From: an uncultured Verrucomicrobiae bacterium | GTDB lineage: Bacteria; Verrucomicrobiota; Verrucomicrobiia; Limisphaerales; Palsa-1400 | Reading direction: 5' to 3' | Assembly: GCA_963764165.1 (NCBI GenBank) | Contig: CAVXRD010000001.1 | Span: 160,001 to 224,000 of the forward strand | DNA length: 64,000 nt | Part shown: positions 1-64,000 of the stretch, piece by piece | Layout: every line of letters begins with the position of its first letter | Position numbering within the stretch: position 1 is the first letter of the stretch | Made by a program: the position numbers and the translations under genes | Notes under the pieces: model-generated | Told to the model about the DNA's origin: nothing | The model's input: the letters and a program-made list of their open reading frames with translations, nothing else | The model's database searches: none

Positions 1-3000
1 GATAATTGCTGACGCTGGACAGACGCCCCAAAAAGTCATAGCCGTAGCCCACGCTTACATCCGGCGGACCGCCGGATATGGCCACCACGCCCGGACTGTA
101 AGCCTGCATGGTCTGCACCTGATTATTGGGTGTGTAGGTATATTGAAGAGCGCCTTCGGGACAGGTCTTGACGATCAGCCGGCCCACATTGTCATAAACA
201 TAATCCTCCTCTCGGAGAAGGCTTCCGCTGTTCGTAATCCAGACGTGGCTTAATTGGCCGCCAGGCAGATATGCATATGTTTCCGTTGTGGTTGTTTCCC
301 CAAGGTTAATCGGCGGCAGAACCTTGGTAGCTATCCGCCCCACCACGTCTTCGGTCGTGACGATGGTTTTGCCGCGGAAATCCGTCACCGAAGTTTGTTG
401 CACTTTGATACTCGAACCGTTGGTCAGAGGGACGTCGGCGTAGGCGGTGATTTCGGCGGAGCCGTCGGGCAGGATGCGCATGGTGCGTCGGCCCAGGGCG
501 TCGTATTGGTATTGTGTGAGGTTGCCGTTGGCGTCGCTCTGCGAGAGTTGGTTGCCGCGCTCGTCGTAGGTGTACTGGTAGGTCAGTTGACCGGAAGAAG
601 CTGTGTCCAGGATGACTGAGGTCAGCAATCCACGGTAATCGTAGGTGTAGGCTGTCTTAACTCCCGCCTCGTCTGTCGTCCCAATTTTGTTCCCGGCCCC
701 GTCATACGCAATGGCCGTCTGATGGCGCGTCCCGTCGGCCAGCACCGGATACGTCGTCAACACCAGCCGGTTGGCCGTGTCATATAAATAATCTGTTTCG
801 TGGCCGTTGGCGTCAATCATCGCGATCTGGTTGCCATTGGGGTCGTAAAAATACTGCGTCGAGTTCGTGCCGCCGGTGGGCGCGATGGTTTGATTAATGC
901 TTGACAGGTTCACCGTGTAATTGGTGTAAACCAGCACGTTGGTGCGGCGTCCGGCGGCATCATAACTGTATTGCGTGACGTTGCCATTGGCGGCCATGGA
1001 ATATCGCACACGACCGGCCAGATCATAGACCGTCCGCGTGAAGGAGACAAGCGTTCCCGCGCTCGTGTTGGTCATTCCGTAAATGGTGTCCGCTCCCGAG
1101 CGGGTGATGAGAGCGGTGTTCGTCTGCCTGGTCAGCGACACACCCGAAAGCCGCTCCACACAAACCACCCGCCCTGCTCCGTCGTAGACATTCAAGCTCG
1201 CGGCATTGGTGGTCGCGCCGCCCGTGCCAGGCACGGACCGATCCTGCGTGTAGAGAACATGATTCAACTCGTCATACGTCATCCGCGAAACCGTCCCGTC
1301 CGGATACGCCGTTTCGATCAAATTCCCCGCCGCGTCGTAGGTGTTGGTGGTGGAGCGATTGTCCACGTCCGTCGTGATGTAGGGATGCCCGGCGTGGTCA
1401 TAAATCGTCGTGCTGATGCGGCCAATCGCATCAATTGTGGCCACCAGGCGATTCTCCGCGTCATATTGGTATTGCGTCACGATGGGCGTGTTTGGAACGC
1501 CATTGACGGTCGCCGTCGTGGTCTCGGAAGTCCGGTTGCCGTTGGCGTCGTAAGTGTAACTGGTCGTCGAGACAGGCATTCCACTGCCAGACGGCCATTG
1601 CTGCGTCATCGACGCGACTTCGCCCGAGCTGTTCGGCTGCGGCTGGCCGCTGCCGGGATAATATGCATAGGAGGTCGTCACCGGATATGACACGCCTGGC
1701 GATTGCTGCGTCGAGCTGGCCACCAACCCGCCCGCCGCCACGCCGTTAATTCCCATGATGGCCGGCGCGTAAGTCATCGACGATTGCGAGCCGGTCGGGT
1801 CTTGCGATTGCAGCAGATTGCCACTGGACGGATCGTAAACATTGGTCGTGCCGTTGCCATTGGCGTCCGTCGACAACGTCGGCTGACCCATCACGTTCAA
1901 CTGCACCGACGTCGAATTTCCCAGCGCATCCGACTGGCTGATGGGCCGGTTCAACGAATCGTATTGGGTCTTCTGCGAATTGCCGTAGCTATCGGTCTGC
2001 GCGGTCACATTGCCATTGTTGTCATAAGTATAGGTCGTGCCCGTGTAACCCAGATCGCTGATCGGCTGCAACACACTGCCGACAGCGCCGGACGGAGCGT
2101 AATTCACCGTCACCGTCTGGTTCGACCCGCTGACCATGCGCGACACCGTTTGCACTGTGGTTGTTGGGTTGTAAGTGTAAATGGACGTGTGCAGGAAGGC
2201 ATCAAACTGATTCGAGAGCGAACCATCGCCAGCGGCAGAATACAGATTGCTGGTCACCAAGATTCCACGCCCGTCGAACACCTGCGTGAGCCGATTCGTG
2301 TTCACGTCATTGTTCGAATCATATCCGTAAGTCGTCCGCTCGAAACCGCCCGTGGCGTAATTGGTGACCTTGTCCACCTCCATCAAAAGGCCATTGGTCG
2401 GATTCGCGCCCTGCACCAAATAACGCACCACCCAATTGGTGGCATACGCCCCACTATGCATCCCCGCCGACGCATCGACGCTATCGGAGACGTTGATCCA
2501 CGTCTCCGGCGGGCTGGTGTTGGTAATTGTGGTATAACTGAATTGAATCACCCGCCCATTGGAGTGCTGCATGGCCGTCAGCCGGTTGAGGTTGTCATAG
2601 CCATAACTGAGTGAATTGCCATTCGCGTCCGTAATCTGTTTCAGCAGCCACACCCCCGAAGGCTGAATGAACTGATAGGTTGTATTGGCTGCGGTGGTGT
2701 AGACAAAGGTATCAGGGCTAAACTGAGTTGTCTGGTTGTCAGGGTCTCCAGTTAAAAAGAATGTGTTATGGCCCCAAGTATTCAAATCGTCTGAATAGCC
2801 CAAGCTCGCCGTCCCCTGCATTGCCTCGGTGCACGTCAAAGTGCCCTCATTCGGGATGCACGGCTGAAAGGACAGTGACAGGCCCGACCCCTGAGGGTCA
2901 TCGGCCGGCGCCAAAGTCGGCGAAAAGTAAGCAGAAGCGCCGCCGGGAAGCGTAAGAGTGACCAGATGGCTTGTTGTCTCCGCAGCGTAGGCGACTCCAG

Positions 3001-6000
3001 AATAGTCGAAACCAGCTTCGATCCACCCATTAGCCAGATTTCCATTGGCGACTTGGACGGAGGCGACACTCCAACTAGGCGTCCAGCCAATCCCTAGATT
3101 ACCCGGGCTATTGGTAATCTGGCTCGTGTAAGAACGGGAAATCGACAAGGGCAATCCCGGCGCGGGCAATTGCAGATCGGTCGCTGAGGTTTGATACATC
3201 GTCAGCGGCGGTTGAACGAGCATTGTCATGGTGCAGGTGGCAGATGTGAACGTCGCGCCGTTTTGGTAGTCTCCAAGCAGCGCCACGGTCGGCGAAACCG
3301 GAAGAGTCACCGCCTGCGCCGTCACCGCATGCGTTCCACCCGGCACATTGAACCACGTCATTTGCGCCACCGGCCCCGGCGCGGAGCCAATCGCGTTCGG
3401 CCCGTCATAGAACGTCACCATCGCCCCGGCCCCGTTGGTCGTTTGCACCGACGCCGTCAGCGTCAAATTCGTGGGCCCCACATTCGTAATGGAACCGTTC
3501 GTAGCCGGCACAACATACGTGCCCACAGTCAATACGATTGGATTAGCATCCGGAGCGCTGAATATGTTTGAGTACAGCACCGAAGCCGAGGAAACCCCGC
3601 TGATCTGCCCCTGCTGGTTGACATCCACCAAATCAAACCAAAACACCGTATTGTCAACCGTGTTGCTCGGGACTGGAAACGAGAAGGCCGTGCCCGGTCC
3701 CGAATAAATGAGATAATCCGGCGGCAGCGACCAGGAAAGCCGGTAGCTCGCCGCCCCGCTGACCGGCGACCACGAAAGCAGAATGTTCGACGACCCGCAC
3801 GCGGCCGTGAAATTCTGCGGCGGCATGCTCGCCAGCGTGGCCGAGGCCACGATGGCAATCGGCGCGGAATCCACCGTTGTGCCAAAAGGCGTCGCGGCCT
3901 CGACCACATAATAATTGGTCACGCCATTTTGAACCGGCGAACAGATGAACGACGTTCCGTAAGTGTTTCCCAGCGCCGTGTAAGGCCCCCCCGCCGAGGG
4001 CCCGCTCTTGATGAAATAGCTGGCCGCGCCGATCCCATTCCATTGCAGCGAGACATAACCGTTCCCCGGTGTTCCGATGGCCGTCAGGATGCCCGTCGCC
4101 GAAGGCGTGACGTTGGTGGCCACCGCCCTGAAACAGTTGAAATTGCTGTCGAAGGCCGTGACCCGGTAGGCGTAGGTCACGCCATTTACAACATCATAAT
4201 CATAGTAGGCCAGGCCGTATCCTGTGCCGCTTAGCACCTGGTAGGAAGCATCCGTATTGGTCTGGAATTTCCTCTCCACAAAACACTGATACTGCGGAGG
4301 GTTGCCCAGCGACTCCCAATGCAGGTAGACCAGGCTGTCGAAACCAGTCGCGGCGAGCGTGAAGTTGGTTGAAATGTTGGTTGACAAACCAAGCGTGTTT
4401 GAGGGCGTGGCCGAGGCAAATGCAGGCTTGCCCAGCACGTAATCAAAATAACTCCAATTTGTGTTCGCATTCGTCACTTCGTAGAGCACCTCCGGCGTCA
4501 CCTGATAATTGTAAGTCGTGTCATTGCTCAGCCCCAGATGCCAAAACCTGGTGTCATTGAGATTGGTGGCGACGAACGCGAAGTTAGTAGATCCATTCGT
4601 GTTAAATCCAACGTTGTAAGACGTCGCATTCGAGACCGCCTGCCACTCCAAATACACCTGTTCATTGCCCGCCACGGCAACCACCTTAAGCGGCGCCCCG
4701 ATGTTACTGAGGTCGGCGCACTCTGATATCGGCCCGACAATGGTTGAATAGATCCCAGGCTCACCATTCGACACGGCGCAAACCCTGAACCAATAGATAT
4801 ATTCAGGTATCAATCCCACGTCGTTGGTCATATTGTAAGTATAAGTATCGGTTGAGATGTTGCTCAGGCTCGATGCGGAGTAGAATACAGGCCAGGGAAA
4901 CGATGACGCTGTAGGCGCTTGCTTATTTTGATCGTCTTGACGGCAGACATATGTTTCAATATCAAACCCGTCCAGCCCGCTCGTCGCGTCAAACTGCCAC
5001 GTTAATTCGATTTCACCGTTCTGCGGGACCCAGTTGGTCAAGATGATGGGGGCTGGAACGCAGGTTGAGGGGTCCAGCGCAATAGGGCCATTGGTGATGG
5101 ACGGCGGGCCAAAACCCGCGCCATTTCCAGCCACGACATAATAGTAGTAGTTAACGCCGCCCTCCGCCGATATATCAAGATTCGACTCAACCGTTGTTTC
5201 ATTAATGATGGAGTACGGGCCGCTAAGGCTGGTGCTTCGGCAAACCTGATACACCGTCGCGCCGTCTACAGCATACCAAACCAGGTGGATGTCCTGGCAC
5301 TGCGAATCAATGCCATAATTCGTCGACCCGTATAAATAGGAAGAGCTCCATATCACGTTGGTCGGCGGCGGATAAGGCGTCGCCGAGGCTTGGTCAGACT
5401 GCGGCGTTTCACTGCCCGCATACATTGCTGAAACAGTGTAATAATAAGTCGTCCCATTGCTTAGCCCGACATCGAGGAACGAGTTGCTCGTTGAGGTTCC
5501 AACGACTCCGTACGTCCCTCCGTTCGTCAATGAGCGATAAACATTGTAATAAGCCGCTCCTGGAAACGAGGCCCAATTGAGCTGAATTTCCGTGCTCAAT
5601 GGCGTCGCCACCAACTGCCTTGGCCGATCCGTAACGACGGACCCGCACGCAAAGACCGACTGCCATCCAATCCAAACGTTGGTTGCAAACTCAATATTGG
5701 GATTCAAGATTGGTTGAGCCGACTGGTAGTCAGGATAATTATAATCGAAACCATTTTGGTCGAACTCGAGATCACCCCATTCCCATACGTTGCCGGATGA
5801 GTCCAGGGCGACGCACGAATCCCACGCCACATCGATTTTGATGATGTTTGACAATCCGTAAACCTGGACGGGATTCGTATACACGCCGCTGGAAGCATCA
5901 TAGCCTTGGGCCGCAAGCCCCCACTGCCAGACAGTTCCATCTGACATCAGGGCCAGCGAGTATAGCCCGCCTGCGCCGATCGAGACAACGTTGGTTGGGA

Positions 6001-9000
6001 GCCCAGGTGCTTGTTGAGGAACATTGGTGAATCCGCAATCGAGAGGAGGCCCGAAAATGCAGCCATTGAGCAAAGCCAGCCGCGGCACAAATCCAAATTC
6101 CCACACCGTTCCATTAGATCTAAGGGCCATGTAGTGCGAGGCCGAAGCCGACACTTGTATTACTGGGGAGCCCGTGTCAAAGTCCGTCACCCTGGTCGGA
6201 ACTTCATCCGGCCCTCCGAAAAGGGTGAAAAACCCCGCATTTACGACATTATAGTCGTCTAGATCTGTATCGAGCGACTGCATTTCTCCCCAGCACCAGA
6301 CGGAGCCATCGACACCCAGGGCCAAGGCTGACATAGCCTTGTCTGAAGCGACCTCAGCCACCGAGATTTGTTCCCCTTGCGCGTTCGTGATTCCAGTAAT
6401 GGGGTTTGCCTTAAAGGTGCCCACTCCTTGGAATGTATTATTGCCTTCCCACTCGTCAAGCTCTCTCCCAATCTCTCCAAACTGGAGGTCGCCCCAGCTC
6501 CAAATTGTTCTATTTGTGCCCACAGCCCTGATGGCGTAGATCGCGAGATAGCCCAGCGAGACGTCAACAGTGTTTGTCCAAGGCGCCAGCACGCCGGTGT
6601 CATTCGACATTTCCACGAGAATTGGGGTGGTAAAGTAGGGCAGAAGCTCGTTGGTTCCCACGCCCTCGCCGAAGATTCCGTAAGCGGCGGTCATGGATCC
6701 CCACATAAGGAGATTTCCGGCTTCGTTCACCGCAGCTCCCCCATCAAACGGATCGTGGCTAAATGCCTTTAGATTCGTCAACCCGATGGATTGGACAGGA
6801 GTTGACACCGAAAGCGGATTTGTCCATGGCCACGCCTTGGATGGCAGGTCTGGGGTGGGAATCGGCAAGGAAGCGAAGTTCCCATCCGCCAGACTGCCCC
6901 ACTTGTTATTTCCCCACCCTAGCATAACCGTGGGTGGCAGCGGGATGATCGGCACCGGCACTTGATTTGTAGACAGCATGGCGCCGTCCGAAACGCGGAC
7001 GAAAAAGGCGGGAACGGCTATGCCTTGGTGGCTGATCCCGGGCGTCCATGCCATCGTGCTTTGGCTGTTAAACGTGCAATTGGGTTTTGAGGCGGTCGGT
7101 GGCGCAAACGGCGTTCCGTTGATGACCAGGGTGCCATTTGTCACCGTTTCAATTTCAAAATAGAATGGCCAGCCGTTCGGATCCCGCGCGTCGGACTTGT
7201 TCGTCACAGCCGCAAACGACACGCCGTAGGCCCCTCCTCCAATAGAACTGCACCAAACATTCGATACGCTGGAAATCGTCGGCGGCAACGCGGCATTCGT
7301 CACTAACAGAACAACCGACGAGCTGGTGACGCTGGTGTAACCATTGGCAATGATCACCGAGTACGTTCCTGAATCGTTGGTGTGAACCTGGAGCAGCGTC
7401 AGCACATTGCTTTCGCCGCCGATGACGCTGCCCACGCCGCTGACCAGATTGCCATAGCCCGCCTTCGACCATTGATAGGTAACGCCGCAAGACCCATTTT
7501 GAGCCACAGCAAAGACTGCGTTGCCACCAGAGGCCATGGTCAGGTTGGTCGGCTGTCGGAAGATCGAAATCGTGGTTGGGTCTGAGATGGTGATGGCAGC
7601 GGTCAAACTCGTGACCGCGCCATAACTGTTCGTGACAATTACGGTGAAAGAATTCGTCCCAACGTTCGTGCAAGCCGCAGTGTAGTTGGATTGTGTGGCC
7701 CCCGCGATATTGGTGCCGCTCAATTGCCATTGATAAGCGAGTGGGAGTGAGCCGTCCACGGCGACAGATAGCGTCACCGGCGTTCCAAGACACGTTCCTT
7801 GGGTTTCCGGCTGCGACACAATGACCGGCGGCGTGCTGGCCGGAGCGATGATTTGGACAAGAACGTTCGTGCTGCTGTTTCCACCGCAACTGTCGGAGAC
7901 TTCCACCGAGTAAAGTCCGGTGTTCGCGTATTCGGCGTTTGATATCGTATAACTGCTGGCGGTTGCTCCGCTGATGGAGCTGCCGTTGAATGACCACTGA
8001 TATCCAAGCGTTCCCATCGCTCCCGGTGCCGCGGCGCTCAGCGTGACAGTGCTGCTCAAATTCGTCGTCACCGGTCCGGGACTGACATAAAGATTGGTCG
8101 GCAGGGCGCTGACGCTCACGACTGCGGAGGCCGAATCTGATCCATACGCATTTGTAACAATGACCTTGTAAGTCTGCGTTGCGCTCGTCGCTGAGACGGC
8201 GCCTATGCTCAGCGCCCAATTTGTTGAAACGGTGTTGGTTATTGGCGCGTCGTTCAGATACCACTGGTAATGGAATGTTGAAGCCCCGCCCGCCACCACT
8301 TGCAGCGTAAGAAATTCTCCTTCGCAGACAGTCCGGTTTGTCGGCGGAACGACAATGAAAGGTGACTGATTGTAGCAGTCAGGAACGGACAGTGTCGCAA
8401 TGGAGCTGGTCACGGTGCCATTTGTATTCGAGACAACTACCGAATAGTAGTTGGTGCTTGGGTAAAAGCTCGTTATCGATATCGAGTCATTGGTAGCGCT
8501 GGAAATCGCGAATCCGTTGGACATCCATTGAAACGAGATAGGCTTGCATCCTGATACATCCACCCAGAGATTAACCTCCTTGCCTGGACAAATCGTCTGG
8601 CTGACCGGTTGCGTTTTAATGACTGGCGACCACACGTTGGTTGGCCCAAGGTTGGTGTTGACATCGACTTGAATTGGGGATGAAATCTCAGCTCCCACAG
8701 CGTTCCAAATCACACAGTCGTAGGTACCTGCGTTCGTGACATTTGCTGTGGGAATTAAACAGCCCGCAATGTTCGCAAACGTGCATTTCTGCGCACACGG
8801 GTCGAATGAGGTTCTCGCCGGCCACCCGTTAATATAACCATTGGCGTTTGGAATTGGTTGACCGTTGAACCGCCATTGGTAGATGATCGGGAAGTAGTTT
8901 GGCGCCACTGGCAGGCCGAAAGGCTCAACCCACCGAAGAAAGGGGTAAAGCCAGAGATCGGGCGCATCTTGCCACCAGGTTGGATCGTAATTCCACCAAA

Positions 9001-12000
9001 GGCCCAGAGCATCCAAAGAGCGCGGGAGGACATCCAAGGTCAAAATCAAAGGAGAACCTTCATCGACATTTGTGGAACTGGGCTGCCACTTGACCAACGG
9101 CGGTGATTCCACCCAACTAACCCCGAATTCACCCTCGACATACTGCAATGGATAGTTGCAGAGCGCCCAAATTGTCGGAGGGTGAGGTATGATATAATCA
9201 GCCCCCGGACACCACTGAAGTGCCGATGGATCAATGATTGGATATGCGTAATAGGTATAGGCCTCGATCCCCGTCTGGACTGTCATTGGGGGGCTGATAT
9301 TGGTTCCGCAGGAGCCGATAATTTCCAGCTGAATTGTTCCCGCCTTGCCAATATACGCGCTCGGGTCAAGATATGAGTTAGTGGCTCCCGGGATGGGGCT
9401 GGCGTTGGCCAGCCATTGGTAGGTGACGTTGGGGGAATTGGTTGCCGCAACCATATCCCCTGGGATCAAAGCTGCTCCAACGTCAAGATCGTACGGCACG
9501 CCTTCCAGATAGTTAAATTGCCCTTCGACGGTTCCTGATCCGACCCAGTTTATGATGTTCCACGCATTTGGAAACTCGGCCAGTTCGGTATCTGGCATGC
9601 CATAGGGCAATGAATCTGAAGAGTTTGAGAGCACTCCCCAGTAAACAAATTGCGCGTCCTGCATGGCCATCAGGAGATTTGTCGTGCACGTGACGGTTTG
9701 GTAGCCATTGCTCGCCACCAAGGCGTAATTTCCCAGATCGGTTGACTGAAAATTGGAAATCGTGAGGGTGGCTGAATTTGCCCCGCTTATCTGCGTGTTG
9801 TCCGTCAGATTGACGCCGTTAAGCTGCCATTGAAGACTTAGCGGCTCAATCCCATTGACCGTAGATCTGAGAGTGACGGTGGCCCAGGTGCAGATGCTCG
9901 TTGGGGTTGCCGCGATTGTGGGCGTCAAGTCGATTGGACAATTATATGTCGTCAGCTCATCAAGCTGGCCGCGCATTTGGTTCGTGCCGGTGTGATCGCT
10001 GCCAATGCTGAATCCGTAGAGCTCGCGCTGCGCAATCGTGGGGTAATTGGTCACTCCCGGACCAATTTGCGCCACAGTTCCATCCAAAATTAAGGACGTT
10101 TGATCCGGGCCGTAATTGAGCGTCACTTGATGCCACGCATTCGACGTCCAATTTGTGATGGACACGGCGATGTTGGTCGTAGCAACCAAATTGGAACTGG
10201 TCGCGAAATAAAGCCATGAACCGGCCGAATCCACAAAAAGCGACCACCAGCCATTGGTTGAACTGGCATCGCCCAATTGCAGAAGTGTTCCGTGCGCTCC
10301 CCCGGGGCCGGAACCACCGTTCCAATCCGGCGCGAACCAGAAATTTACCGCCCCGTTAATGCAGTTGATGTTCAGGGTGCCGTTTGCTTGGGCGTATGGA
10401 TAACTCAGATTGGCGGAAATATTGGTATCGACCTTAAGAGCGTTAGTCCAAGGACTGGCAGGATTCTGGAGGCCGTAGCTCGCCAAAGGCTGCTGGCCGG
10501 GGCTTCCGACCCAAGGGCCGCCCGCATTTCCCTCGTTGAAGCTCCAATAGCCGAGGAGCAACGCATTTGTATTCGAACAGTTTTGCTCCACATCACCGTC
10601 TTCAAACACACTGATGATGTTGGTGATCGCCGATGTTCCCGATTGGCAGACGACGGTGAAGATTCCGGGCTGCGCGAGCGAAATATACGTGATATTGGTC
10701 AGCTGCCCGTCTAGCGACCACACCGCAGGCAAGCCGCTTGCGGGCAGATTCGGCGACGATTTGGCGACAATTTCCAAATTGCTGGAAGAAACGGGAATGG
10801 AATATGTCAGCAACGTAGCATTGCTGGAAGTGAACGGGTAGTTCGTCGGCGGCGCCAGCGAGGCAACTTCCACAACGGTGAGGCTGGCATTGGAGCTGGT
10901 GGCTGTTCCAGCCACATTTGTAACGCAGACCGAATAAGTTCCCGAGTTGGCCAGCTGCGCGTTTGCGACGGTGTAAGAACTCGAAGTGGCAGTGGATATA
11001 TTGGTTCCGTTGAGCATCCACTGATAGGATAGCGGAGTGCTCCCGGCTGATGGTGCGCTGAAGATGACAGTTGCCCCGAGGCCCACGACCTCGCTGGCGG
11101 GCTGCGCCACTAAATAGGGAGGACCGACCGGCAAACCGTTTGTTCCAAGAGCAGGATAGTGAAACCCGATGCTGACAGCGTTTGTTCCGTCAATCGTGTT
11201 GTTTGTCATCACGGTGAAATAAGACAACTCGGCCGCGGAAGCTGACTGGCTCCCGGCATTTATCAGTGTCAAATTTGTCGGTGAAAATATGCTTGGATAA
11301 TAGTAAGGTCCGAACGCTCCGCTCTGAAACGCAGGGCTGCTACTCAGAATGACAGCGTTGTTTTCAGGGGGCACAACACCGTAGTTTGTGGTGACGTAGG
11401 CGTTGTTGCTGCACACGTCCATCGGTTTCTGCGTGCCGCTGCCCTGGGCAAACGCTGTTTGGTCAAGCAGGTTGTCGCGCACCGAGAATATGCCGGAGTT
11501 ACGGTGGGTGATCGTCAGGGAACCATTCCAAAATAAATTATTCTCCGCCGTAATCGGGATATTCGAACCGAGGTCGCTTAACGTGACCGCCGCGCGTTGG
11601 AAAAGGCAGTTCGTCAACGCGGCAGGCATGAATTTTAGGTTCACAGTTGCGTTGAAAACCTGGCAGTTTTGGAGAACGACAGGCATCGCAGCATCTTCCG
11701 GATAGACTGCCCCGTCCAACGAGAGGGTCGAGAATTCCGTGAATGAAAATGCCGCCGAGGAGGAATCCGTCTGCACAGGCGTGATCAAATTTCCCTGCCA
11801 CGCAACGGTCGGCCAGCACCAGTTCGTATTGGATTGCTCCTGCACCGTGTTATATTTCACGAATAAAGCTGGGCTGGTCGCGTTGCCCTCGAAATTGAGA
11901 ATTCCGTTTGCATAAAGCCAAAACCCGTATTCAAGTCCGAACGCCGCAACGGCTGTCCCTGGGAGCACAGTTACGGTGGCGTTTGAGATCGCGGCGTTCA

Positions 12001-14005
12001 CCGCCCAATCCAAGGGCGGGTAATGATATCCAAGGTCAAGCTGGTTCCCGATGTTTCTCGGCACTACGGGGCCAAGGTTGGTGGTATTCGTGATCCAAGA
12101 TTGATTGAAAACCAACGGCGGATAGGTGGTCAAAGACTCCAAATCGGCAAGCACCGCAGCATTGATGTTTGTCGTACCCGCATTCTGATTTGTGCTGCCG
12201 TTCGCTAGATAATAGCCGCCAGCCCCTACGGTCTGATAAAAGCCCGTGTTAGTCGAATTCACGACGCTGCTGCTGAACGCGATTCCAGAAGTATTGGAAA
12301 CCCCTGTGAAGATGCAATTCGTTGCAAAACAGATATTGCTGGACCCGGTCATGAACGTCGAAATCTGATCCGCCGTCACGTTTACCGCATTGAGGGAAGC
12401 AAAGTTTGAGCCGACGCTATTGATGTAAAAGGCGGTGGTGCATTGGGCAAAAAGCACGTTATAGGCGTCGATAGGAAATCCCGACGCTGATCCGGTATAC
12501 GATAGATAAGGAACTAAAAACGCGCTCGAACAATCAAAAAATTGGCAGTCCCATATCTGGATGGGAGTCGAGCTGAACCACGAAATAACGCCCATAATGG
12601 CGTCGGCGGAGTACGAAAAGCGCAGATATTTGAAGACAAGGGCATTTGTCCCCGGATTATTGAAGCAGATGTATGCTGCCGCGCACGTATTTGGAGTCCC
12701 GGTGCTGCCGCTGATGGTCGATCCGGCAGTGTTGTCATTCATGGAAGTGAAGACCGCCGGGCGATACGCCGCTGTTTGGCATACGATGTTCGAAATCAAG
12801 ATTTCAGCGCCTGAATTATTCGTGTATTTGACTACGGCCCCGCCTTCCACTGTTAGCGTGCCCGAAACATTGACTGTACCCGTCACGAAATAGGTAGAAT
12901 CGCCCTGGAGCGTGAGATTGTTCGTGCTGCTCAGGAGATTATAGTCCACCACCAAGCCGGATTGATTTTTCTTCATTCCGGCGAACAGCATCGAATTTGT
13001 TTCGCTCTCAATCTGTCTAGACCATTTCTTGGGGACGTCCAAGAATGCAAGGCGGCGAACCGAACCACGCCCAGGATCAAGATTCGAGGCGTGAGGGAGA
13101 TTCTGAAGCTGATTGGAAATCGCCTCGAAAGGTATGGATTCAATCAAAAAGGTCCTGCCATTCACCTGAACCCATCTTTTTCTCACGCTTCCGGCGGGCA
13201 CCGGCGCATCCGCCCCATTGAGATAAAGCGCCTCTCCCACTCCCATCTTCATCTCACCGAAGTCCAGCACTTGGTCGTCGACTGTGCTGCCATTGGTGAT
13301 CGAGCTTGCCTGAGGTTCAGCGGAATTGAAAAACTCGGTATAGATCTGCAAAATTGACCCGGCGTCAGACAGGCCGTAACTCGCGGGACCGGCTGGCGCT
13401 TGCCGCAGCACAATGTCCTGGCTCAGTCCGGCCTTCGTGTAGGTGTACCAAATATCCGCATTCAGATTGCTGAAAGCTCCGGAGTATAACACCTGATTTG
13501 TCGCCACAATGGTGCCAGTGCAATTTTTCAGTGTTGCAATCATGGCATTGGATCCAGTCGAAGTATCGTACCAGGCAAGGCCCACCACCGAGCTTGAAAG
13601 CTGCTTTCCATCTGGCGTCGCAACCACAACCGCGCCGCCCGGCGCATTCGCGTTAAGAGCCCAGGTGACTTTATGCCGACCCTGGACCGCTTGCGCTCCG
13701 CCTGGAACGGCGTCAACTTCCTCAACGGAGTCAGCGTATTGCCCATTCGTGAGGTAGCAAAGTCCGGTTGCGATTTCCGTGTAGGATTGAATATTGGTTG
13801 TTACCGTTCCAATGGAATTTGTCTGCAACTGCAAGCGCTGCCAAAGCCGCGAATGAGGAGTCCGCCCGGTGATGGCGTAGTCGCTTGGAGTTGATGTGGC
13901 GGTCGAGTTTGTGGTTTGAACTTGAGCCAGGACGCGGCCTGGGCCAAGGACAACTCCAGTTAAAGCTATTAGGAACAATCGGCGGGCTAAAGGGGGAAAA
14001 TTCAT
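1..14005 (-). CDS. Giant secreted multidomain RHS/YD-repeat protein (>4660 aa, 3' end outside window). Approximate layout: signal peptide, N-terminal region, beta-helix-like region, Ig repeats (~7100-11100), LamG-like (~10000-10400), RCC1-like (~5700-7000), FN3/Ig (~3200-5600), RHS/YD core (<3200)
   Basis: ATG at 14005 gives MNFPPLARRLFLIALTGVVLGPGRVLAQ (signal peptide). The same frame gives FN3-like NGTTYYYTVSAMYAGSETP at ~5430 and YD repeat DVSVGYGYDFLGRLSSVSNY at the window start. Frame spot-checked at three places, not codon by codon. Confidence 0.85.
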   Translation of the reverse strand, partial: MNFPPLARRLFLIALTGVVLGPGRVLAQVQTTNSTATSTPSDYAITGRTPHSRLWQRLQLQTNSIGTVTTNIQSYTEIATGLCYLTNGQYADSVEEVDAVPGGAQAVQGRHKVTWALNANAPGGAVVVATPDGKQLSSSVVGLAWYDTSTGSNAMIATLKNCTGTIVATNQVLYSGAFSNLNADIWYTYTKAGLSQDIVLRQAPAGPASYGLSDAGSILQIYTEFFNSAEPQASSITNGSTVDDQVLDFGEMKMGVGEALYLNGADAPVPAGSVRKRWVQVNGRTFLIESIPFEAISNQLQNLPHASNLDPGRGSVRRLAFLDVPKKWSRQIESETNSMLFAGMKKNQSGLVVDYNLLSSTNNLTLQGDSTYFVTGTVNVSGTLTVEGGAVVKYTNNSGAEILISNIVCQTAAYRPAVFTSMNDNTAGSTISGSTGTPNTCAAAYICFNNPGTNALVFKYLRFSYSADAIMGVISWFSSTPIQIWDCQFFDCSSAFLVPYLSYTGSASGFPIDAYNVLFAQCTTAFYINSVGSNFASLNAVNVTADQISTFMTGSSNICFATNCIFTGVSNTSGIAFSSSVVNSTNTGFYQTVGAGGYYLANGSTNQNAGTTNINAAVLADLESLTTYPPLVFNQSWITNTTNLGPVVPRNIGNQLDLGYHYPPLDWAVNAAISNATVTVLPGTAVAAFGLEYGFWLYANGILNFEGNATSPALFVKYNTVQEQSNTNWCWPTVAWQGNLITPVQTDSSSAAFSFTEFSTLSLDGAVYPEDAAMPVVLQNCQVFNATVNLKFMPAALTNCLFQRAAVTLSDLGSNIPITAENNLFWNGSLTITHRNSGIFSVRDNLLDQTAFAQGSGTQKPMDVCSNNAYVTTNYGVVPPENNAVILSSSPAFQSGAFGPYYYPSIFSPTNLTLINAGSQSASAAELSYFTVMTNNTIDGTNAVSIGFHYPALGTNGLPVGPPYLVAQPASEVVGLGATVIFSAPSAGSTPLSYQWMLNGTNISTATSSSYTVANAQLANSGTYSVCVTNVAGTATSSNASLTVVEVASLAPPTNYPFTSSNATLLTYSIPVSSSNLEIVAKSSPNLPASGLPAVWSLDGQLTNITYISLAQPGIFTVVCQSGTSAITNIISVFEDGDVEQNCSNTNALLLGYWSFNEGNAGGPWVGSPGQQPLASYGLQNPASPWTNALKVDTNISANLSYPYAQANGTLNINCINGAVNFWFAPDWNGGSGPGGAHGTLLQLGDASSTNGWWSLFVDSAGSWLYFATSSNLVATTNIAVSITNWTSNAWHQVTLNYGPDQTSLILDGTVAQIGPGVTNYPTIAQRELYGFSIGSDHTGTNQMRGQLDELTTYNCPIDLTPTIAATPTSICTWATVTLRSTVNGIEPLSLQWQLNGVNLTDNTQISGANSATLTISNFQSTDLGNYALVASNGYQTVTCTTNLLMAMQDAQFVYWGVLSNSSDSLPYGMPDTELAEFPNAWNIINWVGSGTVEGQFNYLEGVPYDLDVGAALIPGDMVAATNSPNVTYQWLANASPIPGATNSYLDPSAYIGKAGTIQLEIIGSCGTNISPPMTVQTGIEAYTYYAYPIIDPSALQWCPGADYIIPHPPTIWALCNYPLQYVEGEFGVSWVESPPLVKWQPSSTNVDEGSPLILTLDVLPRSLDALGLWWNYDPTWWQDAPDLWLYPFLRWVEPFGLPVAPNYFPIIYQWRFNGQPIPNANGYINGWPARTSFDPCAQKCTFANIAGCLIPTANVTNAGTYDCVIWNAVGAEISSPIQVDVNTNLGPTNVWSPVIKTQPVSQTICPGKEVNLWVDVSGCKPISFQWMSNGFAISSATNDSISITSFYPSTNYYSVVVSNTNGTVTSSIATLSVPDCYNQSPFIVVPPTNRTVCEGEFLTLQVVAGGASTFHYQWYLNDAPITNTVSTNWALSIGAVSATSATQTYKVIVTNAYGSDSASAVVSVSALPTNLYVSPGPVTTNLSSTVTLSAAAPGAMGTLGYQWSFNGSSISGATASSYTISNAEYANTGLYSVEVSDSCGGNSSTNVLVQIIAPASTPPVIVSQPETQGTCLGTPVTLSVAVDGSLPLAYQWQLSGTNIAGATQSNYTAACTNVGTNSFTVIVTNSYGAVTSLTAAITISDPTTISIFRQPTNLTMASGGNAVFAVAQNGSCGVTYQWSKAGYGNLVSGVGSVIGGESNVLTLLQVHTNDSGTYSVIIANGYTSVTSSSVVLLVTNAALPPTISSVSNVWCSSIGGGAYGVSFAAVTNKSDARDPNGWPFYFEIETVTNGTLVINGTPFAPPTASKPNCTFNSQSTMAWTPGISHQGIAVPAFFVRVSDGAMLSTNQVPVPIIPLPPTVMLGWGNNKWGSLADGNFASLPIPTPDLPSKAWPWTNPLSVSTPVQSIGLTNLKAFSHDPFDGGAAVNEAGNLLMWGSMTAAYGIFGEGVGTNELLPYFTTPILVEMSNDTGVLAPWTNTVDVSLGYLAIYAIRAVGTNRTIWSWGDLQFGEIGRELDEWEGNNTFQGVGTFKANPITGITNAQGEQISVAEVASDKAMSALALGVDGSVWCWGEMQSLDTDLDDYNVVNAGFFTLFGGPDEVPTRVTDFDTGSPVIQVSASASHYMALRSNGTVWEFGFVPRLALLNGCIFGPPLDCGFTNVPQQAPGLPTNVVSIGAGGLYSLALMSDGTVWQWGLAAQGYDASSGVYTNPVQVYGLSNIIKIDVAWDSCVALDSSGNVWEWGDLEFDQNGFDYNYPDYQSAQPILNPNIEFATNVWIGWQSVFACGSVVTDRPRQLVATPLSTEIQLNWASFPGAAYYNVYRSLTNGGTYGVVGTSTSNSFLDVGLSNGTTYYYTVSAMYAGSETPQSDQASATPYPPPTNVIWSSSYLYGSTNYGIDSQCQDIHLVWYAVDGATVYQVCRSTSLSGPYSIINETTVESNLDISAEGGVNYYYYVVAGNGAGFGPPSITNGPIALDPSTCVPAPIILTNWVPQNGEIELTWQFDATSGLDGFDIETYVCRQDDQNKQAPTASSFPWPVFYSASSLSNISTDTYTYNMTNDVGLIPEYIYWFRVCAVSNGEPGIYSTIVGPISECADLSNIGAPLKVVAVAGNEQVYLEWQAVSNATSYNVGFNTNGSTNFAFVATNLNDTRFWHLGLSNDTTYNYQVTPEVLYEVTNANTNWSYFDYVLGKPAFASATPSNTLGLSTNISTNFTLAATGFDSLVYLHWESLGNPPQYQCFVERKFQTNTDASYQVLSGTGYGLAYYDYDVVNGVTYAYRVTAFDSNFNCFRAVATNVTPSATGILTAIGTPGNGYVSLQWNGIGAASYFIKSGPSAGGPYTALGNTYGTSFICSPVQNGVTNYYVVEAATPFGTTVDSAPIAIVASATLASMPPQNFTAACGSSNILLSWSPVSGAASYRLSWSLPPDYLIYSGPGTAFSFPVPSNTVDNTVFWFDLVDVNQQGQISGVSSASVLYSNIFSAPDANPIVLTVGTYVVPATNGSITNVGPTNLTLTASVQTTNGAGAMVTFYDGPNAIGSAPGPVAQMTWFNVPGGTHAVTAQAVTLPVSPTVALLGDYQNGATFTSATCTMTMLVQPPLTMYQTSATDLQLPAPGLPLSISRSYTSQITNSPGNLGIGWTPSWSVASVQVANGNLANGWIEAGFDYSGVAYAAETTSHLVTLTLPGGASAYFSPTLAPADDPQGSGLSLSFQPCIPNEGTLTCTEAMQGTASLGYSDDLNTWGHNTFFLTGDPDNQTTQFSPDTFVYTTAANTTYQFIQPSGVWLLKQITDANGNSLSYGYDNLNRLTAMQHSNGRVIQFSYTTITNTSPPETWINVSDSVDASAGMHSGAYATNWVVRYLVQGANPTNGLLMEVDKVTNYATGGFERTTYGYDSNNDVNTNRLTQVFDGRGILVTSNLYSAAGDGSLSNQFDAFLHTSIYTYNPTTTVQTVSRMVSGSNQTVTVNYAPSGAVGSVLQPISDLGYTGTTYTYDNNGNVTAQTDSYGNSQKTQYDSLNRPISQSDALGNSTSVQLNVMGQPTLSTDANGNGTTNVYDPSSGNLLQSQDPTGSQSSMTYAPAIMGINGVAAGGLVASSTQQSPGVSYPVTTSYAYYPGSGQPQPNSSGEVASMTQQWPSGSGMPVSTTSYTYDANGNRTSETTTATVNGVPNTPIVTQYQYDAENRLVATIDAIGRISTTIYDHAGHPYITTDVDNRSTTNTYDAAGNLIETAYPDGTVSRMTYDELNHVLYTQDRSVPGTGGATTNAASLNVYDGAGRVVCVERLSGVSLTRQTNTALITRSGADTIYGMTNTSAGTLVSFTRTVYDLAGRVRYSMAANGNVTQYSYDAAGRRTNVLVYTNYTVNLSSINQTIAPTGGTNSTQYFYDPNGNQIAMIDANGHETDYLYDTANRLVLTTYPVLADGTRHQTAIAYDGAGNKIGTTDEAGVKTAYTYDYRGLLTSVILDTASSGQLTYQYTYDERGNQLSQSDANGNLTQYQYDALGRRTMRILPDGSAEITAYADVPLTNGSSIKVQQTSVTDFRGKTIVTTEDVVGRIATKVLPPINLGETTTTETYAYLPGGQLSHVWITNSGSLLREEDYVYDNVGRLIVKTCPEGALQYTYTPNNQVQTMQAYSPGVVAISGGPPDVSVGYGYDFLGRLSSVSNY

Positions 14006-14363
14006 GGAGTGTTGCCTGCCGTGTCTTGCGGGGGAGCGCGGCAATGAAATTGGTTGTTGAATATTGAAATTGCGAGCCTGACAAACCCTTGCTACATCGC
14101 GAGCGATAGCAGACCCAATAACATTTCTCGGGAAGAGAGTTTCTACAGATCAATTGAGAACGTCAATCTATTTTTGAAGATAATTCAAAGAAAATGGATC
14201 CAATTGTCACTTACTGTCGACTTCTATCGATGCGGAGAACAGTAGATAGCCAAATTGTAGCTTATCGTCTGCTATTCGCCGGGCCTCGATTCCTCAAAAA
14301 TAGATTGACGCCCCAATCGCCAGGTGTGATGAAAAAAGGTGAAGCTCTCAATAATATAATATT

Positions 14364-14423
14364 GAGGCGGCGGCGCAGCACCGCCCTACCGCAATTTGGC
14401 AGGGCGGACCTGTGCGTCCGCCC
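14364..14423. repeat. REP-like palindrome pair
   Basis: ggcggcggcgcagcaccgccctacc followed by inverted ggcagggcggacctgtgcgtccgccc; GC-rich hairpins with a GTAG/CTAC-type end. Confidence 0.4.
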
Positions 14424-14754
14424 AAATATTCGTGTGGAATATCACGGTCAATCGCATCTAATCGCCCTTGCGTGCGATTTTTTGCTGGCAGTCAACAAAT
14501 TGTTTTGATAGAAAAGCAAGCCACGCCGGGAAACGACGCAGGAACGGGTACTTCTTTGGCGCGATGAAAGTGATCTGATGCAATTTCGAAACGAGCATCT
14601 TGGGGACGAAAAAGTGAAAGGCCGCAAGCTGTGACGGGGCGGAGCTTTGCCGAATTTTTTCCTTGGCGCCACGGGCCAGGAATTACTTCGTCCGTTTGGC
14701 CCAAGCCAAATCGCGCTCCAGCGTCAACAACGTGCAAGTGTTGTGCAGTTTAAG

Positions 14755-15015
14755 CTAACCTATTCGGATTTGCCGCTCGTATTCTTCATGAGGCCCGATC
14801 CAAAACCATTTTGCCGCGCCACCTTCTACGATGGCAAGGGCTCGATAATTGTCTGTAACGCGCGCAGACCAGAATCCTCCAACTTTTTTAAAATGAAGCG
14901 AAGGATGCTGCGGGTTTTGAAGCCACAACCTGAAGGCCCTTCGCGCCGCACGTTGGATTTCTGGCGGCAGTTGCGCGAATCGGTTACGAAAGCTTTTTGT
15001 GGTCGAGGAACGCAT
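14755..15015 (-). CDS. RelE/ParE-like type II toxin
   Basis: 86 aa MRSSTTKSFRNRFAQLP...NPQHPSLHFKKV..WSARVTDNYRA..WFWIGPHEEYE has the typical RelE/ParE-superfamily pattern; overlaps the upstream small acidic ORF. Confidence 0.8.
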   Translation of the reverse strand: MRSSTTKSFRNRFAQLPPEIQRAARRAFRLWLQNPQHPSLHFKKVGGFWSARVTDNYRALAIVEGGAAKWFWIGPHEEYERQIRIG

Positions 15016-15214
15016 CAAGCGGTGCCTCCGACTCGCCCGGCTCCTCTTTCTGAAGACGCTCGTAAAACTCGCGCAGCCTGCCAGACCCCGCATCGTGCTC
15101 GATTTGGCGATCCCATTCGTCCGCATGGCGCTCGCGCAGATGCCGAACGAGTTCGAAAAACTGCTCGCGCGGCAACCCTTCGATTTGCCTCTCTATTTCC
15201 TGCAACGTCGTCAC
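14984..15214 (-). CDS. Putative antitoxin
   Basis: 76 aa acidic ORF (EIERQIEGLPREQF..DEWDRQIEHDAGSGRL) directly upstream of and overlapping the toxin; GTG start. Confidence 0.7.
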   Translation of the reverse strand: MTTLQEIERQIEGLPREQFFELVRHLRERHADEWDRQIEHDAGSGRLREFYERLQKEEPGESEAPLDAFLDHKKLS

Positions 15215-15255
15215 ACATACAGATTATCTTAACCAAGCTTGGTCATCAAGCCCAA

Positions 15256-15360
15256 GCTTCAACGGAGCCGCGCTCGCTTGAGCGCGGAATGTATTGGTTT
15301 TCACTCGTTTTAACATGCAACGAGCCAGCTTCAACGGGACCGCCTTCGACGGACGATTTG
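15256..15360 (-). ncRNA. Mini-CRISPR / crRNA-like regulatory RNA (degenerate repeat - 36 nt spacer - near-consensus repeat)
   Basis: 15256-15291 is the reverse complement of the array repeat with 3 mismatches, two of them compensatory in the stem. Spacer 15292-15327. 15328-15360 is a degenerate repeat keeping the CCGTTGAAGC 3' end and a short hairpin. Confidence 0.85.
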
Positions 15361-15370
15361 TTGGAGACGA

Positions 15371-15399
15371 TTGACAGTTCAAGAATTATTGCTTAACAT
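15371..15399 (+). promoter_or_regulatory. Sigma70-like promoter of the cas operon
   Basis: TTGACA (15371-15376), 17 bp spacing, TAACAT (15394-15399), ~80 bp upstream of the cas7 ATG. Confidence 0.7.
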
Positions 15400-15406
15400 G
15401 CAACTA

Positions 15407-15435
15407 GACATAACACGAATATCTTAAATTGTCAA
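15407..15435 (-). promoter_or_regulatory. Overlapping opposite-strand promoter for the mini-CRISPR and TA genes
   Basis: Minus strand TTGACA (15435-15430), 17 bp spacing, TG-n-TATGTC (15412-15407); the -10 box is imperfect. Confidence 0.5.
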
Positions 15436-15479
15436 ACTCAGCGGAACAATCGCCGCAGAAACCAGAAACAGAACATATT

Positions 15480-16691
15480 ATGAATGAAGAACCAAAACCA
15501 AAAGTCCTCAGTCTGGACCTCTTAAAATCAGCCGTGAGCGGAAGTGCCGCCGCATTTCGTTCCCGCACCCGTCTACAACCTGCTGGGGGTGAAGGAGACA
15601 AAGTATTTCCGCCAACTTATGCCGGAGCGGTCTACGCCAAGGAGGAGCGGCAAATCAACGGCGCAAAGGTTCCATGCGTGCTGCTTGATTCTGTCCAAGC
15701 GCAAGCGAACCGCTTGGAAGAGGCGCTGCAACGGGCATTGGATGCGGGGACGCTCAAGAACATCCCGGTGTTGAATGTGGATTTTACCGGCCTTGGTCTC
15801 TTGGATGAAATTGGACGAGTGAGCACCCTTGAAGCGCCACATCGAATCGCTGATGCGATCCTTCGTGACAGCCTTTATGAGGGGCAGCCGTTTCGGAAGA
15901 GCACACTCGGGAAGTCATTAGATCAAGCTAGCCTGCAAAACGCTACTCCGCTTTATAAACTCTGCCCGACGGCGTTGATTTTCGGCATATGGGATTCGAC
16001 AGGTCCAAAAGGTGGACTCGGCGCGAAATTTCAGCGGGCTCTCGTATCGGAAATCATCGGCGTGAATGCCGAGATCGGTGTAAAAACAAGTAGCCGAATT
16101 GATCCGCTTGGCATGCGCGCGGCGGCAATGGTGGTCAAGAAGCCAGACGGCAGCTACGAACTTGCGAGCGACAAGGCAAAGGATGCTGTTTCACCGTCAG
16201 GAGTAAACCACGGCAACATTCCACCCGACATCACTAAGCCAGGAGGGGCCGGTGGAGCAACCTTGGACTACGCCGAACAAACGGTTGTCCTGTCCCTGCC
16301 CGCGCTGCGTAAGTTGCGTTTTCCTGTAGATGGTACAACAATCCCCGAGCGGGACGCGGCGGGGCGGACCGTACTTGCAGCATTGGCTCTGACGGCGGCC
16401 ACGCTGGCGGCGGAGAGCGGATTCGATCTCCGTTCCCGATGTCTGCTCTGGCCGACTGAGGCGATGAAGTGGGAATTGCTGGAGACGCCAGGGAAGACTC
16501 CCACCGAGTTCACCGTCACAGCAAAAGAAGCTATCAAGCTTTTGGAGGAAGCGGTTGTGGCGGCGGAAAAGCTCGGCTTGGTATGGCAAAAAGAGCCGGT
16601 GAAGTTAATTCCCTCTCCGAATCTGGTTGCCCTGCTCAAGCGGTCGCAGGACATTTCTGCCAAGTCGCCAGCGGGCGCATCGGCAGAATAA
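15480..16691 (+). CDS. csb1: Type I-G Cas7 (Csb1)
   Basis: LQPAGGEGDKVFPPTY, VLLDSVQAQANRLE, EAPHRIADA, PTALIFGIWDS and HGNIPP motifs of Csb1/Cas7g. Confidence 0.93.
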   Translation: MNEEPKPKVLSLDLLKSAVSGSAAAFRSRTRLQPAGGEGDKVFPPTYAGAVYAKEERQINGAKVPCVLLDSVQAQANRLEEALQRALDAGTLKNIPVLNVDFTGLGLLDEIGRVSTLEAPHRIADAILRDSLYEGQPFRKSTLGKSLDQASLQNATPLYKLCPTALIFGIWDSTGPKGGLGAKFQRALVSEIIGVNAEIGVKTSSRIDPLGMRAAAMVVKKPDGSYELASDKAKDAVSPSGVNHGNIPPDITKPGGAGGATLDYAEQTVVLSLPALRKLRFPVDGTTIPERDAAGRTVLAALALTAATLAAESGFDLRSRCLLWPTEAMKWELLETPGKTPTEFTVTAKEAIKLLEEAVVAAEKLGLVWQKEPVKLIPSPNLVALLKRSQDISAKSPAGASAE

Positions 16692-16706
16692 ACCGAAGGC
16701 ATCACC

Positions 16707-18374
16707 ATGTTTACCCTCGGAATTGATTTCATCACCGGTGTCGCGGTGATGACGGATGCGGCCAGTCGGGAAAAGGCCGAGTGGCCACCGCATCCAGCCC
16801 GCGTTTTCATGGCACTGGTCGCGGCGCACCACGAATCAAAGCCACTGCCAGAAGATGGCCACGATGCAGAAGCGGCATGGGTTCACGAGCGCGCGGCTCT
16901 GGAATGGCTGGAACGCCAAGGCGCTCCGCAAATGAGTTGGCCGGAAGCTTCACCGCGCGACGTGGTAAAAGTCTATGTTCCGGTGAACGACGCAGGAGTT
17001 CCGCAAAATGCCGCCCGAGTGAAAGAATCTGAAATGCGAGCCGCGCTCGGCGTAATGCCCGATCAACGTAGTCGCCAGGAGCGGACATTTCCCGCGGTGC
17101 ATATCAACGGCGAAGGTCCGAATCGACATGTCTATTTTTATTGGCAAAACGCAACGCCTCCGACGGAGATTGTAGCTGCGTTCACCGGACTCACGCGGAA
17201 GGTGACCCGCATCGGACATTCTTCGTCACTCGCGCTAGTTTGGGTTTCCGAGATTGATGACGCACCTTCGCCTTCTTACAAACCAAATGCGAACGCGACT
17301 AAGACACGCCAAGGCGTGCCGCTTCGGATTCCTGTGCCGGGCTTCTTGGCAGAGCTCGACCGATGCTTCAACGCGGGTGAGATCGACGACTTCTTCGACC
17401 TTTCGGCAGCAATTTTAACTAAAACCGGCGCCGCAAAAGATCAAGCGAAAACAGCGTTTGAAGACCGTTTCGCGACGGCTTGGAGTAGGAACGTCAGCGC
17501 TCCGGTGCGACTGCGTCCTTCGCCGGGACGGACGGCGCATTACTCACGCGTGGACGAAGGGAAACCTCTCGTTGTTCTGTCGAGTTTCGATTCCGAACTC
17601 CTGGTGCTGACGAAGCAGGAAGGACCGGTGCTAGGCTTGGAATCCACTGCGGCCCTCACGGCTGCGTTGCGGGGATATTTATTGCAAGCGGGCGAAGACA
17701 AGCCAGAGTGGTTCACGGGCCACAGCGCGCCGGGGTTGCCCTCGACTGGCGGGCACATAGCGCTTCTCCCGCTCGCTTTTGTGGGAGCGGAGCATGCCGA
17801 TGGTCACATCTTGGGATTGGCCGTAGCCTTCCCTCGCGCGATTCCCGCGGCGGATCGGGCGGCTTGTTTGCGCGGGCGGCTGTTTGGCTCATCCGGTGAT
17901 GACCTCGAACCGGAACTTCAGATGGGTAACCTCGGGACGTGGACGCTGCGACGCGAAGAACGCAGTCTGCCGCCGCTGGCTCTGCGGTCGGCGACGTGGT
18001 GCGAGCCGTCTTCCGTCTGGGCGAGTGTCACGCCCGTTGTTCTCGACCGGCACCCGAAGCACGATCAGCAAACCGAGCGAGCGCAGTGGCGCGACGAAGT
18101 CGTCGCGAGCGTCGCCCAAAGTTGCGTGCGGCAGGGTCTGCCGAAACCGGAATTGATTGATGTGGACAAAACCTCGTGGCACCGGGGCGCGCCCCGCTCC
18201 CGACCTGGCCCCAGCGGGATGCCGTGGCTGCCCGGCAAGAAAGGCACCCCCCCCCGCCAGCAGGTGCATGTGCTCATCCAGTTTCCCTGCGAAGTGCAAG
18301 GTCCGCTCCTTCTCGGCGCGGGACGCTTCCGTGGCTACGGCCTCTGCAAACCGCTCGGCTCCTTGTTCAAATGA
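16707..18374 (+). CDS. csb2: Type I-G Cas5/Cas6 fusion (Csb2)
   Basis: EWPPHPARVFMALV, VYVPVND, WASVTPVVL and C-terminal Gly-rich GPLLLGAGRFRGYGLC. Confidence 0.93.
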   Translation: MFTLGIDFITGVAVMTDAASREKAEWPPHPARVFMALVAAHHESKPLPEDGHDAEAAWVHERAALEWLERQGAPQMSWPEASPRDVVKVYVPVNDAGVPQNAARVKESEMRAALGVMPDQRSRQERTFPAVHINGEGPNRHVYFYWQNATPPTEIVAAFTGLTRKVTRIGHSSSLALVWVSEIDDAPSPSYKPNANATKTRQGVPLRIPVPGFLAELDRCFNAGEIDDFFDLSAAILTKTGAAKDQAKTAFEDRFATAWSRNVSAPVRLRPSPGRTAHYSRVDEGKPLVVLSSFDSELLVLTKQEGPVLGLESTAALTAALRGYLLQAGEDKPEWFTGHSAPGLPSTGGHIALLPLAFVGAEHADGHILGLAVAFPRAIPAADRAACLRGRLFGSSGDDLEPELQMGNLGTWTLRREERSLPPLALRSATWCEPSSVWASVTPVVLDRHPKHDQQTERAQWRDEVVASVAQSCVRQGLPKPELIDVDKTSWHRGAPRSRPGPSGMPWLPGKKGTPPRQQVHVLIQFPCEVQGPLLLGAGRFRGYGLCKPLGSLFK

Positions 18375-21300
18375 ATCCGCCATTCCTGACCGCCGACGAT
18401 TTCTCAGCGTTCTTCCGCGAGCTTTGGGGATCGGACTGCGACCCTTTCCCGTGGCAGCGTGAATTTGCCCGCCGCCTCTGTGCAGGGAAAGTGCCCGACT
18501 ACGTGGCTGTTCCAACGGGGAGTGGCAAAACGGCGTGCCTCGACGCCGCCGTCTTCGCCCTCGCGACGCAAGCCGCTTTGCCAATGGCTGAACGCACGCA
18601 AGGCCGGCGCATTTTCTTCATCGTCAATCGCCGAGTCATCGTGGACGAGGCTTACGACCGCGCAGGAAAGCTCTGCAAAAAACTTGGGGACGCCGCTTCC
18701 GAATCCGTGGCTGGGCGCGTGGCCGCAGCGTTGTGCAAGCTTTCCGGGGAAGTCGAGGCGGTCCCGCTAGCGCGTGCGCAGCTTCGTGGGGGAATTTATC
18801 GCGATCGGAGTTGGGCCAACTCGCTCCTCCAGCCGATGATTATTTGCAGCACAGTAGATCAGGCAGGGTCGCGACTGCTCTTTCGCGGCTACGGTGTCAG
18901 TCCCCAAGCCCGGCCAATCCACGCAGCTCTCGTCGCGCAGGACAGCTTGCTGATCATTGATGAAGCGCACATCAGCCGCCCCTTCATCCAGACGTTGGAA
19001 TGGGTGAAGCGTTATCGTCTTCACCAACCAGCGGGGTGTGAGACTGTGCAGCTTCCTTTTCAGCTTATTCAGATGACGGCGACCCCTCCGGCTGACACGC
19101 GTAACGACCAAAAAATCACGCTTACGCCCCAGGATCATGAGCATCCTGTTTTGAAACCGCGCCTGCGGGCTGTGAAGCCTGCGCACCTCATTGTAGAGCC
19201 GAAGGCGAAAGGAAAAGCTCGCGAGGAACAAATGGCGAAGCGGCTTGTGGAGGAAACCAAAAAGATTCTCGCCGAGGATCACCCTCGATCCATCGCCATC
19301 ATGGTCAATCGTGTGGCGACCGCGCGTTCCGTCACGGCAAAATTGGAAAACGAACACAAGGGACGCGTGACGCTTTTGATCGGACGACTGCGCCCACTGG
19401 ATCGGGAAGCAACAACGAAAGACATTCAGGAACGCCTCAAAACTGGAGCCACCGCCAGAACCACCGAGGACGGCCCGAGCATTGTGGTCTCGACGCAATG
19501 TCTGGAGGTCGGAGCCGATTTGGATTTCGACACTCTTGTGACCGAAGCCGCCAGCCTTGATGCGCTCCGCCAGCGCTTCGGGCGTCTTAATCGGGGCGGG
19601 CGCGACATCACGGCCCGCGCGGTAATTGTCCTGCCGGGTGATCAGGATTTGCCCGTGGACAAACTTAACGAGGCCGCACCGTGCGATCCGATCTACGCCA
19701 ACGCCATCCCTCGAACGTGGCGTTGGCTGAGTGGTCTGGCGCAAGATGGCGACGGCGTAGTCGATTTTGGCATCAACGCGATGGGTGCTGCCGTCGATGC
19801 TCTCCGCGCGTCCGGCAGCGAAGAAGCACTCGTGGCGATGTGCTCACCGACCAGCGATGCTCCGGTTCTCCTCCCGGCTTATCTGGACTGTTGGGTGCAA
19901 ACGAATCCCGCACCCGCCGCTGATCCCGACGTCGCGCTATTCCTCCACGGCGCGCAGCGCGAGATGGCAGACGTGCAAGTTTGTTGGCGCGGCGACCTGC
20001 CCGAGGCGGAGAACGAAGACGAGTGGGCGGACATCCTCAGCCTTTGCCCACCGACCACGGCGGAGTGTCTGCCGGTGCCGCTGCCTATCTTCCGGGATTG
20101 GCTAGGCTCGCGTGGCAAGTTCGAGGACTCCTCTGGTGATGTCGCCGAAATCCAGGAACTGCTCGCCAAGAAAAAGGAGGAGGAAGAGCGCGGCATTCCG
20201 GCCCTCGTCTGGCGCGGTCCTGATGACTGCTTCTTCGCACATCGTGCTGCCGGTCTTCGCCCCGGCGACACCATCATTCTCCGCGTTCAGGGTGGCGGAT
20301 GGCAGGCACTCGGACACCTGCCCGGTGTTCCTGCCGATCCGCAGACCACGCCTCAAGGATCACTCCCTCCTGAGGAAGTTTGTCGTGTCGATTTTGCCGA
20401 AAGAGCCACCGCGTCGACCCGGCGACGCGCGATTCTTCGTATCCACCCGGCTCTGTGGCAGACGTCGGAAGCCGGACCCGCAGCGGCAGCCCTGAGGGAC
20501 ATGGCGCTCGATCCCGAAAAAGATTGGCGCATCCCAGAAATCAAAGATCTGCTATCCCGGCTTTTGACCGACGAAAACCCCGGCCGGTCTCTCACCGCCG
20601 AGCAACGGGAAGTGATCCAGCATCTTGCCAAGAAAAGCGTTCGCGTCTACGCAGAGCCATATCCCGGCAACAAAGGGTTCGCCCTGGTTGCTCGCGACCT
20701 ATTGCCGCACGGTGATGCCGACGAAACCAGTGACACCGACGCCGACGCGCTCCTCGAAGCCTCCCAACCCCAGGAACTGTGCGACCACACAAAGGATGTT
20801 CTCGACTGCCTCGAAAGCTCCCTCGCCTTATTGCCACTTGCGGCGTGGCGCGAAGCGCTGATCGCTGCTGCTGCGGTGCATGATTGGGGGAAAGTCGATC
20901 CGCGTTTCCAAGCAATGCTGCGCGGCACCACTCCTTTCGCCGCTATGGCCAGTGGGATCTTCCTCGCGAAGTCCGGTTCCATCGCTTCGTCCGCCGCAGC
21001 CCGCCGCGCGGCGAGGCAGCGGGCCGCACTGCCGGACGGCTTCCGCCACGAGATGTTGTCCCTCCTCATGGCGGAAAACTCCATCGGAACAACCGCGCTG
21101 CCCGCGCCCCCCATGCTCCACGCGCTCACCCTGCATCTCATCGTTACCCACCACGGCTACGCGCGCCCCTTTGCCTCGCTGGTGGACGACGACACTCCGC
21201 CCGAAGTGAGCCTGCCCATGAAAGGCGAGACCATCGCCGTCACCGGAGCCGAGCGCATCGAACATCCCGCTCACGCGCTGGACTCCGGGCTGGCTGAACG

Positions 21301-21415
21301 CTTCTGGCAAATGAACCGACACTACGGCTGGTGGGGCGTCGCCCTCCTCGAAGCAGTTCTCCGTCTCGCCGATCAATCCGCCAGTGCCAACCCGCGAGCA
21401 ATCACGAAACCATGA
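18371..21415 (+). CDS. cas3: Type I-G Cas3 helicase with C-terminal HD nuclease
   Basis: PFPWQ, VPTGSGKT, DEAH, MTAT, STQCLEVGADLD, QRFGRLNR; C-terminal HDWGK..FRHE..HHG..LAD. ATGA overlap with csb2. Confidence 0.95.
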   Translation: MNPPFLTADDFSAFFRELWGSDCDPFPWQREFARRLCAGKVPDYVAVPTGSGKTACLDAAVFALATQAALPMAERTQGRRIFFIVNRRVIVDEAYDRAGKLCKKLGDAASESVAGRVAAALCKLSGEVEAVPLARAQLRGGIYRDRSWANSLLQPMIICSTVDQAGSRLLFRGYGVSPQARPIHAALVAQDSLLIIDEAHISRPFIQTLEWVKRYRLHQPAGCETVQLPFQLIQMTATPPADTRNDQKITLTPQDHEHPVLKPRLRAVKPAHLIVEPKAKGKAREEQMAKRLVEETKKILAEDHPRSIAIMVNRVATARSVTAKLENEHKGRVTLLIGRLRPLDREATTKDIQERLKTGATARTTEDGPSIVVSTQCLEVGADLDFDTLVTEAASLDALRQRFGRLNRGGRDITARAVIVLPGDQDLPVDKLNEAAPCDPIYANAIPRTWRWLSGLAQDGDGVVDFGINAMGAAVDALRASGSEEALVAMCSPTSDAPVLLPAYLDCWVQTNPAPAADPDVALFLHGAQREMADVQVCWRGDLPEAENEDEWADILSLCPPTTAECLPVPLPIFRDWLGSRGKFEDSSGDVAEIQELLAKKKEEEERGIPALVWRGPDDCFFAHRAAGLRPGDTIILRVQGGGWQALGHLPGVPADPQTTPQGSLPPEEVCRVDFAERATASTRRRAILRIHPALWQTSEAGPAAAALRDMALDPEKDWRIPEIKDLLSRLLTDENPGRSLTAEQREVIQHLAKKSVRVYAEPYPGNKGFALVARDLLPHGDADETSDTDADALLEASQPQELCDHTKDVLDCLESSLALLPLAAWREALIAAAAVHDWGKVDPRFQAMLRGTTPFAAMASGIFLAKSGSIASSAAARRAARQRAALPDGFRHEMLSLLMAENSIGTTALPAPPMLHALTLHLIVTHHGYARPFASLVDDDTPPEVSLPMKGETIAVTGAERIEHPAHALDSGLAERFWQMNRHYGWWGVALLEAVLRLADQSASANPRAITKP

Positions 21416-22341
21416 TGACTTCATCCAACGAATTAACCCTCCCGGCATTGCAAGGTTCGAGCTTGCTCGGATTCTTGGCCTCACTGGGTGCTTTCCGCAC
21501 GATCGCCATGCTGCCGGAAGCGAGCGATGTCCGGATGCGATGGGTTGCCGGAGGAGGCTCGTATTGCCCCGTGCTGCGGTTGCCCTCGCCAGCAACGCCC
21601 GAGGTGATCGTCGAAAAACTGCATGCCGCATTGCGCGGTCTCGCTGGCCACTACGTCATCACCGTGGACAAGGACTTGAAGATTCCTCGCGGCGTCTTTC
21701 GCAAACTCGCCGCCAATGCAGCCGAAGACTTTCTAACCCACACCGACCCGATGGCCGCGAGCATGGTCGCGGCATTTGGCTGCGACGCAGTGGGAAACGA
21801 AGACGGCACAATCGAAGACACCGCGTTTCGGACGATGAGTGGCGCAGGCCATCAACACTTCCTGGAATTCATGAACGTGTTGGCGAAGGAAACGACGGTG
21901 GAGCAACTGCGTGAAGCGCTCTTCGGCCCGTGGCGCTACCGAGACTCTAGCCCTACCATGCGGTGGGATACGGAGGATGACCGCCGCTACGCCCTGCGAT
22001 GGGATGAGCCATCGAAAGACCCCGTCCGCACCGTGCGCGGGGCAAACCTCTTAGCCATCGCCGCGCTACCTTTTTTTCCGGTTGTCCCCACTTCCAGCAG
22101 CACGGTGGCAACTACTGGCTTCAACGGTCGAGGAAGCCGTGATACTTTCGTCACATGGCCAGTCTGGACGGGCTGGCTAGCGCTGGATGCTGTTCGCTCG
22201 CTCTTAGGGTTGAAAGAACTTCAGGAGCCGAACGAAACTTCTATAAAGTCTCTTGAAATGTATGGCGTAGTTGCAACCTATCGAAGCCAACGAATTACTC
22301 TTGGAAAATATAGGAATTTTACCCCGGCGACCTCCATGTGA
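21412..22341 (+). CDS. Type I-G short large subunit (Cas8g/Csb3-like)
   Basis: 309 aa, translationally coupled to cas3; N-terminal LLGFLASLG resembles Cas8g N-termini; position fits. Confidence 0.7.
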   Translation: MMTSSNELTLPALQGSSLLGFLASLGAFRTIAMLPEASDVRMRWVAGGGSYCPVLRLPSPATPEVIVEKLHAALRGLAGHYVITVDKDLKIPRGVFRKLAANAAEDFLTHTDPMAASMVAAFGCDAVGNEDGTIEDTAFRTMSGAGHQHFLEFMNVLAKETTVEQLREALFGPWRYRDSSPTMRWDTEDDRRYALRWDEPSKDPVRTVRGANLLAIAALPFFPVVPTSSSTVATTGFNGRGSRDTFVTWPVWTGWLALDAVRSLLGLKELQEPNETSIKSLEMYGVVATYRSQRITLGKYRNFTPATSM

Positions 22342-22435
22342 ACGCTCATTCGGTACTCAACTACAACCGATCAAAAACATTAATGTCCAAGACCCATCAG
22401 CTTAGTCCGAAAATCGTTTAACCAACCCATGATTT

Positions 22436-22525
22436 ATGAAACCCAATCTCGACAAAATTGATGATGCCGTGCTGGCGTTGCTTCGCTTGAGAAGCTTCGC
22501 CGAGGGCAACGTAAGCAAAAGGTAG
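22436..22525 (+). pseudogene. Fragment resembling the N-terminus of a DUF6429-family protein
   Basis: MKPNLDKIDDAVLALLRL then an early stop; family recognised from memory only. Confidence 0.4.
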
Positions 22526-23181
22526 TATGCCGCTCGAACCATTTGATCTCATTTGCCCGGAAATCGCCCGCAATGAACAGGCGGCTTGTGTCGTCGCCGC
22601 TGGGACGTCCGGTGAGCCGTCCGGCGAAAGTCTGCCTGGCGCTGAACCGGACTCCTCGGCGAGGCGTCCCTGCTTCTCGGCGAAAACCAACATGAATTAT
22701 CGGAATCTGCGGGAGGGGGCTCCGTCGCGGCGTTTTCATCCCGGAAACGCCGGGTCGGGGGACCCGGCCTGCATTTCGGAATCGAGCGCCCCGTTGCGCC
22801 TTCGCGTCAAAAACCCCTTTTCGCAATATTTCCCCGAAAATCGCGCCGAAAACACTCTGGTAGGTTTTCTGTCCAGCCTCAGCCGTGGCAAAATGCGTTC
22901 ATGAATGGAACTCACCTCATAAATAGGGATGGGGCGCGGGGCGAGAGATTTGCCCGAACGACAAGGCAGCCCGCAACGCGGACACCGCATATTTGTGCTG
23001 GCTCGAGGAGGGAGAATATCCACCGCGTCTTCGACCGATTGGCAACGCGGTCATCCCGGCAAAGAGCCGCCACCCACAGGGCCGCCACAGACCAGGCCCT
23101 CCGGCGTCGCTGCTCCTCAGTTGCAGGTCCGTTTGCGTTTTCAGCCGGATGAATCGTTGCACCCTATTGCACCTACCGATT

Positions 23182-25458
23182 ATGAACGAGCCTGATGCCT
23201 CCAAAACAGACGCGCTTTCCGGCGAAAACCAGCACGAATCATCCAAATATGCAGGCCGGGTGCCCTCACCCGGCGGGCCGGATGCCCTATCTTGCGAAAA
23301 CCAACGCTCGCTAACACCGCCGGCTTCCACTGATCGCGAGCGATTGGGCTATTCTACGAGTGATGCGGGCGGACGCTTGGGCGAGGTTCCCCTACCTTCA
23401 AAAGATCGCGAACGTTTGCCGGATTCTACAAGTGAAGCAAAGCCGGTAAAAATCGTGCTGCGGGTCGAGGCGGTTGAATCGCGGCTGGCCAAGGCCACGC
23501 CACCGCCGGTTGAACCTTCGCCAATTCACACGCCGGATGCCCTGCCCTCCCCGGCCCGGCCGGAAGCGGAGCCGCAGCCAATTCCGGCGCGGATGCTCAA
23601 TGAATTCGTGTATTGCCAGCGCCTTTTCTATTACGAATTCGTCGAGGGGGTGTTCGTCGAAAGCGCGGATACAGTGCGCGGGGCGGCCATTCACCAGCGC
23701 GTCGATTCCGGCAATGGGGCGCTGCCCAAAGCCAAACGCAAGGCGCAAGCCGACAAGGCGAAGGATGGCGAAGAACCCCCGGCCAATGCCGCTGGCTCCG
23801 CGCCACAGGAAGCGGAGGCGCAGAGCGCGGACTTGTCCGCCGCAGCCTTGGCAAAGGCGGAACCTGAAACCATTCATTCGCGCTCGGTGCAAATGGGTTC
23901 AGAACGGCTGGGAGTTGTCGCGAAGATGGACCTCGTTGAGTCCAAAACAGGGAAGGACGATCTTTTCACCGCCTTGGAAGTCTGCCCCGTTGACTACAAA
24001 GCGGGCGCGCCCAAAGAAGGAGAAGAAGCCAATGAATTGTGGGACACCGACAAGATTCAGCTCGGATTGCAGGCGCTCATTCTGCGAGACAACGGCTATG
24101 TTTGCTCCGAGGGCATCATCTATTACCGCGCCACCAAGCAGCGCGTCCGGCTTCCCATCACGGCGGAACTCGAAAATTGGATTCTTCAACAGATTGCCGA
24201 AGCCCGCCGGGTTGCCGTTGGGCCGATTCCGCAGCCGCTCGTCCATTCGCCGAAATGCGCGCGATGTTCGCTCGCCCCGGTCTGCCTCCCGGACGAAACT
24301 CGGATGCTTTCGGAATCGGCGCTCGTCCCGGGTCTCCTGAGCGGTGAGTTTGTCAAAGGGTCGAACGGCGATGCCGCGAATGCAGAATCGCCGCGCCGCC
24401 TGATGGCCGCCCGCGACGACACCCGGCCCCTGTATCTCAACAGCCAGGGATTTCGCGTCGGGTGCAAGGATGAAGTGTTGCAGGTCAAAGAAAAGGACCG
24501 CCTCGTCGAGGAAGTGAGAATGCGCGACCTGTCCCACGTCGCTCTATTTGGAAACATCCAAATTTCTACGCAAGCCATTCAATCGCTGTGCGAGCAGGAA
24601 ATCCCGGTCACCTACTTTTCCATGGGCGGCTGGTTTTATGGCATCACGCGCGGCCACTCGTTGAAGAATGTCTTCCTGCGGATGGAGCAATTCCGCGTGG
24701 CGAAGGATCCGGCGGCGTGCCTCGCCCTGGCCCGGCAATTTGTGCATGGAAAAATCCGCAATCATCGCACGCTGCTCATGCGCAATCATTTGGAACCTCC
24801 CGAGCCTATCATCCTCAAGCTCAAAAGGGCCGCAGAGGACGCGCTGGTTGCCGAGTCCCTTGAGCAGCTTCTCGGCATCGAGGGAGCGGCCGCGAGCCAG
24901 TATTTCCAACAATTCAGCGGCATGGTCAAGGTTGAGGATGATTTGCCTGGATTCGAAACGACGCCCAAGGAAAAGCAGCTCGCGTTTAGTTTTAACTTCA
25001 GCAATCGCAACCGGCGTCCACCCGCCGACCCTGTCAACGCCATGCTTTCGCTGGCCTACAGCATGTTGAGCAAGGATTGCACGCTCGCGGCGCTCGCGGT
25101 TGGATTCGATCCATATATCGGCTTTTACCATCAGCCGCGATTCGGACGTCCCGCCTTGGGATTGGATTTGATGGAGGAAATGCGGCCGCTGGTGGCGGAA
25201 TCCACGGTGTTGAGCTGCATCAACAACCGAGTCATCACCGAGAAGGATTTTGTGCGCGCGGGCCAAGCCGTGAATCTTTCCGCGCCCGGGCGCAAGCGCT
25301 TTTTCCAGATGTATGAGCAGCGCATGAGTTCCCTGATCACGCATCCGCTGTTCGATTACAAGGTGAGCTACCGCCGGGCGCTCGAATTGCAAGCGCGACT
25401 GCTGGCAAAAGTGCTCACTGGAGAAATCAAGGAATACATTCCATTATTGACGAGGTAA
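23182..25458 (+). CDS. cas1: Cas4-Cas1 fusion (start uncertain)
   Basis: Cas4: ARMLNEFVYCQRLFY, KMDLVE, PVDYK, KCARCSLAPVCLP. Cas1: LLGIEGAAA, RNRRPPADPVNAMLSLAY, GFYHQ, LDLMEE. Confidence 0.93.
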   Translation: MNEPDASKTDALSGENQHESSKYAGRVPSPGGPDALSCENQRSLTPPASTDRERLGYSTSDAGGRLGEVPLPSKDRERLPDSTSEAKPVKIVLRVEAVESRLAKATPPPVEPSPIHTPDALPSPARPEAEPQPIPARMLNEFVYCQRLFYYEFVEGVFVESADTVRGAAIHQRVDSGNGALPKAKRKAQADKAKDGEEPPANAAGSAPQEAEAQSADLSAAALAKAEPETIHSRSVQMGSERLGVVAKMDLVESKTGKDDLFTALEVCPVDYKAGAPKEGEEANELWDTDKIQLGLQALILRDNGYVCSEGIIYYRATKQRVRLPITAELENWILQQIAEARRVAVGPIPQPLVHSPKCARCSLAPVCLPDETRMLSESALVPGLLSGEFVKGSNGDAANAESPRRLMAARDDTRPLYLNSQGFRVGCKDEVLQVKEKDRLVEEVRMRDLSHVALFGNIQISTQAIQSLCEQEIPVTYFSMGGWFYGITRGHSLKNVFLRMEQFRVAKDPAACLALARQFVHGKIRNHRTLLMRNHLEPPEPIILKLKRAAEDALVAESLEQLLGIEGAAASQYFQQFSGMVKVEDDLPGFETTPKEKQLAFSFNFSNRNRRPPADPVNAMLSLAYSMLSKDCTLAALAVGFDPYIGFYHQPRFGRPALGLDLMEEMRPLVAESTVLSCINNRVITEKDFVRAGQAVNLSAPGRKRFFQMYEQRMSSLITHPLFDYKVSYRRALELQARLLAKVLTGEIKEYIPLLTR

Positions 25459-25461
25459 TCC

Positions 25462-25752
25462 ATGCGCACGACCTACCTGGTTTGCTACGATGTCGCCGAT
25501 GCCAAACGACTGCGGCACGCGTTCAAGACATGCCGCAACTTCGGCGACCACTTGCAATTCTCGGTGTTCGAGTGCGATCTCAATCCGTCGGAGAAGATTG
25601 AAATGGAAACGCAACTCGCGCAAATCATCAATCATGATGAAGACCAGGTGCTCTTCATCTCGCTTGGGCCGTCTGAAGGCCGGGGAGACCGCGTGATTAC
25701 GGCGTTAGGCTTGCCCTACACGAAATTGGACGCGCCGTGTTATGTGGTCTGA
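25462..25752 (+). CDS. cas2: Cas2
   Basis: YLVCYDVADAKRL, LQFSVFEC; 96 aa. Confidence 0.95.
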   Translation: MRTTYLVCYDVADAKRLRHAFKTCRNFGDHLQFSVFECDLNPSEKIEMETQLAQIINHDEDQVLFISLGPSEGRGDRVITALGLPYTKLDAPCYVV

Positions 25753-25956
25753 CGTTCTGGGCTCTTTGACATTTTGACCTCGCGAGCGGCAGGGTGGTGC
25801 GGCAGCCCCCGTTGCCGCTCGCATGCCACAACCATTTGAATACCAAGCTCTACCGATGACACCATCGACCAGCAGAACAGAAAAGGAACGAAAGGGATAC
25901 AGGCAATCGCAAGAATCCTCTTGCGGGCCTGCCCCGGAACGAGTTACGCTTCGGGA
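25753..25956 (+). promoter_or_regulatory. CRISPR leader
   Basis: Non-coding segment between cas2 and the first repeat. Confidence 0.7.
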
Positions 25957-28900
25957 CATTCCACGCTCACGCGAGCGTGGCTCCGTTGAAGCCACGCAAG
26001 AAGGACCCAAGCCGTTATCGTTAAAGGCCATTCCACGCTCACGCGAGCGTGGCTCCGTTGAAGCTTATCGCGCAAATTCGCAAGAATCGTCTTGACGCTG
26101 CATTCCACGCTCACGCGAGCGTGGCTCCGTTGAAGCTACCGAATTGATTTGAAACAGGATTCGGCACACGCCCATTCCACGCTCACGCGAGCGTGGCTCC
26201 GTTGAAGCAATCCGCTTGACTTTCCTGTGGCTTTTTTCGACGAACATTCCACGCTCACGCGAGCGTGGCTCCGTTGAAGCGAGTTCGGCGACACGCTCCG
26301 CAAGGTTCCCAACGGTGACATTCCACGCTCACGCGAGCGTGGCTCCGTTGAAGCTCGTAATTCGGCACAAACACCCCCTGCCTTGATCCCATTCCACGCT
26401 CACGCGAGCGTGGCTCCGTTGAAGCCGGACGAAGGGCTATAGCGAGACGGAAATTCTCAACATTCCACGCTCACGCGAGCGTGGCTCCGTTGAAGCCCAA
26501 CTGGCAGTGGGTGAGCCATCATTATTTTTGGGCATTCCACGCTCACGCGAGCGTGGCTCCGTTGAAGCTTCATTGCATCAATTGTTTTGTTGACTCCCCG
26601 GAATCATTCCACGCTCACGCGAGCGTGGCTCCGTTGAAGCACCTCAAGCCATGTGTGCTTGCGCGTGACCGTGCAACATTCCACGCTCACGCGAGCGTGG
26701 CTCCGTTGAAGCTCGGCTGGAAATTTGGAGTAACTGTAAAGCTCCCCGGCATTCCACGCTCACGCGAGCGTGGCTCCGTTGAAGCGGGACTGGCAATGGC
26801 AATGCCCGGGCTGCAAGACACGCATTCCACGCTCACGCGAGCGTGGCTCCGTTGAAGCTGCCAGGTTATTTGAAAAATACCGTTCCTCTGATTGCATTCC
26901 ACGCTCACGCGAGCGTGGCTCCGTTGAAGCGATTTGCTGTTGTTCGAGATAGACCAGGCGCGGGCGCCATTCCACGCTCACGCGAGCGTGGCTCCGTTGA
27001 AGCCATCACCATTTATAGCGGGGGCGCGGGTTACAGCACATTCCACGCTCACGCGAGCGTGGCTCCGTTGAAGCGCATCAAGGATTTGACGATCCGTCGA
27101 ATGGAGGGCGCATTCCACGCTCACGCGAGCGTGGCTCCGTTGAAGCAATTTAATCGCGCAGCGGACAAGCACGACCGACGCGGCCATTCCACGCTCACGC
27201 GAGCGTGGCTCCGTTGAAGCCAGGATTCACAAAATATGAACCCACCTCGCAAATTCCATTCCACGCTCACGCGAGCGTGGCTCCGTTGAAGCCGTTGCTC
27301 CAAGCGGCGGGGCAGGCTCTGGTGGAGGTCCATTCCACGCTCACGCGAGCGTGGCTCCGTTGAAGCCCGCTGGGAGTTGAGTTTCAGCAATACAAGCCGG
27401 AACATTCCACGCTCACGCGAGCGTGGCTCCGTTGAAGCTTCGTCATGGAGTTTTTGCAGCGTTTTTTGCGCGGGCATTCCACGCTCACGCGAGCGTGGCT
27501 CCGTTGAAGCCTACGGCGGAAAGAGCGGCAACAAAAAGAAACGCCGCATTCCACGCTCACGCGAGCGTGGCTCCGTTGAAGCAGGATTCCGGCGCATTGA
27601 TTCATTGGGCCAATCGGCTCATTCCACGCTCACGCGAGCGTGGCTCCGTTGAAGCTCAGCACGAGCGCGCACCGCGCCGATTGCTCCTCCGCATTCCACG
27701 CTCACGCGAGCGTGGCTCCGTTGAAGCCGCAATTTTCGACCGGTCAAAAACCACGCGGCGGTGCATTCCACGCTCACGCGAGCGTGGCTCCGTTGAAGCC
27801 CTCCAAAGTAGGGGAATGGGGATTTGAGAGTGTCACATTCCACGCTCACGCGAGCGTGGCTCCGTTGAAGCAGCCCCAGCGACGATTTTTTTGTACTCGG
27901 TCTGCAACCATTCCACGCTCACGCGAGCGTGGCTCCGTTGAAGCTGCATCCGCAATGACCTATCTGCCGCGCATGGCTTGTCATTCCACGCTCACGCGAG
28001 CGTGGCTCCGTTGAAGCCCAATGTTGCCAGTTCCTGAATTCTGAATTGCGCCCCATTCCACGCTCACGCGAGCGTGGCTCCGTTGAAGCTAGGAAATTGG
28101 CTAACCATTCATCGTGCCCCGGTGAATCATTCCACGCTCACGCGAGCGTGGCTCCGTTGAAGCCGGCGCGTCGAAGGGCGGAATTGACGGATTCGAGAAG
28201 CATTCCACGCTCACGCGAGCGTGGCTCCGTTGAAGCTTGTCTGCGTGGCTTGCTCATACTTACCTATGGGCTTCATTCCACGCTCACGCGAGCGTGGCTC
28301 CGTTGAAGCTTGAGTGGTGCAGCCTCGCGGAAAGCGAGGGGGCAATCATTCCACGCTCACGCGAGCGTGGCTCCGTTGAAGCCGCTAGTGGCGGATTTCA
28401 TGGCGATGACATTGAGCGTCCATTCCACGCTCACGCGAGCGTGGCTCCGTTGAAGCACATAATCGGGGAAGGATTTCATTCGGAAAGAAGGTCCATTCCA
28501 CGCTCACGCGAGCGTGGCTCCGTTGAAGCTGATATTGTGTCATTTGAGTAATTACCTTCCAATTTCATTCCACGCTCACGCGAGCGTGGCTCCGTTGAAG
28601 CAACAACAAGCGGAAAAGGGCAAGATTTCGCGCATTACATTCCACGCTCACGCGAGCGTGGCTCCGTTGAAGCGCTTCGAGATCGCGCGCGTTGGCGATG
28701 CCCTTCAATCATTCCACGCTCACGCGAGCGTGGCTCCGTTGAAGCCACGTCGTCTGGCTCCAACAATGCGCCCTCCATTCGACATTCCACGCTCACGCGA
28801 GCGTGGCTCCGTTGAAGCTTCAATAGCTTCAATTGTGGGAACGAGGCTAGATTCCATTCCACGCTCACGCGAGCGTGGCTCCGTTGAAGCGCGAAGAACT

Positions 28901-31900
28901 TAAGAATCTCTTGGCTGGAAAACGCTCCATTCCACGCTCACGCGAGCGTGGCTCCGTTGAAGCCTCCAAGGAAAGCAGTCACTCATTGGTGTTGCCCGTC
29001 ATTCCACGCTCACGCGAGCGTGGCTCCGTTGAAGCCTGTACGTGGGGCAGCGCACGCACGCGAACCCGTACCATTCCACGCTCACGCGAGCGTGGCTCCG
29101 TTGAAGCTGATCGCGTGATTATTGCGTCAACAATCATTTTTTGCATTCCACGCTCACGCGAGCGTGGCTCCGTTGAAGCGAGACTACCAGCTCCGTCCAA
29201 TGCACTGATGGCACCCATTCCACGCTCACGCGAGCGTGGCTCCGTTGAAGCAAAAAGGACGGCGAAATTTGGTATCTCAAAAACTCAGCATTCCACGCTC
29301 ACGCGAGCGTGGCTCCGTTGAAGCGACGCTCGCGTGATTCTCACCAATTGGGGGACGTGCGCATTCCACGCTCACGCGAGCGTGGCTCCGTTGAAGCGTC
29401 ATCGACGTAACAAATACTTTGTTCTGCACGTCCATTCCACGCTCACGCGAGCGTGGCTCCGTTGAAGCATTTCCTCTCGACTCGCCATCGGTTCATGGTT
29501 TGGAACATTCCACGCTCACGCGAGCGTGGCTCCGTTGAAGCTGCTCAGTTGGCGGCCGAATGCGGCATGACGATGACCATTCCACGCTCACGCGAGCGTG
29601 GCTCCGTTGAAGCATTGTACCGTGGTAAACGTCTGGTTTCTGCATCTTACATTCCACGCTCACGCGAGCGTGGCTCCGTTGAAGCTCTAATTTTCTTGGG
29701 AGGAACACAAATTCCCTTCGTCATTCCACGCTCACGCGAGCGTGGCTCCGTTGAAGCATGTTGGATTACGCAAAGATATTCGTGAAGATATTCATTCCAC
29801 GCTCACGCGAGCGTGGCTCCGTTGAAGCCTCCTGCGCTTTAGCCATTGCAATGAACTTGCTGGCCCATTCCACGCTCACGCGAGCGTGGCTCCGTTGAAG
29901 CGTCCGGGTCAATCCGATGCGGGACGATGGCGAGCGCATTCCACGCTCACGCGAGCGTGGCTCCGTTGAAGCAAAAAGTCGAGGGAGAACCTAAGTTTAT
30001 AATGCCCACATTCCACGCTCACGCGAGCGTGGCTCCGTTGAAGCCGAATGAGTCAAGAGACATTTTTTAACCCTTCGTAAACATTCCACGCTCACGCGAG
30101 CGTGGCTCCGTTGAAGCGACAGACAATTTCACGACGACGGGCAGCAATTCGACATTCCACGCTCACGCGAGCGTGGCTCCGTTGAAGCTTGGCCCAGGAG
30201 CGAAAGCGAAAGAATCCCCCCCCCCATTCCACGCTCACGCGAGCGTGGCTCCGTTGAAGCCATTGATGCGCCGGAATTGGTCATGGGTTTCAGCCTCATT
30301 CCACGCTCACGCGAGCGTGGCTCCGTTGAAGCGAGCAGCGCGGGCTTCGACCCGCATCCGGGAATCACTCATTCCACGCTCACGCGAGCGTGGCTCCGTT
30401 GAAGCATATCGTGTTGACAGCGAATCGGTCGCTCACGCCGTGCATTCCACGCTCACGCGAGCGTGGCTCCGTTGAAGCATCGTTTTCTCAGCCTCGGCGA
30501 GCTTCGCGTTGGTGCATTCCACGCTCACGCGAGCGTGGCTCCGTTGAAGCATTTCCGGCGAGATCAAGCGCATAGTTACCAAGCCATCATTCCACGCTCA
30601 CGCGAGCGTGGCTCCGTTGAAGCCTGATTTTCTGTGCCTACTCCCCTCCCGCGCTGCATCATTCCACGCTCACGCGAGCGTGGCTCCGTTGAAGCCCGGA
30701 TTTCTCGGCGTGCTGAAAGGTGATGCTGAAACATTCCACGCTCACGCGAGCGTGGCTCCGTTGAAGCCGTAAGAATGGAAAGAGTCAAGAAGTGAATCAA
30801 CGCCCATTCCACGCTCACGCGAGCGTGGCTCCGTTGAAGCGCGCGGCGCAGCCCCTCTCCAAGGGATGTTCCATCCACATTCCACGCTCACGCGAGCGTG
30901 GCTCCGTTGAAGCCATCACCATTTATAGCGGGGGCGCGGGTTACAGCACATTCCACGCTCACGCGAGCGTGGCTCCGTTGAAGCATTGCGATGACGTTGA
31001 GTGTCTGCAAATTCTCCGCTCATTCCACGCTCACGCGAGCGTGGCTCCGTTGAAGCGTCCCGCACGAAGTAGTGATGGGCGGCGCGCGCGCTCATTCCAC
31101 GCTCACGCGAGCGTGGCTCCGTTGAAGCTTCATGGCCGCTCCTTGAAGTCCCTTTTCGCCCGCCCATTCCACGCTCACGCGAGCGTGGCTCCGTTGAAGC
31201 CGCGCTGGCAGGATTGCTAACGGGAGAAACAAGCGCCATTCCACGCTCACGCGAGCGTGGCTCCGTTGAAGCGATGTATTGATGGATTTTGAAGGCCAGA
31301 TGAGTCTGGCATTCCACGCTCACGCGAGCGTGGCTCCGTTGAAGCGCAGGCCCTGTCACAACAAATCCTCCGACATGGGACCATTCCACGCTCACGCGAG
31401 CGTGGCTCCGTTGAAGCGCATGTTTGTTGAGCGTGGCTGGATATTCCATTCCGACATTCCACGCTCACGCGAGCGTGGCTCCGTTGAAGCTCTTTTGTTT
31501 TTCTCCGGCTTCATGCCTTTGATGGACATTCCACGCTCACGCGAGCGTGGCTCCGTTGAAGCCTCGTTGCATTGCTCTTCACCGTTCTCATATCGCTCAT
31601 TCCACGCTCACGCGAGCGTGGCTCCGTTGAAGCCCCATTGCGAGGTTGTGCTGTTGTAAATCAGGTGTAACATTCCACGCTCACGCGAGCGTGGCTCCGT
31701 TGAAGCGTTTAACATTATTTGAAGGGTCAAAATACCCCTATAATCATTCCACGCTCACGCGAGCGTGGCTCCGTTGAAGCCACGCATCTGGCGACGTGGC
31801 GTGAAAGCTCAAGTGGCATTCCACGCTCACGCGAGCGTGGCTCCGTTGAAGCTGCCGAATTACGAGAATAATCCATTCCTATCGGCGGCACATTCCACGC

Positions 31901-32579
31901 TCACGCGAGCGTGGCTCCGTTGAAGCCATGTGAACACCTAGCGCATGGATTGTTTCCAGGGCCATTCCACGCTCACGCGAGCGTGGCTCCGTTGAAGCAA
32001 CATAGTCAACAATCCCATCTGGAGATCGTGAGGCCATTCCACGCTCACGCGAGCGTGGCTCCGTTGAAGCCGGCTTGGGGTTGGCTGGTTTGCCGTTGCT
32101 ACGACAGCATTCCACGCTCACGCGAGCGTGGCTCCGTTGAAGCAATTTCTGGCACTGGCGGGAAATTGGTCAGCCAACGGCATTCCACGCTCACGCGAGC
32201 GTGGCTCCGTTGAAGCAATAGCGGACTTGGTAACATTGGGAAAACTCGGTATGCATTCCACGCTCACGCGAGCGTGGCTCCGTTGAAGCACCATTCATCT
32301 TAAATATATAAACTTTTTAGTATAAACATTCCACGCTCACGCGAGCGTGGCTCCGTTGAAGCATACAGGATTGTCATTAGGCCAATAAAAAGCCCAATCA
32401 TTCCACGCTCACGCGAGCGTGGCTCCGTTGAAGCTAAGTTTCGGAGGGAAATTAATCAGCGAGGGCCTTGACATTCCACGCTCACGCGAGCGTGGCTCCG
32501 TTGAAGCTAAGCATTTTATTACTTATTTGTGCTAGTAGGCACTCATTCCACGCTCACGCGAGCGTGGCTCCGTTGAAGC
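25957..32579 (+). CRISPR. Type I-G CRISPR array, 92 repeats / 91 spacers (manual count)
   Basis: 36 bp repeat CATTCCACGCTCACGCGAGCGTGGCTCCGTTGAAGC (stem CCACGCTC/GAGCGTGG), spacers ~35-38 bp. Confidence 0.99.
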
Positions 32580-33200
32580 AATGTCCACTCTTGCACAGCG
32601 CATCACCGGCAGATGCACAATGTACATGCAATAACTGTAACCGCCTATTGCCATTAAGACGCGATTCTCGTAAAAGCGTTTCGGAATTCCATGCAGCGCG
32701 GTGGGATCGATTGACCAAAACAAAAGGGCAGAGAAAAATATCGCCAAAGCGCTATAAAATAAATCTCTGAGCAGAGGATGATGGATGGGATCAAACCCAC
32801 CGGCCGCCAGCGCCGCCAGCAGCAGTCCCGCGATTGCGCCCGCGTATTTGCAAAGCTTTCTTGCTAACCTTTCTCCATTGGGCAGGCGCATCAGCAACGC
32901 CAAGAGCGCGCCCGCTGCCAAAGAATCCGCGCGCGTGGGCGTCAAAGTGTATAGAACAAACCAACTCGCCCCACTGGCAGTCAGAATCAATCGCACGACA
33001 ATCTCGCCGAACATTATTCCAAGACAAATCCCAACCAGTTTGCGGTGCGAAAACGAAAAAATCACCAGCGGCCAGATCAAGTAAAATTGCTCTTCCACCG
33101 ACAGCGACCAAAGCGGCATGAGCATTTCTGTCCACTGATCCCACACCTTCTGCATCGCCACCCAAAAATTTGCGGTATAAGTCCAAAGCCATGGCTGTGC
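32580..33200 (-). pseudogene. Internal fragment of an acyltransferase-3 (OafA-like) membrane protein
   Basis: PWLWTYTANF..LWSLSVEEQFYLIWP..RADSLAAGALLA..GGYSYCMYIVHLP; lacks both N- and C-termini. Confidence 0.85.
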
Positions 33201-34165
33201 CAGAGGATGCACAACATCTTTCGGGCAAGAGCAATGCGGGCACGCTTATTGCCGCAAGCCGGTGCAAGACGCACCAGAAACGCATAGAGCTCCGGGGCAT
33301 TTGTCGGTCGGATGCGGAATGCGGCCTCCACCATGATCGTTCGCAAGGTTCTCGAACCCTGATTAGTAATGCTGCCGAAGCGGATGCTTTCACCGCTTGA
33401 TCGCTGCCTCGGGATGAGGCCGGAGAAGCTGGAGATGTGCTTGGCAGAGGCGAATCGAGTGAAGTCGCCGACCTCCGCAATGATGGTGAGAGCCGTCACG
33501 ATGCCGATGTCCGGCATACTTCGCAAAATGGGAATGAGTGGCTCGTCCTTGGCGATCTTCTCGCAACGGGAATCGCATTCGGCAATGCGGCGGTCCAGTT
33601 CTTCGATGAGCGTATGCAGCTCCTTCATCGGAACGTCATCACCGGCCATGATGCCAGCTTTCCCGGCTTTCGAGAGCGGGTTTCTGCAAGCAATGCGGTG
33701 CAATCCGATGATGGTCGCCATACCGTGCAGTCGATTTTTAGCGCTCACCCGGAGCCGAACCAGATATGCACGATGCCGGAGGACAATGCGGAGACCGTAA
33801 GTGGAATCCGGGACGCGATAGCTCTCCGGCAAGTATCCCAGACGAAGCAGATTGGCGAGAGCGCGGGCGTGTCCCAAGTCATGCTTTTGGGTGCTTTGGG
33901 CGATGAGGCGCACTTTGTTCACGTTCGCCGGATGCACCTCGACGCCGGCTTCTTCAAGGAGGGCCGCCACCCATCGCCATCCGCAGGTCGGCTCCAACGC
34001 CGCCTGGACGTCAGGCCCAGGGGCGGGCAGACGCTTTGAAGTTTTGATAATATTATCGGGATGGCAGGGAACGGAGTCCTTCCAAACCTCGTTTCCTTCG
34101 CCATCGAGAAGTACCCACACGGACGAGCGTTTGTGCAGGTCGATCCCAAGTGTATGTGTTCTCAT
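33077..34165 (-). mobile_element. IS110-family transposase, 3' end apparently fused to foreign sequence
   Basis: GIDLHK, ALEPT, KHDLGHA, YLPESY, GDFTRF, RSSG, ALARKMLCILW. Confidence 0.9.
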
Positions 34166-34294
34166 ACATCTTTTGGTAAAGATTGATAAAGGGGCTGGCC
34201 CGACTAAAGCGAGCCCCTTTATGATACCGAAAGGGGGTCACAGCGTCATGTATGTAGCTAGTGTCAGCGCGGATTTTTAATTTCGGAACTGAAG

Positions 34295-34672
34295 TTGACA
34301 CTGTGTGACGGCCAGTCCTGGCAACCCATTTCAGACTGCCTTCGGAAATCCACTTTCGAAATTGACCGTCGGCATACAAACCGCAGGCACTATCACTTCC
34401 TTTTTACAGGACGCCCGGTCCGCGCGGTCTCGGTCAAAACCTGCATTACGCTCAAGGTTCGTTGGGAAGAGTTGGGCGGCGGCTTTGCCCATGTCAGCGA
34501 GTCCAATCCCGCTCTCAACGGCGTGAATTGCATCACCAAATGCTTGGAACATGAGCTGAGCAGGGACGATTGCTACGAGTCGGCCAAGTTCGGCGGCGGA
34601 ACCTGTGACCTGATGCTGTCCAAGGCGGTTTGGAAGGCTTCCAACCACGCCCGCCGACAGACGGGCCGTTGA
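34295..34672 (+). pseudogene. Degenerate HUH Rep-like gene (remnant of a third element)
   Basis: RRHYHFLFTG..WEELGGG..CITKCL..YESAKFG is homologous to 41667 and 49274; motif I deleted, motif III Tyr replaced by Cys. Confidence 0.75.
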
Positions 34673-34726
34673 GCACGCGGCACAAAGTCCCGCCCATGCG
34701 TGATGGGGCACTTGCCCCCGGTGATG

Positions 34727-34883
34727 GCTTGAAGATCCACTATGTCCACGCCCGGTCAACCACCTGGCGCTCGGATGCCAGAAGCCTTGCCGACACGGCT
34801 AAAAAGGAAAATTGCCACGCCCTGCGTGGCCCTGCGCATCCCCCTTCCCAAACAACTAGCCCAGCGGCAATGAGCGATTCAAA
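34727..34883 (+). repeat. Conserved ~160 bp non-coding element, copy 1
   Basis: gcttgaaga..cactatgt..cccggtcaaccac..cggctaaaaaggaaaa..gccacgccctgcgtggc..cccaaacaactagcccagcggcaatgagcgattcaaa; also at 42288 and 50235. Confidence 0.9.
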
Positions 34884-34959
34884 CTAGCGCGAAGCGCCCA
34901 GCTAAAACGCGAGCCGTTCGGTGCGCCTCATGTGCAAAAGACGTGGCAATGACCGTTTT

Positions 34960-35292
34960 TCACGGTCCAGGCCATTTTAAACGTTCTCTTAGAGATTCGG
35001 GGACGATCTTGAAAAGTTCCTTGATGCAATTTGTAATAGGACTATGGAGGGCATGAGCAGGATTATTTCCGCGCTCGTAGAAAATTCGAGCTTGTGAATT
35101 CAGCCAGTCAATATCGTACTCCGTAAAGTCGGCATTAAGCAATAGTCGTGGCAGATTATGCACCAATTCCATTTCAGGGTAGAGGGAACCATACGTAAAG
35201 CGTTTCCACGCCGTGTGAGTTTGCAAATTCCGCATCGCCGGAAGCATCCGATCAAGAATTCCAAGATAAAGTTCCTGTTTTTGCGTTAACAT
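34960..35292 (-). CDS. Putative immunity protein for toxin A
   Basis: 110 aa, lower GC, starts 7 bp after the toxin stop. Confidence 0.7.
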   Translation of the reverse strand: MLTQKQELYLGILDRMLPAMRNLQTHTAWKRFTYGSLYPEMELVHNLPRLLLNADFTEYDIDWLNSQARIFYERGNNPAHALHSPITNCIKELFKIVPESLRERLKWPGP

Positions 35293-35299
35293 GCGAGCC

Positions 35300-36283
35300 T
35301 TATGGTTGCGTCATCTTATAGGTCGTCGATGGAGAGCCTTGGTCCCAGCTTCCTGTGCTTAGAAAATCGTTTATGTATTTCGGATTGCCCGTCTTCGCGT
35401 AAAACATTAACGCAGCCGTCATCCGGTGATTTCCTTCGCTGATAATATAACGATTACCGCTTTTGTAGCCGCCAATCGTCGGGATAGCCGAACGGTCCTT
35501 GGGCGTGCTGCCGTACTCAGAAGGAACATTTCTCACGGGTTTTCCCGCAGCCATATCTTCTAGCAATTGCGGAATTTGATCAAACTTCTGCGCATCCAAA
35601 CCAGATTGCATTGATTCAACATCGACCCCGGGAGGAGCTTGGACTTCAAGCGGGAATTGGGGCGGCGGCACCGGGACGTTTGCTGATGGTGGTTGCGCCC
35701 CTGCATTTTGCACAGCAGTTGCATATCTGAAACCCATGTTCACCCCCCAAAGAGCAGTAACAATCATGGTGGCCGAAGCGACTTTTTGGTTGTAAGTAGC
35801 ATTCGGACTTAAGAGTATCGGGCCAAAGGCCCCAACGCCATAACCTGCACCAAATGCGCTCGCACCGGCAGCAAAACCCGGGAAAGCCACCCCTAGTGGG
35901 CCAAGCACTCCGCCAACACCTGCGCCGATTAAAACTTCTTGAAGCGTAACTACTCGACCTTGAGCCTCAGCATTAACCCCTGCGGATAGTCCTCCGATGG
36001 TAGCGCCGATTCCAACTGAAACTAGCACGTCGGCTAAGTCATGCCCACTGGGGTCCATGTGATTTGCCGGATTGGCTTCGCAGTAGAGGTATTTATGAAG
36101 GCCCAACGGGTCGGTTTGGGTGCCCTCGTCGGTATCCATCGTGATACCGGCGACGTATGCGATTTTTCCCGCCGAAGCCCCGGCGTCGTAGGCCCCCTGG
36201 CCCGCCCGCGTGAGCGCGTGCGCGTTGGACGGGGAAAGCCCGCCCAGGAGAACGGCTAAAAGAATGGACAGCCAGCGATGCAC
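35300..36283 (-). CDS. Signal peptide fused to orphan RHS tip A (hydrophobic segment + ParB/Srx-like toxin domain)
   Basis: GTG start MHRWLSILLAVLLGGLSPSNAHA; RHS core end MDTDEG..LHKYLYCEANPANHMDPSG; ParB-like YIISEGNHRMTAA. Confidence 0.75.
   Translation of the reverse strand: MHRWLSILLAVLLGGLSPSNAHALTRAGQGAYDAGASAGKIAYVAGITMDTDEGTQTDPLGLHKYLYCEANPANHMDPSGHDLADVLVSVGIGATIGGLSAGVNAEAQGRVVTLQEVLIGAGVGGVLGPLGVAFPGFAAGASAFGAGYGVGAFGPILLSPNATYNQKVASATMIVTALWGVNMGFRYATAVQNAGAQPPSANVPVPPPQFPLEVQAPPGVDVESMQSGLDAQKFDQIPQLLEDMAAGKPVRNVPSEYGSTPKDRSAIPTIGGYKSGNRYIISEGNHRMTAALMFYAKTGNPKYINDFLSTGSWDQGSPSTTYKMTQP
36127..36152. other. Putative recombination (att) site A
   Basis: cgtcggtatc-catcgt-gataccggcg: 10 bp inverted arms (9/10) around 6 bp, exactly where RHS homology stops. 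Confidence 0.7.
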
Positions 36284-36329
36284 GTCGGCGGCGATTTTAC
36301 GGGGAGAACGGCCCGGAGGCGAGGCTGAT

Positions 36330-37526
36330 TTATTCCCCCTCGGCCAGAGCCTCGGCGTCCAGCGCGGCCAGCAACTCAGCCCTGGCCGTGAGATCGACGG
36401 CGGGTGCGGCTGCGCCTGGCGTGGTTTCCGGCGCGTTGCTCGGCGCGATAAAGTTGAACTCCGCTTGCGCATCCGGCGCGGCGGTTGCGCTCTCAGGAGT
36501 GGGTGCCTGTTCGCTGTGATTGGGTGAAGGCTCCGCCTTCATTTTAGCGGGATGAAAACGATCATGCACCAACTTGAGATGGGCGATGGCGACATGGGTG
36601 TACACGCGCGTGCTCTCCAAAGAGGAATGACCGAGCATGGCCTGGATGTAGCGAATGTCGCAGCCCGCCTCCAAAAGCTGCGTGGCCATCGTGTGGCGGA
36701 ACAAGTGGCAACTGCCCCGGCGCGTGATGCCGGCGGCGCGAAAGATGTAGCGCACCTGCGAGCCAAGCCGGTTGGGATTGACTCGCACGCCCTTGGTATT
36801 CACGAACACGGCGGATTCGGCCACGGCGGAACAAAGCAGCGGTCGCGCTTCCAGCAGGTATTTTTCCAGCCACTGCAAGGCCCGCTCGCCAATCGGCACC
36901 ACCCGGTCTTTGCCGCCCTTGCCCTGCTCAATCCAGACAAAGCCCCGGTCAAAGTCCACGTCGCCTTTGTTGAGTTGACAGAGTTCGGCCCGGCGCATTC
37001 CGGTCGAATAGAGGACTTCCAGCGCGGCCCGGTTGCGCAACCCGGTGGGCTTGGCGAGATCAGGCACGTTCAACACCGATTCGATTTCAGCGGGCGAAAG
37101 CAGCGCATGGGGCAAACGCCGCGAGGTGCGCCCGTACTCGAGATCGCTGGCCGGATTGTAAAGTATAAGGCTTTGCTTGGTCAGCCAGCCGAAAAAACTG
37201 GCGATGATGCTGACGGCGTGATTCTGCGTCTCGACCGCCAGCGGCTCGCCGTCCTTTTTCCGGTAGTGGTAAAGGTAGGACTGATAATTGAAGATGACGG
37301 CGCGTGTGACCTGGCGGGCCTGGGTCAGCCCGGCCTGCTCGCAGAACGAACGGAAGGGCCGCAGCATTTTGCTGCGCGTGTAAACCGTCTGCGGCGAAAA
37401 GTGATGCACGCGCAAGTGTTCCAGGTAGCGGGCCATGAGGTAAAGCAGCCCCTGCGGGTCTTCATGCTCGGAAGGCTTATGACGCGACAGGTCTTGCTCG
37501 GCTAGATGGGCGTAATAGGTTCTCAC
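36330..37526 (-). CDS. XerC-like tyrosine recombinase, copy 1
   Basis: TGMRRAE, GKGGKDRVVP, HLFRH, MLGHS, TRVYTH catalytic set; SAM-like N-terminal region. Confidence 0.93.
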   Translation of the reverse strand: MRTYYAHLAEQDLSRHKPSEHEDPQGLLYLMARYLEHLRVHHFSPQTVYTRSKMLRPFRSFCEQAGLTQARQVTRAVIFNYQSYLYHYRKKDGEPLAVETQNHAVSIIASFFGWLTKQSLILYNPASDLEYGRTSRRLPHALLSPAEIESVLNVPDLAKPTGLRNRAALEVLYSTGMRRAELCQLNKGDVDFDRGFVWIEQGKGGKDRVVPIGERALQWLEKYLLEARPLLCSAVAESAVFVNTKGVRVNPNRLGSQVRYIFRAAGITRRGSCHLFRHTMATQLLEAGCDIRYIQAMLGHSSLESTRVYTHVAIAHLKLVHDRFHPAKMKAEPSPNHSEQAPTPESATAAPDAQAEFNFIAPSNAPETTPGAAAPAVDLTARAELLAALDAEALAEGE

Positions 37527-37602
37527 CGTTTTTTCTTTAGTTGTCCTCTCTTACGGCTGTTAAACCACTAACAACTAAAGAGATAAGAGCGTCACGGACG
37601 GC

Positions 37603-37670
37603 TGACGATTTCATGACGAAGCGTGACGAAAGATGTTTTTGGGATGACGATTTCCCCTTCATGCTGACGA
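37603..37670 (+). repeat. Helically phased TGACGA repeats, copy 1
   Basis: TGACGA at 37603, 37614, 37624, 37645, 37665. Confidence 0.75.
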
Positions 37671-40496
37671 TTTCTCTTCGTAGCCGGGCATGTCCGCCGA
37701 CTGCGGCTCCGGCCCGGTGTAGGCCAGTTCATAAGTGAAGCGGGCGGCGGTGCCTGGCAGCCGATGGCACAGGACGTATTCGAGGCTGACCAGCCGTTCC
37801 AGATGGCGGCGCACCTGCGCTTCGCCCCATTTCAACTGCTCGCGCATCTCGCGCCGGGTGAGCCGGACGCGCTCCGATGGCATTTTCTTTTCCTCAGCCA
37901 CTTTCTTGACCAGGCTGTGCAACACCGAAAGGAAGGCCCGCGTCGGCGGCGCCAGTTCGTCCAGGCTGCGCCCCATCACGCCCGCCGCCAGTTGCTGCGC
38001 CTGGCGCAAGTCCTCCTGATCGGCCTCGATGTATTGCACCACCTGGCCCCGGTGCTCGCAGCTTTTGACCGGCTTCTGGAACTGGCGCAAAAAGGCAATG
38101 GCCCGGATGAGTCCAAGATATTTCTTGTGGTCGCGGCGCAGGCGCAGGCGGTCGCTCGGAAAGCGCAGCGTCTCGGCAAACGGGATAATCACTTTCAGCG
38201 GTCGCAACAGCCGTTGGGCCGCGTGATGGGTCGCCAGCACGGCTTGCTTGTCGAGCCTGGAGAGCAGGCCCCGGAGCGTTTCGCTCTGGCGCTGGGCGTC
38301 GTGGATGCGCTGCGTTTGCTCGCGCTCCTCGTCCACCGAAAGCACCAAAAAGCGGTTGGCCAGCTCCTCGTCGAACTCGGCCTGCGTGCTGGTCATGAAC
38401 TGCGCCACCGGGCCTTCCACCGTTTTCAACTGCGTGCGCGGCATTCCGCCGTCCGGGTCTTTGACCGTCACGGCCAGCACCAGCTTTTTCTCGCTCTGCA
38501 AAATCTTGAGCGGATAGGCGGCGCTCTGGCTGCCCTCGTCCTCAACGACCGCCAGAACCTTGTGCTTCAACCCGTTTTCGGGAAGATAAAACAACGCCTG
38601 GGTGGTCATGGCCGTCAATGCCTCCTTGTCCTCGTCGGGCACAAAGTCAAGTATAGCGTTCAAGAGCGAGGATTTTCCGGCGGCGCTGCGGGCCACGATG
38701 AGGCCGGAAAGCGGGTCGTCCAGCTTGCGGCTGATGGCGATGAGGTAGCCCAAAAGCTTGTTGGTGTCCTCGCCCACCGTCCCGGCCAGCGCGAAGTCGG
38801 CCACGATGCGTTCCAAAAGCTTCGGCTCGCGCAACAGGGCCAGCGCCTTCATTTCCTCCTCCGGCGTCATGACGGGTGCGCCGGTGGCCGTGGCTTTCAT
38901 GCGTTCGATGATCTGCTTTTGCTGGTGTTCCTCCACCCGCACCAGGAGCTTGCTCAACTCGGCTTCGACGGTGTTCTTGTCCAGCCCGGCGACCTGCGCG
39001 GCCACGCTGGCAAAGCTGGCGCGGGCGCGGGCCTGGTAAAGATCGAGCGTGTCAACGTGCATGGCGTCATGCCGGATGAGGCGCAGATTGACCTTGAGGC
39101 TGTCAAAACTCGTATTGCTTGACAGTCCCCGGACGCGATAGACGCGGTCGCCTGCGCAGAGTTCGGCCACGCCATCGGGCAACATCTGAAAGCAAGCGGT
39201 GCTTGCATCCATTGCGCCTGATGGCGCAGGCGCTGCGCCGTTGCGTTCCGGCGTGTGTGCGCCGTTTGCTGACAGTGGCGCGATTTTCGGTGCCTGCAGA
39301 TCCACTGCGCCTGGCGGCGCGGGTTGGGCTGCGATTGCCTGGGCCGGTTCCGGCTCGGCTAAAGGAACAACCTGAATGGCGCTGACAACGTTCACCGGCA
39401 GCAGGCGGTAACTCTTGGCAAAGCATGAGGCCAGATCGCCTTTGGCGTCCTTGGATTGCCTCACCAAATCGTTGGCATCGGACTGGCGCGGCCATTCCAC
39501 CCGCCACGCCTCGATGCCCGCCGCTTCCAACTGGTGCGCCAGTTCGTTGGCGGCCGTGTTGCCTGGCTCGTCGCTGTCATAGCAGATCGTCACCCGGTCG
39601 GGACGGCACGCTTTCAACAGTTCCCAATGGCCGGGCGTGAACCCCCGGACGCCATAGCTCCAGGTCACGCTCTCGAACCCGTGGACGTAAAGGCTCAAGG
39701 CGTCAATGGCCGCTTCGCACAAAAGCCATTCGCGTTTGCCATGCAGTCCCGCCGCGTTCCACACCCCGCTGTGCTTTCCCGGCAGGTAAAGGTGCGGGCA
39801 GGCGTTGCGCACGGGCGCGGTGATGCGCCGCCCATACATTTCGCCGATGCCAGCCGTGGTGAGGACCGGGAACACGACGCATCCGGTCAGGTGCTCGTGG
39901 CCGCTCTCGCGCAGGATGCCCAGCCGCTGCAGCCGGTCGCGCAACGCCTTTCCCGCGCTCGTCCCTTCGGGCGGCAGCCGGTAGGCCAGCGTGCGGTTGG
40001 CGTAACCCAAACGAAAATGTTTGACAGATTCGGGGTGAAAGCAGCCCCGCTTTTGCAGGTATTGCATGGCGGCGGGCTGGTTCAAAAAGGTCTGGTGGTA
40101 AAAGTCGGCCACGCGCAAGAGCAGTTGGGCGTCGGTCACTTCCTCGCCGTCGCCGACCAGGCTGGCGTATTGCTTGCCCGATTTCGTTTTGACAGTCCCG
40201 GCCAGCGGCGTCCTGCCCTCCATTTCCAGCAGCCGCTCCACCGCCCGGCGGAAGGCGATTTTCTCCAGGCGCATGACCAGGTCAATGACGCTGCCCCCGC
40301 CGCAGCCAGCCAGGCAGTTCCACAGGTTTTTCTCCGGCGTGACGATGAACGAGGGTGTTTCGTCCTGATGGAACGGGCAGCGCGCCGCCAGGTCTTTGCC
40401 GTGCTTCTCCAGCTTGAGGCCGTAATGCTCGCAGAGGCGGGTCAGCGCAAACTCCGTTTTGAGCCGGGCCACTTCCTGTTCGCTAATCCATTTCAT
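37659..40496 (-). CDS. CHC2 zinc finger-TOPRIM primase with C-terminal P-loop ATPase, copy 1
   Basis: RCPFHQDETPS..WNCLAGC, LCEAAIDA, CYDSDEPG, ARSAAGKSSL. Confidence 0.9.
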   Translation of the reverse strand: MKWISEQEVARLKTEFALTRLCEHYGLKLEKHGKDLAARCPFHQDETPSFIVTPEKNLWNCLAGCGGGSVIDLVMRLEKIAFRRAVERLLEMEGRTPLAGTVKTKSGKQYASLVGDGEEVTDAQLLLRVADFYHQTFLNQPAAMQYLQKRGCFHPESVKHFRLGYANRTLAYRLPPEGTSAGKALRDRLQRLGILRESGHEHLTGCVVFPVLTTAGIGEMYGRRITAPVRNACPHLYLPGKHSGVWNAAGLHGKREWLLCEAAIDALSLYVHGFESVTWSYGVRGFTPGHWELLKACRPDRVTICYDSDEPGNTAANELAHQLEAAGIEAWRVEWPRQSDANDLVRQSKDAKGDLASCFAKSYRLLPVNVVSAIQVVPLAEPEPAQAIAAQPAPPGAVDLQAPKIAPLSANGAHTPERNGAAPAPSGAMDASTACFQMLPDGVAELCAGDRVYRVRGLSSNTSFDSLKVNLRLIRHDAMHVDTLDLYQARARASFASVAAQVAGLDKNTVEAELSKLLVRVEEHQQKQIIERMKATATGAPVMTPEEEMKALALLREPKLLERIVADFALAGTVGEDTNKLLGYLIAISRKLDDPLSGLIVARSAAGKSSLLNAILDFVPDEDKEALTAMTTQALFYLPENGLKHKVLAVVEDEGSQSAAYPLKILQSEKKLVLAVTVKDPDGGMPRTQLKTVEGPVAQFMTSTQAEFDEELANRFLVLSVDEEREQTQRIHDAQRQSETLRGLLSRLDKQAVLATHHAAQRLLRPLKVIIPFAETLRFPSDRLRLRRDHKKYLGLIRAIAFLRQFQKPVKSCEHRGQVVQYIEADQEDLRQAQQLAAGVMGRSLDELAPPTRAFLSVLHSLVKKVAEEKKMPSERVRLTRREMREQLKWGEAQVRRHLERLVSLEYVLCHRLPGTAARFTYELAYTGPEPQSADMPGYEEKSSA

Positions 40497-40918
40497 GGTG
40501 CTTGCGCACGGCCACCATTGAAGGAAACCCATTCGCCGGTTTTCGGGTTCCAGCATCCCCGCAGCCCGTCGGTGTCAAGAAGATGATGCCAGCGTCTTTC
40601 AGCGGTCGCGGGCGAACGGAGCGCGAGCTTGATCATGCGCTGGCCCCGGTCGTACCAGCCGCAGAGTGATTTAAGCCGGTCGTCCCATCCGTGCTGATAG
40701 GCTTCGCGCACGGTCAACCGTCCCAAGGCCGCCAGTTCCTTGCCCACGCCCGCCGCCAGCGCGTCCCGCTCCCAATCGTCCCAGGGATAATGGCCGTAAC
40801 TGCATTCGAGGACTTCCGAACCGAAGATGTCCAGCGGTCGCCGGAACTTTTTCATGGTGGGCCGTGGTCTGGCCAAACCCGTCAAGCCTGTTTCGGAAGA
40901 TTTTGACATGAGGCGCAT
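40493..40918 (-). CDS. Hypothetical protein, copy 1
   Basis: Identical protein at 48101-48526; ATGA overlap with the primase start. Confidence 0.65.
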   Translation of the reverse strand: MRLMSKSSETGLTGLARPRPTMKKFRRPLDIFGSEVLECSYGHYPWDDWERDALAAGVGKELAALGRLTVREAYQHGWDDRLKSLCGWYDRGQRMIKLALRSPATAERRWHHLLDTDGLRGCWNPKTGEWVSFNGGRAQAP

Positions 40919-40987
40919 TTAGCGGTATTTCGTATAACTGTGCAAGCACTTTCGTATATTTCGCCAGATTGCCTTTATGATTCGGAG
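40919..40987. promoter_or_regulatory. Divergent control region with repeated TTTCGTATA motifs
   Basis: AT-rich gap between divergent genes with two TTTCGTATA copies; same sequence at 48527-48595. Confidence 0.55.
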
Positions 40988-41359
40988 ATGACAACGGGAC
41001 GACCCGCATCGAAACCCCGCACTGTGTTGGGCCAGCGCATCTCCGAGGCTCGCCAGTTGGCTGGCCTGACTCAGCAGGCACTTGCCGACAAGGTCAACGT
41101 GTCTCAGCGCGTGATCGCCTACTGGGAGCGCGAAGCTGTTTCTTTGAGGGCAGACCAAATTAATGCTCTTGCCAGTGCGCTCAATGTGACGGCAGATGCT
41201 CTCCTGGGGCGCAAAGCCCCTCGCGGCGGCGGGCCGGTCGGAAAAGCACGGCGCATGTTTGAAGAAGTAAATAAACTGCCGCGTGACCGACAACAGCATG
41301 TTCTGCGCGTGGTCGAAGATCTGTTGAAAGCCAACCGTCCTGAAAAAGCAGCCGCTTAA
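40988..41359 (+). CDS. XRE-family HTH repressor, copy 1
   Basis: LGQRISEARQLAGLTQQALADKVNVSQRVIAYWER. Confidence 0.9.
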   Translation: MTTGRPASKPRTVLGQRISEARQLAGLTQQALADKVNVSQRVIAYWEREAVSLRADQINALASALNVTADALLGRKAPRGGGPVGKARRMFEEVNKLPRDRQQHVLRVVEDLLKANRPEKAAA

Positions 41360-41666
41360 ACGCCCGCCCCGTCCCCCGGGCAGTGGCGGAGTAGTGGGCG
41401 GATTCTGGGCGAGTAGTCAAGGATTGTGGCCCTGCCGCTTGACGGTCTGCCGGGCCTGTGCCATTGTCTCACCGTTGGAGCGATTGAAGAACGGCTTTGG
41501 TGTGTTTCCTTGGACGCCCGCGAGCGTCAGGTAAAGTTGTGATGCGTTTCTAAGTCTCCTCTCTTGTGTGGCCCGTGCGGCCTTTTCCCCGTTGGGGTTT
41601 TTTAACTGTTGGTTTCCAGCCTGGGCGCGGGTGCGTCCGGGCCTTGGTGACCCGCCGACTCGTGTG

Positions 41667-42185
41667 ATGCAAACGCCCGAAGCCTATCAGATTGGACGCA
41701 TTGGCTGGCAACTCTTTGGCACGCTGACTTTCAAGTCCGAGCGCCTGCCGGAAAGAGTTCGCCTGGCCATGTGGTTCGCTTATGCCCGTCAAACCGGCAA
41801 AAGGCTTGGGGTCAAGTTTCACCGCCTCCTGTGGTGCCTGCGCCAGGAACAAGGCGAGATCGGCGGACGCAGGCATTTTCATTATTTGATGGCAGAGCTT
41901 CCCCATGAGCAACTCTGCCCGGCGCTGAACTTCGAGCTGATGGCCCTCTGGCAATCGCTCGGCGGCGGCTGGGCCAGGGTGGCGCGTTACCGCAACGACC
42001 TCGACGGCGTCGGCTACGTGCTCAAGGGCCTGGGCTACGCTTCCGAAGCGGAGCAGCATTACGAGATGCGCAAGTTCGGAAGCCAGCGCTGCCACCTCAT
42101 TCTGTCGAACTCGGTGTGGCGCACCCTCCATCGAGCAAACCTCGGACGCCATCGCTCAGCGGCGGCTTCCGGGGCCATTCGGTAA
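41667..42185 (+). CDS. HUH endonuclease / rolling-circle Rep-like protein, copy 1
   Basis: Motif I FGTLTF, motif II RRHFHYLM, motif III YVLK. Confidence 0.75.
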   Translation: MQTPEAYQIGRIGWQLFGTLTFKSERLPERVRLAMWFAYARQTGKRLGVKFHRLLWCLRQEQGEIGGRRHFHYLMAELPHEQLCPALNFELMALWQSLGGGWARVARYRNDLDGVGYVLKGLGYASEAEQHYEMRKFGSQRCHLILSNSVWRTLHRANLGRHRSAAASGAIR

Positions 42186-42287
42186 CAGAGAGGCCGTCGG
42201 GCACAACCTTGGGCAATCGCTCAGTTGTGACACTTCGAGCGGGCCCTGCCGGGGGAGCGGCGCGTCAGCGCCGCCCCCCGGCGGGTT

Positions 42288-42447
42288 GCTTGAAGACCCA
42301 CTATGTACAGACCCGGTCAACCACCCTGGCGGTCGGATGCCAAAAGCCTGGCCGACACGGCTAAAAAGGAAAATGGCCACGCCCTTGCGTGGCCCTGCTC
42401 ACCCCCCATTCCCAAACAACTAGCCCAGCGGCAATGAGCGATTCAAA
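42288..42447 (+). repeat. Conserved ~160 bp non-coding element, copy 2
   Basis: See 34727; preceded by a GC hairpin at 42249-42281. Confidence 0.9.
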
Positions 42448-42467
42448 ATCCGGCGCGAAGCGTCCGA

Positions 42468-42962
42468 TTAAAAAAAAGGGGCAACAAAAACGATTGGCAC
42501 AAATATGAGAATGCTCAAGCCAAAAGCCAAAAGACAGTAAGGAACCCAGTGGAGAGTTTCGGACCGTAATGGTAAGTTACGCCTCGAAGTCAACAAAAAT
42601 CCCAAGAGAATACAGCAGACACAAACAAATGTTATAATCCCATCAGGAACACGATATAACAAAACACCCGTGACTCCGCCTACGCGCATTGTGCCGAAAA
42701 TGGTATCGTAACGACTACGCAGGTCGGGCTTTAACCAAAATTCAAAAAGCAGCACCACCGCGAGAACACAGATCGCATTCACTAAGAGCAACCCAATTAA
42801 ATGTCGATCCGGATTCTTGTGATTTTGTTGACACTTGATGAAGGCCAGGCAGGAAGTCGCAAAACACACAATGCCTAGGACGTACGAGATGCACGCCCAA
42901 TTCAACCATGCTGGCGCAATCTTCCCAAGCGTGTCATTCATAAGCACTGTGGCTATCATCAA
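42468..42962 (-). CDS. Putative membrane immunity protein (~4 TM) for toxin B
   Basis: Four hydrophobic stretches; 4 bp overlap with the toxin stop. Confidence 0.7.
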   Translation of the reverse strand: MMIATVLMNDTLGKIAPAWLNWACISYVLGIVCFATSCLAFIKCQQNHKNPDRHLIGLLLVNAICVLAVVLLFEFWLKPDLRSRYDTIFGTMRVGGVTGVLLYRVPDGIITFVCVCCILLGFLLTSRRNLPLRSETLHWVPYCLLAFGLSILIFVPIVFVAPFF

Positions 42963-43840
42963 GGTCTTTCTCCAAGGCCGGTTTCAAGACCTTGCTCGGT
43001 GCTGTTTGAGAACGGAATCATTTGTTGTGAGCCGGTTGACCAACTGAAACCAGAGAGCGAAAAGGGAAAGCCTTTCATCAGCCCGCCGGACTCATGTTCA
43101 GGAAAGTTCCGAACGCCTGCTCGATTTTCAATTGCATGGACAATCTCGTGCGATGCGATGTTTGCCGTCATAAAGGCATAGCTATTATCGGTTGCGCCGG
43201 TCGGCGCAGCCGCGTTTAAGCCTTTATCGATATTATCGGGATAAAGGTCAACGATGCTACCGTGCGTGTGACCGAGAACGGTGCCGCCACTTACATAGTC
43301 AATAAGGATGTTATATGTGTGCGTAGGTTGATCGAACCCAGCGGACACCCCCGCTGGCAAGCCTCCGTCTATCACCCGCAATTGAGTCGCCCGTTGGTAT
43401 TGTGATATTAAGGCCGATGTTTTCGACAAAATTCGGTCATGCACAGCTCTTTCATTAGCAGTCCCTCCGGGCGAAACATACACATTTACTGTTCCGACAT
43501 TTCCAGCCGTTTCTCGCCAGACGGAACAGACGGTGTGCGTAAACTCGACAGCCACAATAGTTACTAGGGCCGCAACGGTCAAACATTCAGTCAAATCATG
43601 TCCACTTGGGTCAATGTGATTGACGGGGTTTGCCTGGCAATAAAGATATTTATGAAGGCCCAACGGGTCGGTTTGGGTTCCCTCATAGGTATCCATCGTG
43701 ATACCGGCGACGTATGCGACTTTTTCCAACGCAGCCCCGGCGTCGTAGGCGGCCTGGCCCGCCCGCGTGAGCGCGTGCGCGTTGGACGGGGAAAGCCCGC
43801 CCAGGAGAACGGCTAAAAAGATGAACAGCCAGCGCATCAC
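42959..43840 (-). CDS. Signal peptide fused to orphan RHS tip B (zincin metallopeptidase)
   Basis: MMRWLFIFLAVLLGGLSPSNAHA; LHKYLYCQANPVNHIDPSG; HEIVH...H..GGLM (HExxH plus Met-turn-like). Confidence 0.8.
   Translation of the reverse strand: MMRWLFIFLAVLLGGLSPSNAHALTRAGQAAYDAGAALEKVAYVAGITMDTYEGTQTDPLGLHKYLYCQANPVNHIDPSGHDLTECLTVAALVTIVAVEFTHTVCSVWRETAGNVGTVNVYVSPGGTANERAVHDRILSKTSALISQYQRATQLRVIDGGLPAGVSAGFDQPTHTYNILIDYVSGGTVLGHTHGSIVDLYPDNIDKGLNAAAPTGATDNSYAFMTANIASHEIVHAIENRAGVRNFPEHESGGLMKGFPFSLSGFSWSTGSQQMIPFSNSTEQGLETGLGERP
43688..43709. other. Putative recombination (att) site B
   Basis: ggtatc-catcgt-gataccggcg, same junction as site A. Confidence 0.7.
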
Positions 43841-43901
43841 GATGCGGGCGATTTTAACGGGAAGAGCCGAATGGTTGCGAGCGGATTATTTGAGCGGGCC
43901 G

Positions 43902-45113
43902 CTAGGACGATTCTTCGATGGCTTCGGCTTCCAGCGCGGCCAGCAACTCAGCCCTGGCGGCCAGATCGGGAACGGAAGCGGGCGCGGCTGCGCCTGGGGC
44001 GGCTTCTGGCGCGTTGCCCGGTGCGATAAAGGCGAACTCGCCCTGCGCATCCGGCTTGGCTGCGGGTGGGGCGGTCGCGCTGTCGGTCGCAGTGGGCGCA
44101 GGGACTGCCTGCGGCATCTTGGCGGGATGAAAACGATCATGCACCACCTTGAGATGGGCAATGGCGACGTGGGTATAAACGCGCGTGCTCTCCAAAGAGG
44201 AATGGCCGAGCATGGCCTGGATGTAGCGAATGTCGCAGCCCGCCTCCAAAAGCTGCGTGGCCATCGTGTGGCGGAACAGGTGGCAACTGCCCCGGCGCGT
44301 GATGCCGGCGCTGCGAAAGATGTAGCGCACCTGCGAGCCAAGCCGGTTGGGATTGACGCGCACGCCCTTGGTGTTCACAAACACGGCGGGTTCGGCCACG
44401 GCGGAACAGAGCAGCGGTCGCGCTTCCAGCAGGTATTTTTCCAGCCACTGCAGGGCCCGGTCGCCAATCGGCACCACTCGGTCTTTGCCGCCCTTGCCCT
44501 GTTCTATCCAGACAAAGCCCCGGTCGAAGTCCACGTCGCCCTTGTTAAGTTGACAGAGTTCGGCCCGGCGCATTCCCGTCGAGTAGAGGACTTCCAGCGC
44601 GGCCCGGTTGCGCAACCCGGTGGGCTTGGAGAGATCAGGCACGTTCAACACCGATTCGATTTCAGCGGGCGAAAGCAGCGCGTGCGGCAGGCGGCGCGAG
44701 GTGCGCCCGTACTCGAGATCGCTGGCCGGATTGTAAAGTATAAGGCTTTGCTTGGTCAGCCAGCCGAAAAAACTGGCGATGATGCTGACGGCGTGGTTTT
44801 GCGTCTCGACCGCCAGCGGCTCGCCGTCCTTTTTCCGGTAGTGATAAAGGTAAGACTGATAATTGAAGATGACAGCGCGTGTGACCTGGCGGGCCTGGGT
44901 CAGCCCGGCCTGCTCGCAGAACGAACGGAAGGGCCGGAGCATTTTGCTGCGCGTGTAAACCGTCTGCGGCGAAAAGTGATGCACGCGCAAGTGTTCGAGG
45001 TAGCGGGCCATGAGGTAAAGCAGCCCCTGCGGGTCTTCATGGTGCGAGCCGCACGGGCCTGGCTTATGACGCGACAGGTCTTGTTCGGCCAGATGGGCGT
45101 AATAGGTTCTCAC
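43902..45113 (-). CDS. XerC-like tyrosine recombinase, copy 2
   Basis: Nearly identical to 36330-37526 apart from a short N-terminal insertion and the C-terminal tail. Confidence 0.93.
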   Translation of the reverse strand: MRTYYAHLAEQDLSRHKPGPCGSHHEDPQGLLYLMARYLEHLRVHHFSPQTVYTRSKMLRPFRSFCEQAGLTQARQVTRAVIFNYQSYLYHYRKKDGEPLAVETQNHAVSIIASFFGWLTKQSLILYNPASDLEYGRTSRRLPHALLSPAEIESVLNVPDLSKPTGLRNRAALEVLYSTGMRRAELCQLNKGDVDFDRGFVWIEQGKGGKDRVVPIGDRALQWLEKYLLEARPLLCSAVAEPAVFVNTKGVRVNPNRLGSQVRYIFRSAGITRRGSCHLFRHTMATQLLEAGCDIRYIQAMLGHSSLESTRVYTHVAIAHLKVVHDRFHPAKMPQAVPAPTATDSATAPPAAKPDAQGEFAFIAPGNAPEAAPGAAAPASVPDLAARAELLAALEAEAIEESS

Positions 45114-45189
45114 TGTTTTTCCTTTAGTTGTCCTCTCCTACGGCTGTTAAACCACTAACAGCTAAAGAGATAAGAGCGTCACGGACGGC

Positions 45190-45257
45190 TGACGATTTCA
45201 TGACGAAGCGTGACGAAAGATGGTTTGGGGATGACGATTTCCCCTTCATGCTGACGA
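45190..45257 (+). repeat. Helically phased TGACGA repeats, copy 2
   Basis: TGACGA at 45190, 45201, 45211, 45232, 45252. Confidence 0.75.
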
Positions 45258-48104
45258 TTTCCCTTCGTAGCCGGGCATGTCCACCGCCTCCGGCTCCGGC
45301 CCGGCGTAAGCCAGCTCGTAATTGAAGCGGGCGGCGGTTCCTGGCATCCGATGGCACAGGACGTATTCGAGGCTGACCAGCCGTTCCAGATGGCGGCGCA
45401 CCTGCGCTTCGCCCCATTTCAACTGCTCGCGCATCTCGCGCCGGGTGAGGCGAACGCGCTCCGATGGCATTTTCTTTTCCTCGGCCACTTTATTGACAAG
45501 CGTATTCAAGGCGGCGAGGAACGCCCGCGTCGGCGGCGCCAGTTCGTCCAGGCTGCGCCCCATCACGCCCGCCGCCAGTTGCTGCGCCTGGCGCAAGTCC
45601 TCCTGATCGGCCTCGATGTATTGCACCACCTGGCCCCGGTGCTCGCAGCTTTTGACCGGCTTCTGGAACTGGCGCAAAAAGGCAATGGCTCGGATGAGTC
45701 CAAGATATTTCTTGTGGTCGCGGCGCAGGCGCAGGCGGTCGCTCGGAAAGCGCAGCGTCTCGGCAAACGGGATAATCACTTTCAGCGGTCGCAACAGCCG
45801 TTGGGCCGCGTGATGGGTGGCAAGCACCGCCTGCTTGTCGAGCCGGGAGAGCAGCCCCCGGAGCGTTTCGCTCTGGCGCTGGGCGTCGTGGATGCGCTGC
45901 GTTTGCTCGCGCTCCTCGTCCACCGAGAGCACCAAAAAGCGGTTGGCCAGTTCCTCGTCGAACTCGGCCTGCGTGCTGGTCATGAACTGCGCCACCGGGC
46001 CTTCCACCGTTTTCAACTGCGTGCGCGGCATGCCGCCGTCCGGGTCTTTGACCGTCACGGCCAGCACCAGCTTTTTCTCGCTCTGCAAAATCTTGAGCGG
46101 ATAGGCGGCGCTCTGGCTGCCCTCGTCCTCAACGACCGCCAGAACCTTGTGCTTCAAGCCGTTTTCAGGAAGATAAAACAACGCCTGCGTGGTCATGGCC
46201 GTCAACGCCTCCTTGTCCTCGTCGGGCACGAAGTCAAGTATAGCGTTCAAGAGCGAGGATTTACCGGCGGCGCTGCGGGCCACGATGAGGCCGGAAAGTG
46301 GGTCGTCCAGCTTGCGGCTGATGGCGATGAGGTAGCCCAAAAGCTTGTTGGCATCCTCGCCCACCGTCCCGGCCAGCGCGAAGTCGGCCACGATGCGTTC
46401 CAACAGCTTCGGCTCGCGCAACAGGGCCAGCGCCTTCATTTCCTCCTCCGGCGTCATCACCGGTGCGCCGGTGGCCGTGGCTTTCATGCGTTCAATGATC
46501 TGCTTTTGCTGGTGCTCCTCCACCCGCACCAGGAGCTTGCTCAACTCGGCTTCGACCGTGTTCTTGTCCAGCCCGGCGATCTGCGCGGCCACGCTGGCAA
46601 AGCTGGCGCGGGCGCGGGCCTGGTAAAGATCGAGCGTGTCCACATGCATGGCGTCATGCCGGATGAGGCGCAGATTGACCTTGAGGCTGTCAAAGCTCGT
46701 ATTGCTTGACAGTCCCCGGACGCGATACCTGCGGTCGCTGACGGAGAGTTCGGCCACGCCATCGGGCAAGAAGGCGAAGCCTTCACCCACTGCGCCTGAC
46801 GGCGCGGGCGGGCCGTTCGTTCCGTTTGTTGACAGTGGCGCGACTCTCGGCGCGTGCAAATCCACTGCGCCAACAGCGGCGCTTGGCGCTGGGCAGGCGG
46901 GGCTTGCATCCACTGCGCCTGGCGGCGCGGGTTGGGCTGCGATTGCCTGGGCCGGTTCCGGCACGGCTAAAGGAACAACCTGAATGGCGCTGACCACATT
47001 GGCTGGCAGCAAGCGATAGCTCTTGGCGAAGCATGAGGCCAGATCGCCTTTGGCGTCCTTGGATTGCCTCACTAAATCGTTGGCATCGGACTGGCGCGGC
47101 CATTCCACCCGCCACGCCTCGATGCCCGCCGCTTCCAACTGGTGCGCCAGTTCATTGGCGGCCGTGTTGCCTGGCTCGTCGCTGTCGTAGCAGATCGTCA
47201 CCCGGTCGGGACGGCACGCTTTCAACAGTTCCCAATGGCCGGGCGTGAACCCTCGAACGCCATAGCTCCAGGTCACGCTCTCGAACCCGTGGACGTAAAG
47301 GCTCAAGGCGTCAATGGCCGCTTCGCACAAAAGCCATTCGCGTTTGCCATGCAGTCCCGCCGCGTTCCACACCCCGCTGTGTTTGCCCGGCAGGTAAAGA
47401 TGCGGGCAGGCGTTGCGCACGGGCGCGGTGATGCGCCGCCCATACATTTCGCCGATGCCCGCCGTGGTGAGAACCGGGAACACGACGCACCCGGTCAGGT
47501 GCTCGTGGCCGCTCTCGCGCAGGATGCCCAGCCGCTGCAGCCGGTCGCGCAACGCCTTTCCCGCGCTCGTCCCTTCGGGCGGCAGCCGGTAGGCCAGCGT
47601 GCGGTTGGCGTAACCCAAACGAAAATGTTTGACAGCTTCGGGATGAAAGCAGCCGCGTTTTTGCAGGTACTGCATGGCGGCGGGCTGGTTCAAAAACGTC
47701 TGGTGGTAAAAGTCGGCCACCCGCGAAAGCAGTTGGGCGTCGGTCACTTCCTCGCCGTCGCCGACCAGGCTGGCGTATTGCTTGCCCGATTTCGTTTTGA
47801 CAGTCCCGGCCAGAGGCGTTTTGCCCTCCATTTCCAGCAGCCGCTCCACCGCCCGGCGGAAGGCGATTTTCTCCAGGCGCATGACCAGGTCAATGACGCT
47901 GCCCCCGCCGCAGCCAGCCAGGCAGTTCCACAGGTTTTTCTCCGGCGTGACGATGAACGAGGGCGTTTCGTCCTGATGGAACGGGCAGCGCGCCGCCAGG
48001 TCTTTGCCGTGCTTCTCCAGCTTGAGGCCGTAATGCTCGCACAGGCGGGTCAGCGCGAACTCCGTTTTAAGCCGGGCCACTTCCTGTTCGCTAATCCATT
48101 TCAT
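45246..48104 (-). CDS. CHC2-TOPRIM primase/ATPase, copy 2
   Basis: Same motifs as copy 1; differs mainly in the Pro/Ala linker. Confidence 0.9.
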   Translation of the reverse strand: MKWISEQEVARLKTEFALTRLCEHYGLKLEKHGKDLAARCPFHQDETPSFIVTPEKNLWNCLAGCGGGSVIDLVMRLEKIAFRRAVERLLEMEGKTPLAGTVKTKSGKQYASLVGDGEEVTDAQLLSRVADFYHQTFLNQPAAMQYLQKRGCFHPEAVKHFRLGYANRTLAYRLPPEGTSAGKALRDRLQRLGILRESGHEHLTGCVVFPVLTTAGIGEMYGRRITAPVRNACPHLYLPGKHSGVWNAAGLHGKREWLLCEAAIDALSLYVHGFESVTWSYGVRGFTPGHWELLKACRPDRVTICYDSDEPGNTAANELAHQLEAAGIEAWRVEWPRQSDANDLVRQSKDAKGDLASCFAKSYRLLPANVVSAIQVVPLAVPEPAQAIAAQPAPPGAVDASPACPAPSAAVGAVDLHAPRVAPLSTNGTNGPPAPSGAVGEGFAFLPDGVAELSVSDRRYRVRGLSSNTSFDSLKVNLRLIRHDAMHVDTLDLYQARARASFASVAAQIAGLDKNTVEAELSKLLVRVEEHQQKQIIERMKATATGAPVMTPEEEMKALALLREPKLLERIVADFALAGTVGEDANKLLGYLIAISRKLDDPLSGLIVARSAAGKSSLLNAILDFVPDEDKEALTAMTTQALFYLPENGLKHKVLAVVEDEGSQSAAYPLKILQSEKKLVLAVTVKDPDGGMPRTQLKTVEGPVAQFMTSTQAEFDEELANRFLVLSVDEEREQTQRIHDAQRQSETLRGLLSRLDKQAVLATHHAAQRLLRPLKVIIPFAETLRFPSDRLRLRRDHKKYLGLIRAIAFLRQFQKPVKSCEHRGQVVQYIEADQEDLRQAQQLAAGVMGRSLDELAPPTRAFLAALNTLVNKVAEEKKMPSERVRLTRREMREQLKWGEAQVRRHLERLVSLEYVLCHRMPGTAARFNYELAYAGPEPEAVDMPGYEGKSSA

Positions 48105-48526
48105 GGTGCTTGCGCACGGCCACCATTAAAGGAAACCCATTCGCCGGTTTTCGGGTTCCAGCATCCCCGCAGCCCGTCGGTGTCAAGAAGATGATGCCAG
48201 CGTCTTTCAGCGGTCGCGGGCGAACGGAGCGCGAGCTTGATCATGCGCTGGCCCCGGTCGTACCAGCCGCAGAGGGATTTAAGCCGGTCGTCCCATCCGT
48301 GCTGATAGGCTTCGCGCACGGTCAACCGTCCCAAGGCCGCCAGTTCCTTGCCCACGCCCGCCGCCAGCGCGTCCCGCTCCCAATCGTCCCAGGGATAATG
48401 GCCGTAACTGCATTCGAGGACTTCCGAACCGAAGATGTCCAGCGGTCGCCGGAACTTTTTCATGGTGGGCCGTGGTCTGGCCAAACCCGTCAAGCCTGTT
48501 TCGGAAGATTTTGACATGAGGCGCAT
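48101..48526 (-). CDS. Hypothetical protein, copy 2
   Basis: Identical to 40493-40918. Confidence 0.65.
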   Translation of the reverse strand: MRLMSKSSETGLTGLARPRPTMKKFRRPLDIFGSEVLECSYGHYPWDDWERDALAAGVGKELAALGRLTVREAYQHGWDDRLKSLCGWYDRGQRMIKLALRSPATAERRWHHLLDTDGLRGCWNPKTGEWVSFNGGRAQAP

Positions 48527-48595
48527 TTAGCGGTATTTCGTATAACTGTGCAAGCACTTTCGTATATTTCGCCAGATTGCCTTTATGATTCGGAG

Positions 48596-48967
48596 ATGAC
48601 AACGGGACGACCCGCATCGAAACCCCGCACTGTGTTGGGCCAGCGTATCTCCGAGGCTCGCCAGTTGGCTGGCCTGACTCAGCAGGCACTTGCCGACAAG
48701 GTCAACGTGTCTCAGCGCGTGATCGCCTACTGGGAGCGCGAAGCTGTTTCTTTGAGGGCAGACCAAATTAATGCTCTTGCCAGTGCGCTCAATGTGACGG
48801 CAGATGCTCTCCTGGGGCGCAAAGCCCCTCGCGGCGGCGGGCCGGTCGGAAAAGCACGGCGCATGTTTGAAGAAGTAAATAAACTGCCGCGTGACCGACA
48901 ACAGCATGTTCTGCGCGTGGTCGAAGATCTGTTGAAAGCCAACCGTCCTGAAAAAGCAGCCGCTTAA
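48596..48967 (+). CDS. XRE-family HTH repressor, copy 2
   Basis: Identical protein to 40988-41359. Confidence 0.9.
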   Translation: MTTGRPASKPRTVLGQRISEARQLAGLTQQALADKVNVSQRVIAYWEREAVSLRADQINALASALNVTADALLGRKAPRGGGPVGKARRMFEEVNKLPRDRQQHVLRVVEDLLKANRPEKAAA

Positions 48968-49273
48968 ACGCCCGCCCCGTTCCCGAGCAGTGGCGAGCAG
49001 TGGGCGGATTCTGGGCGAGTAGTGAAAGGATGGTGGCCCCGCCGCTTGACGGTCTGCCGGGCCTGTGCGATTGTCCCACCGTTGGAGCGATTGAAAACGG
49101 CTTTGATGTGATTCCTTGGACGCCCGCGAGCGTCAGGTAAAGTTGTGATGCGTTTCTAAGTCTCCTCTCTTGTGTGGCCCGTGCGGCCTTTTCCCCGTTG
49201 GGGTTTTTAACTGTTGGTTTCCAGCCTGGGGCGCGTGTGCGCCTTGGGCCGGAACCATTCGCATTGCCGTTTT

Positions 49274-50128
49274 ATGCTCGCGCCTTTTGAAGTTATTGGC
49301 CACCGCGTCCAGGCCGCCGCCGGACACGGCGCTTTGTCGTTTGAACGGGTGCTGGTCCTGGCGGACGCGGACCCGTTCTGCCCGTTGCGCCAGACAGTGG
49401 ATTACGCCCTGTCGCCGGATGAGGCCGGGCTTCCCGCTGGCCAGTGGCTGGGCCGCGTCCTGCTCCTGGGCATCCATGACATGGCCACCGGCTACGGCGG
49501 GCGCTTGCGCTTCGAGGGCCGCATCATGGGGGCGCAAACTCAGCGCGAGAACCTGGCGGCGCTGCCCGCCCCGGCCCACACCGGCACGCCCCGCCGCCGT
49601 TCCTTGGAAAGCCCCGATCTGCTCATGCTCTGCGGCGAGGCCTGGCAGTTCTTTGGCACGCTCACCTTCAAGCAGGAGCGGCTGCCGGAGCGCGTGCGCC
49701 AGTCCATGTTCAACGCCGCCTTCCGCCAACTGGCCAAAGAACTGCATCTCTATTTTCCCCGTTTGGCCTGGTGCCGCCGGGAAGAGCTGGGCGAGCAGTT
49801 GGGGCGGCGGCATTATCACTTTCTGTTGACAGGACTCCCGGCCCGGGCCGCGAACATCTCCACCTGCTTTTTTCTCATGCACGCATGGGAGAAGATCGGC
49901 GGCGGGATGGCGCGTGTCCGGCTGTACAACCAGGGGCAGGACGGCCTGGCGTACATCACGAAGTGCCTCCACGGCGGCGACGCCTACGAGACTTCCAAGT
50001 TCGCGGAGGGCCTGTCACACCTCACGCTCTCAGACGGGTTGCAGCGCATGTTGCGCTCCCGTCCAGTGATGGGAGAGAGGCGTCTTGCACAACGCGACAC
50101 GCCGACAGCGGGCGGCTTTCCTGCGTAG
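49274..50128 (+). CDS. HUH Rep-like protein, copy 2, with N-terminal extension (start uncertain)
   Basis: FFGTLTF, RRHYHFLL, LAYITK, YETSKF. Confidence 0.75.
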   Translation: MLAPFEVIGHRVQAAAGHGALSFERVLVLADADPFCPLRQTVDYALSPDEAGLPAGQWLGRVLLLGIHDMATGYGGRLRFEGRIMGAQTQRENLAALPAPAHTGTPRRRSLESPDLLMLCGEAWQFFGTLTFKQERLPERVRQSMFNAAFRQLAKELHLYFPRLAWCRREELGEQLGRRHYHFLLTGLPARAANISTCFFLMHAWEKIGGGMARVRLYNQGQDGLAYITKCLHGGDAYETSKFAEGLSHLTLSDGLQRMLRSRPVMGERRLAQRDTPTAGGFPA

Positions 50129-50234
50129 GGAAACGCTCTCTGGCAGCAAGGCCAATGGCCGGTTGTGACTTCCAAGCGGTTCCTGGGGGGCGGGCGGAGC
50201 GGCGCGTCAGCGCCGCTCGCCCGTCCCACAGGTT

Positions 50235-50395
50235 GCTTGAAGACCCACTATGTACACACCCGGTCAACCACCCTGGCGGTCGGATGCCAAAAGCCGGACC
50301 CAGCACGGCTAAAAAGGAAAATTGCCACGCCCTGCGTGGCCCTGCTCATCCCCCATTCCCAAACAACTAGCCCAGCGGCAATGAGCGATTCAAAA
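50235..50395 (+). repeat. Conserved ~160 bp non-coding element, copy 3
   Basis: See 34727; preceded by a GC hairpin at ~50183-50232. Confidence 0.9.
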
Positions 50396-50438
50396 ATGGC
50401 GCGAACAAGTCGAAAATCAAACGGCTTATGTTTGACGG

Positions 50439-50981
50439 TCAACCGCCAAGACTTTTTGCCAGTTGAGCCACTCGATAGTCTTCCATCAGGCTGAGGCAAA
50501 CTTCCTCCATCGGTGGAAAGTCTATTGTAAACAAAGGTCGCAGGGCGTTGGCAAAATCAGGTAAGGTCAAATCGCCAAAGCCAGTGGCCAACGCCGTTAA
50601 GGTCACTTTTTTAGCTGCCAGTTCCGCCGCCATCCGCAAAGCCGTGGCAATGGTTTCTTGAACGCTTTCCGGCGTCGCGTGATACCAGCCGTCCACCGCC
50701 ACCGCATGAAGCACCGCCTTATAGGGAAGCTCCGACCCGGAATACGCAATCACTTCACCGAACCGGGCGGCGCGTGGCGTCCGTCCTGCAATGACCTTGT
50801 GCAATTCGGCCTGCATCCGTGGCCCATATCGCCCCAGCAAATCCGCCCCCACGCCGCCGGAAAGATTCAACGAGACGTTGGCCGAGCAAATCAGCACGTC
50901 CGCTGGCTCGTCCAAAATGTTGCACGCCTTTAACGTCCATCTGATGAACTTCGGCTGAAAAGTTGCGGTCGCTGCTTGCAA
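50439..50981 (-). CDS. Macro-domain protein
   Basis: ILDEPADVLICSANVSLNLSGGVGA..VLHAV..ALATGFG macro-domain signature. Confidence 0.85.
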   Translation of the reverse strand: MQAATATFQPKFIRWTLKACNILDEPADVLICSANVSLNLSGGVGADLLGRYGPRMQAELHKVIAGRTPRAARFGEVIAYSGSELPYKAVLHAVAVDGWYHATPESVQETIATALRMAAELAAKKVTLTALATGFGDLTLPDFANALRPLFTIDFPPMEEVCLSLMEDYRVAQLAKSLGG

Positions 50982-51299
50982 TTAGCCCTCAACCGCAAAA
51001 GTGATGGTTTTGACCGCTTCAGTCAGAACAACAGCTTGCGTTGAGCGAGCAACCCCCGCCGTTTGCCCCTTGGCCAACTTGAGAACAATGTGGCTGAATG
51101 GCTCGCCCGGATTTTCAGATTCCCGAAACCCAACCTCTGCGTCGTCAGGGACATCAAGCACCGACCCAATTTGTACCCCCGACGGAACCAATGCGGCTGG
51201 CAGCAGAATGGTTACTGGCTCATTAGCCGTTAGCCGCAGTCCCTTCGGCCAGCCAAACGCTTTGTTTGACTCAATCTGAACTGTGCGGGCTTGATTCAT
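50982..51299 (-). CDS. Hypothetical protein (possible orphan immunity)
   Basis: 105 aa ATG ORF tightly packed between neighbours. Confidence 0.55.
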   Translation of the reverse strand: MNQARTVQIESNKAFGWPKGLRLTANEPVTILLPAALVPSGVQIGSVLDVPDDAEVGFRESENPGEPFSHIVLKLAKGQTAGVARSTQAVVLTEAVKTITFAVEG

Positions 51300-51462
51300 T
51301 TAATTGCCTCCCGAAAGATACCGTATATCATCCGGCATCACTCCCTGTTGTTGCGTGACATACTCTGTCCAAAATGACCTTGGAAATTCTTGCACATTCG
51401 ACAATTTGGACGGACTGACAACTGCTGCTGCGCCAATATTCTGACTGCTCCCGGCGAGATCA

Positions 51463-52413
51463 TCAATGGATGCCTGCTGTAACTTTGTCAACCTCGAGTC
51501 CCTTTAACAGCTTCGGTGCAACATCAAAAAACCTTCGAATAAAAATTATCGCGTAATCACACGCGCTTTCCACCTCGTCATTTGTAAGATACTCCCATTC
51601 CGTCGGTCCGACCCCAAGCCATGAACAAAAAGATATATTCTGTTGCATGGACAAACACTTGCTGTATGTACCCTTCGTGGCTGGAAATAAAAACATATTC
51701 TCGCTGAAAATATCGTGGGAATATTCAATCACCGCATCATCTCGACCAAAGTGAAAATTTGTGCTTACAATCCATCCTCCAATACTTGTTTCAAAATGTG
51801 GCTCTGGATCATTAAGCTGCCAGTCTAATATCCTTTGGTTTTTAAATGTGCTTCTGAATTTTCCCAACATCTGCTTACGGAGCATTTTCCTGCTGGCGAA
51901 GCTGATTTTTTCGCCAGCAGCTCGTCGTGCCGCAATTTGCTCTTCAAATGTTTGAGGAATGGAGGCAACAATAGGCTCAATTTTTGACAGAATGGCGTTA
52001 TCATCGTCCACGTAGATTTCCCCGATGAATTTCTCAAAATCCGGCCGACACATCTGAAATACCGTTAGCGCCTCGGCTGCTTTTCCCTCTCTTTTGAGCC
52101 GTAGCACGTGCCGATATAGCCCTTTGATTCGAAAAATATTATCACACTGCAACAGCAAAAGCTCGTCACTTTGAGAACACTTATCGCCCAAGTCCTGAAC
52201 CACGTTACAAAAATTTCTCCTAAGAAGTCCATCAATCAAGGTCAACTGCTGCGTCCTGTTCAGTTGTGTAATAAATTGACTTACCTCCCAAACGATCCCG
52301 GACTTAAACAACCGAAGATTGGAAAACGACAAGTCAATCTCGTTCCGCCATTCACTGGCAGCCCATAAGTAAAATCGAACTTGAAACTCGCGGCGCGCTT
52401 CTGAAAACGTCAT
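51463..52413 (-). CDS. Putative immunity protein for the REase-like tip
   Basis: Low-GC 316 aa ORF starting 16 bp after the RHS stop. Confidence 0.6.
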   Translation of the reverse strand: MTFSEARREFQVRFYLWAASEWRNEIDLSFSNLRLFKSGIVWEVSQFITQLNRTQQLTLIDGLLRRNFCNVVQDLGDKCSQSDELLLLQCDNIFRIKGLYRHVLRLKREGKAAEALTVFQMCRPDFEKFIGEIYVDDDNAILSKIEPIVASIPQTFEEQIAARRAAGEKISFASRKMLRKQMLGKFRSTFKNQRILDWQLNDPEPHFETSIGGWIVSTNFHFGRDDAVIEYSHDIFSENMFLFPATKGTYSKCLSMQQNISFCSWLGVGPTEWEYLTNDEVESACDYAIIFIRRFFDVAPKLLKGLEVDKVTAGIH

Positions 52414-52429
52414 ACGGATCTCGGCTGGC

Positions 52430-55400
52430 TCATGGGGCTCCCTCCTCAGCAGTCTCGGCTGCAATTCCCTCTGAATCTTCGATGTCGGCCCCTTGTGCTC
52501 GCGTTGTGGACGATGCAAACTTTTGCGAAACTGATTGCAGTGAATTATATGTGATCAACCCCAATACCGGCGGCGTGACCACCACAAAGAATGGCGGCAC
52601 AGGAACGGTAAAGCTGAGCGGTGGAGTATACTCAGCAGCGCTTCCCACATGCCAGCCGCCCTGTGGATCTATCGCTTTAAACACTACCATGTATCCTGCA
52701 AGCTGAGCTGCGCCCGCCAACAGTCCTTTAGCGTTTCCAGGTTTTATTTCGAAGACTGATTTTTGCTCCACGTTAACCAGATCGGGCAACGCTTGTTCAA
52801 TTAAGCGAGCCTTACCCAATAGTTTAAGGGCTCTCAGAATAGACTTGCCAGTAAGACCATTTAACTCTCCAAACTTGCGCCGAAAATCCGCCATGATAAC
52901 TTTTTCCACCGCTTTCCCAAAAATTGCAGCCGGGCTGTTTCCCGATGTTGAAGACGCCGCAAATCCCGACAGGTCAGTCATATTGACGGGGTCGGCTTGG
53001 CAATAGATATATTTATGAAGCGACAGCGGACCTTCGTTATCCCCTTCGTCGGTATCCATCGTCCAAAACCTACCGAGTTTTGGGTCATAATTGCGGGCGC
53101 GGAGGTAGTATTGCTGCAAGTCCGGGTCCCATTGCTGACCGGTGTAGCGGTAGTTGCTTATCGTGCTGTCGGTGCTGTTGAGCAGGTTGGCCTCGTTCCC
53201 CACCGCGTCATAGGTGTAACTGGTCACGTTCGGCGAAGAAATCGTGCTGTTGGTCACGAACGCCAGCCGCCCAAGATAATCGTAGGCATATTCCAAACTC
53301 ACATCCGCCGTGCTCGAGTTGGTCGCCGGCCCGTTGGTTGTGATCGGCACGGTCAAAAAGCCCGAGATGCTCAGAATGTGGTTATCGGGTGTCCATGTAT
53401 AACTCAACTCTTCCAAGTCGTACATCGAAGCTTTCTGCGTTAGGCGATTGAGCCCGTCGTAATTGTAACTGTACGATTGCGTGGTAACGCCGCCCACCTT
53501 GACCGTCACGCTGCTGCGCTGCCCGCCAGCGGTATAGGTGTAAGTCTCCACCGTGTTGGTTTCACCCGCGTTGATCGGAGGGAGCGATTTCGTGGCCATC
53601 CGGCCCATCACGTCCTCGGTCGTAACGATGGTTTTGCCTCGGAAATCGGTCACGGAAGTTTGCTGGACATTGATGCTTGAGCCGTTGGTCAGAGGCACAT
53701 CGGCGTAGGCGGTGATTTCAGTAGAACCGTCCGGCAAAATTCTCGCGGTGCGGCGGCTCAACGCGTCATATTCGTATTGCGTCAGATTCCCATTGGCGTC
53801 GCTCTGCGAAAGCTGGTTGCCGCGCTCGTCATAGGTGTACTGGTAGGTCAGTTGACCGGAAGAAGCTGTGTCCAGGATGACTGAGGTCAGCAATCCACGG
53901 TAATCGTAGGTGTAGGCAGTCTTAACTCCCGCCTCGTCTGTCGTCCCAATTTTGTTCCCGGCCCCGTCATACGCAATGGCCGTCTGATGGCGCGTCCCGT
54001 CGGCCAGCACGGGATACGTCGTCAATATCAGCCGATTGGCCGTGTCATAGAGGTAATCGGTCTTGTTCGTTTTGGCATCGATCATTTCGATCTGGTTGCC
54101 ATTGGGGTCGTAAAAATACTGCGTCGAGTTCGTGCCGCCGGTGGGCGCGATGGTTTGATTGATGCTCGACAGGTTCACCGTGTAATTGGTGTAAACCAGC
54201 ACGTTGGTGCGGCGTCCGGCGGCATCGTAATTGTATTGCGTGACGTTGCCATTGGCGGCCATGGAATATTGCACACGGCCGGCCAGATCATAGACCGTCC
54301 GCGTAAAGGACACAAGCGTTCCCGCAGCCGTGTTGGTCATTCCGTAAATCGTGTCCGCGCCCGAGCGGGTGATCAAACTTGAGTTGATCGCCTTGGCCAA
54401 AATCACACCCGAAAGCCGCTCCATGCAAACGACCCGCCCTGCTCCGTCGTAAACATTCAAGCTCGCGGCATTGGTGGTCGCGCCGCCGGTGCCAGGCACC
54501 GACCGATCTTGCGTGTAAAGAACATGATTCAACTCGTCATACGTCATGCGCGACACCGTCCCGTCCGGATACGCCGTTTCGATCAAATTCCCCGCCGCGT
54601 CGTAGGTGTTGGTGGTGGAGCGATTGTCCACGTCCGTCGTGATGTAGGGATGCCCGGCGTGGTCATAAATGGTCGTGTTGGTGCGGCCAATCGGATCAAT
54701 TGTGGCCACCAGGCGATTCTCCGCGTCATATTGGTATTGCGTCACGATGGGCGTGTTCGGAACGCCATTGACGGTCGCCGTCGTGGTCTCGGAAGTCCGA
54801 TTGCCGTTGGCGTCGTAAGTGTAACTGGTGGTCGAGACAGGCATCCCGCTGCCGGACGGCCATTGCTGGGTCATGGACGCGACTTCGCCGGAACTGTTCG
54901 GCTGCGGCTGGCCGCTGCCGGGATAATAGGTGTAGGAGGTCGTCACCGGATATGACACGCCTGGCGATTGCTGCGTCGAGCTGGCCACCAACCCGCCCGC
55001 CGCCACCCCGTTGATTCCCATGATCACCGGCGCGTAAGTCATCGACGATTGCGAACCCGTCGGATCCTGCGATTGCAGCAGATTGCCGTTGGACTGATCG
55101 TAAACATTGGTCGTGCCGTTGCCATTGGCGTCCGTTGAGAGGGTCGGCTGCCCCATCACGTTCAACTGCACCGACGTCGAATTTCCCAGCGCATCCGATT
55201 GGCTGATGGGCCGGTTCAAATAATCATAACCTGTCGATTGCGTATTGCCATAGCTGTCTGTTTGCGCTGTGACATTGCCCTTTGAATCATACGTATAAGC
55301 CGTGCCCAAATAGCCGGGTGCGGTGATCGGTTGCAGCACGGCGCCCACAGCGCCCGAGGATGTATAATTGACGGTCACCGTCTGGTTCGTCCCACTGACA

Positions 55401-56407
55401 GTCTTGGTAACGAGTTGTGTTTGGTTGGTCGGATTATAACTGTACGCAGATGTGCGCAGCAACGCGTCAAATTGGTTGGACAGGGTTCCGTCGTTAGCGG
55501 GAGAATACACGTTGCTCACGGTCATAATGCCGCGCCCGTCAAACACCTGCGTAAGGCGATTACAATTCGGATTAGCGTTGGTTCCATAGGAGTAAGTGGT
55601 AATTTCATAGGTTCCAAGCACGCGATCCACCAGCTTATCCACCTCAGTGAGAAGCCCATTCGTTGGATTGCCCTGAACGAAATATCTGACCGCATAATTG
55701 GTTGAGGACGTTCCACCTGAAAGGTTCCCAGCAGCTTGAACACTATCAGACACATTAATCCATGTTCCCGAAGCATTAGTCGCATAATTGAATTGAATCG
55801 ACTTGCCGCAAGAATGTTGCATGGCGATCAGCCGATTCAGAGCGTCGTAATAGTATGTTACCGAATTGCTATTGGCATCAATGATTTGGCGGAGTCCCCA
55901 CGTTGGTCCGCCGTTGATCAGGAAAAATTGATATAATGTCCCTGCGGTTGTCGCGTAGTTGAACGTGTCGGGCGCAAACGGCGTGTCATCTTCCGGATCG
56001 ACCGTTAGAGAGAAAGGATGGCTGTCCCAGGTATCCCCAATATCAGAAACGCCAAGATAGAGTGTCGAACTGGCAGAATAGCTACAGGTCAGAGTGCCCT
56101 CGTTCAAATAGCAGGGCTGCAGTGTCAGCGGGATTCCATTGTCGGGGGCATCTTGAACAGATCCCAAGGTGGGCGCAAATACAGCCGTTCCGCCGCCCGG
56201 GAGCGTGATCGTAATCATGTGACTCGTTGATTCAGCCGCAATATCATCCGAAAGTTGATCTAAACCCGCCTGGATCCACCCCGTGGCCAGATTGCCGTTG
56301 GCGATCGTCAATGTCGCCGTGTTCCAAGAAGGAGTCCATCCAATTCCCAAATCTGAGGGGCTATTCGTGTATTGACTGGTATAGGAGCGCGCAATTGCAA
56401 GCGGCAA
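52430..56407 (-). pseudogene. N-terminally truncated RHS protein with PD-(D/E)xK nuclease-like C-terminal toxin
   Basis: YD repeats; core RYTGQQWD..YYLRARNYDPKLGRFWTMD..PVNMTDLSG; tip LPDLVN..VFEIKP..QLAGY. Begins mid-domain (GLPLAIARSY) with no signal peptide or upstream domains. Confidence 0.85.
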
Positions 56408-56410
56408 GCC

Positions 56411-56821
56411 GAACGGACGAACGACCAGACCGCCTTTGACTTTGTGGGGACGGGCAGCAAATGGGAGAAGCCTTCAAAAATGTGGTGGCGATTTTTCAAG
56501 CAGAACGACGAGTTGAATCTGCCGCATCTCACGTTCCATTGCACCCGCGTCACCTTTGTCACGCGCGGGGCCAAGCAGGGCGTGCCGCAGTCCAAAATGA
56601 TGAAGCTGGTCAATCATGCGAGCGAGGAAATCCACCGGGTCTATCAACGGCTGGTCGTGGCCGACGTGCGCGATGAATTGAACGCCATCAAATTTCCTGT
56701 GGCCGCTGCGCCTGTGCCGCCGCCTTCCGATGACTCCCCAGCCCAGCCCGCAGCCGAAAGGAGGGGCGAGCGCAAATCCAGTCAAACACATCATTCAGAG
56801 GACGGCACGAAGGCCGCGTAG
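56411..56821 (+). pseudogene. C-terminal fragment of a tyrosine recombinase
   Basis: LTFHCTRVTF..LVNHAS..HRVY (HxxR, H, Y); N-terminal half missing. Confidence 0.8.
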
Positions 56822-56967
56822 CCCTTTCATCGCTGAAAGTTCGCGCCCGGTGATAAGACCACACCGCCGCGCCTCGACCGCAATGGGGTGGAGATCGGCG
56901 ACGGCATTCGGGTTGTCTCCATGCACATATCCTCAATTTATTTGAGGAAGTGTGCGAGTCTGGATTC

Positions 56968-57372
56968 TTAAACGCCCTCAAATGCCAGATGCTCCTGCCG
57001 AGGGTCATCCTTGGAATGACACTCATACACGTCCCGCATCCGAAAGGAGGGGTGAGCGTAAATCCACTCCGAAACCTCCACCGGGTCCAAACGGCGGGGC
57101 CGCGTCGCCTCATTCGGATACATGGCCTTTTTGACCGCCAGAACGTAGCTGACCGAGTAGCCAAGTTCGCTGGCGATCTCGCCCGCCGTGCAGTGGCGGT
57201 GATGCTCGCCAGAAGGGGCGGGAGGCGGAGAAGAAGGCTGCCCGCCGATTTTGGGCCGTTTGCGGGCCACCGTCTGCTTTTGGGCCAAAGGCGAACTTCC
57301 CGGGCTCTCAACCGCCGTCGGCGAGCGGAAAAACTCGTGGTTGTCATGGTAGCGAAATGTTCTGCCGTCCAT
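56968..57372 (-). CDS. Hypothetical, possible HTH DNA-binding protein
   Basis: TAGEIASELGYSVSYVLAVKK HTH-like stretch. Confidence 0.4.
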   Translation of the reverse strand: MDGRTFRYHDNHEFFRSPTAVESPGSSPLAQKQTVARKRPKIGGQPSSPPPAPSGEHHRHCTAGEIASELGYSVSYVLAVKKAMYPNEATRPRRLDPVEVSEWIYAHPSFRMRDVYECHSKDDPRQEHLAFEGV

Positions 57373-57547
57373 AGTGCCTCCTTTACCACGGCCAAGACTT
57401 GCGGCGTGGATGCGACGGAACGTTTCTCGGTGTTTCCATAACGCCTCTAAAACAAATGTGTGTTTTCACGCCTCAACTATGACGTGGCTTCACAAAAAAG
57501 TTGTAACGCAGCCTGAACATCTTTTTGAGGCAACTTGTGCTATATTA

Positions 57548-58648
57548 TTGATCTCTGTATAATATAGTGACAATATCACCAAAGCTCGGCTTGCTTCCAG
57601 AAGGCAGTGACCAATTTGGGTCTGCGCCGCATCCGGCTCAGGGCCTTGCGCCCGCAATGACTCAACTTCGCCAGGTCGGCCGCGCAAAGATTGGGCAACT
57701 CGTGCTGCTTGAAGTAACCCCAGACATACTCGGTGGGATTGAGTTCGGGCGCATAGGCAGGCAGTCGTTCCACCCAGATTTTGCCTTTCAGTTGATCCAC
57801 ATAGTCCCGCACCAGCCGGCTGCGGTGGATGGGACCACCGTCCCAAATGACCAGAAGCTTGCCCGGGATGTGGCGTTGCAGATGTTTCAAGAATTCGATC
57901 ACCTGCGGGCCTTTGATGGTGCCGGGGTAAAGCCGGAAGTAAAAGTTCCAGACCGTCACCCCGGCGATGATCGAAAGCTTTTTCCAGTTGAAGTCGAACT
58001 GCAATACCGGGGTCTGGCCGCGCGGCGCCCAAGTGCGAACCCGGTGCGGCTTCTGGCTCAATCCGCTCTCGTCGATGAAAACCACGATTCGCCTCTCGCG
58101 GAGGGCTTTTTTTTAAGCTGCGGCCAGCGCACTTTGCGCCAGCGGGTGATCTCCCGCTCATGGCGCTGCCGAGCCTGGGTGGTGGGCCGCTGGCAGCTCC
58201 AACCCAGCTTTTGCAGAAGCCGGCAAACATGGTCCTCGTGGTATTGGACGCCCGTCAACCGTTGGATAACGGCGGCCACCCGCCGGGTGGTCCAAAGCTG
58301 GGTGCCAAAGTCATGGGCTTCGGGTCCCTGTTTGAGGGCCCGTTCCAACTGGCGGAAGTTCTCGTCGGTCAGGCGGGGCTTGCGCCCGGCTCGCCCAGCC
58401 TTTTTGAGAGAGGGCGCGCCATGGTCCTGCCAAGCCTTATGCCAGCGGCTGACCGATTGCCGGTGGACGCCAACTTGGCGGGCGACCTCGGCCTGGCTCA
58501 AGCCTCGGTCGAAAAGTTTGACGGCTTTCATGCGCCGCCGTTCCAGTTGTGCAAACTGCGCCAAATCGCGTTTTACGCCTTTAGGATTTCCCATACCCAA
58601 AAATTAGCATAAAAACAATAATGTGTCACTATATTATGCAGAGATCAA
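57548..58648 (-). mobile_element. IS630-family element; ORFs 58058-58600 (HTH) and 57576-58085 (DDE) joined by a probable -1 frameshift
   Basis: Terminal inverted repeats ttgatctctg(t/c)ataatatagtgaca flanked by TA; VFIDESG, VIWDG, LPAYAPELNPTEYVW; A8 run at the ORF overlap. Confidence 0.93.
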
Positions 58649-58931
58649 TAATTATTTTGGGCCGAATTTTGCCGATCAGCCTAAAAACTTTCAGCCCATT
58701 CGGGCGAGGCCAGTCGGCCATTTTCGGGGCGCTCATCGCGGGGCCGCATTGAATGAATTCTTCATATTGCGGCAAGCCTGCCGCAACGGACTGACGGCGG
58801 GGTGTGTGACACACACGAAATGACTTTGCTCCATAATCCAAATTGTCTGCCCGGGCAATTGGCTCAAATGGCTCATTCGCAAACAAGTCGTCACGCTCCG
58901 CTCAACCTGGGGCTGAAATTGGATGCGGGGC

Positions 58932-58973
58932 TTGACTATTGTCCGAAAAGAGCATACATATTTCTGACAATAG
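58932..58973 (+). promoter_or_regulatory. Promoter with inverted-repeat operator for the AbiE operon
   Basis: TTGACT at 58932; ctattgtccgaaa (58936-58948) and tttctgacaatag (58961-58973) form a 12/13 inverted repeat. Confidence 0.6.
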
Positions 58974-58980
58974 GTTTGAA

Positions 58981-59593
58981 ATGAATGTAACAAATCCAAT
59001 AGATCAAGCGATGCTCGCACGAATCAAAACGCGCGGGGATGGCTGGGTTTTCGCGCCAAACGACTTCGTTGACCTTGGCAAGCGGCCCGCAGTGGACAAG
59101 GCGCTATCACGGATGGCGGCAACCGGAGTGATCCGCCGGGTTTCTCGCGGGTTGTATGATGTTCCCCGTCAGCATCCCATCGTGGGAACGACCGCGCCGA
59201 GCGTGGACAAGACCGCCCGTGCGCTGGCGGGCAAAGCGGGCGCGCGGCTGCAACCGACCGGAGCGTATGCCGCCAATCTGCTGGGGCTGTCCGACCAAGT
59301 GCCCGCCAAAGTCATTTTTTTGACAGACGGACGGAGCAAACGAATCCGGCTTGGAAAATTGGACATCGGTACTAAAACAGACTTCGCCGCGAACGATGGC
59401 GACCGCCGGAAAAATCAGCGGCTTGGTGATTCAGGCATTGCGTTACCTCGGCAAGACGCATGTCAATGACAACACGGTAAAACGTCTGGAGCGCAAATTA
59501 TCCGCAGACGACCGGAAGCAATTGCTGGCCGATCTGGCTTACGCCCCGACTTGGATTGGCAATATCATGCGACGCCTGGCGACGGAGTTGTGA
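58981..59593 (+). pseudogene. AbiEi-like (DUF6088-type) type IV antitoxin, frameshifted near 59369
   Basis: DFVDLGKRPAVDKALSR..RRVSRGLY..AANLLGLSDQVPAK continues in another frame as VLKQTSPR..LVIQALRYLGK..APTWI. Confidence 0.8.
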
Positions 59594-59596
59594 ATT

Positions 59597-60619
59597 ATGG
59601 ACGACTTCGTAAAATTGAGAGCCAAGGAACGGCGGATTTTCTTTGAGGGAACATCTGGACCGAAAAACATGGAGGCGCAAATTGTCGAAAAAGACTTTTG
59701 GGTCTGTTGGACGTTGAAGGAGTTGTTCCGGCTGCCTGAGATTGGAGAGCACCTTATTTTCAAAGGCGGCACGTCGCTGTCAAAGGTGTTCAAGGTCATC
59801 GAGCGATTTTCCGAGGACATTGACGTTTCGATTGACCGGAGCTATCTCGGCTTCGGCGGCGCGAACGAGCCGGAAGCGGGCGCGAGCAACAAGGAGAAGC
59901 AACGGCGCATTGAGGCGCTCAAAGCCGCGTGCCGGCGCAAAATCGGAGGCGACCTGCTGACTGCATTACAAGCCGCCATCAAATCAAAGGTTCGCCATGA
60001 CGAAACATGGTCGCTGCATTCCGACGATGACGACCCGGACAGGCAGACTTTGTTGTTCGATTATCCAACGAGTTTTGCGCCGGTCACGTCCGCCTACATC
60101 CGACGATCAGTAAAAATCGAAATGGGGGCGCGGGCGGACCACTGGCCGAGCGAAACGAAGACGATCACGCCGTATGTGGCGGAAAAGTTTCCAACAGGAT
60201 TTCGCGAGCCGAATTGCGCGCTGAAAGTTTTGTCGGTGGAACGAACCTTTTGGGAGAAGGCGACAATTCTACACGCCGAGTTTCATCGCCCGGCGGACAA
60301 GGTGATGCCGGAGCGCTTCTCGCGGCACTACGGCGACTTCTACGAGTTGATTCATAAAGGCGTGTCAAAATCTGCAACCATAAAACTGGACTTGCTGGCG
60401 CGAGTGGCCCAGCACAAAAGTCTGTTCTTCAAATCCTCCTGGGCGAAGTACGGCGAAGCGGCCAAGGGAACTTTGCGGGTCGTGCCTCCAGAGCACCGAC
60501 TGAAAGCGTTGCGAGAGGACCACCAAAAGATGCAGCAAATGTTTTTCGGTGAGCCGCCCGAATTTGACAAAATCATCGCGCTCCTGAATCAATGGGAGTC
60601 CGAGTTCAACCAGATTTAA
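59597..60619 (+). CDS. AbiEii/AbiGii-family nucleotidyltransferase toxin
   Basis: VEKDFWV, FKGGTSLSK, IERFSEDID, RTFWEKA, SRHY.D. Confidence 0.92.
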   Translation: MDDFVKLRAKERRIFFEGTSGPKNMEAQIVEKDFWVCWTLKELFRLPEIGEHLIFKGGTSLSKVFKVIERFSEDIDVSIDRSYLGFGGANEPEAGASNKEKQRRIEALKAACRRKIGGDLLTALQAAIKSKVRHDETWSLHSDDDDPDRQTLLFDYPTSFAPVTSAYIRRSVKIEMGARADHWPSETKTITPYVAEKFPTGFREPNCALKVLSVERTFWEKATILHAEFHRPADKVMPERFSRHYGDFYELIHKGVSKSATIKLDLLARVAQHKSLFFKSSWAKYGEAAKGTLRVVPPEHRLKALREDHQKMQQMFFGEPPEFDKIIALLNQWESEFNQI

Positions 60620-61022
60620 TTTATCTTCTCAGATAATGAGAAGATTAGTGAGATGACTACGAGCCGAAAATGAGCCGAATGTGGCGCGTTTTGGAGAACG
60701 CGGATTCAGTGCCTGGTCGTGCCGTCATTGTCCCCAGGATTGCGCCCGTCCTGTGCCCTCGCAACACTGGGGCCAATGCAGCCACCACCAGGACAGTCTT
60801 GGACGGACTGTAATCCGCTTTGGACGCCTAAACCAGCGCGCCGAGGGACCGTGCCGCCATTCCCCTTGTCCCTCCCGCTCCGTTCGTCAGACGCAGAGCC
60901 TGCCCAGGCTCCGCTCTGCCCTCTCGCTCGTTTTTTCCATCGTAGCGACTCCGAGAATCCGTCAAGTTAGAATCAGTGCCAGTCGCTGCCTGAGTGGCAA
61001 ACTTTTTACCCGATTGCCGCTA

Positions 61023-61406
61023 TCATCTGAATAATCCATCCGAATGCGAACGCACCAACTCCCGAAAGGATAGTTTCAGCACTTGTGGCTCCGATGCGCG
61101 AATAATGTCTTTGTTCTTTGGGTATCTATGCCTCGTCTTCGTCATGGTACTGATAACTGTTGGGAGCGTGGCTCCAATATACAACGCTGAATACCAAGTG
61201 CTGGCTTGGAGGGCAATGGCCATGACTCCACCAAGTCCGGCATACACAGCACTGATTGCAAAATACCACAACGAAAATTTCACCCTTGTCTCACGCAATC
61301 CATAAAATCGGACAATCTCTGGGGCGACGGCTCCAAGGCTTCCGAGAAGCATTGATACAATATTACTTTGTGGATGATCCATTCTCGCTTCCGTTAAGTT
61401 GTCCAA
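61023..61406 (-). CDS. Small membrane hypothetical protein
   Basis: Three hydrophobic segments; start uncertain. Confidence 0.5.
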   Translation of the reverse strand: MDNLTEARMDHPQSNIVSMLLGSLGAVAPEIVRFYGLRETRVKFSLWYFAISAVYAGLGGVMAIALQASTWYSALYIGATLPTVISTMTKTRHRYPKNKDIIRASEPQVLKLSFRELVRSHSDGLFR

Positions 61407-61448
61407 ACCATCAAACAGTGCACAATTCCACTGCCTCGCATAAACCTC

Positions 61449-62903
61449 CTACGGCGACACTTGCACTGCCCGGTAAAACCGCTGTCCTCCAGCAGGATTC
61501 GTGTCGAGTATAAATTGTGGGTTGGTTTGCAGCGTGACATTGAAAAGCGGTGTCCAGAGTGATGGGGTATTTAACTGCGAAGTGCTTTCAATCAGATATG
61601 TATTGCTCACCACGCCGGTAAGGCTCATCCCGAAATAAAGCTGCGGACTCAATAGATTCAATGTTGCCGAGGAGGTGTCGCTATTCAAACGGGCAATTCG
61701 ATTGATGTTGGTGCCGTTAAAACTTGTGAAATTTCCAGCAATGAGAGTCTTGCCATCGGGTTGACATCCAAGAATAACGCTGGCCACAGTATAGCCGGGG
61801 ACATTGGGGCCGGAGCCTGGATTGAAAGTGACATCCAACGTCCCATTGGTATTGAGCCTTGCCAAGCCCCCAGCAACGCTGACGCCGTTAAAGGAGGTGA
61901 AAAGTCCTGAAATAATCACTTTTCCATCAGGCTGCAAGGCGATTGCGGTTACAGGGCTATTCGCGCCTACGCCAGGGTTAAAATTGGTGTCGAGGCTGCC
62001 ATCCGCATTCAGGCAAGCGATATAAGTGCGCGAATAACCGTTGATGCTTGTGAACCCGCCGCCAATCAAAATCTCGTCCTGCGGCGTCACAGCCAAGCTC
62101 TGAACATTTCCGTCCTGTAGCAGGGAATTAAATGAGCCATCGACGCTGCCGTCAGTATTCAGACGAGCGAGATAATTCAGGTTGCTGTTATTTACGCTTG
62201 TAAAAGATCCGCCAATGACTATCTGACCGCTTGACTGCAATCCGAGCGCATTTACTGACCCGTTCGCACCCGTGCCATTATTGAAAGTTCCATCCACGGC
62301 ACCATTCGTATCGAGCCGAGCAATATTGTTGAGGTTAGTCCAGTTACCATTACCGAGGGAGACACGGGCAAAGTCCCCAACAATCAGCACCTTTCCATCA
62401 GACTGCAACGCGATGGCAAGCACAGTGCCCCCACCGCTGATGCTGCCGCTGTAGAGAACACCCCCGCCATTGGCAGCACTCGTGTTGAACGCCGTGTCCA
62501 CACTACCACCGGTTCGGAGGCCTATTGGCTCGTTCCAAGACAGTCCATTCCAGCCAGAATAGCCGCCTCCGATGAGTATTTCGCCATCCGCCTCCACGGC
62601 CAACGCGCCCACTAACGGGGGGTAAGAACCTACGGGGCCCACACCCGCGTAAAATGAGGAGTCCAAACTGCCGTCTGCGTTAAGGCGTGCGACATAGTTT
62701 TCGTTAGCTCCATTAAAATGCGTGAAGGCACCACCTATCACGATTTGCCCGTTGGTCTGAAGCGCCATGCAATAAACTTGACCATCGGCGCCAGAGCCAG
62801 GATTGAATGTCATATCCAGTGAGCCGGGCTGGGCGCAGGACAGAAAAGCGGAGGCTAAAAAGGAAGCCACAATTACTGCTTTGGCCATTCGTTTTGTTCT
62901 CAT
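61449..62903 (-). CDS. Secreted delta-60 repeat (beta-propeller) protein
   Basis: Signal peptide; repeated ALQxDGKILIGGxFT..ARLNxDGSLDxxF. Confidence 0.9.
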   Translation of the reverse strand: MRTKRMAKAVIVASFLASAFLSCAQPGSLDMTFNPGSGADGQVYCMALQTNGQIVIGGAFTHFNGANENYVARLNADGSLDSSFYAGVGPVGSYPPLVGALAVEADGEILIGGGYSGWNGLSWNEPIGLRTGGSVDTAFNTSAANGGGVLYSGSISGGGTVLAIALQSDGKVLIVGDFARVSLGNGNWTNLNNIARLDTNGAVDGTFNNGTGANGSVNALGLQSSGQIVIGGSFTSVNNSNLNYLARLNTDGSVDGSFNSLLQDGNVQSLAVTPQDEILIGGGFTSINGYSRTYIACLNADGSLDTNFNPGVGANSPVTAIALQPDGKVIISGLFTSFNGVSVAGGLARLNTNGTLDVTFNPGSGPNVPGYTVASVILGCQPDGKTLIAGNFTSFNGTNINRIARLNSDTSSATLNLLSPQLYFGMSLTGVVSNTYLIESTSQLNTPSLWTPLFNVTLQTNPQFILDTNPAGGQRFYRAVQVSP

Positions 62904-63140
62904 ATTTGTCTGGACGCTGTGCCTGACCGTAATTGTTGTCCAGCATAAATTTACGCGCTCAAAATCGCTGTTCAGGCGAAGAATTCGCAACTGCTAGACC
63001 GGGGGGCGGCCCGTTCAAGGCCGCTGATACCAAAACCAGACATAAACCCGACAAACCCGACATGGCGAAACGAGCCGTCACGTTCCGCCCGGCGCAACAC
63101 AGTGTTTGACTCCCGCGAATTCGCAGGCATCCTTTTCTAA

Positions 63141-63491
63141 ATGAAATCGGTTTCTGATCTCTCTGTGGCCGACCTACGGCGCGTCATTGCGCTCAAGGAG
63201 CAAATCGAGTCGTTGGAAGGACAACTCGAAGCCATAGCCGGGGAATCTAGCGCCGACGCTGCCAGCCCAGCCGAGACCCCTGTTCCCGTCAAGCGTACCA
63301 AACGCCGCCTGTCGGCAGCGCATCGGCGCAAACTTATCAAAGCTCTCGCAAAGGCGCGAAAGATACGATGGGCAAAAGCGACCGGGACCAACGCGGCTCC
63401 AAAGAAACGCCGCATGAGCGCGGCGGGACGCGCTGCCATATCAGCCGCAGCCAAGGCGCGATGGGCCAGGGTCCGGGCGGCAAAAGCCTAA
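63141..63491 (+). CDS. Small basic Lys/Arg/Ala-rich protein, possible nucleoid-associated protein
   Basis: N-terminal coiled coil plus two KRR(L/M)SAA.R......(K)ARW-like repeats; TTGACT promoter-like motif at ~63106. Confidence 0.7.
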   Translation: MKSVSDLSVADLRRVIALKEQIESLEGQLEAIAGESSADAASPAETPVPVKRTKRRLSAAHRRKLIKALAKARKIRWAKATGTNAAPKKRRMSAAGRAAISAAAKARWARVRAAKA

Positions 63492-63889
63492 CCTTGTAGT
63501 TCTGACGGAAGTTCATCCAGCGATTCCCTTTCCGGGGCGAAGCCAACGACAATCAGATTTGTATCCTCACTCAGCGGCTTGATTTCAATGCGTCGAATGA
63601 AGGGCTGGTTCTTATCAGGCTGTTCGTACGTGGAGTCATTTTCCTGGATGGACTCGACAGCGTGCTGAACGAGGTCATCGTAAATGGAAGAAAGACGGTG
63701 TCCCTCGATGCGAACCTCGCAGGTTGCAAACGTGAGCACCAGAGCCACGGAGGGGTTGTACTGCACCATTTCCAAATACGAATAAGGCAGCGCGACGGCG
63801 TTGCGGCCCGTGGCGCGAATGTCAAGCATGGCGACGACACGGGAATGATTGACCGTGTACGAACGGCGGGTTTGAGATACTTCACTCAT
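63488..63889 (-). CDS. Hypothetical protein
   Basis: 133 aa ATG ORF with an upstream purine-rich RBS-like stretch. Confidence 0.55.
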   Translation of the reverse strand: MSEVSQTRRSYTVNHSRVVAMLDIRATGRNAVALPYSYLEMVQYNPSVALVLTFATCEVRIEGHRLSSIYDDLVQHAVESIQENDSTYEQPDKNQPFIRRIEIKPLSEDTNLIVVGFAPERESLDELPSELQG

Positions 63890-64000
63890 AATTGTATTCC
63901 TTGTTTTGTTGCTTTCTTGCGTTCAATTTTTTGCAATGCTTTTTGGCGAATTGTTTGCTCCGGCGTTTGCCGATTCGTTGTTTGCTCCGGCACAAGCTGC

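Follow-up and report, generated by a model that had tools for sequence, protein, structure and literature searches.

A RelE/ParE-type toxin-antitoxin pair behind a CreR-type mini-array at a type I-G CRISPR locus is most likely linked cargo with a promoter of its own

The window, that is, the whole 64-kb stretch of DNA that was analysed, belongs to a genome of 7.0 Mb in 5 contigs and contains a type I-G CRISPR-Cas locus (Table 1). A search for cas8g/csx17 with TIGR04113 gave no match, but the same model was also silent in 14 of 14 control genomes, which makes this negative uninformative. MAGs of Chthoniobacter, Limisphaerales, and other Verrucomicrobiota supplied relatives with Cas7g proteins of 84 to 89% identity. 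The minus strand carries, in divergent orientation to cas7g, a degenerate repeat followed by a pseudo-spacer, a well-kept repeat, a gap of 41 bp, an antitoxin gene, and a toxin gene. The sequence-only reading of this DNA had placed the toxin-antitoxin (TA) pair 41 bp downstream of the mini-array on the same strand, and these coordinates were confirmed.

Table 1. Features of the type I-G locus and of the block upstream of cas7g, numbered from the first nucleotide of the window
Feature	Coordinates	Strand	Remarks
Remnant comprising cas3 upstream DNA and the cas3 5' end	14520..14753	+	DNA alignment with G007 and L010
Toxin, 86 aa, RelE/ParE superfamily	14755..15015 (ATG 15015)	-	Pfam ParE_like
Antitoxin, 76 aa	14984..15214 (GTG 15214)	-	Conserved partner family, unnamed in Pfam/NCBIfam/PDB
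41-bp gap, mini-array to antitoxin start	15215-15255	-	
Candidate TA promoter, leaderless-type	15221..15249	-	TTGATG 15249-15244 / 17 / TAATCT 15226-15221 / 6 nt / GTG 15214
Perfect 12-bp palindrome ACCAAGCTTGGT	15231..15242	.	Inside the TA promoter spacer; possible operator or weak hairpin
Second AAGCTTGG	15259-15252		Read from sequence
Mini-array, two units	15256-15363	-	
Repeat R, 3' of the pseudo-spacer	15256..15291	-	Well kept; ends in GTTGAAGC
Pseudo-spacer, 36 nt	15292..15327	-	
Degenerate upstream repeat (psi-R)	15328..15363	-	Retains 3' CCCGTTGAAGC, source of the 8-nt 5' handle
Predicted cas7g promoter	15371..15399	+	TTGACA 15371-76 / 17 / TAACAT 15394-99; 10/12 in promoter scan
Protospacer with 5'-TTA PAM	15410 down to 15375, PAM 15413-15411 (15375..15413 together)	-	
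Candidate promoter of the mini-array transcript	15407..15435	-	TTGACA 15435-15430 / 17 / TGtTATGTC; read from sequence
cas7g (csb1)	15480..16691	+	TIGR02570, PF09617; first gene of the type I-G operon
csb2	Downstream of cas7g	+	TIGR02165
cas3g	After csb2	+	TIGR02621
Cas3-extension family gene, 336 aa	After cas3g	+	NF049934
cas4g/cas1g (cas4/cas1)	After the Cas3-extension gene	+	NF049935
cas2	Last of the I-G cas genes before the array	+	
Main CRISPR array	About 25957 to 32290		36-nt repeat CATTCCACGCTCACGCGAGCGTGGCTCCGTTGAAGC

Repeat R of the mini-array was found by repeat search, and its hairpin, which appears in the RNA fold, is preserved through compensatory changes relative to the main-array repeat CATTCCACGCTCACGCGAGCGTGGCTCCGTTGAAGC. 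In type I-G systems, Csb2 cleaves 4 nt after the hairpin and thereby generates an 8-nt 5' handle (bioRxiv 10.1101/2022.08.08.503147); the putative cleavage site here, between CTCC and GTTGAAGC, fits this rule. The first 18 nt of the pseudo-spacer match the protospacer at 16 positions (15410-15393), the mismatches being at positions 3 and 6, and the match stops beyond nt 18. Within the window, these 18 nt were found only in the pseudo-spacer itself and at the promoter site, with 0.03 matches expected by chance and two matches obtained in 0 of 100 shuffles. The type I-G PAM is TTN (bioRxiv 10.1101/2022.08.08.503147), and the match at 15393-15410 is the only non-self match flanked by TTN, a second match (14/20) being located within the toxin gene with a GCA flank. 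The targeted sequence overlaps the -10 TAACAT of the predicted cas7 promoter, which is the sole strong promoter call between 14000 and 15700. When metagenomes were scanned with nt 1 to 20 of the pseudo-spacer, a single contig was returned that was otherwise unlike the window, and the hit was discarded as a chance match.

A TTN PAM flanked the best non-self match in all 13 mini-arrays tested, comprising that of the window and those of 12 related I-G loci, and shuffled pseudo-spacers reached a match of 15/20 in 0 to 4 of 200 trials per locus. Because the best target is TTN-flanked in all 13 cases, the comparison identifies the mini-array as a predicted CreR-type autoregulator of the I-G cas operon. 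It displays the sequence attributes of that class, namely, a degenerate repeat, a pseudo-spacer, and a repeat derived from the CRISPR repeat of the locus itself and adjoining the effector genes, together with a partial, PAM-proximal match of the pseudo-spacer on the cas promoter next to the I-G PAM. The mini-array RNA, once cut by Csb2, would guide Cascade to this partly matching, TTA-flanked site, and Cascade bound there would act as a brake on the cas operon and probably also on the divergent transcript from which the guide is made.

The description of the toxin as RelE/ParE-like was borne out. The protein matched the Pfam family PF24732 (ParE_like) with an E value of 3.5e-7 and a score of 30.6 bits (cut-off, 24.4), and its AlphaFold model, built from 25 homologues, had a pLDDT of 94.3. 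Foldseek matches of this model were YoeB, RelE, and YafQ (E values of 5.5e-5 to 2e-4, TM of about 0.7), headed by YoeB 2a6r_C and RelE 3bpq_B (E value of 5.5e-5, TM of 0.69-0.71), a relationship that a sequence search of the PDB did not reveal. The antitoxin matched no Pfam or NCBIfam family and had no credible relative in the PDB by sequence or profile search. The two open reading frames overlap by 32 nt, the antitoxin gene coming first. To define the family, 34 TA loci were assembled, consisting of that of the window, locus L012 of the I-G survey described below, three paralogues in the same genome, and 29 loci drawn from 33 other genomes with matches among 400 sampled genomes of the phylum; the alignments contained 27 antitoxins and 25 toxins. 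A homologue of the antitoxin preceded that of the toxin in 31 of the 34 loci, ORF picking having failed in the other 3.

Modeling of the complex of toxin and antitoxin gave a score of 0.77, versus 0.01 for the best control. Among 157 solved complexes, 116 attained the score mark applied, as did 2 of 215 mismatched pairs, although the pass may in part reflect likeness, since complexes of RelE/ParE relatives have already been solved. The runs shared at least 88% of contacts, and the pLDDT of the partners was at least 81. The model supports binding of the antitoxin to the toxin, with residues 27 to 70 of this small helical protein in contact with the toxin, around which it appears to wrap. The RelE/ParE fold, indicated alike by Pfam, the model, and Foldseek, and the small, overlapping antitoxin gene conserved with its partner identify the two genes, as far as models and comparison go, as a genuine type II TA pair. 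Elsewhere in the genome, the toxin gene is present in three further copies, all interrupted by in-frame stops; the CRISPR-linked copy alone is intact, which hints at selection acting on that copy.

The 41-bp gap contains a candidate promoter for the TA genes. It scores only 7/12 and was not called by the generic promoter scan, but its geometry is that of the antitoxin family. The 60 nt preceding the conserved antitoxin start were compared in 31 loci (L100, L102, and L108 were excluded, the frame being wrong), and each region was scored for its match to TTGACA-(16-18)-TATAAT with a -10 ending 4 to 12 nt before the antitoxin start. Scores of at least 8/12 were obtained for 21 of the 31 regions, versus 5.4% of random windows from the same loci and 13.9% of shuffles; for scores of at least 9/12, the corresponding values were 13 of 31, 0.6%, and 2.8%. 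TTG was present at the -35 in 24 of the 31 regions, and the distance from the -10 to the start codon was exactly 6 nt in 16 of them, window included, so that the promoter geometry of the window is the modal layout of the family. At the 29 toxin-homologue loci, the portions of sequence that were inspected, short of a screen of the +/-1.5-kb flanks for cas genes or CRISPR repeats, showed no sign of CRISPR. The family-wide architecture thus indicates that the TA pair brings along a promoter of its own, from which a leaderless or nearly leaderless mRNA would be made, and comparison makes it most likely that the TA of the window has its own promoter in the 41-bp gap. The sequence-only reading had itself named, beforehand, an independent TA promoter as the observation that would overturn its proposal, and, as far as sequence comparison shows, such a promoter is present. 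The palindrome ACCAAGCTTGGT in its spacer folds as a hairpin that is not followed by a U tract. The pseudo-spacer has no TTN-flanked match at the candidate TA promoter (15221-15249).

A minus-strand promoter overlapping the protospacer and its PAM had also been proposed. The coordinates and the overlap were confirmed: the putative -10, TATGTC (15412-15407), is preceded by TG (15415-15414) in the manner of an extended -10 and is overlapped by the PAM and the protospacer. As a promoter, the element is doubtful, since the hexamer matches the consensus at only 3 of 6 positions and lacks the final T and since the promoter scan did not call the minus-strand sequence at 15407..15435. A Cascade footprint covering 15375-15413 would span the cas7 promoter from the -35 to +1 as well as the -10 of the divergent candidate. 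Terminator prediction returned nothing in the interval separating the mini-array from the TA genes, and the hairpin located right after the repeat has no U tract in the fold. Read-through from the divergent promoter is therefore possible, and some degree of co-transcription of the TA genes with the mini-array is likely on the evidence of the sequence.

This geometry is the basis of an alternative in which the mini-array and the TA genes form a single transcript, initiated from 15435-15407 and repressed by Cascade together with the cas operon, so that loss or inhibition of Cascade would induce the TA as a protein-toxin safeguard of the CreTA/CrePA kind. There are precedents for its components. 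In H. hispanica, two divergent promoters are repressed through one CreA site (bioRxiv 10.1101/2023.03.10.532045), CrePA provides an example in which CreA controls a toxin that is a protein (Shu et al., bioRxiv 10.1101/2024.01.05.574328), and TA genes have been predicted as cargo in I-D systems and are enriched between mini-arrays and cas genes (bioRxiv 10.1101/2023.03.03.530964). The overlap of the candidate -10 with the PAM and seed and the lack of a predicted terminator before the TA genes also speak in its favor, as does the parallel with the PIN cassettes of six other I-G loci described below. Of the earlier idea that one Cascade binding event silences both the cas operon and the guide plus TA transcript, the footprint geometry and the absence of a terminator thus stand, but the family-typical promoter in the 41-bp gap argues against the silencing of the TA, and the pseudo-spacer leaves that promoter without a TTN-flanked match. 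As regards the safeguard function proposed by analogy with CreTA, the antitoxin gene is the first of the two, so that read-through would increase toxin and antitoxin together, unlike the release of toxin in CreTA and CrePA, and Cascade control of the TA would not by itself free the toxin. A leadered mRNA favoring translation of the toxin through a GGAGG located 14 nt before its ATG was considered and dropped, because no more than 5 of the 34 loci have a Shine-Dalgarno-like motif before the toxin start and the spacing is poor; the family thus gives no support to preferential toxin translation on leadered transcripts. With the weak, uncalled -10 and the existence of a sister TA, at L012, in which no mini-array was detected, we consider a Cascade-controlled safeguard in the window possible but unlikely.

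The survey of related loci comprised 80 of 535 confirmed cas7g loci, the window, and G007, i.e., 82 loci. Upstream open reading frames were analyzed by clustering of all ORFs and by a Pfam scan of 135 of the 526 ORFs (L010-L031) plus 34 selected ORFs. Among 31 genomes of the same family (G000 included), only 2 other I-G cas7g genes were found, of which one lacks an insert and the other sits where its contig ends. By a motif-pair scan and inspection, about 15 of the 82 loci were seen to have a mini-array on the minus strand upstream of cas7g, and in 7 of these about 15 the mini-array is followed by TA-type genes. The gene in this position encodes an XRE-HTH protein in L048, L071, and perhaps L063 and a small protein of unknown family in L036 and L069; the slot contains no gene in L011, L014, L034, and L076. 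Locus L076 has a Sigma70_r4_2 gene scoring below the Pfam cut-off (23.6 versus 25.7 bits) and a TTA-flanked mini-array target. The recurrence of TA-type genes behind I-G mini-arrays suggests that the neighborhood is not accidental.

The closest relative of the antitoxin is that of L012, which appears as its sister (support, 99/94) in a tree of 31 rows built from short proteins. In L012, 2.2 kb separate the pair from a cas7g of 87% identity; this interval contains a Fic gene as well as a cas3 remnant, and the scan detected no mini-array. In L024, a homologue of the antitoxin and a toxin stub, i.e., a degraded copy, lie about 40 bp from cas7g, and no mini-array was found by eye or by the scan. 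These two loci indicate that the TA lineage persists near I-G loci without needing a mini-array, a pattern that fits linked cargo, as judged from sequence. Positions 14520-14740 of the window align with the DNA of G007 and L010 that precedes and begins a cas3 5' remnant abutting cas7g; the ORF in the window remnant clusters with Cas3 N termini, with a DEAD match for L029. On this alignment, the remnant marks the left border of a block of ~700 bp (toxin, antitoxin, mini-array, and promoters) that replaces the rest of the cas3 remnant. Relatives with 84 to 89% Cas7g identity have differing inserts, or none, between the cas3 remnant and cas7. By analogy, the region before the I-G effector operon resembles the shuffling hot spots described for the cargo of I-D systems (bioRxiv 10.1101/2023.03.03.530964) and would itself be a hot spot of gene shuffling.

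The wide variation of insert content among close relatives could also mean that the TA pair landed by chance in a defense-island hot spot, that it has no selected relation to the CRISPR system, and that it may be decaying, as suggested by the degraded copy of L024 and by the presence of four copies of the family in the genome of the window. We regard this as improbable, since both genes are intact in the window while the three other toxin copies have stops, since the sister TA of L012 is also linked to an I-G locus, and since TA-type genes recur behind I-G mini-arrays. Still less credible is the view that the small protein encoded behind the mini-array acts mainly as a DNA-binding regulator of the divergent cas/mini-array promoter region, the toxin being secondary: in other loci the same slot holds UPF0175 (6 loci), XRE-HTH, and small unknown proteins and the gap offers a palindrome, but the antitoxin has no recognizable DNA-binding domain, uses residues 27 to 70 for toxin binding in the complex model, and belongs to a family found in the 29 phylum loci, where the portions of sequence inspected showed no sign of CRISPR.

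Six I-G loci (L015, L018, L020, L021, L023, and L027; Cas7g of 68 to 84% identity) contain a cassette composed, in this order and divergent from cas7g, of a DUF3368 PIN gene (PF11848), a mini-array, and a UPF0175 gene (PF03683). The PIN toxin gene is thus located between the Cascade-targeted region and the mini-array, and the pseudo-spacers match the intergenic region between cas7 and the PIN gene with TTN flanks. After the mini-array, a TTGnnn motif is followed at 16 to 17 nt by a -10 hexamer and, 6 to 12 nt further, by the UPF0175 start codon. The arrangement of a mini-array with a self-promoted antitoxin gene directly behind it is thus seen for two TA families that are unrelated, one in the window and the other in the PIN cassettes. 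For comparison, 16 loci with PIN homologues were collected from 400 sampled genomes of the phylum. The two best (L119 and L120) are also divergent from cas7g; L119 is not independent, because its mini-array sequence is the same as that of L027, and L120 has a doubtful repeat pair only. Four distant loci have the usual order of UPF0175 followed by PIN, with no cas7g and no mini-array, and in the other ten the queries found neither UPF0175 nor cas7g. The reversed order, with the PIN gene first, was seen only beside cas7g.

The cassettes differ from the window in that the toxin gene, and not the antitoxin gene, faces the Cascade target, and they are better candidates for a real Cascade-TA circuit than the TA of the window. 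In other I-G loci, whose synteny the sequence-only reading had proposed to compare, the PIN cassettes support the wider idea of protein TA genes wired to mini-arrays, and no mini-array was detected beside the sister TA of L012. On a broader reading, the I-G mini-arrays of Verrucomicrobiota would be built into type II TA operons as Cascade-supervised safeguards, the window being a second version in which the antitoxin slot is filled by a RelE/ParE-type TA, reached by read-through that Cascade can repress; were Cascade inhibited, e.g., by anti-CRISPRs, the toxin/antitoxin balance would shift and growth would stop. This proposal is based chiefly on the PIN cassettes, which lie outside the window, and we entertain it only tentatively.

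The reading that we favor, with a probability of roughly 0.55, is that the TA pair is linked cargo: a self-promoted module behind a CreR-type mini-array, influenced by Cascade through read-through only. The pair would be transcribed mainly from the promoter in the 41-bp gap, the mRNA starting at or next to the start codon of the antitoxin, and Cascade would reach it solely through transcripts originating from the divergent promoter. Its likeliest role would be that of a linked addiction or stabilizing module, or of an abortive-infection module, in the hot spot preceding I-G effector operons.

Chromosomal type II modules of the RelBE/ParDE type stabilize neighboring DNA. The TA of the window resembles them by its small overlapping genes, its RelE/ParE fold, and the presence of several copies per genome, some of which are decayed. 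It differs from them by an antitoxin family that has no name, a leaderless-type promoter, and a position directly behind a CRISPR mini-array. No report of a type II TA coupled in this way with an I-G mini-array was found in the limited collection of literature that was searched.

CreR mini-CRISPRs have been published, and Figure S7 of Liu et al. mentions creA-like elements for I-U (bioRxiv 10.1101/2023.03.10.532045), which is the older name of I-G (bioRxiv 10.1101/2022.08.08.503147). The element of the window is like CreR in that a degenerate mini-array of two repeats adjoins the effector operon, with a partial, PAM-proximal match to the cas promoter (16/18) and the correct PAM, and autorepression is expected by analogy. 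It is unlike the CreR elements described in that work in belonging to type I-G, with a Csb2-type handle, and in being known here from its sequence; moreover, the likeness concerns the mini-array and not the TA.

CreTA and CrePA have been demonstrated experimentally (Shu et al., bioRxiv 10.1101/2024.01.05.574328; review, PMC12737573). In these systems, no antitoxin exists besides the crRNA-like RNA, Cascade is directed to the toxin promoter, and the toxin is a small RNA or a KilA-N protein. The window shares with them a toxin linked both to a type I system and to a crRNA-like RNA, a linkage that in CreTA and CrePA serves to punish the loss or inhibition of Cascade. Unlike them, it has a protein antitoxin, a RelE/ParE toxin, and an operon in which the antitoxin gene comes first. 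The promoter predicted for the toxin operon (15221-15249) is not matched by the pseudo-spacer, and a protein antitoxin gene precedes the toxin gene, so that the window shares neither of these two features with CreTA and CrePA.

The control of cargo TA genes by mini-arrays was predicted mainly in I-D systems by Shmakov et al. (2023, bioRxiv 10.1101/2023.03.03.530964), who reported enrichment of TA genes between mini-arrays and cas genes in I-B, I-E, I-F1, and I-D and proposed an addictive or anti-anti-CRISPR circuit for the I-D cargo; neither I-G nor I-U is named in the main text of that report. The window resembles the I-D cargo in that protein TA or regulator genes immediately follow a mini-array, the site being a hot spot of variable content that adjoins the effector genes. 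The predicted targets differ: they lie in the promoters of the cargo genes themselves in I-D, whereas the sole target in the window is the promoter region shared by cas7 and the mini-array, the TA promoter being separate. Cargo TA genes behind mini-arrays and CrePA were thus already published. If Cascade did control the TA of the window, the range of CRISPR-supervised toxins, so far the CreT RNAs and a single KilA-N protein (CreP), would come to include ordinary type II TA systems and the little-studied type I-G, and the locus would offer a simple test bed for the self-guarding of CRISPR systems against loss and anti-CRISPRs. The TA beside the mini-array most likely looks like linked cargo and not like a demonstrated CRISPR-controlled kill switch; the window mainly documents a clear candidate for an I-G autoregulator of the CreR type, a TA family whose promoter adjoins the start codon (leaderless-type), and a hot spot for cargo before cas7g.

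Three further copies of the RelE/ParE-fold toxin family are carried by the genome to which the window belongs (G000). Each is interrupted by one in-frame stop codon (TGA, TAA, and TAG), located at a different early codon, and the accompanying antitoxin genes look intact. The CRISPR-linked toxin is the only uninterrupted copy of the family in this genome. The pseudo-spacer of the mini-array behind which this toxin is located (15292-15327, minus strand) contains a seed part, GCUCGUU, that is complementary to its own positions 19 to 25 (AACGAGU), which allows the guide to fold back on itself in the structure predicted for the RNA.

Mini-arrays beside cas7g were also found with another gene pair. 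At six loci from related genomes, and at L119, a gene encoding a DUF3368 PIN protein is followed by a two-unit mini-array and then by a UPF0175 gene, all divergent from cas7g. The spacer of each of these mini-arrays matches the cas7-PIN intergenic region, with the type I-G PAM (TTN) alongside, and a predicted promoter lies 6 to 12 nt ahead of the UPF0175 start codon. Four distant PIN homologues located away from cas7g display the usual order, UPF0175 first and then PIN, and lack the mini-array. A second class of I-G mini-arrays was detected in L036, L048, L069, L071, and L076. The target is in this case on the plus strand, flanked by TTN and 20 to 80 nt from the mini-array, and precedes a small extra gene located ahead of cas7g; in L076, this extra gene has a sub-threshold match to Sigma70_r4_2. 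Genes encoding HTH regulators with WYL/WCX domains are present upstream of cas7g in several more distant I-G loci (L025, L030, L031, L053, and others).

Coordinates of cassettes, toxin copies, and cas3-derived segments
Feature	Locus	Positions	Strand	Remark
PIN/mini-array/UPF0175 cassette	L015	2870-3792	minus	
PIN/mini-array/UPF0175 cassette	L018	780-1678	minus	
PIN/mini-array/UPF0175 cassette	L020	597-1543	minus	
PIN/mini-array/UPF0175 cassette	L021	2973-3887	minus	
PIN/mini-array/UPF0175 cassette	L023	3008-3928	minus	
PIN/mini-array/UPF0175 cassette	L027	2927-3855	minus	
PIN/mini-array/UPF0175 cassette	L119			also divergent from cas7g
Toxin copy	L002	G000:C1:328330-328560		in-frame stop
Toxin copy	L003	G000:C3:759665-759880		in-frame stop
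Toxin copy	L004	G000:C2:2879923-2880162		in-frame stop
cas3 5' remnant region	window	14520-14753		
Inverted duplicate, cas3 remnant start	L012	1900-2000	minus	
Inverted duplicate, cas3 remnant start	L012	3581-3650	plus	

Inspection of window positions 22341-23800, which separate the Cas3-extension gene from the Cas4/Cas1 domain, did not reveal any confident gene, and canonical cas8g/csx17 was not recognized among the ORFs scanned. The Cas4/Cas1 domain begins at about residue 278 of an 821-residue ORF, and the stretch preceding it contains imperfect direct repeats (22667-22718, 23209-23260, and 23281-23303).

A short 5' fragment of cas3, including the PTGLGKT helicase motif, is retained immediately upstream of cas7g in several relatives, namely, L008 (from genome G007), L010, L012, L013, and L022. 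The window has a corresponding remnant at 14520-14753, and a full cas3g is located further downstream in it. The fragment has the look of a scar left by a rearrangement and then conserved, or of a promoter region that was retained. In L012, the beginning of the cas3 remnant, together with the DNA upstream of it, is duplicated in inverted orientation. The inverted copies flank a Fic/DOC gene, and one of them adjoins a homologue of the toxin-antitoxin module. This organization suggests an inversion or rearrangement at this hot spot.

Follow-up and report, generated by a model that had tools for sequence, protein, structure and literature searches.

Within the 64-kb stretch of DNA analysed here, referred to below as the window, a complete type I-G CRISPR-Cas locus is encoded on the plus strand (Table 1), and a second, much smaller CRISPR-like unit of two repeats and one spacer is found on the minus strand, divergent from cas7g, 117 nt ahead of that gene and 10.6 kb from the main array. 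The question that this locus raises is what function, if any, such a separate mini-array may have. According to the initial annotation, its spacer targets the promoter of the cas genes, by which the system would regulate itself. Results of our analysis support this autoregulatory reading as far as sequences can tell, both by the anatomy of the unit, which is that of the Cas-regulating CreR elements, and by the recurrence of the same design in eight further distinct cas7g loci. We consider it highly probable that the element is a CreR-type, Cas-regulating mini-CRISPR of type I-G, by which the effector operon represses itself. To our knowledge, type I-G is the least studied of the type I subtypes.

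The CRISPR-Cas locus belongs to subtype I-G, in agreement with the initial annotation. It encodes the complete signature set of this subtype, namely csb1/cas7g, csb2 (a Cas5-Cas6 fusion), cas3g, cas8g, and a cas4-cas1 fusion, the products of which matched the NCBIfam models TIGR02570, TIGR02165, TIGR02621, and NF049935, as well as models of Pfam and PADLOC. The genes of the effector operon follow each other in the order cas7g-csb2-cas3g-cas8g (15480-22341, plus strand), and the open reading frames (ORFs) of csb2 and cas3g, as well as those of cas3g and cas8g, overlap by 4 nt. No family match was obtained for the roughly 1.25 kb that separate cas8g from the Cas4 domain (22342-23590), nor for some 200 residues by which the cas4g/cas1g ORF is extended at its N terminus. 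A search of the region 13000-26600 against Rfam, with E values up to 1 allowed, gave zero matches.

Table 1. Coordinates of the CRISPR-Cas features of the window
Feature	Position	Strand	Basis or remark
cas7g/csb1	15480-16691	+	ORF, NCBIfam, Pfam
csb2	16707-18374	+	ORF, NCBIfam, Pfam
cas3g	18371-21415	+	ORF, NCBIfam, Pfam; start inferred from ORF translation
cas8g	21412-22341	+	PADLOC Cas8g, E=3.3e-90; start inferred from ORF translation
cas4g/cas1g	inside ORF 22993-25458	+	NCBIfam, Pfam
cas2	25462-25752	+	NCBIfam, Pfam
Main CRISPR array	25950-32580	+	3' of cas4g/cas1g and cas2
psiR2, near-intact repeat	15256-15291	-	33/36 identical to array repeat
psiS, 36-nt pseudo-spacer	15292-15327	-	positions 1-18 match target
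psiR1, degenerate repeat	15328-15363	-	21/36 identical to array repeat
Predicted promoter of effector operon	15371-15399	+	sigma-70-like consensus scan, 10/12
Target, protospacer-like	15393-15410	-	16/18 identical to psiS positions 1-18
TTA, PAM-like flank 5' of target	15411-15413	-	read from sequence
Candidate mini-array promoter	15407-15435	-	read by eye; below scan criteria

The main array comprises 92 repeats of 36 nt, all identical to each other, and 91 spacers of 35-38 nt. In the repeat, an 8-bp hairpin is followed by 4 nt and then by GTTGAAGC, the 8-nt 5' handle. Csb2 of type I-G was described to cut 4 nt 3' of the hairpin base, which leaves an 8-nt 5' handle (PMC9638904), and the layout of the repeat therefore fits this mode of cleavage.

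The mini-array is composed of three units of 36 nt each (15363-15256), arranged as psiR1-psiS-psiR2, and its decay is asymmetric, with the handle kept in psiR1 and the hairpin kept in psiR2. The final 10 nt of psiR1 are identical to those of the array repeat and include the intact 8-nt handle (15335-15328), while a short hairpin, CCGTC-GAA-GGCGG, is retained 4 nt ahead of it. The pseudo-spacer psiS starts with TGGCTCGTTGCATGTTAA at 15327, directly after this handle. In psiR2, which also has an intact handle, differences from the array repeat concern positions 7, 14, and 22. The 8-bp hairpin of psiR2 is present in the predicted fold, in the MFE and centroid structures alike, and psiR2 is the sole copy of the 3' part of the repeat outside the array in the 7.0-Mb genome. 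The stem of this repeat had been proposed to carry compensatory changes. Such a change exists, as positions 7 and 22 pair with each other in the stem and the pair is changed from A-U to G-C, but it is one pair and not several; the change at position 14 falls in the loop.

We ruled out the possibility that the unit is an ordinary adaptive array, as psiR1 shares 21 of 36 positions with a repeat of which 92 out of 92 array copies are identical, and psiS matches its own locus. A different question is whether the unit is the fossil of an old or inverted array, with a match to its surroundings that arose by local duplication or by an old self-acquisition and serves no function. The heavy decay of psiR1 would agree with such an origin. 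However, this decay is patterned, sparing just the psiR1 handle and the psiR2 hairpin next to an array of 92 identical repeats, and the change in the psiR2 stem is compensatory. Further evidence that bears on this explanation comes from the guide-target match and from related loci.

The initial annotation reported that the minus-strand spacer matches a site next to cas7g at 16 of 18 positions and that TTA precedes this site, and re-reading of the sequence confirmed it. The target reads TGTCTAGTTGCATGTTAA on the minus strand (15410-15393) and differs from psiS at positions 3 and 6. Beyond position 18, guide and target agree at 2 of the 18 following positions, so that pairing stops after position 18, as had been claimed. 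When up to three mismatches were allowed, the 18-mer of psiS was found in the window in the spacer itself and in the target and nowhere else, the chance level being 0.03 on average over 100 shuffles. In the 7.0-Mb genome, it was found at four places: the spacer, the target (two mismatches), and two sites with three mismatches, the flanks of which (AGG and ATT) are not of the TTN type. The best match of this 18-mer in the genome, beside itself, is the TTA-flanked target.

Position 3 of the match is a mismatch in the seed, with G in the guide opposite A in the target strand. A mismatch in the seed of type I systems is expected to weaken binding. Repression by this guide may be weak for that reason, or the mismatch may be a sign of decay, which would speak for a fossil array. 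The pseudo-spacer is also able to fold on itself, since its positions 3-9 can pair with positions 19-25 in a predicted internal hairpin; both bases that differ from the target, 3 and 6, are paired within it.

The 12-mer that is common to guide and target, GTTGCATGTTAA, occurs twice, 83 nt apart, in what is a regulatory region, and these copies might be taken for binding sites of a protein regulator, in which case the placement of the handle and of TTA beside them would be coincidental. The 12-mer is not palindromic, though, and it is present at these two places only in the 7.0-Mb genome, in which its 10-mers are as frequent as expected. On these motif counts, the protein operator reading was rejected. 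It would also leave unexplained why unrelated guides of other loci, described below, obey the same rules as to handle, TTN flank, and sixth positions, and we give it practically no credence.

As regards the PAM, the initial annotation assumed the TTN type, which is stated for type I-G, with reference to earlier work, in PMC9638904. Independent support is provided by the main array. A blast comparison of its 91 spacers with the genome and the related loci gave one real match, that of spacer 32 (28237-28273), the others being chance matches of 14-24 nt. Spacer 32 matches its own genome at 36 of 37 positions on another contig (G000:C4:327232-327268, corresponding to L053 6233-6269), the mismatch being at position 4, in the seed, and the 5' flank of this protospacer is TTT. 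The site is surrounded by genes encoding Mu Gam, a D12 methyltransferase, a DUF5131 protein, and a large terminase, which indicates a Mu-like prophage. The targets of pseudo-spacers are TTN-flanked as well, in nine of nine loci (Table 2). Type I-G PAMs are not uniform, though, as that of the Bifidobacterium lactis system was reported to be TAN (PMC9335239).

The target had been described as covering the -10 box of the cas promoter. In our consensus scan, the promoter predicted ahead of cas7g consists of TTGACA (15371-15376), a spacing of 17 nt, and TAACAT (15394-15399), and the latter hexamer lies within the target, as claimed. This promoter is the only sigma-70-like site in the region 14900-15600, for which shuffled sequences gave 0.3 sites. 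The target thus covers the predicted -10 box together with the expected start site, both being known from consensus only. On the opposite strand, a candidate promoter for the mini-array can be read by eye: TTGACA (15435-15430), 17 nt ending with TGT, and TATGTC (15412-15407). It interleaves with the plus-strand promoter and overlaps both the PAM-like flank and the target. It failed the criteria of the scan and is a putative promoter, read from the sequence.

Evidence on the recurrence of this design comes from the comparison with 48 cas7g loci, mostly of Verrucomicrobiota MAGs. A scan for pairs of similar 18-mers, in which all positions were weighted equally, was run on the 600 nt upstream of cas7g in the window and in 45 of these loci (L016, L025, and L047 have no upstream DNA and were excluded). 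It revealed pairs with one member directly after a handle in the window, L013, L018, L027, and L005/L021; the last two have the same sequence and were therefore counted once. A handle-anchored scan added four loci, L003, L022, L038, and L039. The guides of the resulting nine loci are mutually unrelated in sequence.

Table 2. Flank of the target and mismatched guide positions in nine cas7g loci
Locus	5' flank of target	Mismatches (positions 1-18)
Window	TTA	3, 6
L003	TTG	6, 9, 12, 13, 18
L013	TTT	5, 15
L018	TTA	8, 12, 18
L021 (=L005)	TTA	6, 12, 18 only
L022	TTC	6, 9, 10, 12, 18
L027	TTA	6, 8, 12
L038	TTT	none
L039	TTA	3, 4, 6, 12

The significance of these matches was assessed in a strict scan of the 339 positions that follow TT[GA]AAGN in the window and 47 loci, a match being defined as agreement at no fewer than 13 of 15 non-sixth positions with a site within 400 nt. 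Ten of the 339 positions gave a match, and nine of these matches were flanked by TT. The cross-locus null, comprising 13,560 tests, predicts 1.6 matches and 0.075 TT-flanked matches per 339 positions. The single match that lacks TT (L042, flank GAT) is consistent with noise, and a match in L029 (flank TTC, offset +377), which came from the first control only, was treated as noise, too. In that first control, in which every position of the loci was counted, true arrays and palindromes dominated the outcome (33,159 non-handle matches), and the cross-locus null was used in its place. No match of at least 13/15 was obtained for a possible second guide after the psiR2 handle of the window, which is among the 339 handle-like positions scanned. 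Because the design recurs with unrelated guides and far above the cross-locus null, these results support the CreR-type reading.

The nine loci also have in common the extent of pairing, which ends at positions 17-23 in every one of them. Their mismatches favour positions 6, 12, and 18. These positions account for 8 of 13 mismatches in the five loci that the unweighted scan had revealed (binomial p=3.5e-4) and for 16 of 27 over all nine loci, a set that was selected with those positions ignored. In all eight relatives, the psiR1 handle and the psiR2 hairpin are kept, and the 3' end of psiR2 is often decayed. The weakest case is that of L039, a Bifidobacteriaceae MAG, in which positions 3 and 4 of the seed are mismatched and the TTA flank is at variance with TAN, the PAM reported for the I-G system of B. 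lactis (PMC9335239).

These regularities bear directly on the question of array debris. For the mini-arrays of L008 and L020, no target was detected in the whole loci, even when weaker TTN-flanked ones were searched for, and such units, like the mismatch in the seed, are what might be expected of remnants. The appearance of one design, with TTN flanks but unlike sequences, in eight further distinct loci, the periodicity of mismatches at every sixth position, and pairing that always ends near half of the guide length are difficult to reconcile with chance remnants, and we find it very unlikely that the mini-array is a fossil without function. A DNA search with the region 15200-15500 in 60 relatives returned matches to CRISPR repeats only, and the intergenic region is kept in none of them. 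The places with single matches that were examined (L055 and L064-L066) are ordinary short arrays or a contig-end repeat. In L003, L018, and L027, a third, partial repeat with an intact handle is located 24-43 nt after psiR2; no target was found in the case of the sequences that follow it in these three loci.

Does the guide act on the cas operon or, rather, on the unit from which it is itself transcribed? The genes next to the mini-array make the latter worth considering. A small ORF without a family match (14984-15214, minus strand) begins 41 nt after psiR2, and an ORF encoding a ParE-like toxin (about 14755-15015, minus strand; Pfam PF24732) overlaps it, so that the pair (14755-15214) is co-oriented with the mini-array. 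An inverted repeat with the arms AAGCTTGG and CCAAGCTT, 9 nt apart, is present between psiR2 and the small ORF (15235-15259), and 4 nt of its right arm are shared with the psiR2 handle; this repeat is a possible operator of the toxin-antitoxin (TA) pair. Small co-oriented genes are found 3' of the mini-array in each of the seven divergent loci inspected. In L018, the mini-array is followed by a gene encoding a DUF433 protein, and the corresponding gene of L027 was read as DUF433 from its sequence only. In L003, a 163-aa CRISPR-associated Ser/Thr kinase is encoded just 3' of the mini-array (2755-3246, minus strand), matching in its full length the PADLOC model PDLC01137 (E=2.8e-49), which is described as a kinase next to the I-C systems of Rhodopirellula. 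Judging by eye, the same kinase is encoded in L013, L021, and L022.

Hence, the guide may be thought to control mainly the minus-strand unit, that is, its own transcript and the cargo genes, much as CreTA modules or mini-arrays with regulated cargo do, with the control of cas genes being secondary or absent. In eight of nine loci, the target precedes the mini-array on the strand of the latter, and in L038 and L039 the mini-array sits between the target and cas7g. The candidate minus-strand promoter overlapping the flank and target in the window, the position of the small ORF and the toxin gene behind psiR2, the co-oriented genes of the relatives, and the enrichment of TA genes beside mini-arrays described by Shmakov et al. 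(PMC10120712) are in line with such control. On the other hand, no minus-strand promoter reached the threshold of the scan, and the cargo varies by locus, from a ParE-like toxin to a DUF433 protein and a CRISPR-associated Ser/Thr kinase. Moreover, a protein TA pair has its own antitoxin and, in the palindrome at 15235-15259, possibly its own operator, and the target lies squarely on the strong predicted plus-strand promoter of cas7g. As the principal role of the guide, control of the minus-strand unit seems to us improbable, but in addition to the control of the cas genes it may well hold. A promoter beside the target was predicted by the consensus scan in two of the nine loci, the window and L018.

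A combination of both roles is conceivable if the interleaved, back-to-back promoters of the window are real. One complex could then shut off the cas operon, the guide transcript, and the ParE-type TA pair at the same time, without cutting. We regard this arrangement as rather unlikely. If it did exist, the double-promoter site would constitute a self-limiting loop and a protein toxin-antitoxin module would be placed under the supervision of Cascade, but it would need an effector that contains Cas3 and does not cut at an R-loop of 18 bp.

CreR-type control of the effector operon thus remains our preferred reading, and elements of this kind are known from other systems. CreR mini-CRISPRs were tested in types I-B, I-E, and V-A, and creA-like elements were found by hand for types I-D, I-C, I-E, I-F, and I-U (Liu et al., 10.1101/2023.03.10.532045). 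Like them, the unit described here has the psiR1-psiS-psiR2 structure, with the 5' handle kept in psiR1 and the 3' hairpin in psiR2, and the PAM-proximal part of the guide corresponds to a PAM-flanked site that coincides with the effector promoter or adjoins it; here this promoter is a predicted one. In the I-E CreR of Salmonella, 15 consecutive nucleotides are matched after AAG (10.1101/2023.03.10.532045), in contrast to 16 of 18 with a seed mismatch in the present case. Other differences are that this system is of type I-G (formerly I-U), that the unit is divergent from the operon, and that Cas3 belongs to the I-G effector.

The targets of regulatory mini-arrays of class 1 systems were described by Shmakov et al. 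(PMC10120712) for types I-E, I-F1, I-D, and I-B; type I-G has a row in Table 1 of that study, with 235 loci, of which a fraction of 0.46 had a repeat-like sequence and 0.04 a mini-array. The mini-arrays of that study share with the present one the two repeats, a partial match of at least 10 nt, a canonical PAM, and mismatches at sixth positions, and they, too, are adjoined by TA and other cargo genes. Our search of the literature on CreR, cas autorepression, and mini-arrays in connection with type I-G found no study of an I-G regulatory guide, although the supplements of PMC10120712 may list I-G cases; the principle as such is already published, but no tested example was found for type I-G.

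In CreTA modules, an RNA toxin is kept repressed by Cascade under the guidance of CreA (PMC10120712, 10.1101/2024.10.29.618823). The present unit resembles them in having a degenerate mini-CRISPR guide, a short match, and an adjacent gene of the toxin type, and the repression in CreTA is Cascade-dependent. Unlike in CreTA, however, no small RNA toxin is evident; the neighbouring protein TA pair, with its ParE-like toxin, probably has an operator of its own, and the target is on the predicted cas promoter. As to a promoter of the toxin genes, the target overlaps only the weak minus-strand candidate, which is below the scan criteria. A more distant parallel is the long-form tracrRNA of type II-A, which autorepresses cas9 (Workman et al. 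2021, via PMC10120712). There, too, a natural and partly complementary guide makes the effector repress the promoter from which it is itself expressed, but the effector is a single protein of class 2, and the RNA and PAM logic are different.

What we observed is the anatomy of the unit, its match to a site that has a PAM-like flank and overlaps a predicted promoter, and the recurrence of this design in relatives. From these observations we infer a course of events that would involve transcription, processing, binding, and repression in the absence of cleavage. The psiR1-psiS-psiR2 unit would be transcribed from the minus strand and cut by Csb2 4 nt 3' of each hairpin, giving a crRNA-like RNA in which GUUGAAGC, as the handle, precedes the 36-nt psiS and the hairpin of psiR2. 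After being loaded with this RNA, the I-G Cascade (Cas7g, Csb2, and Cas8g, with Cas3g) would recognise TTA (15413-15411) and pair with 15410-15393 along no more than the 18 initial nucleotides of psiS. Sitting on the -10 box and start site, the complex would block RNA polymerase and thereby lower the transcription of cas7g-csb2-cas3g-cas8g, while the half-length R-loop would not license Cas3 to cut. Such a loop could let the level of Cas proteins rise when other crRNAs titrate Cascade or when Cascade is blocked.

The last step of binding deserves attention. Cas3 was reported to be a stable part of the I-G Cascade and to be needed for efficient R-loop formation (PMC9638904), and in a cell-free assay of the B. 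lactis I-G Cascade, GFP was not repressed when Cas3 was missing (PMC9335239). As Cas3 is both stably present and required for the R-loop, it is an assumption of the proposed mechanism that the complex binds at an 18-bp match and does not nick. If the guide is functional, it raises the question of how a natural, half-length I-G guide permits binding without a nick in the cell's own chromosome. It would also extend to type I-G the recently described principle of effectors that use a decayed guide to repress the genes encoding them, and CRISPR interference with I-G systems might be modelled on this natural mini-array. The genome carries a spacer against a resident Mu-like prophage, and throttling of the system may therefore matter to the cell.

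Certain minor features of these loci were also recorded. In L038, a gene read from its sequence as encoding a WYL-domain-like regulator (2199-3206) ends 16 nt before the pseudo-spacer target, and csb2, the WYL-like gene, the target, the mini-array, and cas7g are all on one strand. In the window, the region 34700-50400 contains large direct repeats in units of about 7.6 kb, present in two or three copies with 87-96% identity, and two distant stretches, 250-2600 and 53200-55140, share repeated motifs of 33-42 nt.

Follow-up and report, generated by a model that had tools for sequence, protein, structure and literature searches.

We analysed a window of 64,000 nt from the genome of an uncultured Verrucomicrobiae bacterium, in which two elements of 9.4 kb (element 0, 43700-53062) and 7.6 kb (element B, 36143-43699), plus the remnant of a further one (element A), lie downstream of the core of an rhs gene. 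The elements carry a toxin tip, an immunity gene, an HUH Rep, an XRE regulator, a protein of 141 aa, a primase-ATPase and a Xer-like integrase; no transfer genes were seen. Along the minus strand, the rhs core is followed by a site, tip0, an ORF of 351 aa, small ORFs, a Macro-domain gene and a backbone; then by a second site, tipB, a membrane protein of 164 aa and a second backbone; and finally by a third site, tipA, an ORF of 110 aa, 190 nt of backbone remnant (34715-34907) and an IS110-family transposase gene (33077-34165, minus strand; PF01548 and PF02371) located 550 nt past the end of the third-backbone homology. ORFs, domains and backbone alignment confirm this order as given in the initial annotation, except that the Rep and XRE genes are both on the plus strand. 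The same annotation had placed all three junctions on an identical 12 bp encoding T-M-D-T. Indeed, GGTATCCATCGT has three exact copies in the window (36131, 43688 and 53051; 0.14 expected, and at least three in 0 of 100 shuffles), all of them on predicted junctions, while the 7.0-Mb genome holds one further copy (C1:1464366), which is about chance level. Site 1 (53051-53062, minus strand) is of the attL type: the core arm is followed by ACGATG GATACC and by the tip arm of the element, T-M-D-T standing at aa 1116 of the ORF. Site 2 (43688-43699, minus strand) is a 12-mer match at the attP-like junction of elements 0 and B, and site 3 (36131-36142, minus strand) lies within an 11-6-11 near-palindrome spanning 36126-36153. 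Upstream of the 12-mer, the integrase-side arm of element 0 (43700-43901, minus strand) has no similarity to the rhs core.

The resident target gene consists of RHS/YD repeats (53063-56473, minus strand; PF05593 in six stretches, E = 9e-45) and is devoid of its 5' part. Its stop-to-stop frame opens at 56473, beside an integrase fragment and an IS630, and contains no N-terminal trafficking or secretion domain; hence, the tip now in place is unlikely to be delivered at present. An rhs paralogue in the same genome exceeds 4,582 aa. Tip0 (52430-53050, minus strand), made of the remainder of the core end and a toxin domain, is fused in frame to the core within a continuous ORF (52430-56407). TipB (42959-43687) and tipA (35300-36130), both on the minus strand, likewise begin with core-end codons followed by a toxin domain, and the core-end motif was found in the main rhs gene and in both orphans, the TIGR03696 matches of the orphans staying under the cut-off. 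No significant blastp match was detected between any two of the three tips, in agreement with the claim that they are unrelated. Their proposed identities (nuclease-like, zincin and ParB-like) are retained as leads: tip0 matches Tox-REase-9 below the cut-off (E = 8e-4), tipB, which has an HExxH motif, gives an Atlas metallopeptidase lead (0.88-0.89) and tipA an Atlas ParB-like lead (0.85-0.86), both scores being lower than 0.9. The presumed immunity genes, so named from their position, are all on the minus strand: the 351-aa ORF (51463-52518) for tip0 and the gene of the 164-aa hydrophobic protein (42468-42962) for tipB, for which no family was found, and the 110-aa ORF (34960-35292) for tipA.

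The two backbones (36036-41635 and 43593-49241) are 93.4% identical across 5.6 kb. The earlier description of them as near-identical applies to the stretch that runs from the XRE gene across the integrase gene to beyond the site, but not to the Rep genes, which are divergent: blastn aligns them over one 68-nt stretch only (79%), and in the loci of relatives each of the two matches the other type at 42-46% at the amino-acid level (tblastn). The Rep of element 0 (304 aa, 49214-50128, plus strand) reaches 26.1 bits with PF23343 against a cut-off of 27.8 and has 88% amino-acid identity to locus L016; that of element B (205 aa, 41568-42185, plus strand) matches PF23343 weakly and locus L015 at 80% amino-acid identity. 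Referred to the familiar motif definitions of HUH Reps, the motifs seen in the window are FGTLTF, HYHFLL/HFHYLM and YITK/YVLK. The XRE regulator of element B (40940-41359, plus strand; PF01381, E = 2e-11) has its copy in element 0 at 48548-48967 (plus strand). The 141-aa protein (48101-48526 in element 0 and 40493-40918 in element B, minus strand) fell in no family, yet is conserved at 73-78% amino-acid identity in the loci of five relatives. The primase-ATPase of element B (965 aa, 37659-40556, minus strand) combines Zn-ribbon DnaG and Toprim domains and matches DNA primase PHROGs; its copy in element 0 has 952 aa (45246-48104, minus strand), and both primase genes, like both integrase genes, are intact. 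The left end of the backbone is conserved as well: the segment of element 0 (50150-50405, minus strand) is an 85.8% match to 42211-42459, within the left end delimited in element B by backbone alignment (42211-42473, minus strand), and in relatives it adjoins rep once per element. The remnant of the third backbone (minus strand) corresponds to this same end, with 87% and 91% identity to the other two copies. Element 0 additionally carries cargo (50439-51299, minus strand), namely a 105-aa ORF and the Macro-domain protein (PF01661, E = 2.5e-12).

The integrases of element 0 (403 aa, 43902-45113) and element B (398 aa, 36330-37526), both encoded on the minus strand, are 92% identical, and the latter shows PF00589 (E = 1.3e-44) and the SAM-like N-terminal domain PF13495 (E = 2.7e-8). 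The integrase passes NCBIfam NF002331 (PRK01287) with 407 bits for a curated cut-off of 371, whereas it falls short of the XerC and XerD equivalog models (228 against 335 and 226 against 330). Of 301 sampled genomes of the phylum, 5 have a match above the NF002331 cut-off, against none of 14 control genomes. In an alignment of six integrase sequences R178, K203, H274, R277, H300 and Y309 are invariant; they are candidates for the catalytic R-K-H-R-H-Y residues. An integron-type integrase was considered and rejected (TIGR02249, 123 bits for a cut-off of 265; NF011946, 86 for 435).

Relatives of the integrase in neighbouring genera (40-45% identity) are directly followed by an RHS core-end fragment: our profile detects the core end just past the integrase gene in five of six such loci, and the sixth has a degenerate motif recognised by eye. 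The same backbone occurs in genomes G002, G011 and G013, while in G036 the matched parts are the integrase and the tip behind it. Among 54 integrase-selected loci from many phyla with at least 1.6 kb of downstream sequence, 31 show an RHS end on the strand of the integrase no more than 1.6 kb downstream (one has it on the opposite strand), and the profile detected none just downstream in 23. Fifteen of the 31 have another RHS end 3-10.5 kb upstream. Overall, 104 RHS-end matches lie on the integrase strand, against 8 on the other, and of the 34 loci that have a match within 1.6 kb, 18 have the site 70-409 nt from the integrase gene. In the single insertions L016 and L017, the flanks share RHS-end direct repeats only, with identical 17-mers at the edge; a 200-nt conserved stretch is not repeated around single insertions. 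The prediction that integrase homologs are always followed by an RHS tip cut at the same codon was thus borne out for the linkage, in these fractions of loci, but not for the codon, which is constant only within a lineage (across the family, matches start anywhere between profile positions 1 and 39). Related integrases also adjoin arrays of cassettes that lack a backbone and share an identical, sharp left border, with nine cassettes after the integrase gene of L070, eleven before that of L047 and three at L059.

A related element is present in 61 of 5,426 complete E. coli genomes, so that the idea of tip replacement by integration is directly testable in a tractable organism. Compared with the window proteins, its XRE, primase and integrase are 33%, 42% and 43% identical, respectively. 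The E. coli copies are annotated merely as 'XerC' and 'DNA primase'. In strain JNE120442, 15-nt repeats located in the DPIGL codons of one rhs gene flank an element of 7,928 bp. Strain 21F61 has the empty site, with the order core, 15-mer, tip Z and immunity Z; in JNE120442 the core and the 15-mer lead into a new tip and 7.9 kb with primase and xerC, after which the 15-mer recurs and is followed by tip Z and immunity Z. Over the 9,802 nt beyond this point the two strains are 100% identical. The displacement of a resident tip was therefore found exactly as predicted for this related element. For the elements of the window themselves, short Logan contigs of peat metagenomes, which cannot decide the matter, showed neither a circular junction nor an empty site nor an excision product, and a close orthologue of the window rhs gene was not found in 30 other genomes of the family. 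Strain D6 of E. coli holds two copies, 94% identical to each other, that both start right at the site; they have the element-side tip in common and different tips behind xerC. A tip-Imm8 unit without backbone also stands there between two sites.

We consider it probable that integrative elements are stacked at this locus and that they have their attachment site within the final conserved codons of rhs genes. The circular form would comprise, in order, the integrase gene, the arm, the core site, the rest of the RHS core end, the toxin tip, its immunity gene, optional cargo, the HUH Rep, the XRE regulator, the 141-aa protein and the primase-ATPase, leading back to the integrase gene. The Xer-like integrase would recombine the core site of the element (here ACGATG + GATACC, T-M-D-T) with the matching sequence of the resident rhs gene. 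The tip of the element would thereby be joined, in the same reading frame, to the resident RHS shell, and the former tip and its immunity gene would be displaced behind the integrase gene, from where the displaced immunity gene could still protect the cell. With further elements arriving one after another at the new core-side site, the stack of element 0, element B and the remnant of element A would build up. The elements are predicted to excise and to replicate by means of Rep and primase, and presumably pass between cells. The repeated integration proposed in the initial annotation is supported by the linkage of integrase and RHS end, by the E. coli occupied and empty sites and by the abrupt homology edges at the junctions.

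These edges bear directly on an alternative that we regard as unlikely, namely Campbell-type homologous recombination, in which the element carries a 5'-truncated rhs fragment, a RecA-dependent crossover takes place within this fragment and the integrase acts at a different site or has a different role. Core-side and integrase-side sites of the window are exactly identical over 12 nt only; identity falls to 75% over the 83 nt that follow, and upstream there is no match. So short an identity is too little for RecA-type recombination. The E. coli pair is similar, the core-side site matching the empty site at 14 of 15 nt before identity drops to about 70%; the single mismatch, for its part, tells against the integration that we favour. 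Moreover, identical blocks of 12-20 nt lie at the edge or at most 8 nt from it in the window, in L034, L074, L068 and L079 and in E. coli; that the longest block takes this position in the window and in those four loci would not result from scattered crossovers. A further point against this alternative is that the site stays near the integrase gene across phyla. On the other hand, a sharp left edge is also expected under homologous recombination, as the start of the carried fragment. The sharp edge at the 12-mer is seen only when core and orphan are compared, since between the two integrase-side junctions homology continues across the site and for about 95 nt beyond, into conserved RHS core-end codons. 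In L055 and L063, the flanking repeats extend over 200-390 nt and the longest identical block is internal, a pattern that would fit homologous recombination as well. Identical blocks also often overlap the most conserved RHS motifs (DPIGL, RxYDP), so part of the identity could reflect protein conservation. A homologous route already has a published form: Jackson et al. 2009 (PMC2935791) attribute the displacement of rhs C-termini to homologous recombination and postulate a circular intermediate.

The backbone-less arrays of L070, L047 and L059 and the tip-Imm8 unit of E. coli D6 speak instead for an integron-like capture, in which the backbone is a platform that came to rhs by other means and the integrase collects circular tip-immunity cassettes, the tips being captured rather than displaced. 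We hold this to be improbable, even more so than homologous recombination. In the window each tip precedes a backbone or a backbone remnant, the E. coli pair differs by a whole 7.9-kb element inserted at once, with the former resident as the tip behind xerC, and the integron-integrase model gives 123 bits for 265 required. Since capture would use the same site and the same enzyme, it would extend integration of whole elements into rhs rather than replace it. Finally, an assembly error or an unequal crossing-over of one element could yield a tandem; given that the assembly has five contigs for 7.0 Mb, that the copies, with differences at 6.6% of positions, have distinct Rep genes, tips and cargo, and that tandems are also seen in unrelated genomes (L043/L044, L054, E. 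coli D6 and G108), this origin is very improbable.

The proposed elements share features with several known systems. As in tRNA-gene islands and P4-like satellites, the integrase gene is beside the site, the repeats are the end of the target gene, an integrase-primase module is present and tandem arrays occur; unlike in those elements, the 3' end carried is not a faithful copy that restores the gene but encodes another toxin domain and is accompanied by a dedicated immunity gene, so that integration would alter the gene product. Integrons similarly have promoterless cassettes inserted by a tyrosine recombinase at an expressed position, with older ones behind; however, integron models are not reached here, a single kind of site lies in coding sequence and yields protein fusions, and the 'cassette' of the window is a whole replicon. 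Xer/dif and IMEX systems also rely on a Xer-like enzyme, and the dif site is laid out as an 11-6-11 palindrome. The integrase-side junction before tipA has this layout, with 10 of 11 positions matched and a spacer whose first position coincides with the homology edge; 0.5% of random positions score as high. Among the junctions tested, the palindrome reaches significance only at the tipA junction of the window and in L056; it is thus not general in the family, and, unlike IMEX, the element has its own recombinase and a target other than dif.

The association of recombinases with Rhs and with immunity arrays is already published. The available text of the relevant reports describes recombinase-associated interbacterial defence arrays (rAID) of Bacteroidales (PMC12247911), polyimmunity loci beside XerC/D (Zhang et al. 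2012, PMC3482391) and, through a citing preprint (10.64898/2026.07.13.738213), Rhs-associated integrase genes of bee-gut bacteria (Steele et al., 2026). As far as this text goes, these arrays resemble ours in having a tyrosine recombinase beside orphan immunity or toxin modules, conserved junctions and a suspected role in acquisition, but they are reported as associations or immunity-only arrays, and none of this text mentions a site within the rhs frame, a tip replaced in frame or a backbone that replicates. With the model of Jackson et al. (PMC2935791), our reading shares incoming tips that push older tips and a piece of core downstream as strings of orphans; it differs by an element-encoded integrase, a short defined site and a circle with its own Rep and primase. 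In the literature covered we found no description of an integrase-driven tip swap; one 2026 paper of possible overlap lies outside that scope.

The way in which genes of polymorphic toxins (Rhs and, analogously, CdiA, MafB and others) gain new warheads and accumulate piles of orphans has been a standing question since 2009, and the accepted account, homologous recombination, leaves the circular intermediate unexplained. If our reading is true, an integrase acting on a short in-frame site would supply both the circle and the enzyme, would explain why the orphans of an array have one sharp border in common, and would represent a mobile element that profits by altering the weapon of its host. We lean slightly towards a broader proposal, in which an autonomous element family found from Verrucomicrobiota to E. 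coli, and including the backbone-less tip-immunity arrays, provides the missing enzyme-driven mechanism of rhs C-terminal displacement through a Xer-like integrase whose site lies in the rhs core-end codons. Each arrival would rewrite the host toxin by in-frame fusion and bring the antidote with it, the element acting as an integron for protein tips and, because carriers would kill non-carriers, as a selfish drive.

We analysed the stacked elements behind the rhs gene of the window, which the initial annotation, made from the sequence alone, had read as tandem elements that appear to swap RHS tips by site-specific insertion at a single 12 bp site. Along the minus strand, the rhs core (PF05593, E 9e-45) runs through site 1 (53051) and in frame into tip0, which is followed by a 351-aa ORF, small ORFs, a Macro-domain gene and a backbone (element 0). 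Site 2 (43688), tipB, a 164-aa membrane protein and a second backbone come next (element B), and then site 3 (36131), tipA, a 110-aa ORF and a 190-nt piece of a third backbone (the remnant, element A); an IS110 transposase gene stands last, beyond this piece. We thereby recovered the order that had been claimed, core, site, tip0, backbone, site, tipB, backbone, site, tipA and remnant, while the identities of the tips are leads only. The backbone comprises genes for an HUH Rep (plus strand; PF23343 slightly below the cut-off, with the motifs FGTLTF, HYHFLL and YITK present), an XRE regulator (plus strand), a 141-aa protein without family, a 965-aa primase-ATPase with a zinc ribbon and a Toprim domain, and a 398-aa tyrosine integrase. 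The two backbones show 93.4% identity across 5.6 kb, a stretch that begins with the XRE gene, takes in the integrase gene and ends about 95 nt beyond the site; the near-identity ascribed to the backbones holds for this stretch but not for the Rep genes, which together with the tips and the cargo are the parts that differ between the elements. The G+C content is 62–63% in the backbones versus 48–51% in the tip-immunity modules. No further backbone copy was found in the 7.0-Mb genome, and neither ARAGORN nor Rfam detected a tRNA or other RNA gene as an integration target. The rhs gene is truncated at its 5' end, where an integrase fragment and an IS630 abut it, and the locus may by now be a fossil, even though both integrase genes and both primase genes are intact. 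The regions 56372–58603 and 58939–60619 hold the C-terminal piece of this other tyrosine integrase (plus strand) and an IS630-type transposase in two frames, both directly upstream of the truncated rhs gene, and beyond them a DUF6088/AbiEii toxin-antitoxin pair. The Macro-domain cargo protein (50439–50981), encoded between the presumed immunity gene of tip0 and the backbone, could be an orphan antidote against an ADP-ribosylating toxin.

The 12-mer GGTATCCATCGT occurs three times in the window (36131, 43688 and 53051), where 0.14 copies are expected and none of 100 shuffles gave three, so that the proposed coincidence of all three junctions on the same 12 bp is borne out; a fourth copy, distant in the 7.0-Mb genome, is roughly the chance expectation. 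It codes for T-M-D-T (aa 1116), just past the GRF motif in the RHS core end and some 30 aa ahead of the canonical tip boundary, and it differs at 3–4 positions from the rhs paralogues of the same genome. Comparison of the core-side site, within the rhs core, with an integrase-side site, behind the integrase gene, revealed no similarity upstream, then 12 identical nt, then 75% identity across the conserved core-end codons. At the tipA junction lies a near-perfect 11-6-11 palindrome (TCGCCGGTATC, ACGATG, GATACCGACGA), whose score is equalled at 0.5% of random positions and whose 6-nt spacer begins exactly where the homology begins. Hence the 12-mer is made up of the spacer and the right arm's inner half, which matches what would be predicted for the core site of a tyrosine recombinase, with crossover in the spacer. 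The right arm goes with the tip: tip0 and tipA have the same one, and tipB has another. As a family-wide feature of the site, a dif-like palindrome was rejected: it is significant only at the tipA junction of the window and in one locus of another genome (L056). We also rejected as the true attachment site a stretch of 200–260 nt after each immunity module (50150–50405, 42211–42473 and 34715–34907), because relatives have one per element, beside rep, and a second copy is absent from the single insertions L016 and L017.

We then compared occupied and empty alleles in E. coli, where a related element is present in 61 of 5,426 complete genomes, with 33% (XRE), 42% (primase, full length) and 43% (integrase) identity to the proteins of the window. 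Strain D6 carries two copies behind a vgrG-linked rhs gene, annotated 'DNA primase' and 'XerC'; the repeat unit is 94% identical and starts exactly at the DPIGL codons. The tip on the side that would belong to the element under the model, a HYD1 ADP-ribosyltransferase, is common to both copies, and the tips behind xerC differ between them. At the same chromosomal locus, strain JNE120442 has one element with a different tip set and strain 21F61 has none. The empty allele of 21F61 agrees with the occupied allele up to the site and from there on with the sequence behind xerC (100.000% over 9,802 nt); the insert of JNE120442 measures 7,928 bp and is bounded by 15-nt repeats, 14 of whose 15 positions agree. 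The sequence of the empty site is GGTAACG, GATCCGATAGGGTTG, AGAGG; its left flank is kept at the core-side junction of JNE120442 and its right flank at the integrase-side junction. The tip and immunity gene fused to the core in 21F61 are those behind xerC in JNE120442, the displaced immunity product having the same protein accession in both strains. The search for empty sites advised by the initial annotation thus succeeded for this pair but not for the window's own elements; a search of 30 other genomes of the family gave no close orthologue of the window's rhs gene. Two other E. coli matches, H27 and H28, were discarded as empty sites, being the rhsC locus, and a search with tip Z of D6 was dominated by the ISEc1 flank. 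For circle and deletion junctions of the window's own array, we searched public Logan contigs of peat and soil metagenomes (at most 0.21 of words, pieces <500 nt), where one low-depth joint from 43657 to 53114 (depth 3, side 24), within conserved core-end sequence, may derive from another rhs gene. In the E. coli loci L107, L110 and L111, almost every tip-immunity module is followed by an opposite-strand gene of the SymE family, which is also present inside the E. coli elements and may be part of a conserved right end of that module.

Among 40 related genomes, the nearest integrases are 40–45% identical to that of the window and define six loci. By tblastn, the same backbone is present in the loci of G002, G011 and G013, and L018 (in G036) matched only in the integrase and the tip behind it. 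The RHS core end follows the integrase gene directly in five of the six loci by profile; the sixth, L015, has a degenerate RHS core-end motif, recognized by eye. L016 and L017 are single insertions in one genome, flanked only by RHS-end direct repeats. The left edge of these repeats is sharp, carries identical 17-mers and, in the RHS frame, lies about 25 codons upstream of where the edge falls in the window. To extend this comparison, an integrase alignment was run against one genome per species, giving 78 loci in many phyla selected by integrase similarity alone, and these were scanned with a profile of the RHS core end built from the window by coordinates. Of the 54 loci with at least 1.6 kb of downstream sequence, 31 have a same-strand RHS end no more than 1.6 kb behind the integrase gene, and a single locus has one on the opposite strand. 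With at least 9 kb upstream (31 loci), a same-strand end was found 3–10.5 kb upstream in 15 and an opposite-strand end in none; over all 78 loci, 104 RHS-end matches are on the same strand and 8 on the opposite one. The initial annotation had proposed to test whether the downstream flank of the integrase is always an RHS tip cut at the same codon: the profile detected no RHS end directly downstream in 23 of the 54 loci, and at the integrase-side junction its matches start anywhere from position 1 to 39, so that the crossover codon is lineage-specific and not universal. L079, L056 and E. coli have the core-side junction inside long rhs frames; elsewhere it falls within short orphan fragments. 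Four loci are tandem arrays (L043, L044, L045 and L054). Beside related integrases, tip-immunity cassettes that lack a backbone are arrayed in L070 (9 cassettes), L047 (11) and L059 (3). Within each array the cassettes have the same sharp left border, which falls in the RHS core-end codons; the arrays resemble integrons with protein tips as cassettes. The window integrase passes the NCBIfam 'XerC' subfamily model NF002331 (407 bits, cut-off 371) and stays below the cut-offs for true XerC, XerD and integron-integrase models. The NF002331 cut-off is exceeded in 5 of the 301 genomes that were sampled in the phylum and in none of 14 control genomes; the gene is an accessory one.

These arrangements are best explained by a circular element that integrates site-specifically into rhs, at the codons of the core end. 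The integrase, whose activity is predicted, would insert the circle at these codons; integration would install the tip of the element and displace the old one, and its repetition would produce the observed stack. Homologous recombination through the rhs fragment that the element carries would also be expected to leave a sharp homology edge, and it is possible for lineages with long repeats: among loci with both ends, L055 and L063 have repeats of 200–390 nt and their longest identical block lies away from the edge. It is nevertheless unlikely as the general route, because only 12–15 nt are identical and because it leaves the identical block at the edge without explanation; this block lies at the left edge or at most 8 nt from it in L034 (18 nt), L074 (20 nt), L068 (17 nt) and L079 (12 nt).

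Site-specific integration would make the elements of the window akin to a known kind, the integrative elements that target the 3' end of a gene. Passages of Jackson et al. 2009 (PMC2935791) describe C-terminal displacement of rhs, and parts of Zhang et al. 2012 (PMC3482391), Steele et al. 2017 and the rAID work (PMC12247911) report immunity or Rhs arrays with recombinases next to them, for which a role is suspected; Xer-dependent systems beside poly-immunity arrays of Xenorhabdus and Photorhabdus are attributed to Martinkus et al. 2026 in a citing preprint (10.64898/2026.07.13.738213). Apart from Martinkus et al. 2026 (Curr Biol), the full-text literature searched yielded such associations only, and in none of it did we find an rhs tip being swapped by the in-frame integration of an element. 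An element of this kind would answer an open mechanistic question, and it can be tested in E. coli.

The integrase-side arm (43700–43840 and 36143–36290, minus strand) is open in the frame of the tip in both copies and codes for a signal-peptide-like stretch, LAVLLGGLSPSNAHA, about 25 aa ahead of T-M-D-T; the arm of relatives has an F-x-FLA stretch in common with it. In the tandem or circular form, translation could therefore yield the tip as a small secreted protein, and the arm may be either a gene or a conserved DNA arm. The Rep proteins of the window (41568–42185 and 49214–50128) are 73–88% identical to those of elements in other genera (L015, L016 and L017), of which the primase and integrase are only about 40% identical to the window's; the Rep module seems to be exchanged between elements.

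Elsewhere in the window, the regions 25957–32579 and 15429–25458 hold a CRISPR array of 92 repeats (36 nt) and, adjoining it, cas genes of the GSU0053 and GSU0054 families, with a Cas3 bearing a C-terminal HD domain and a Cas4-Cas1 fusion. Its spacers gave no match to the elements or to any of the fetched loci. One spacer (28237–28273) may be self-targeting, since it matches the same genome over 33 nt at C4:327232–327264. A giant rhs-type gene, a paralogue of the window's rhs gene with more than 4,582 aa, occupies positions 1 to about 12000 on the minus strand (G000:C1:158253–171998 and beyond), with its own tip and a downstream ORF of 213 aa. It is followed, just outside the window, by two rhs fragments (C1:155421–157652 and C1:153548–154852), and its core end differs from the 12-mer at 4 positions.
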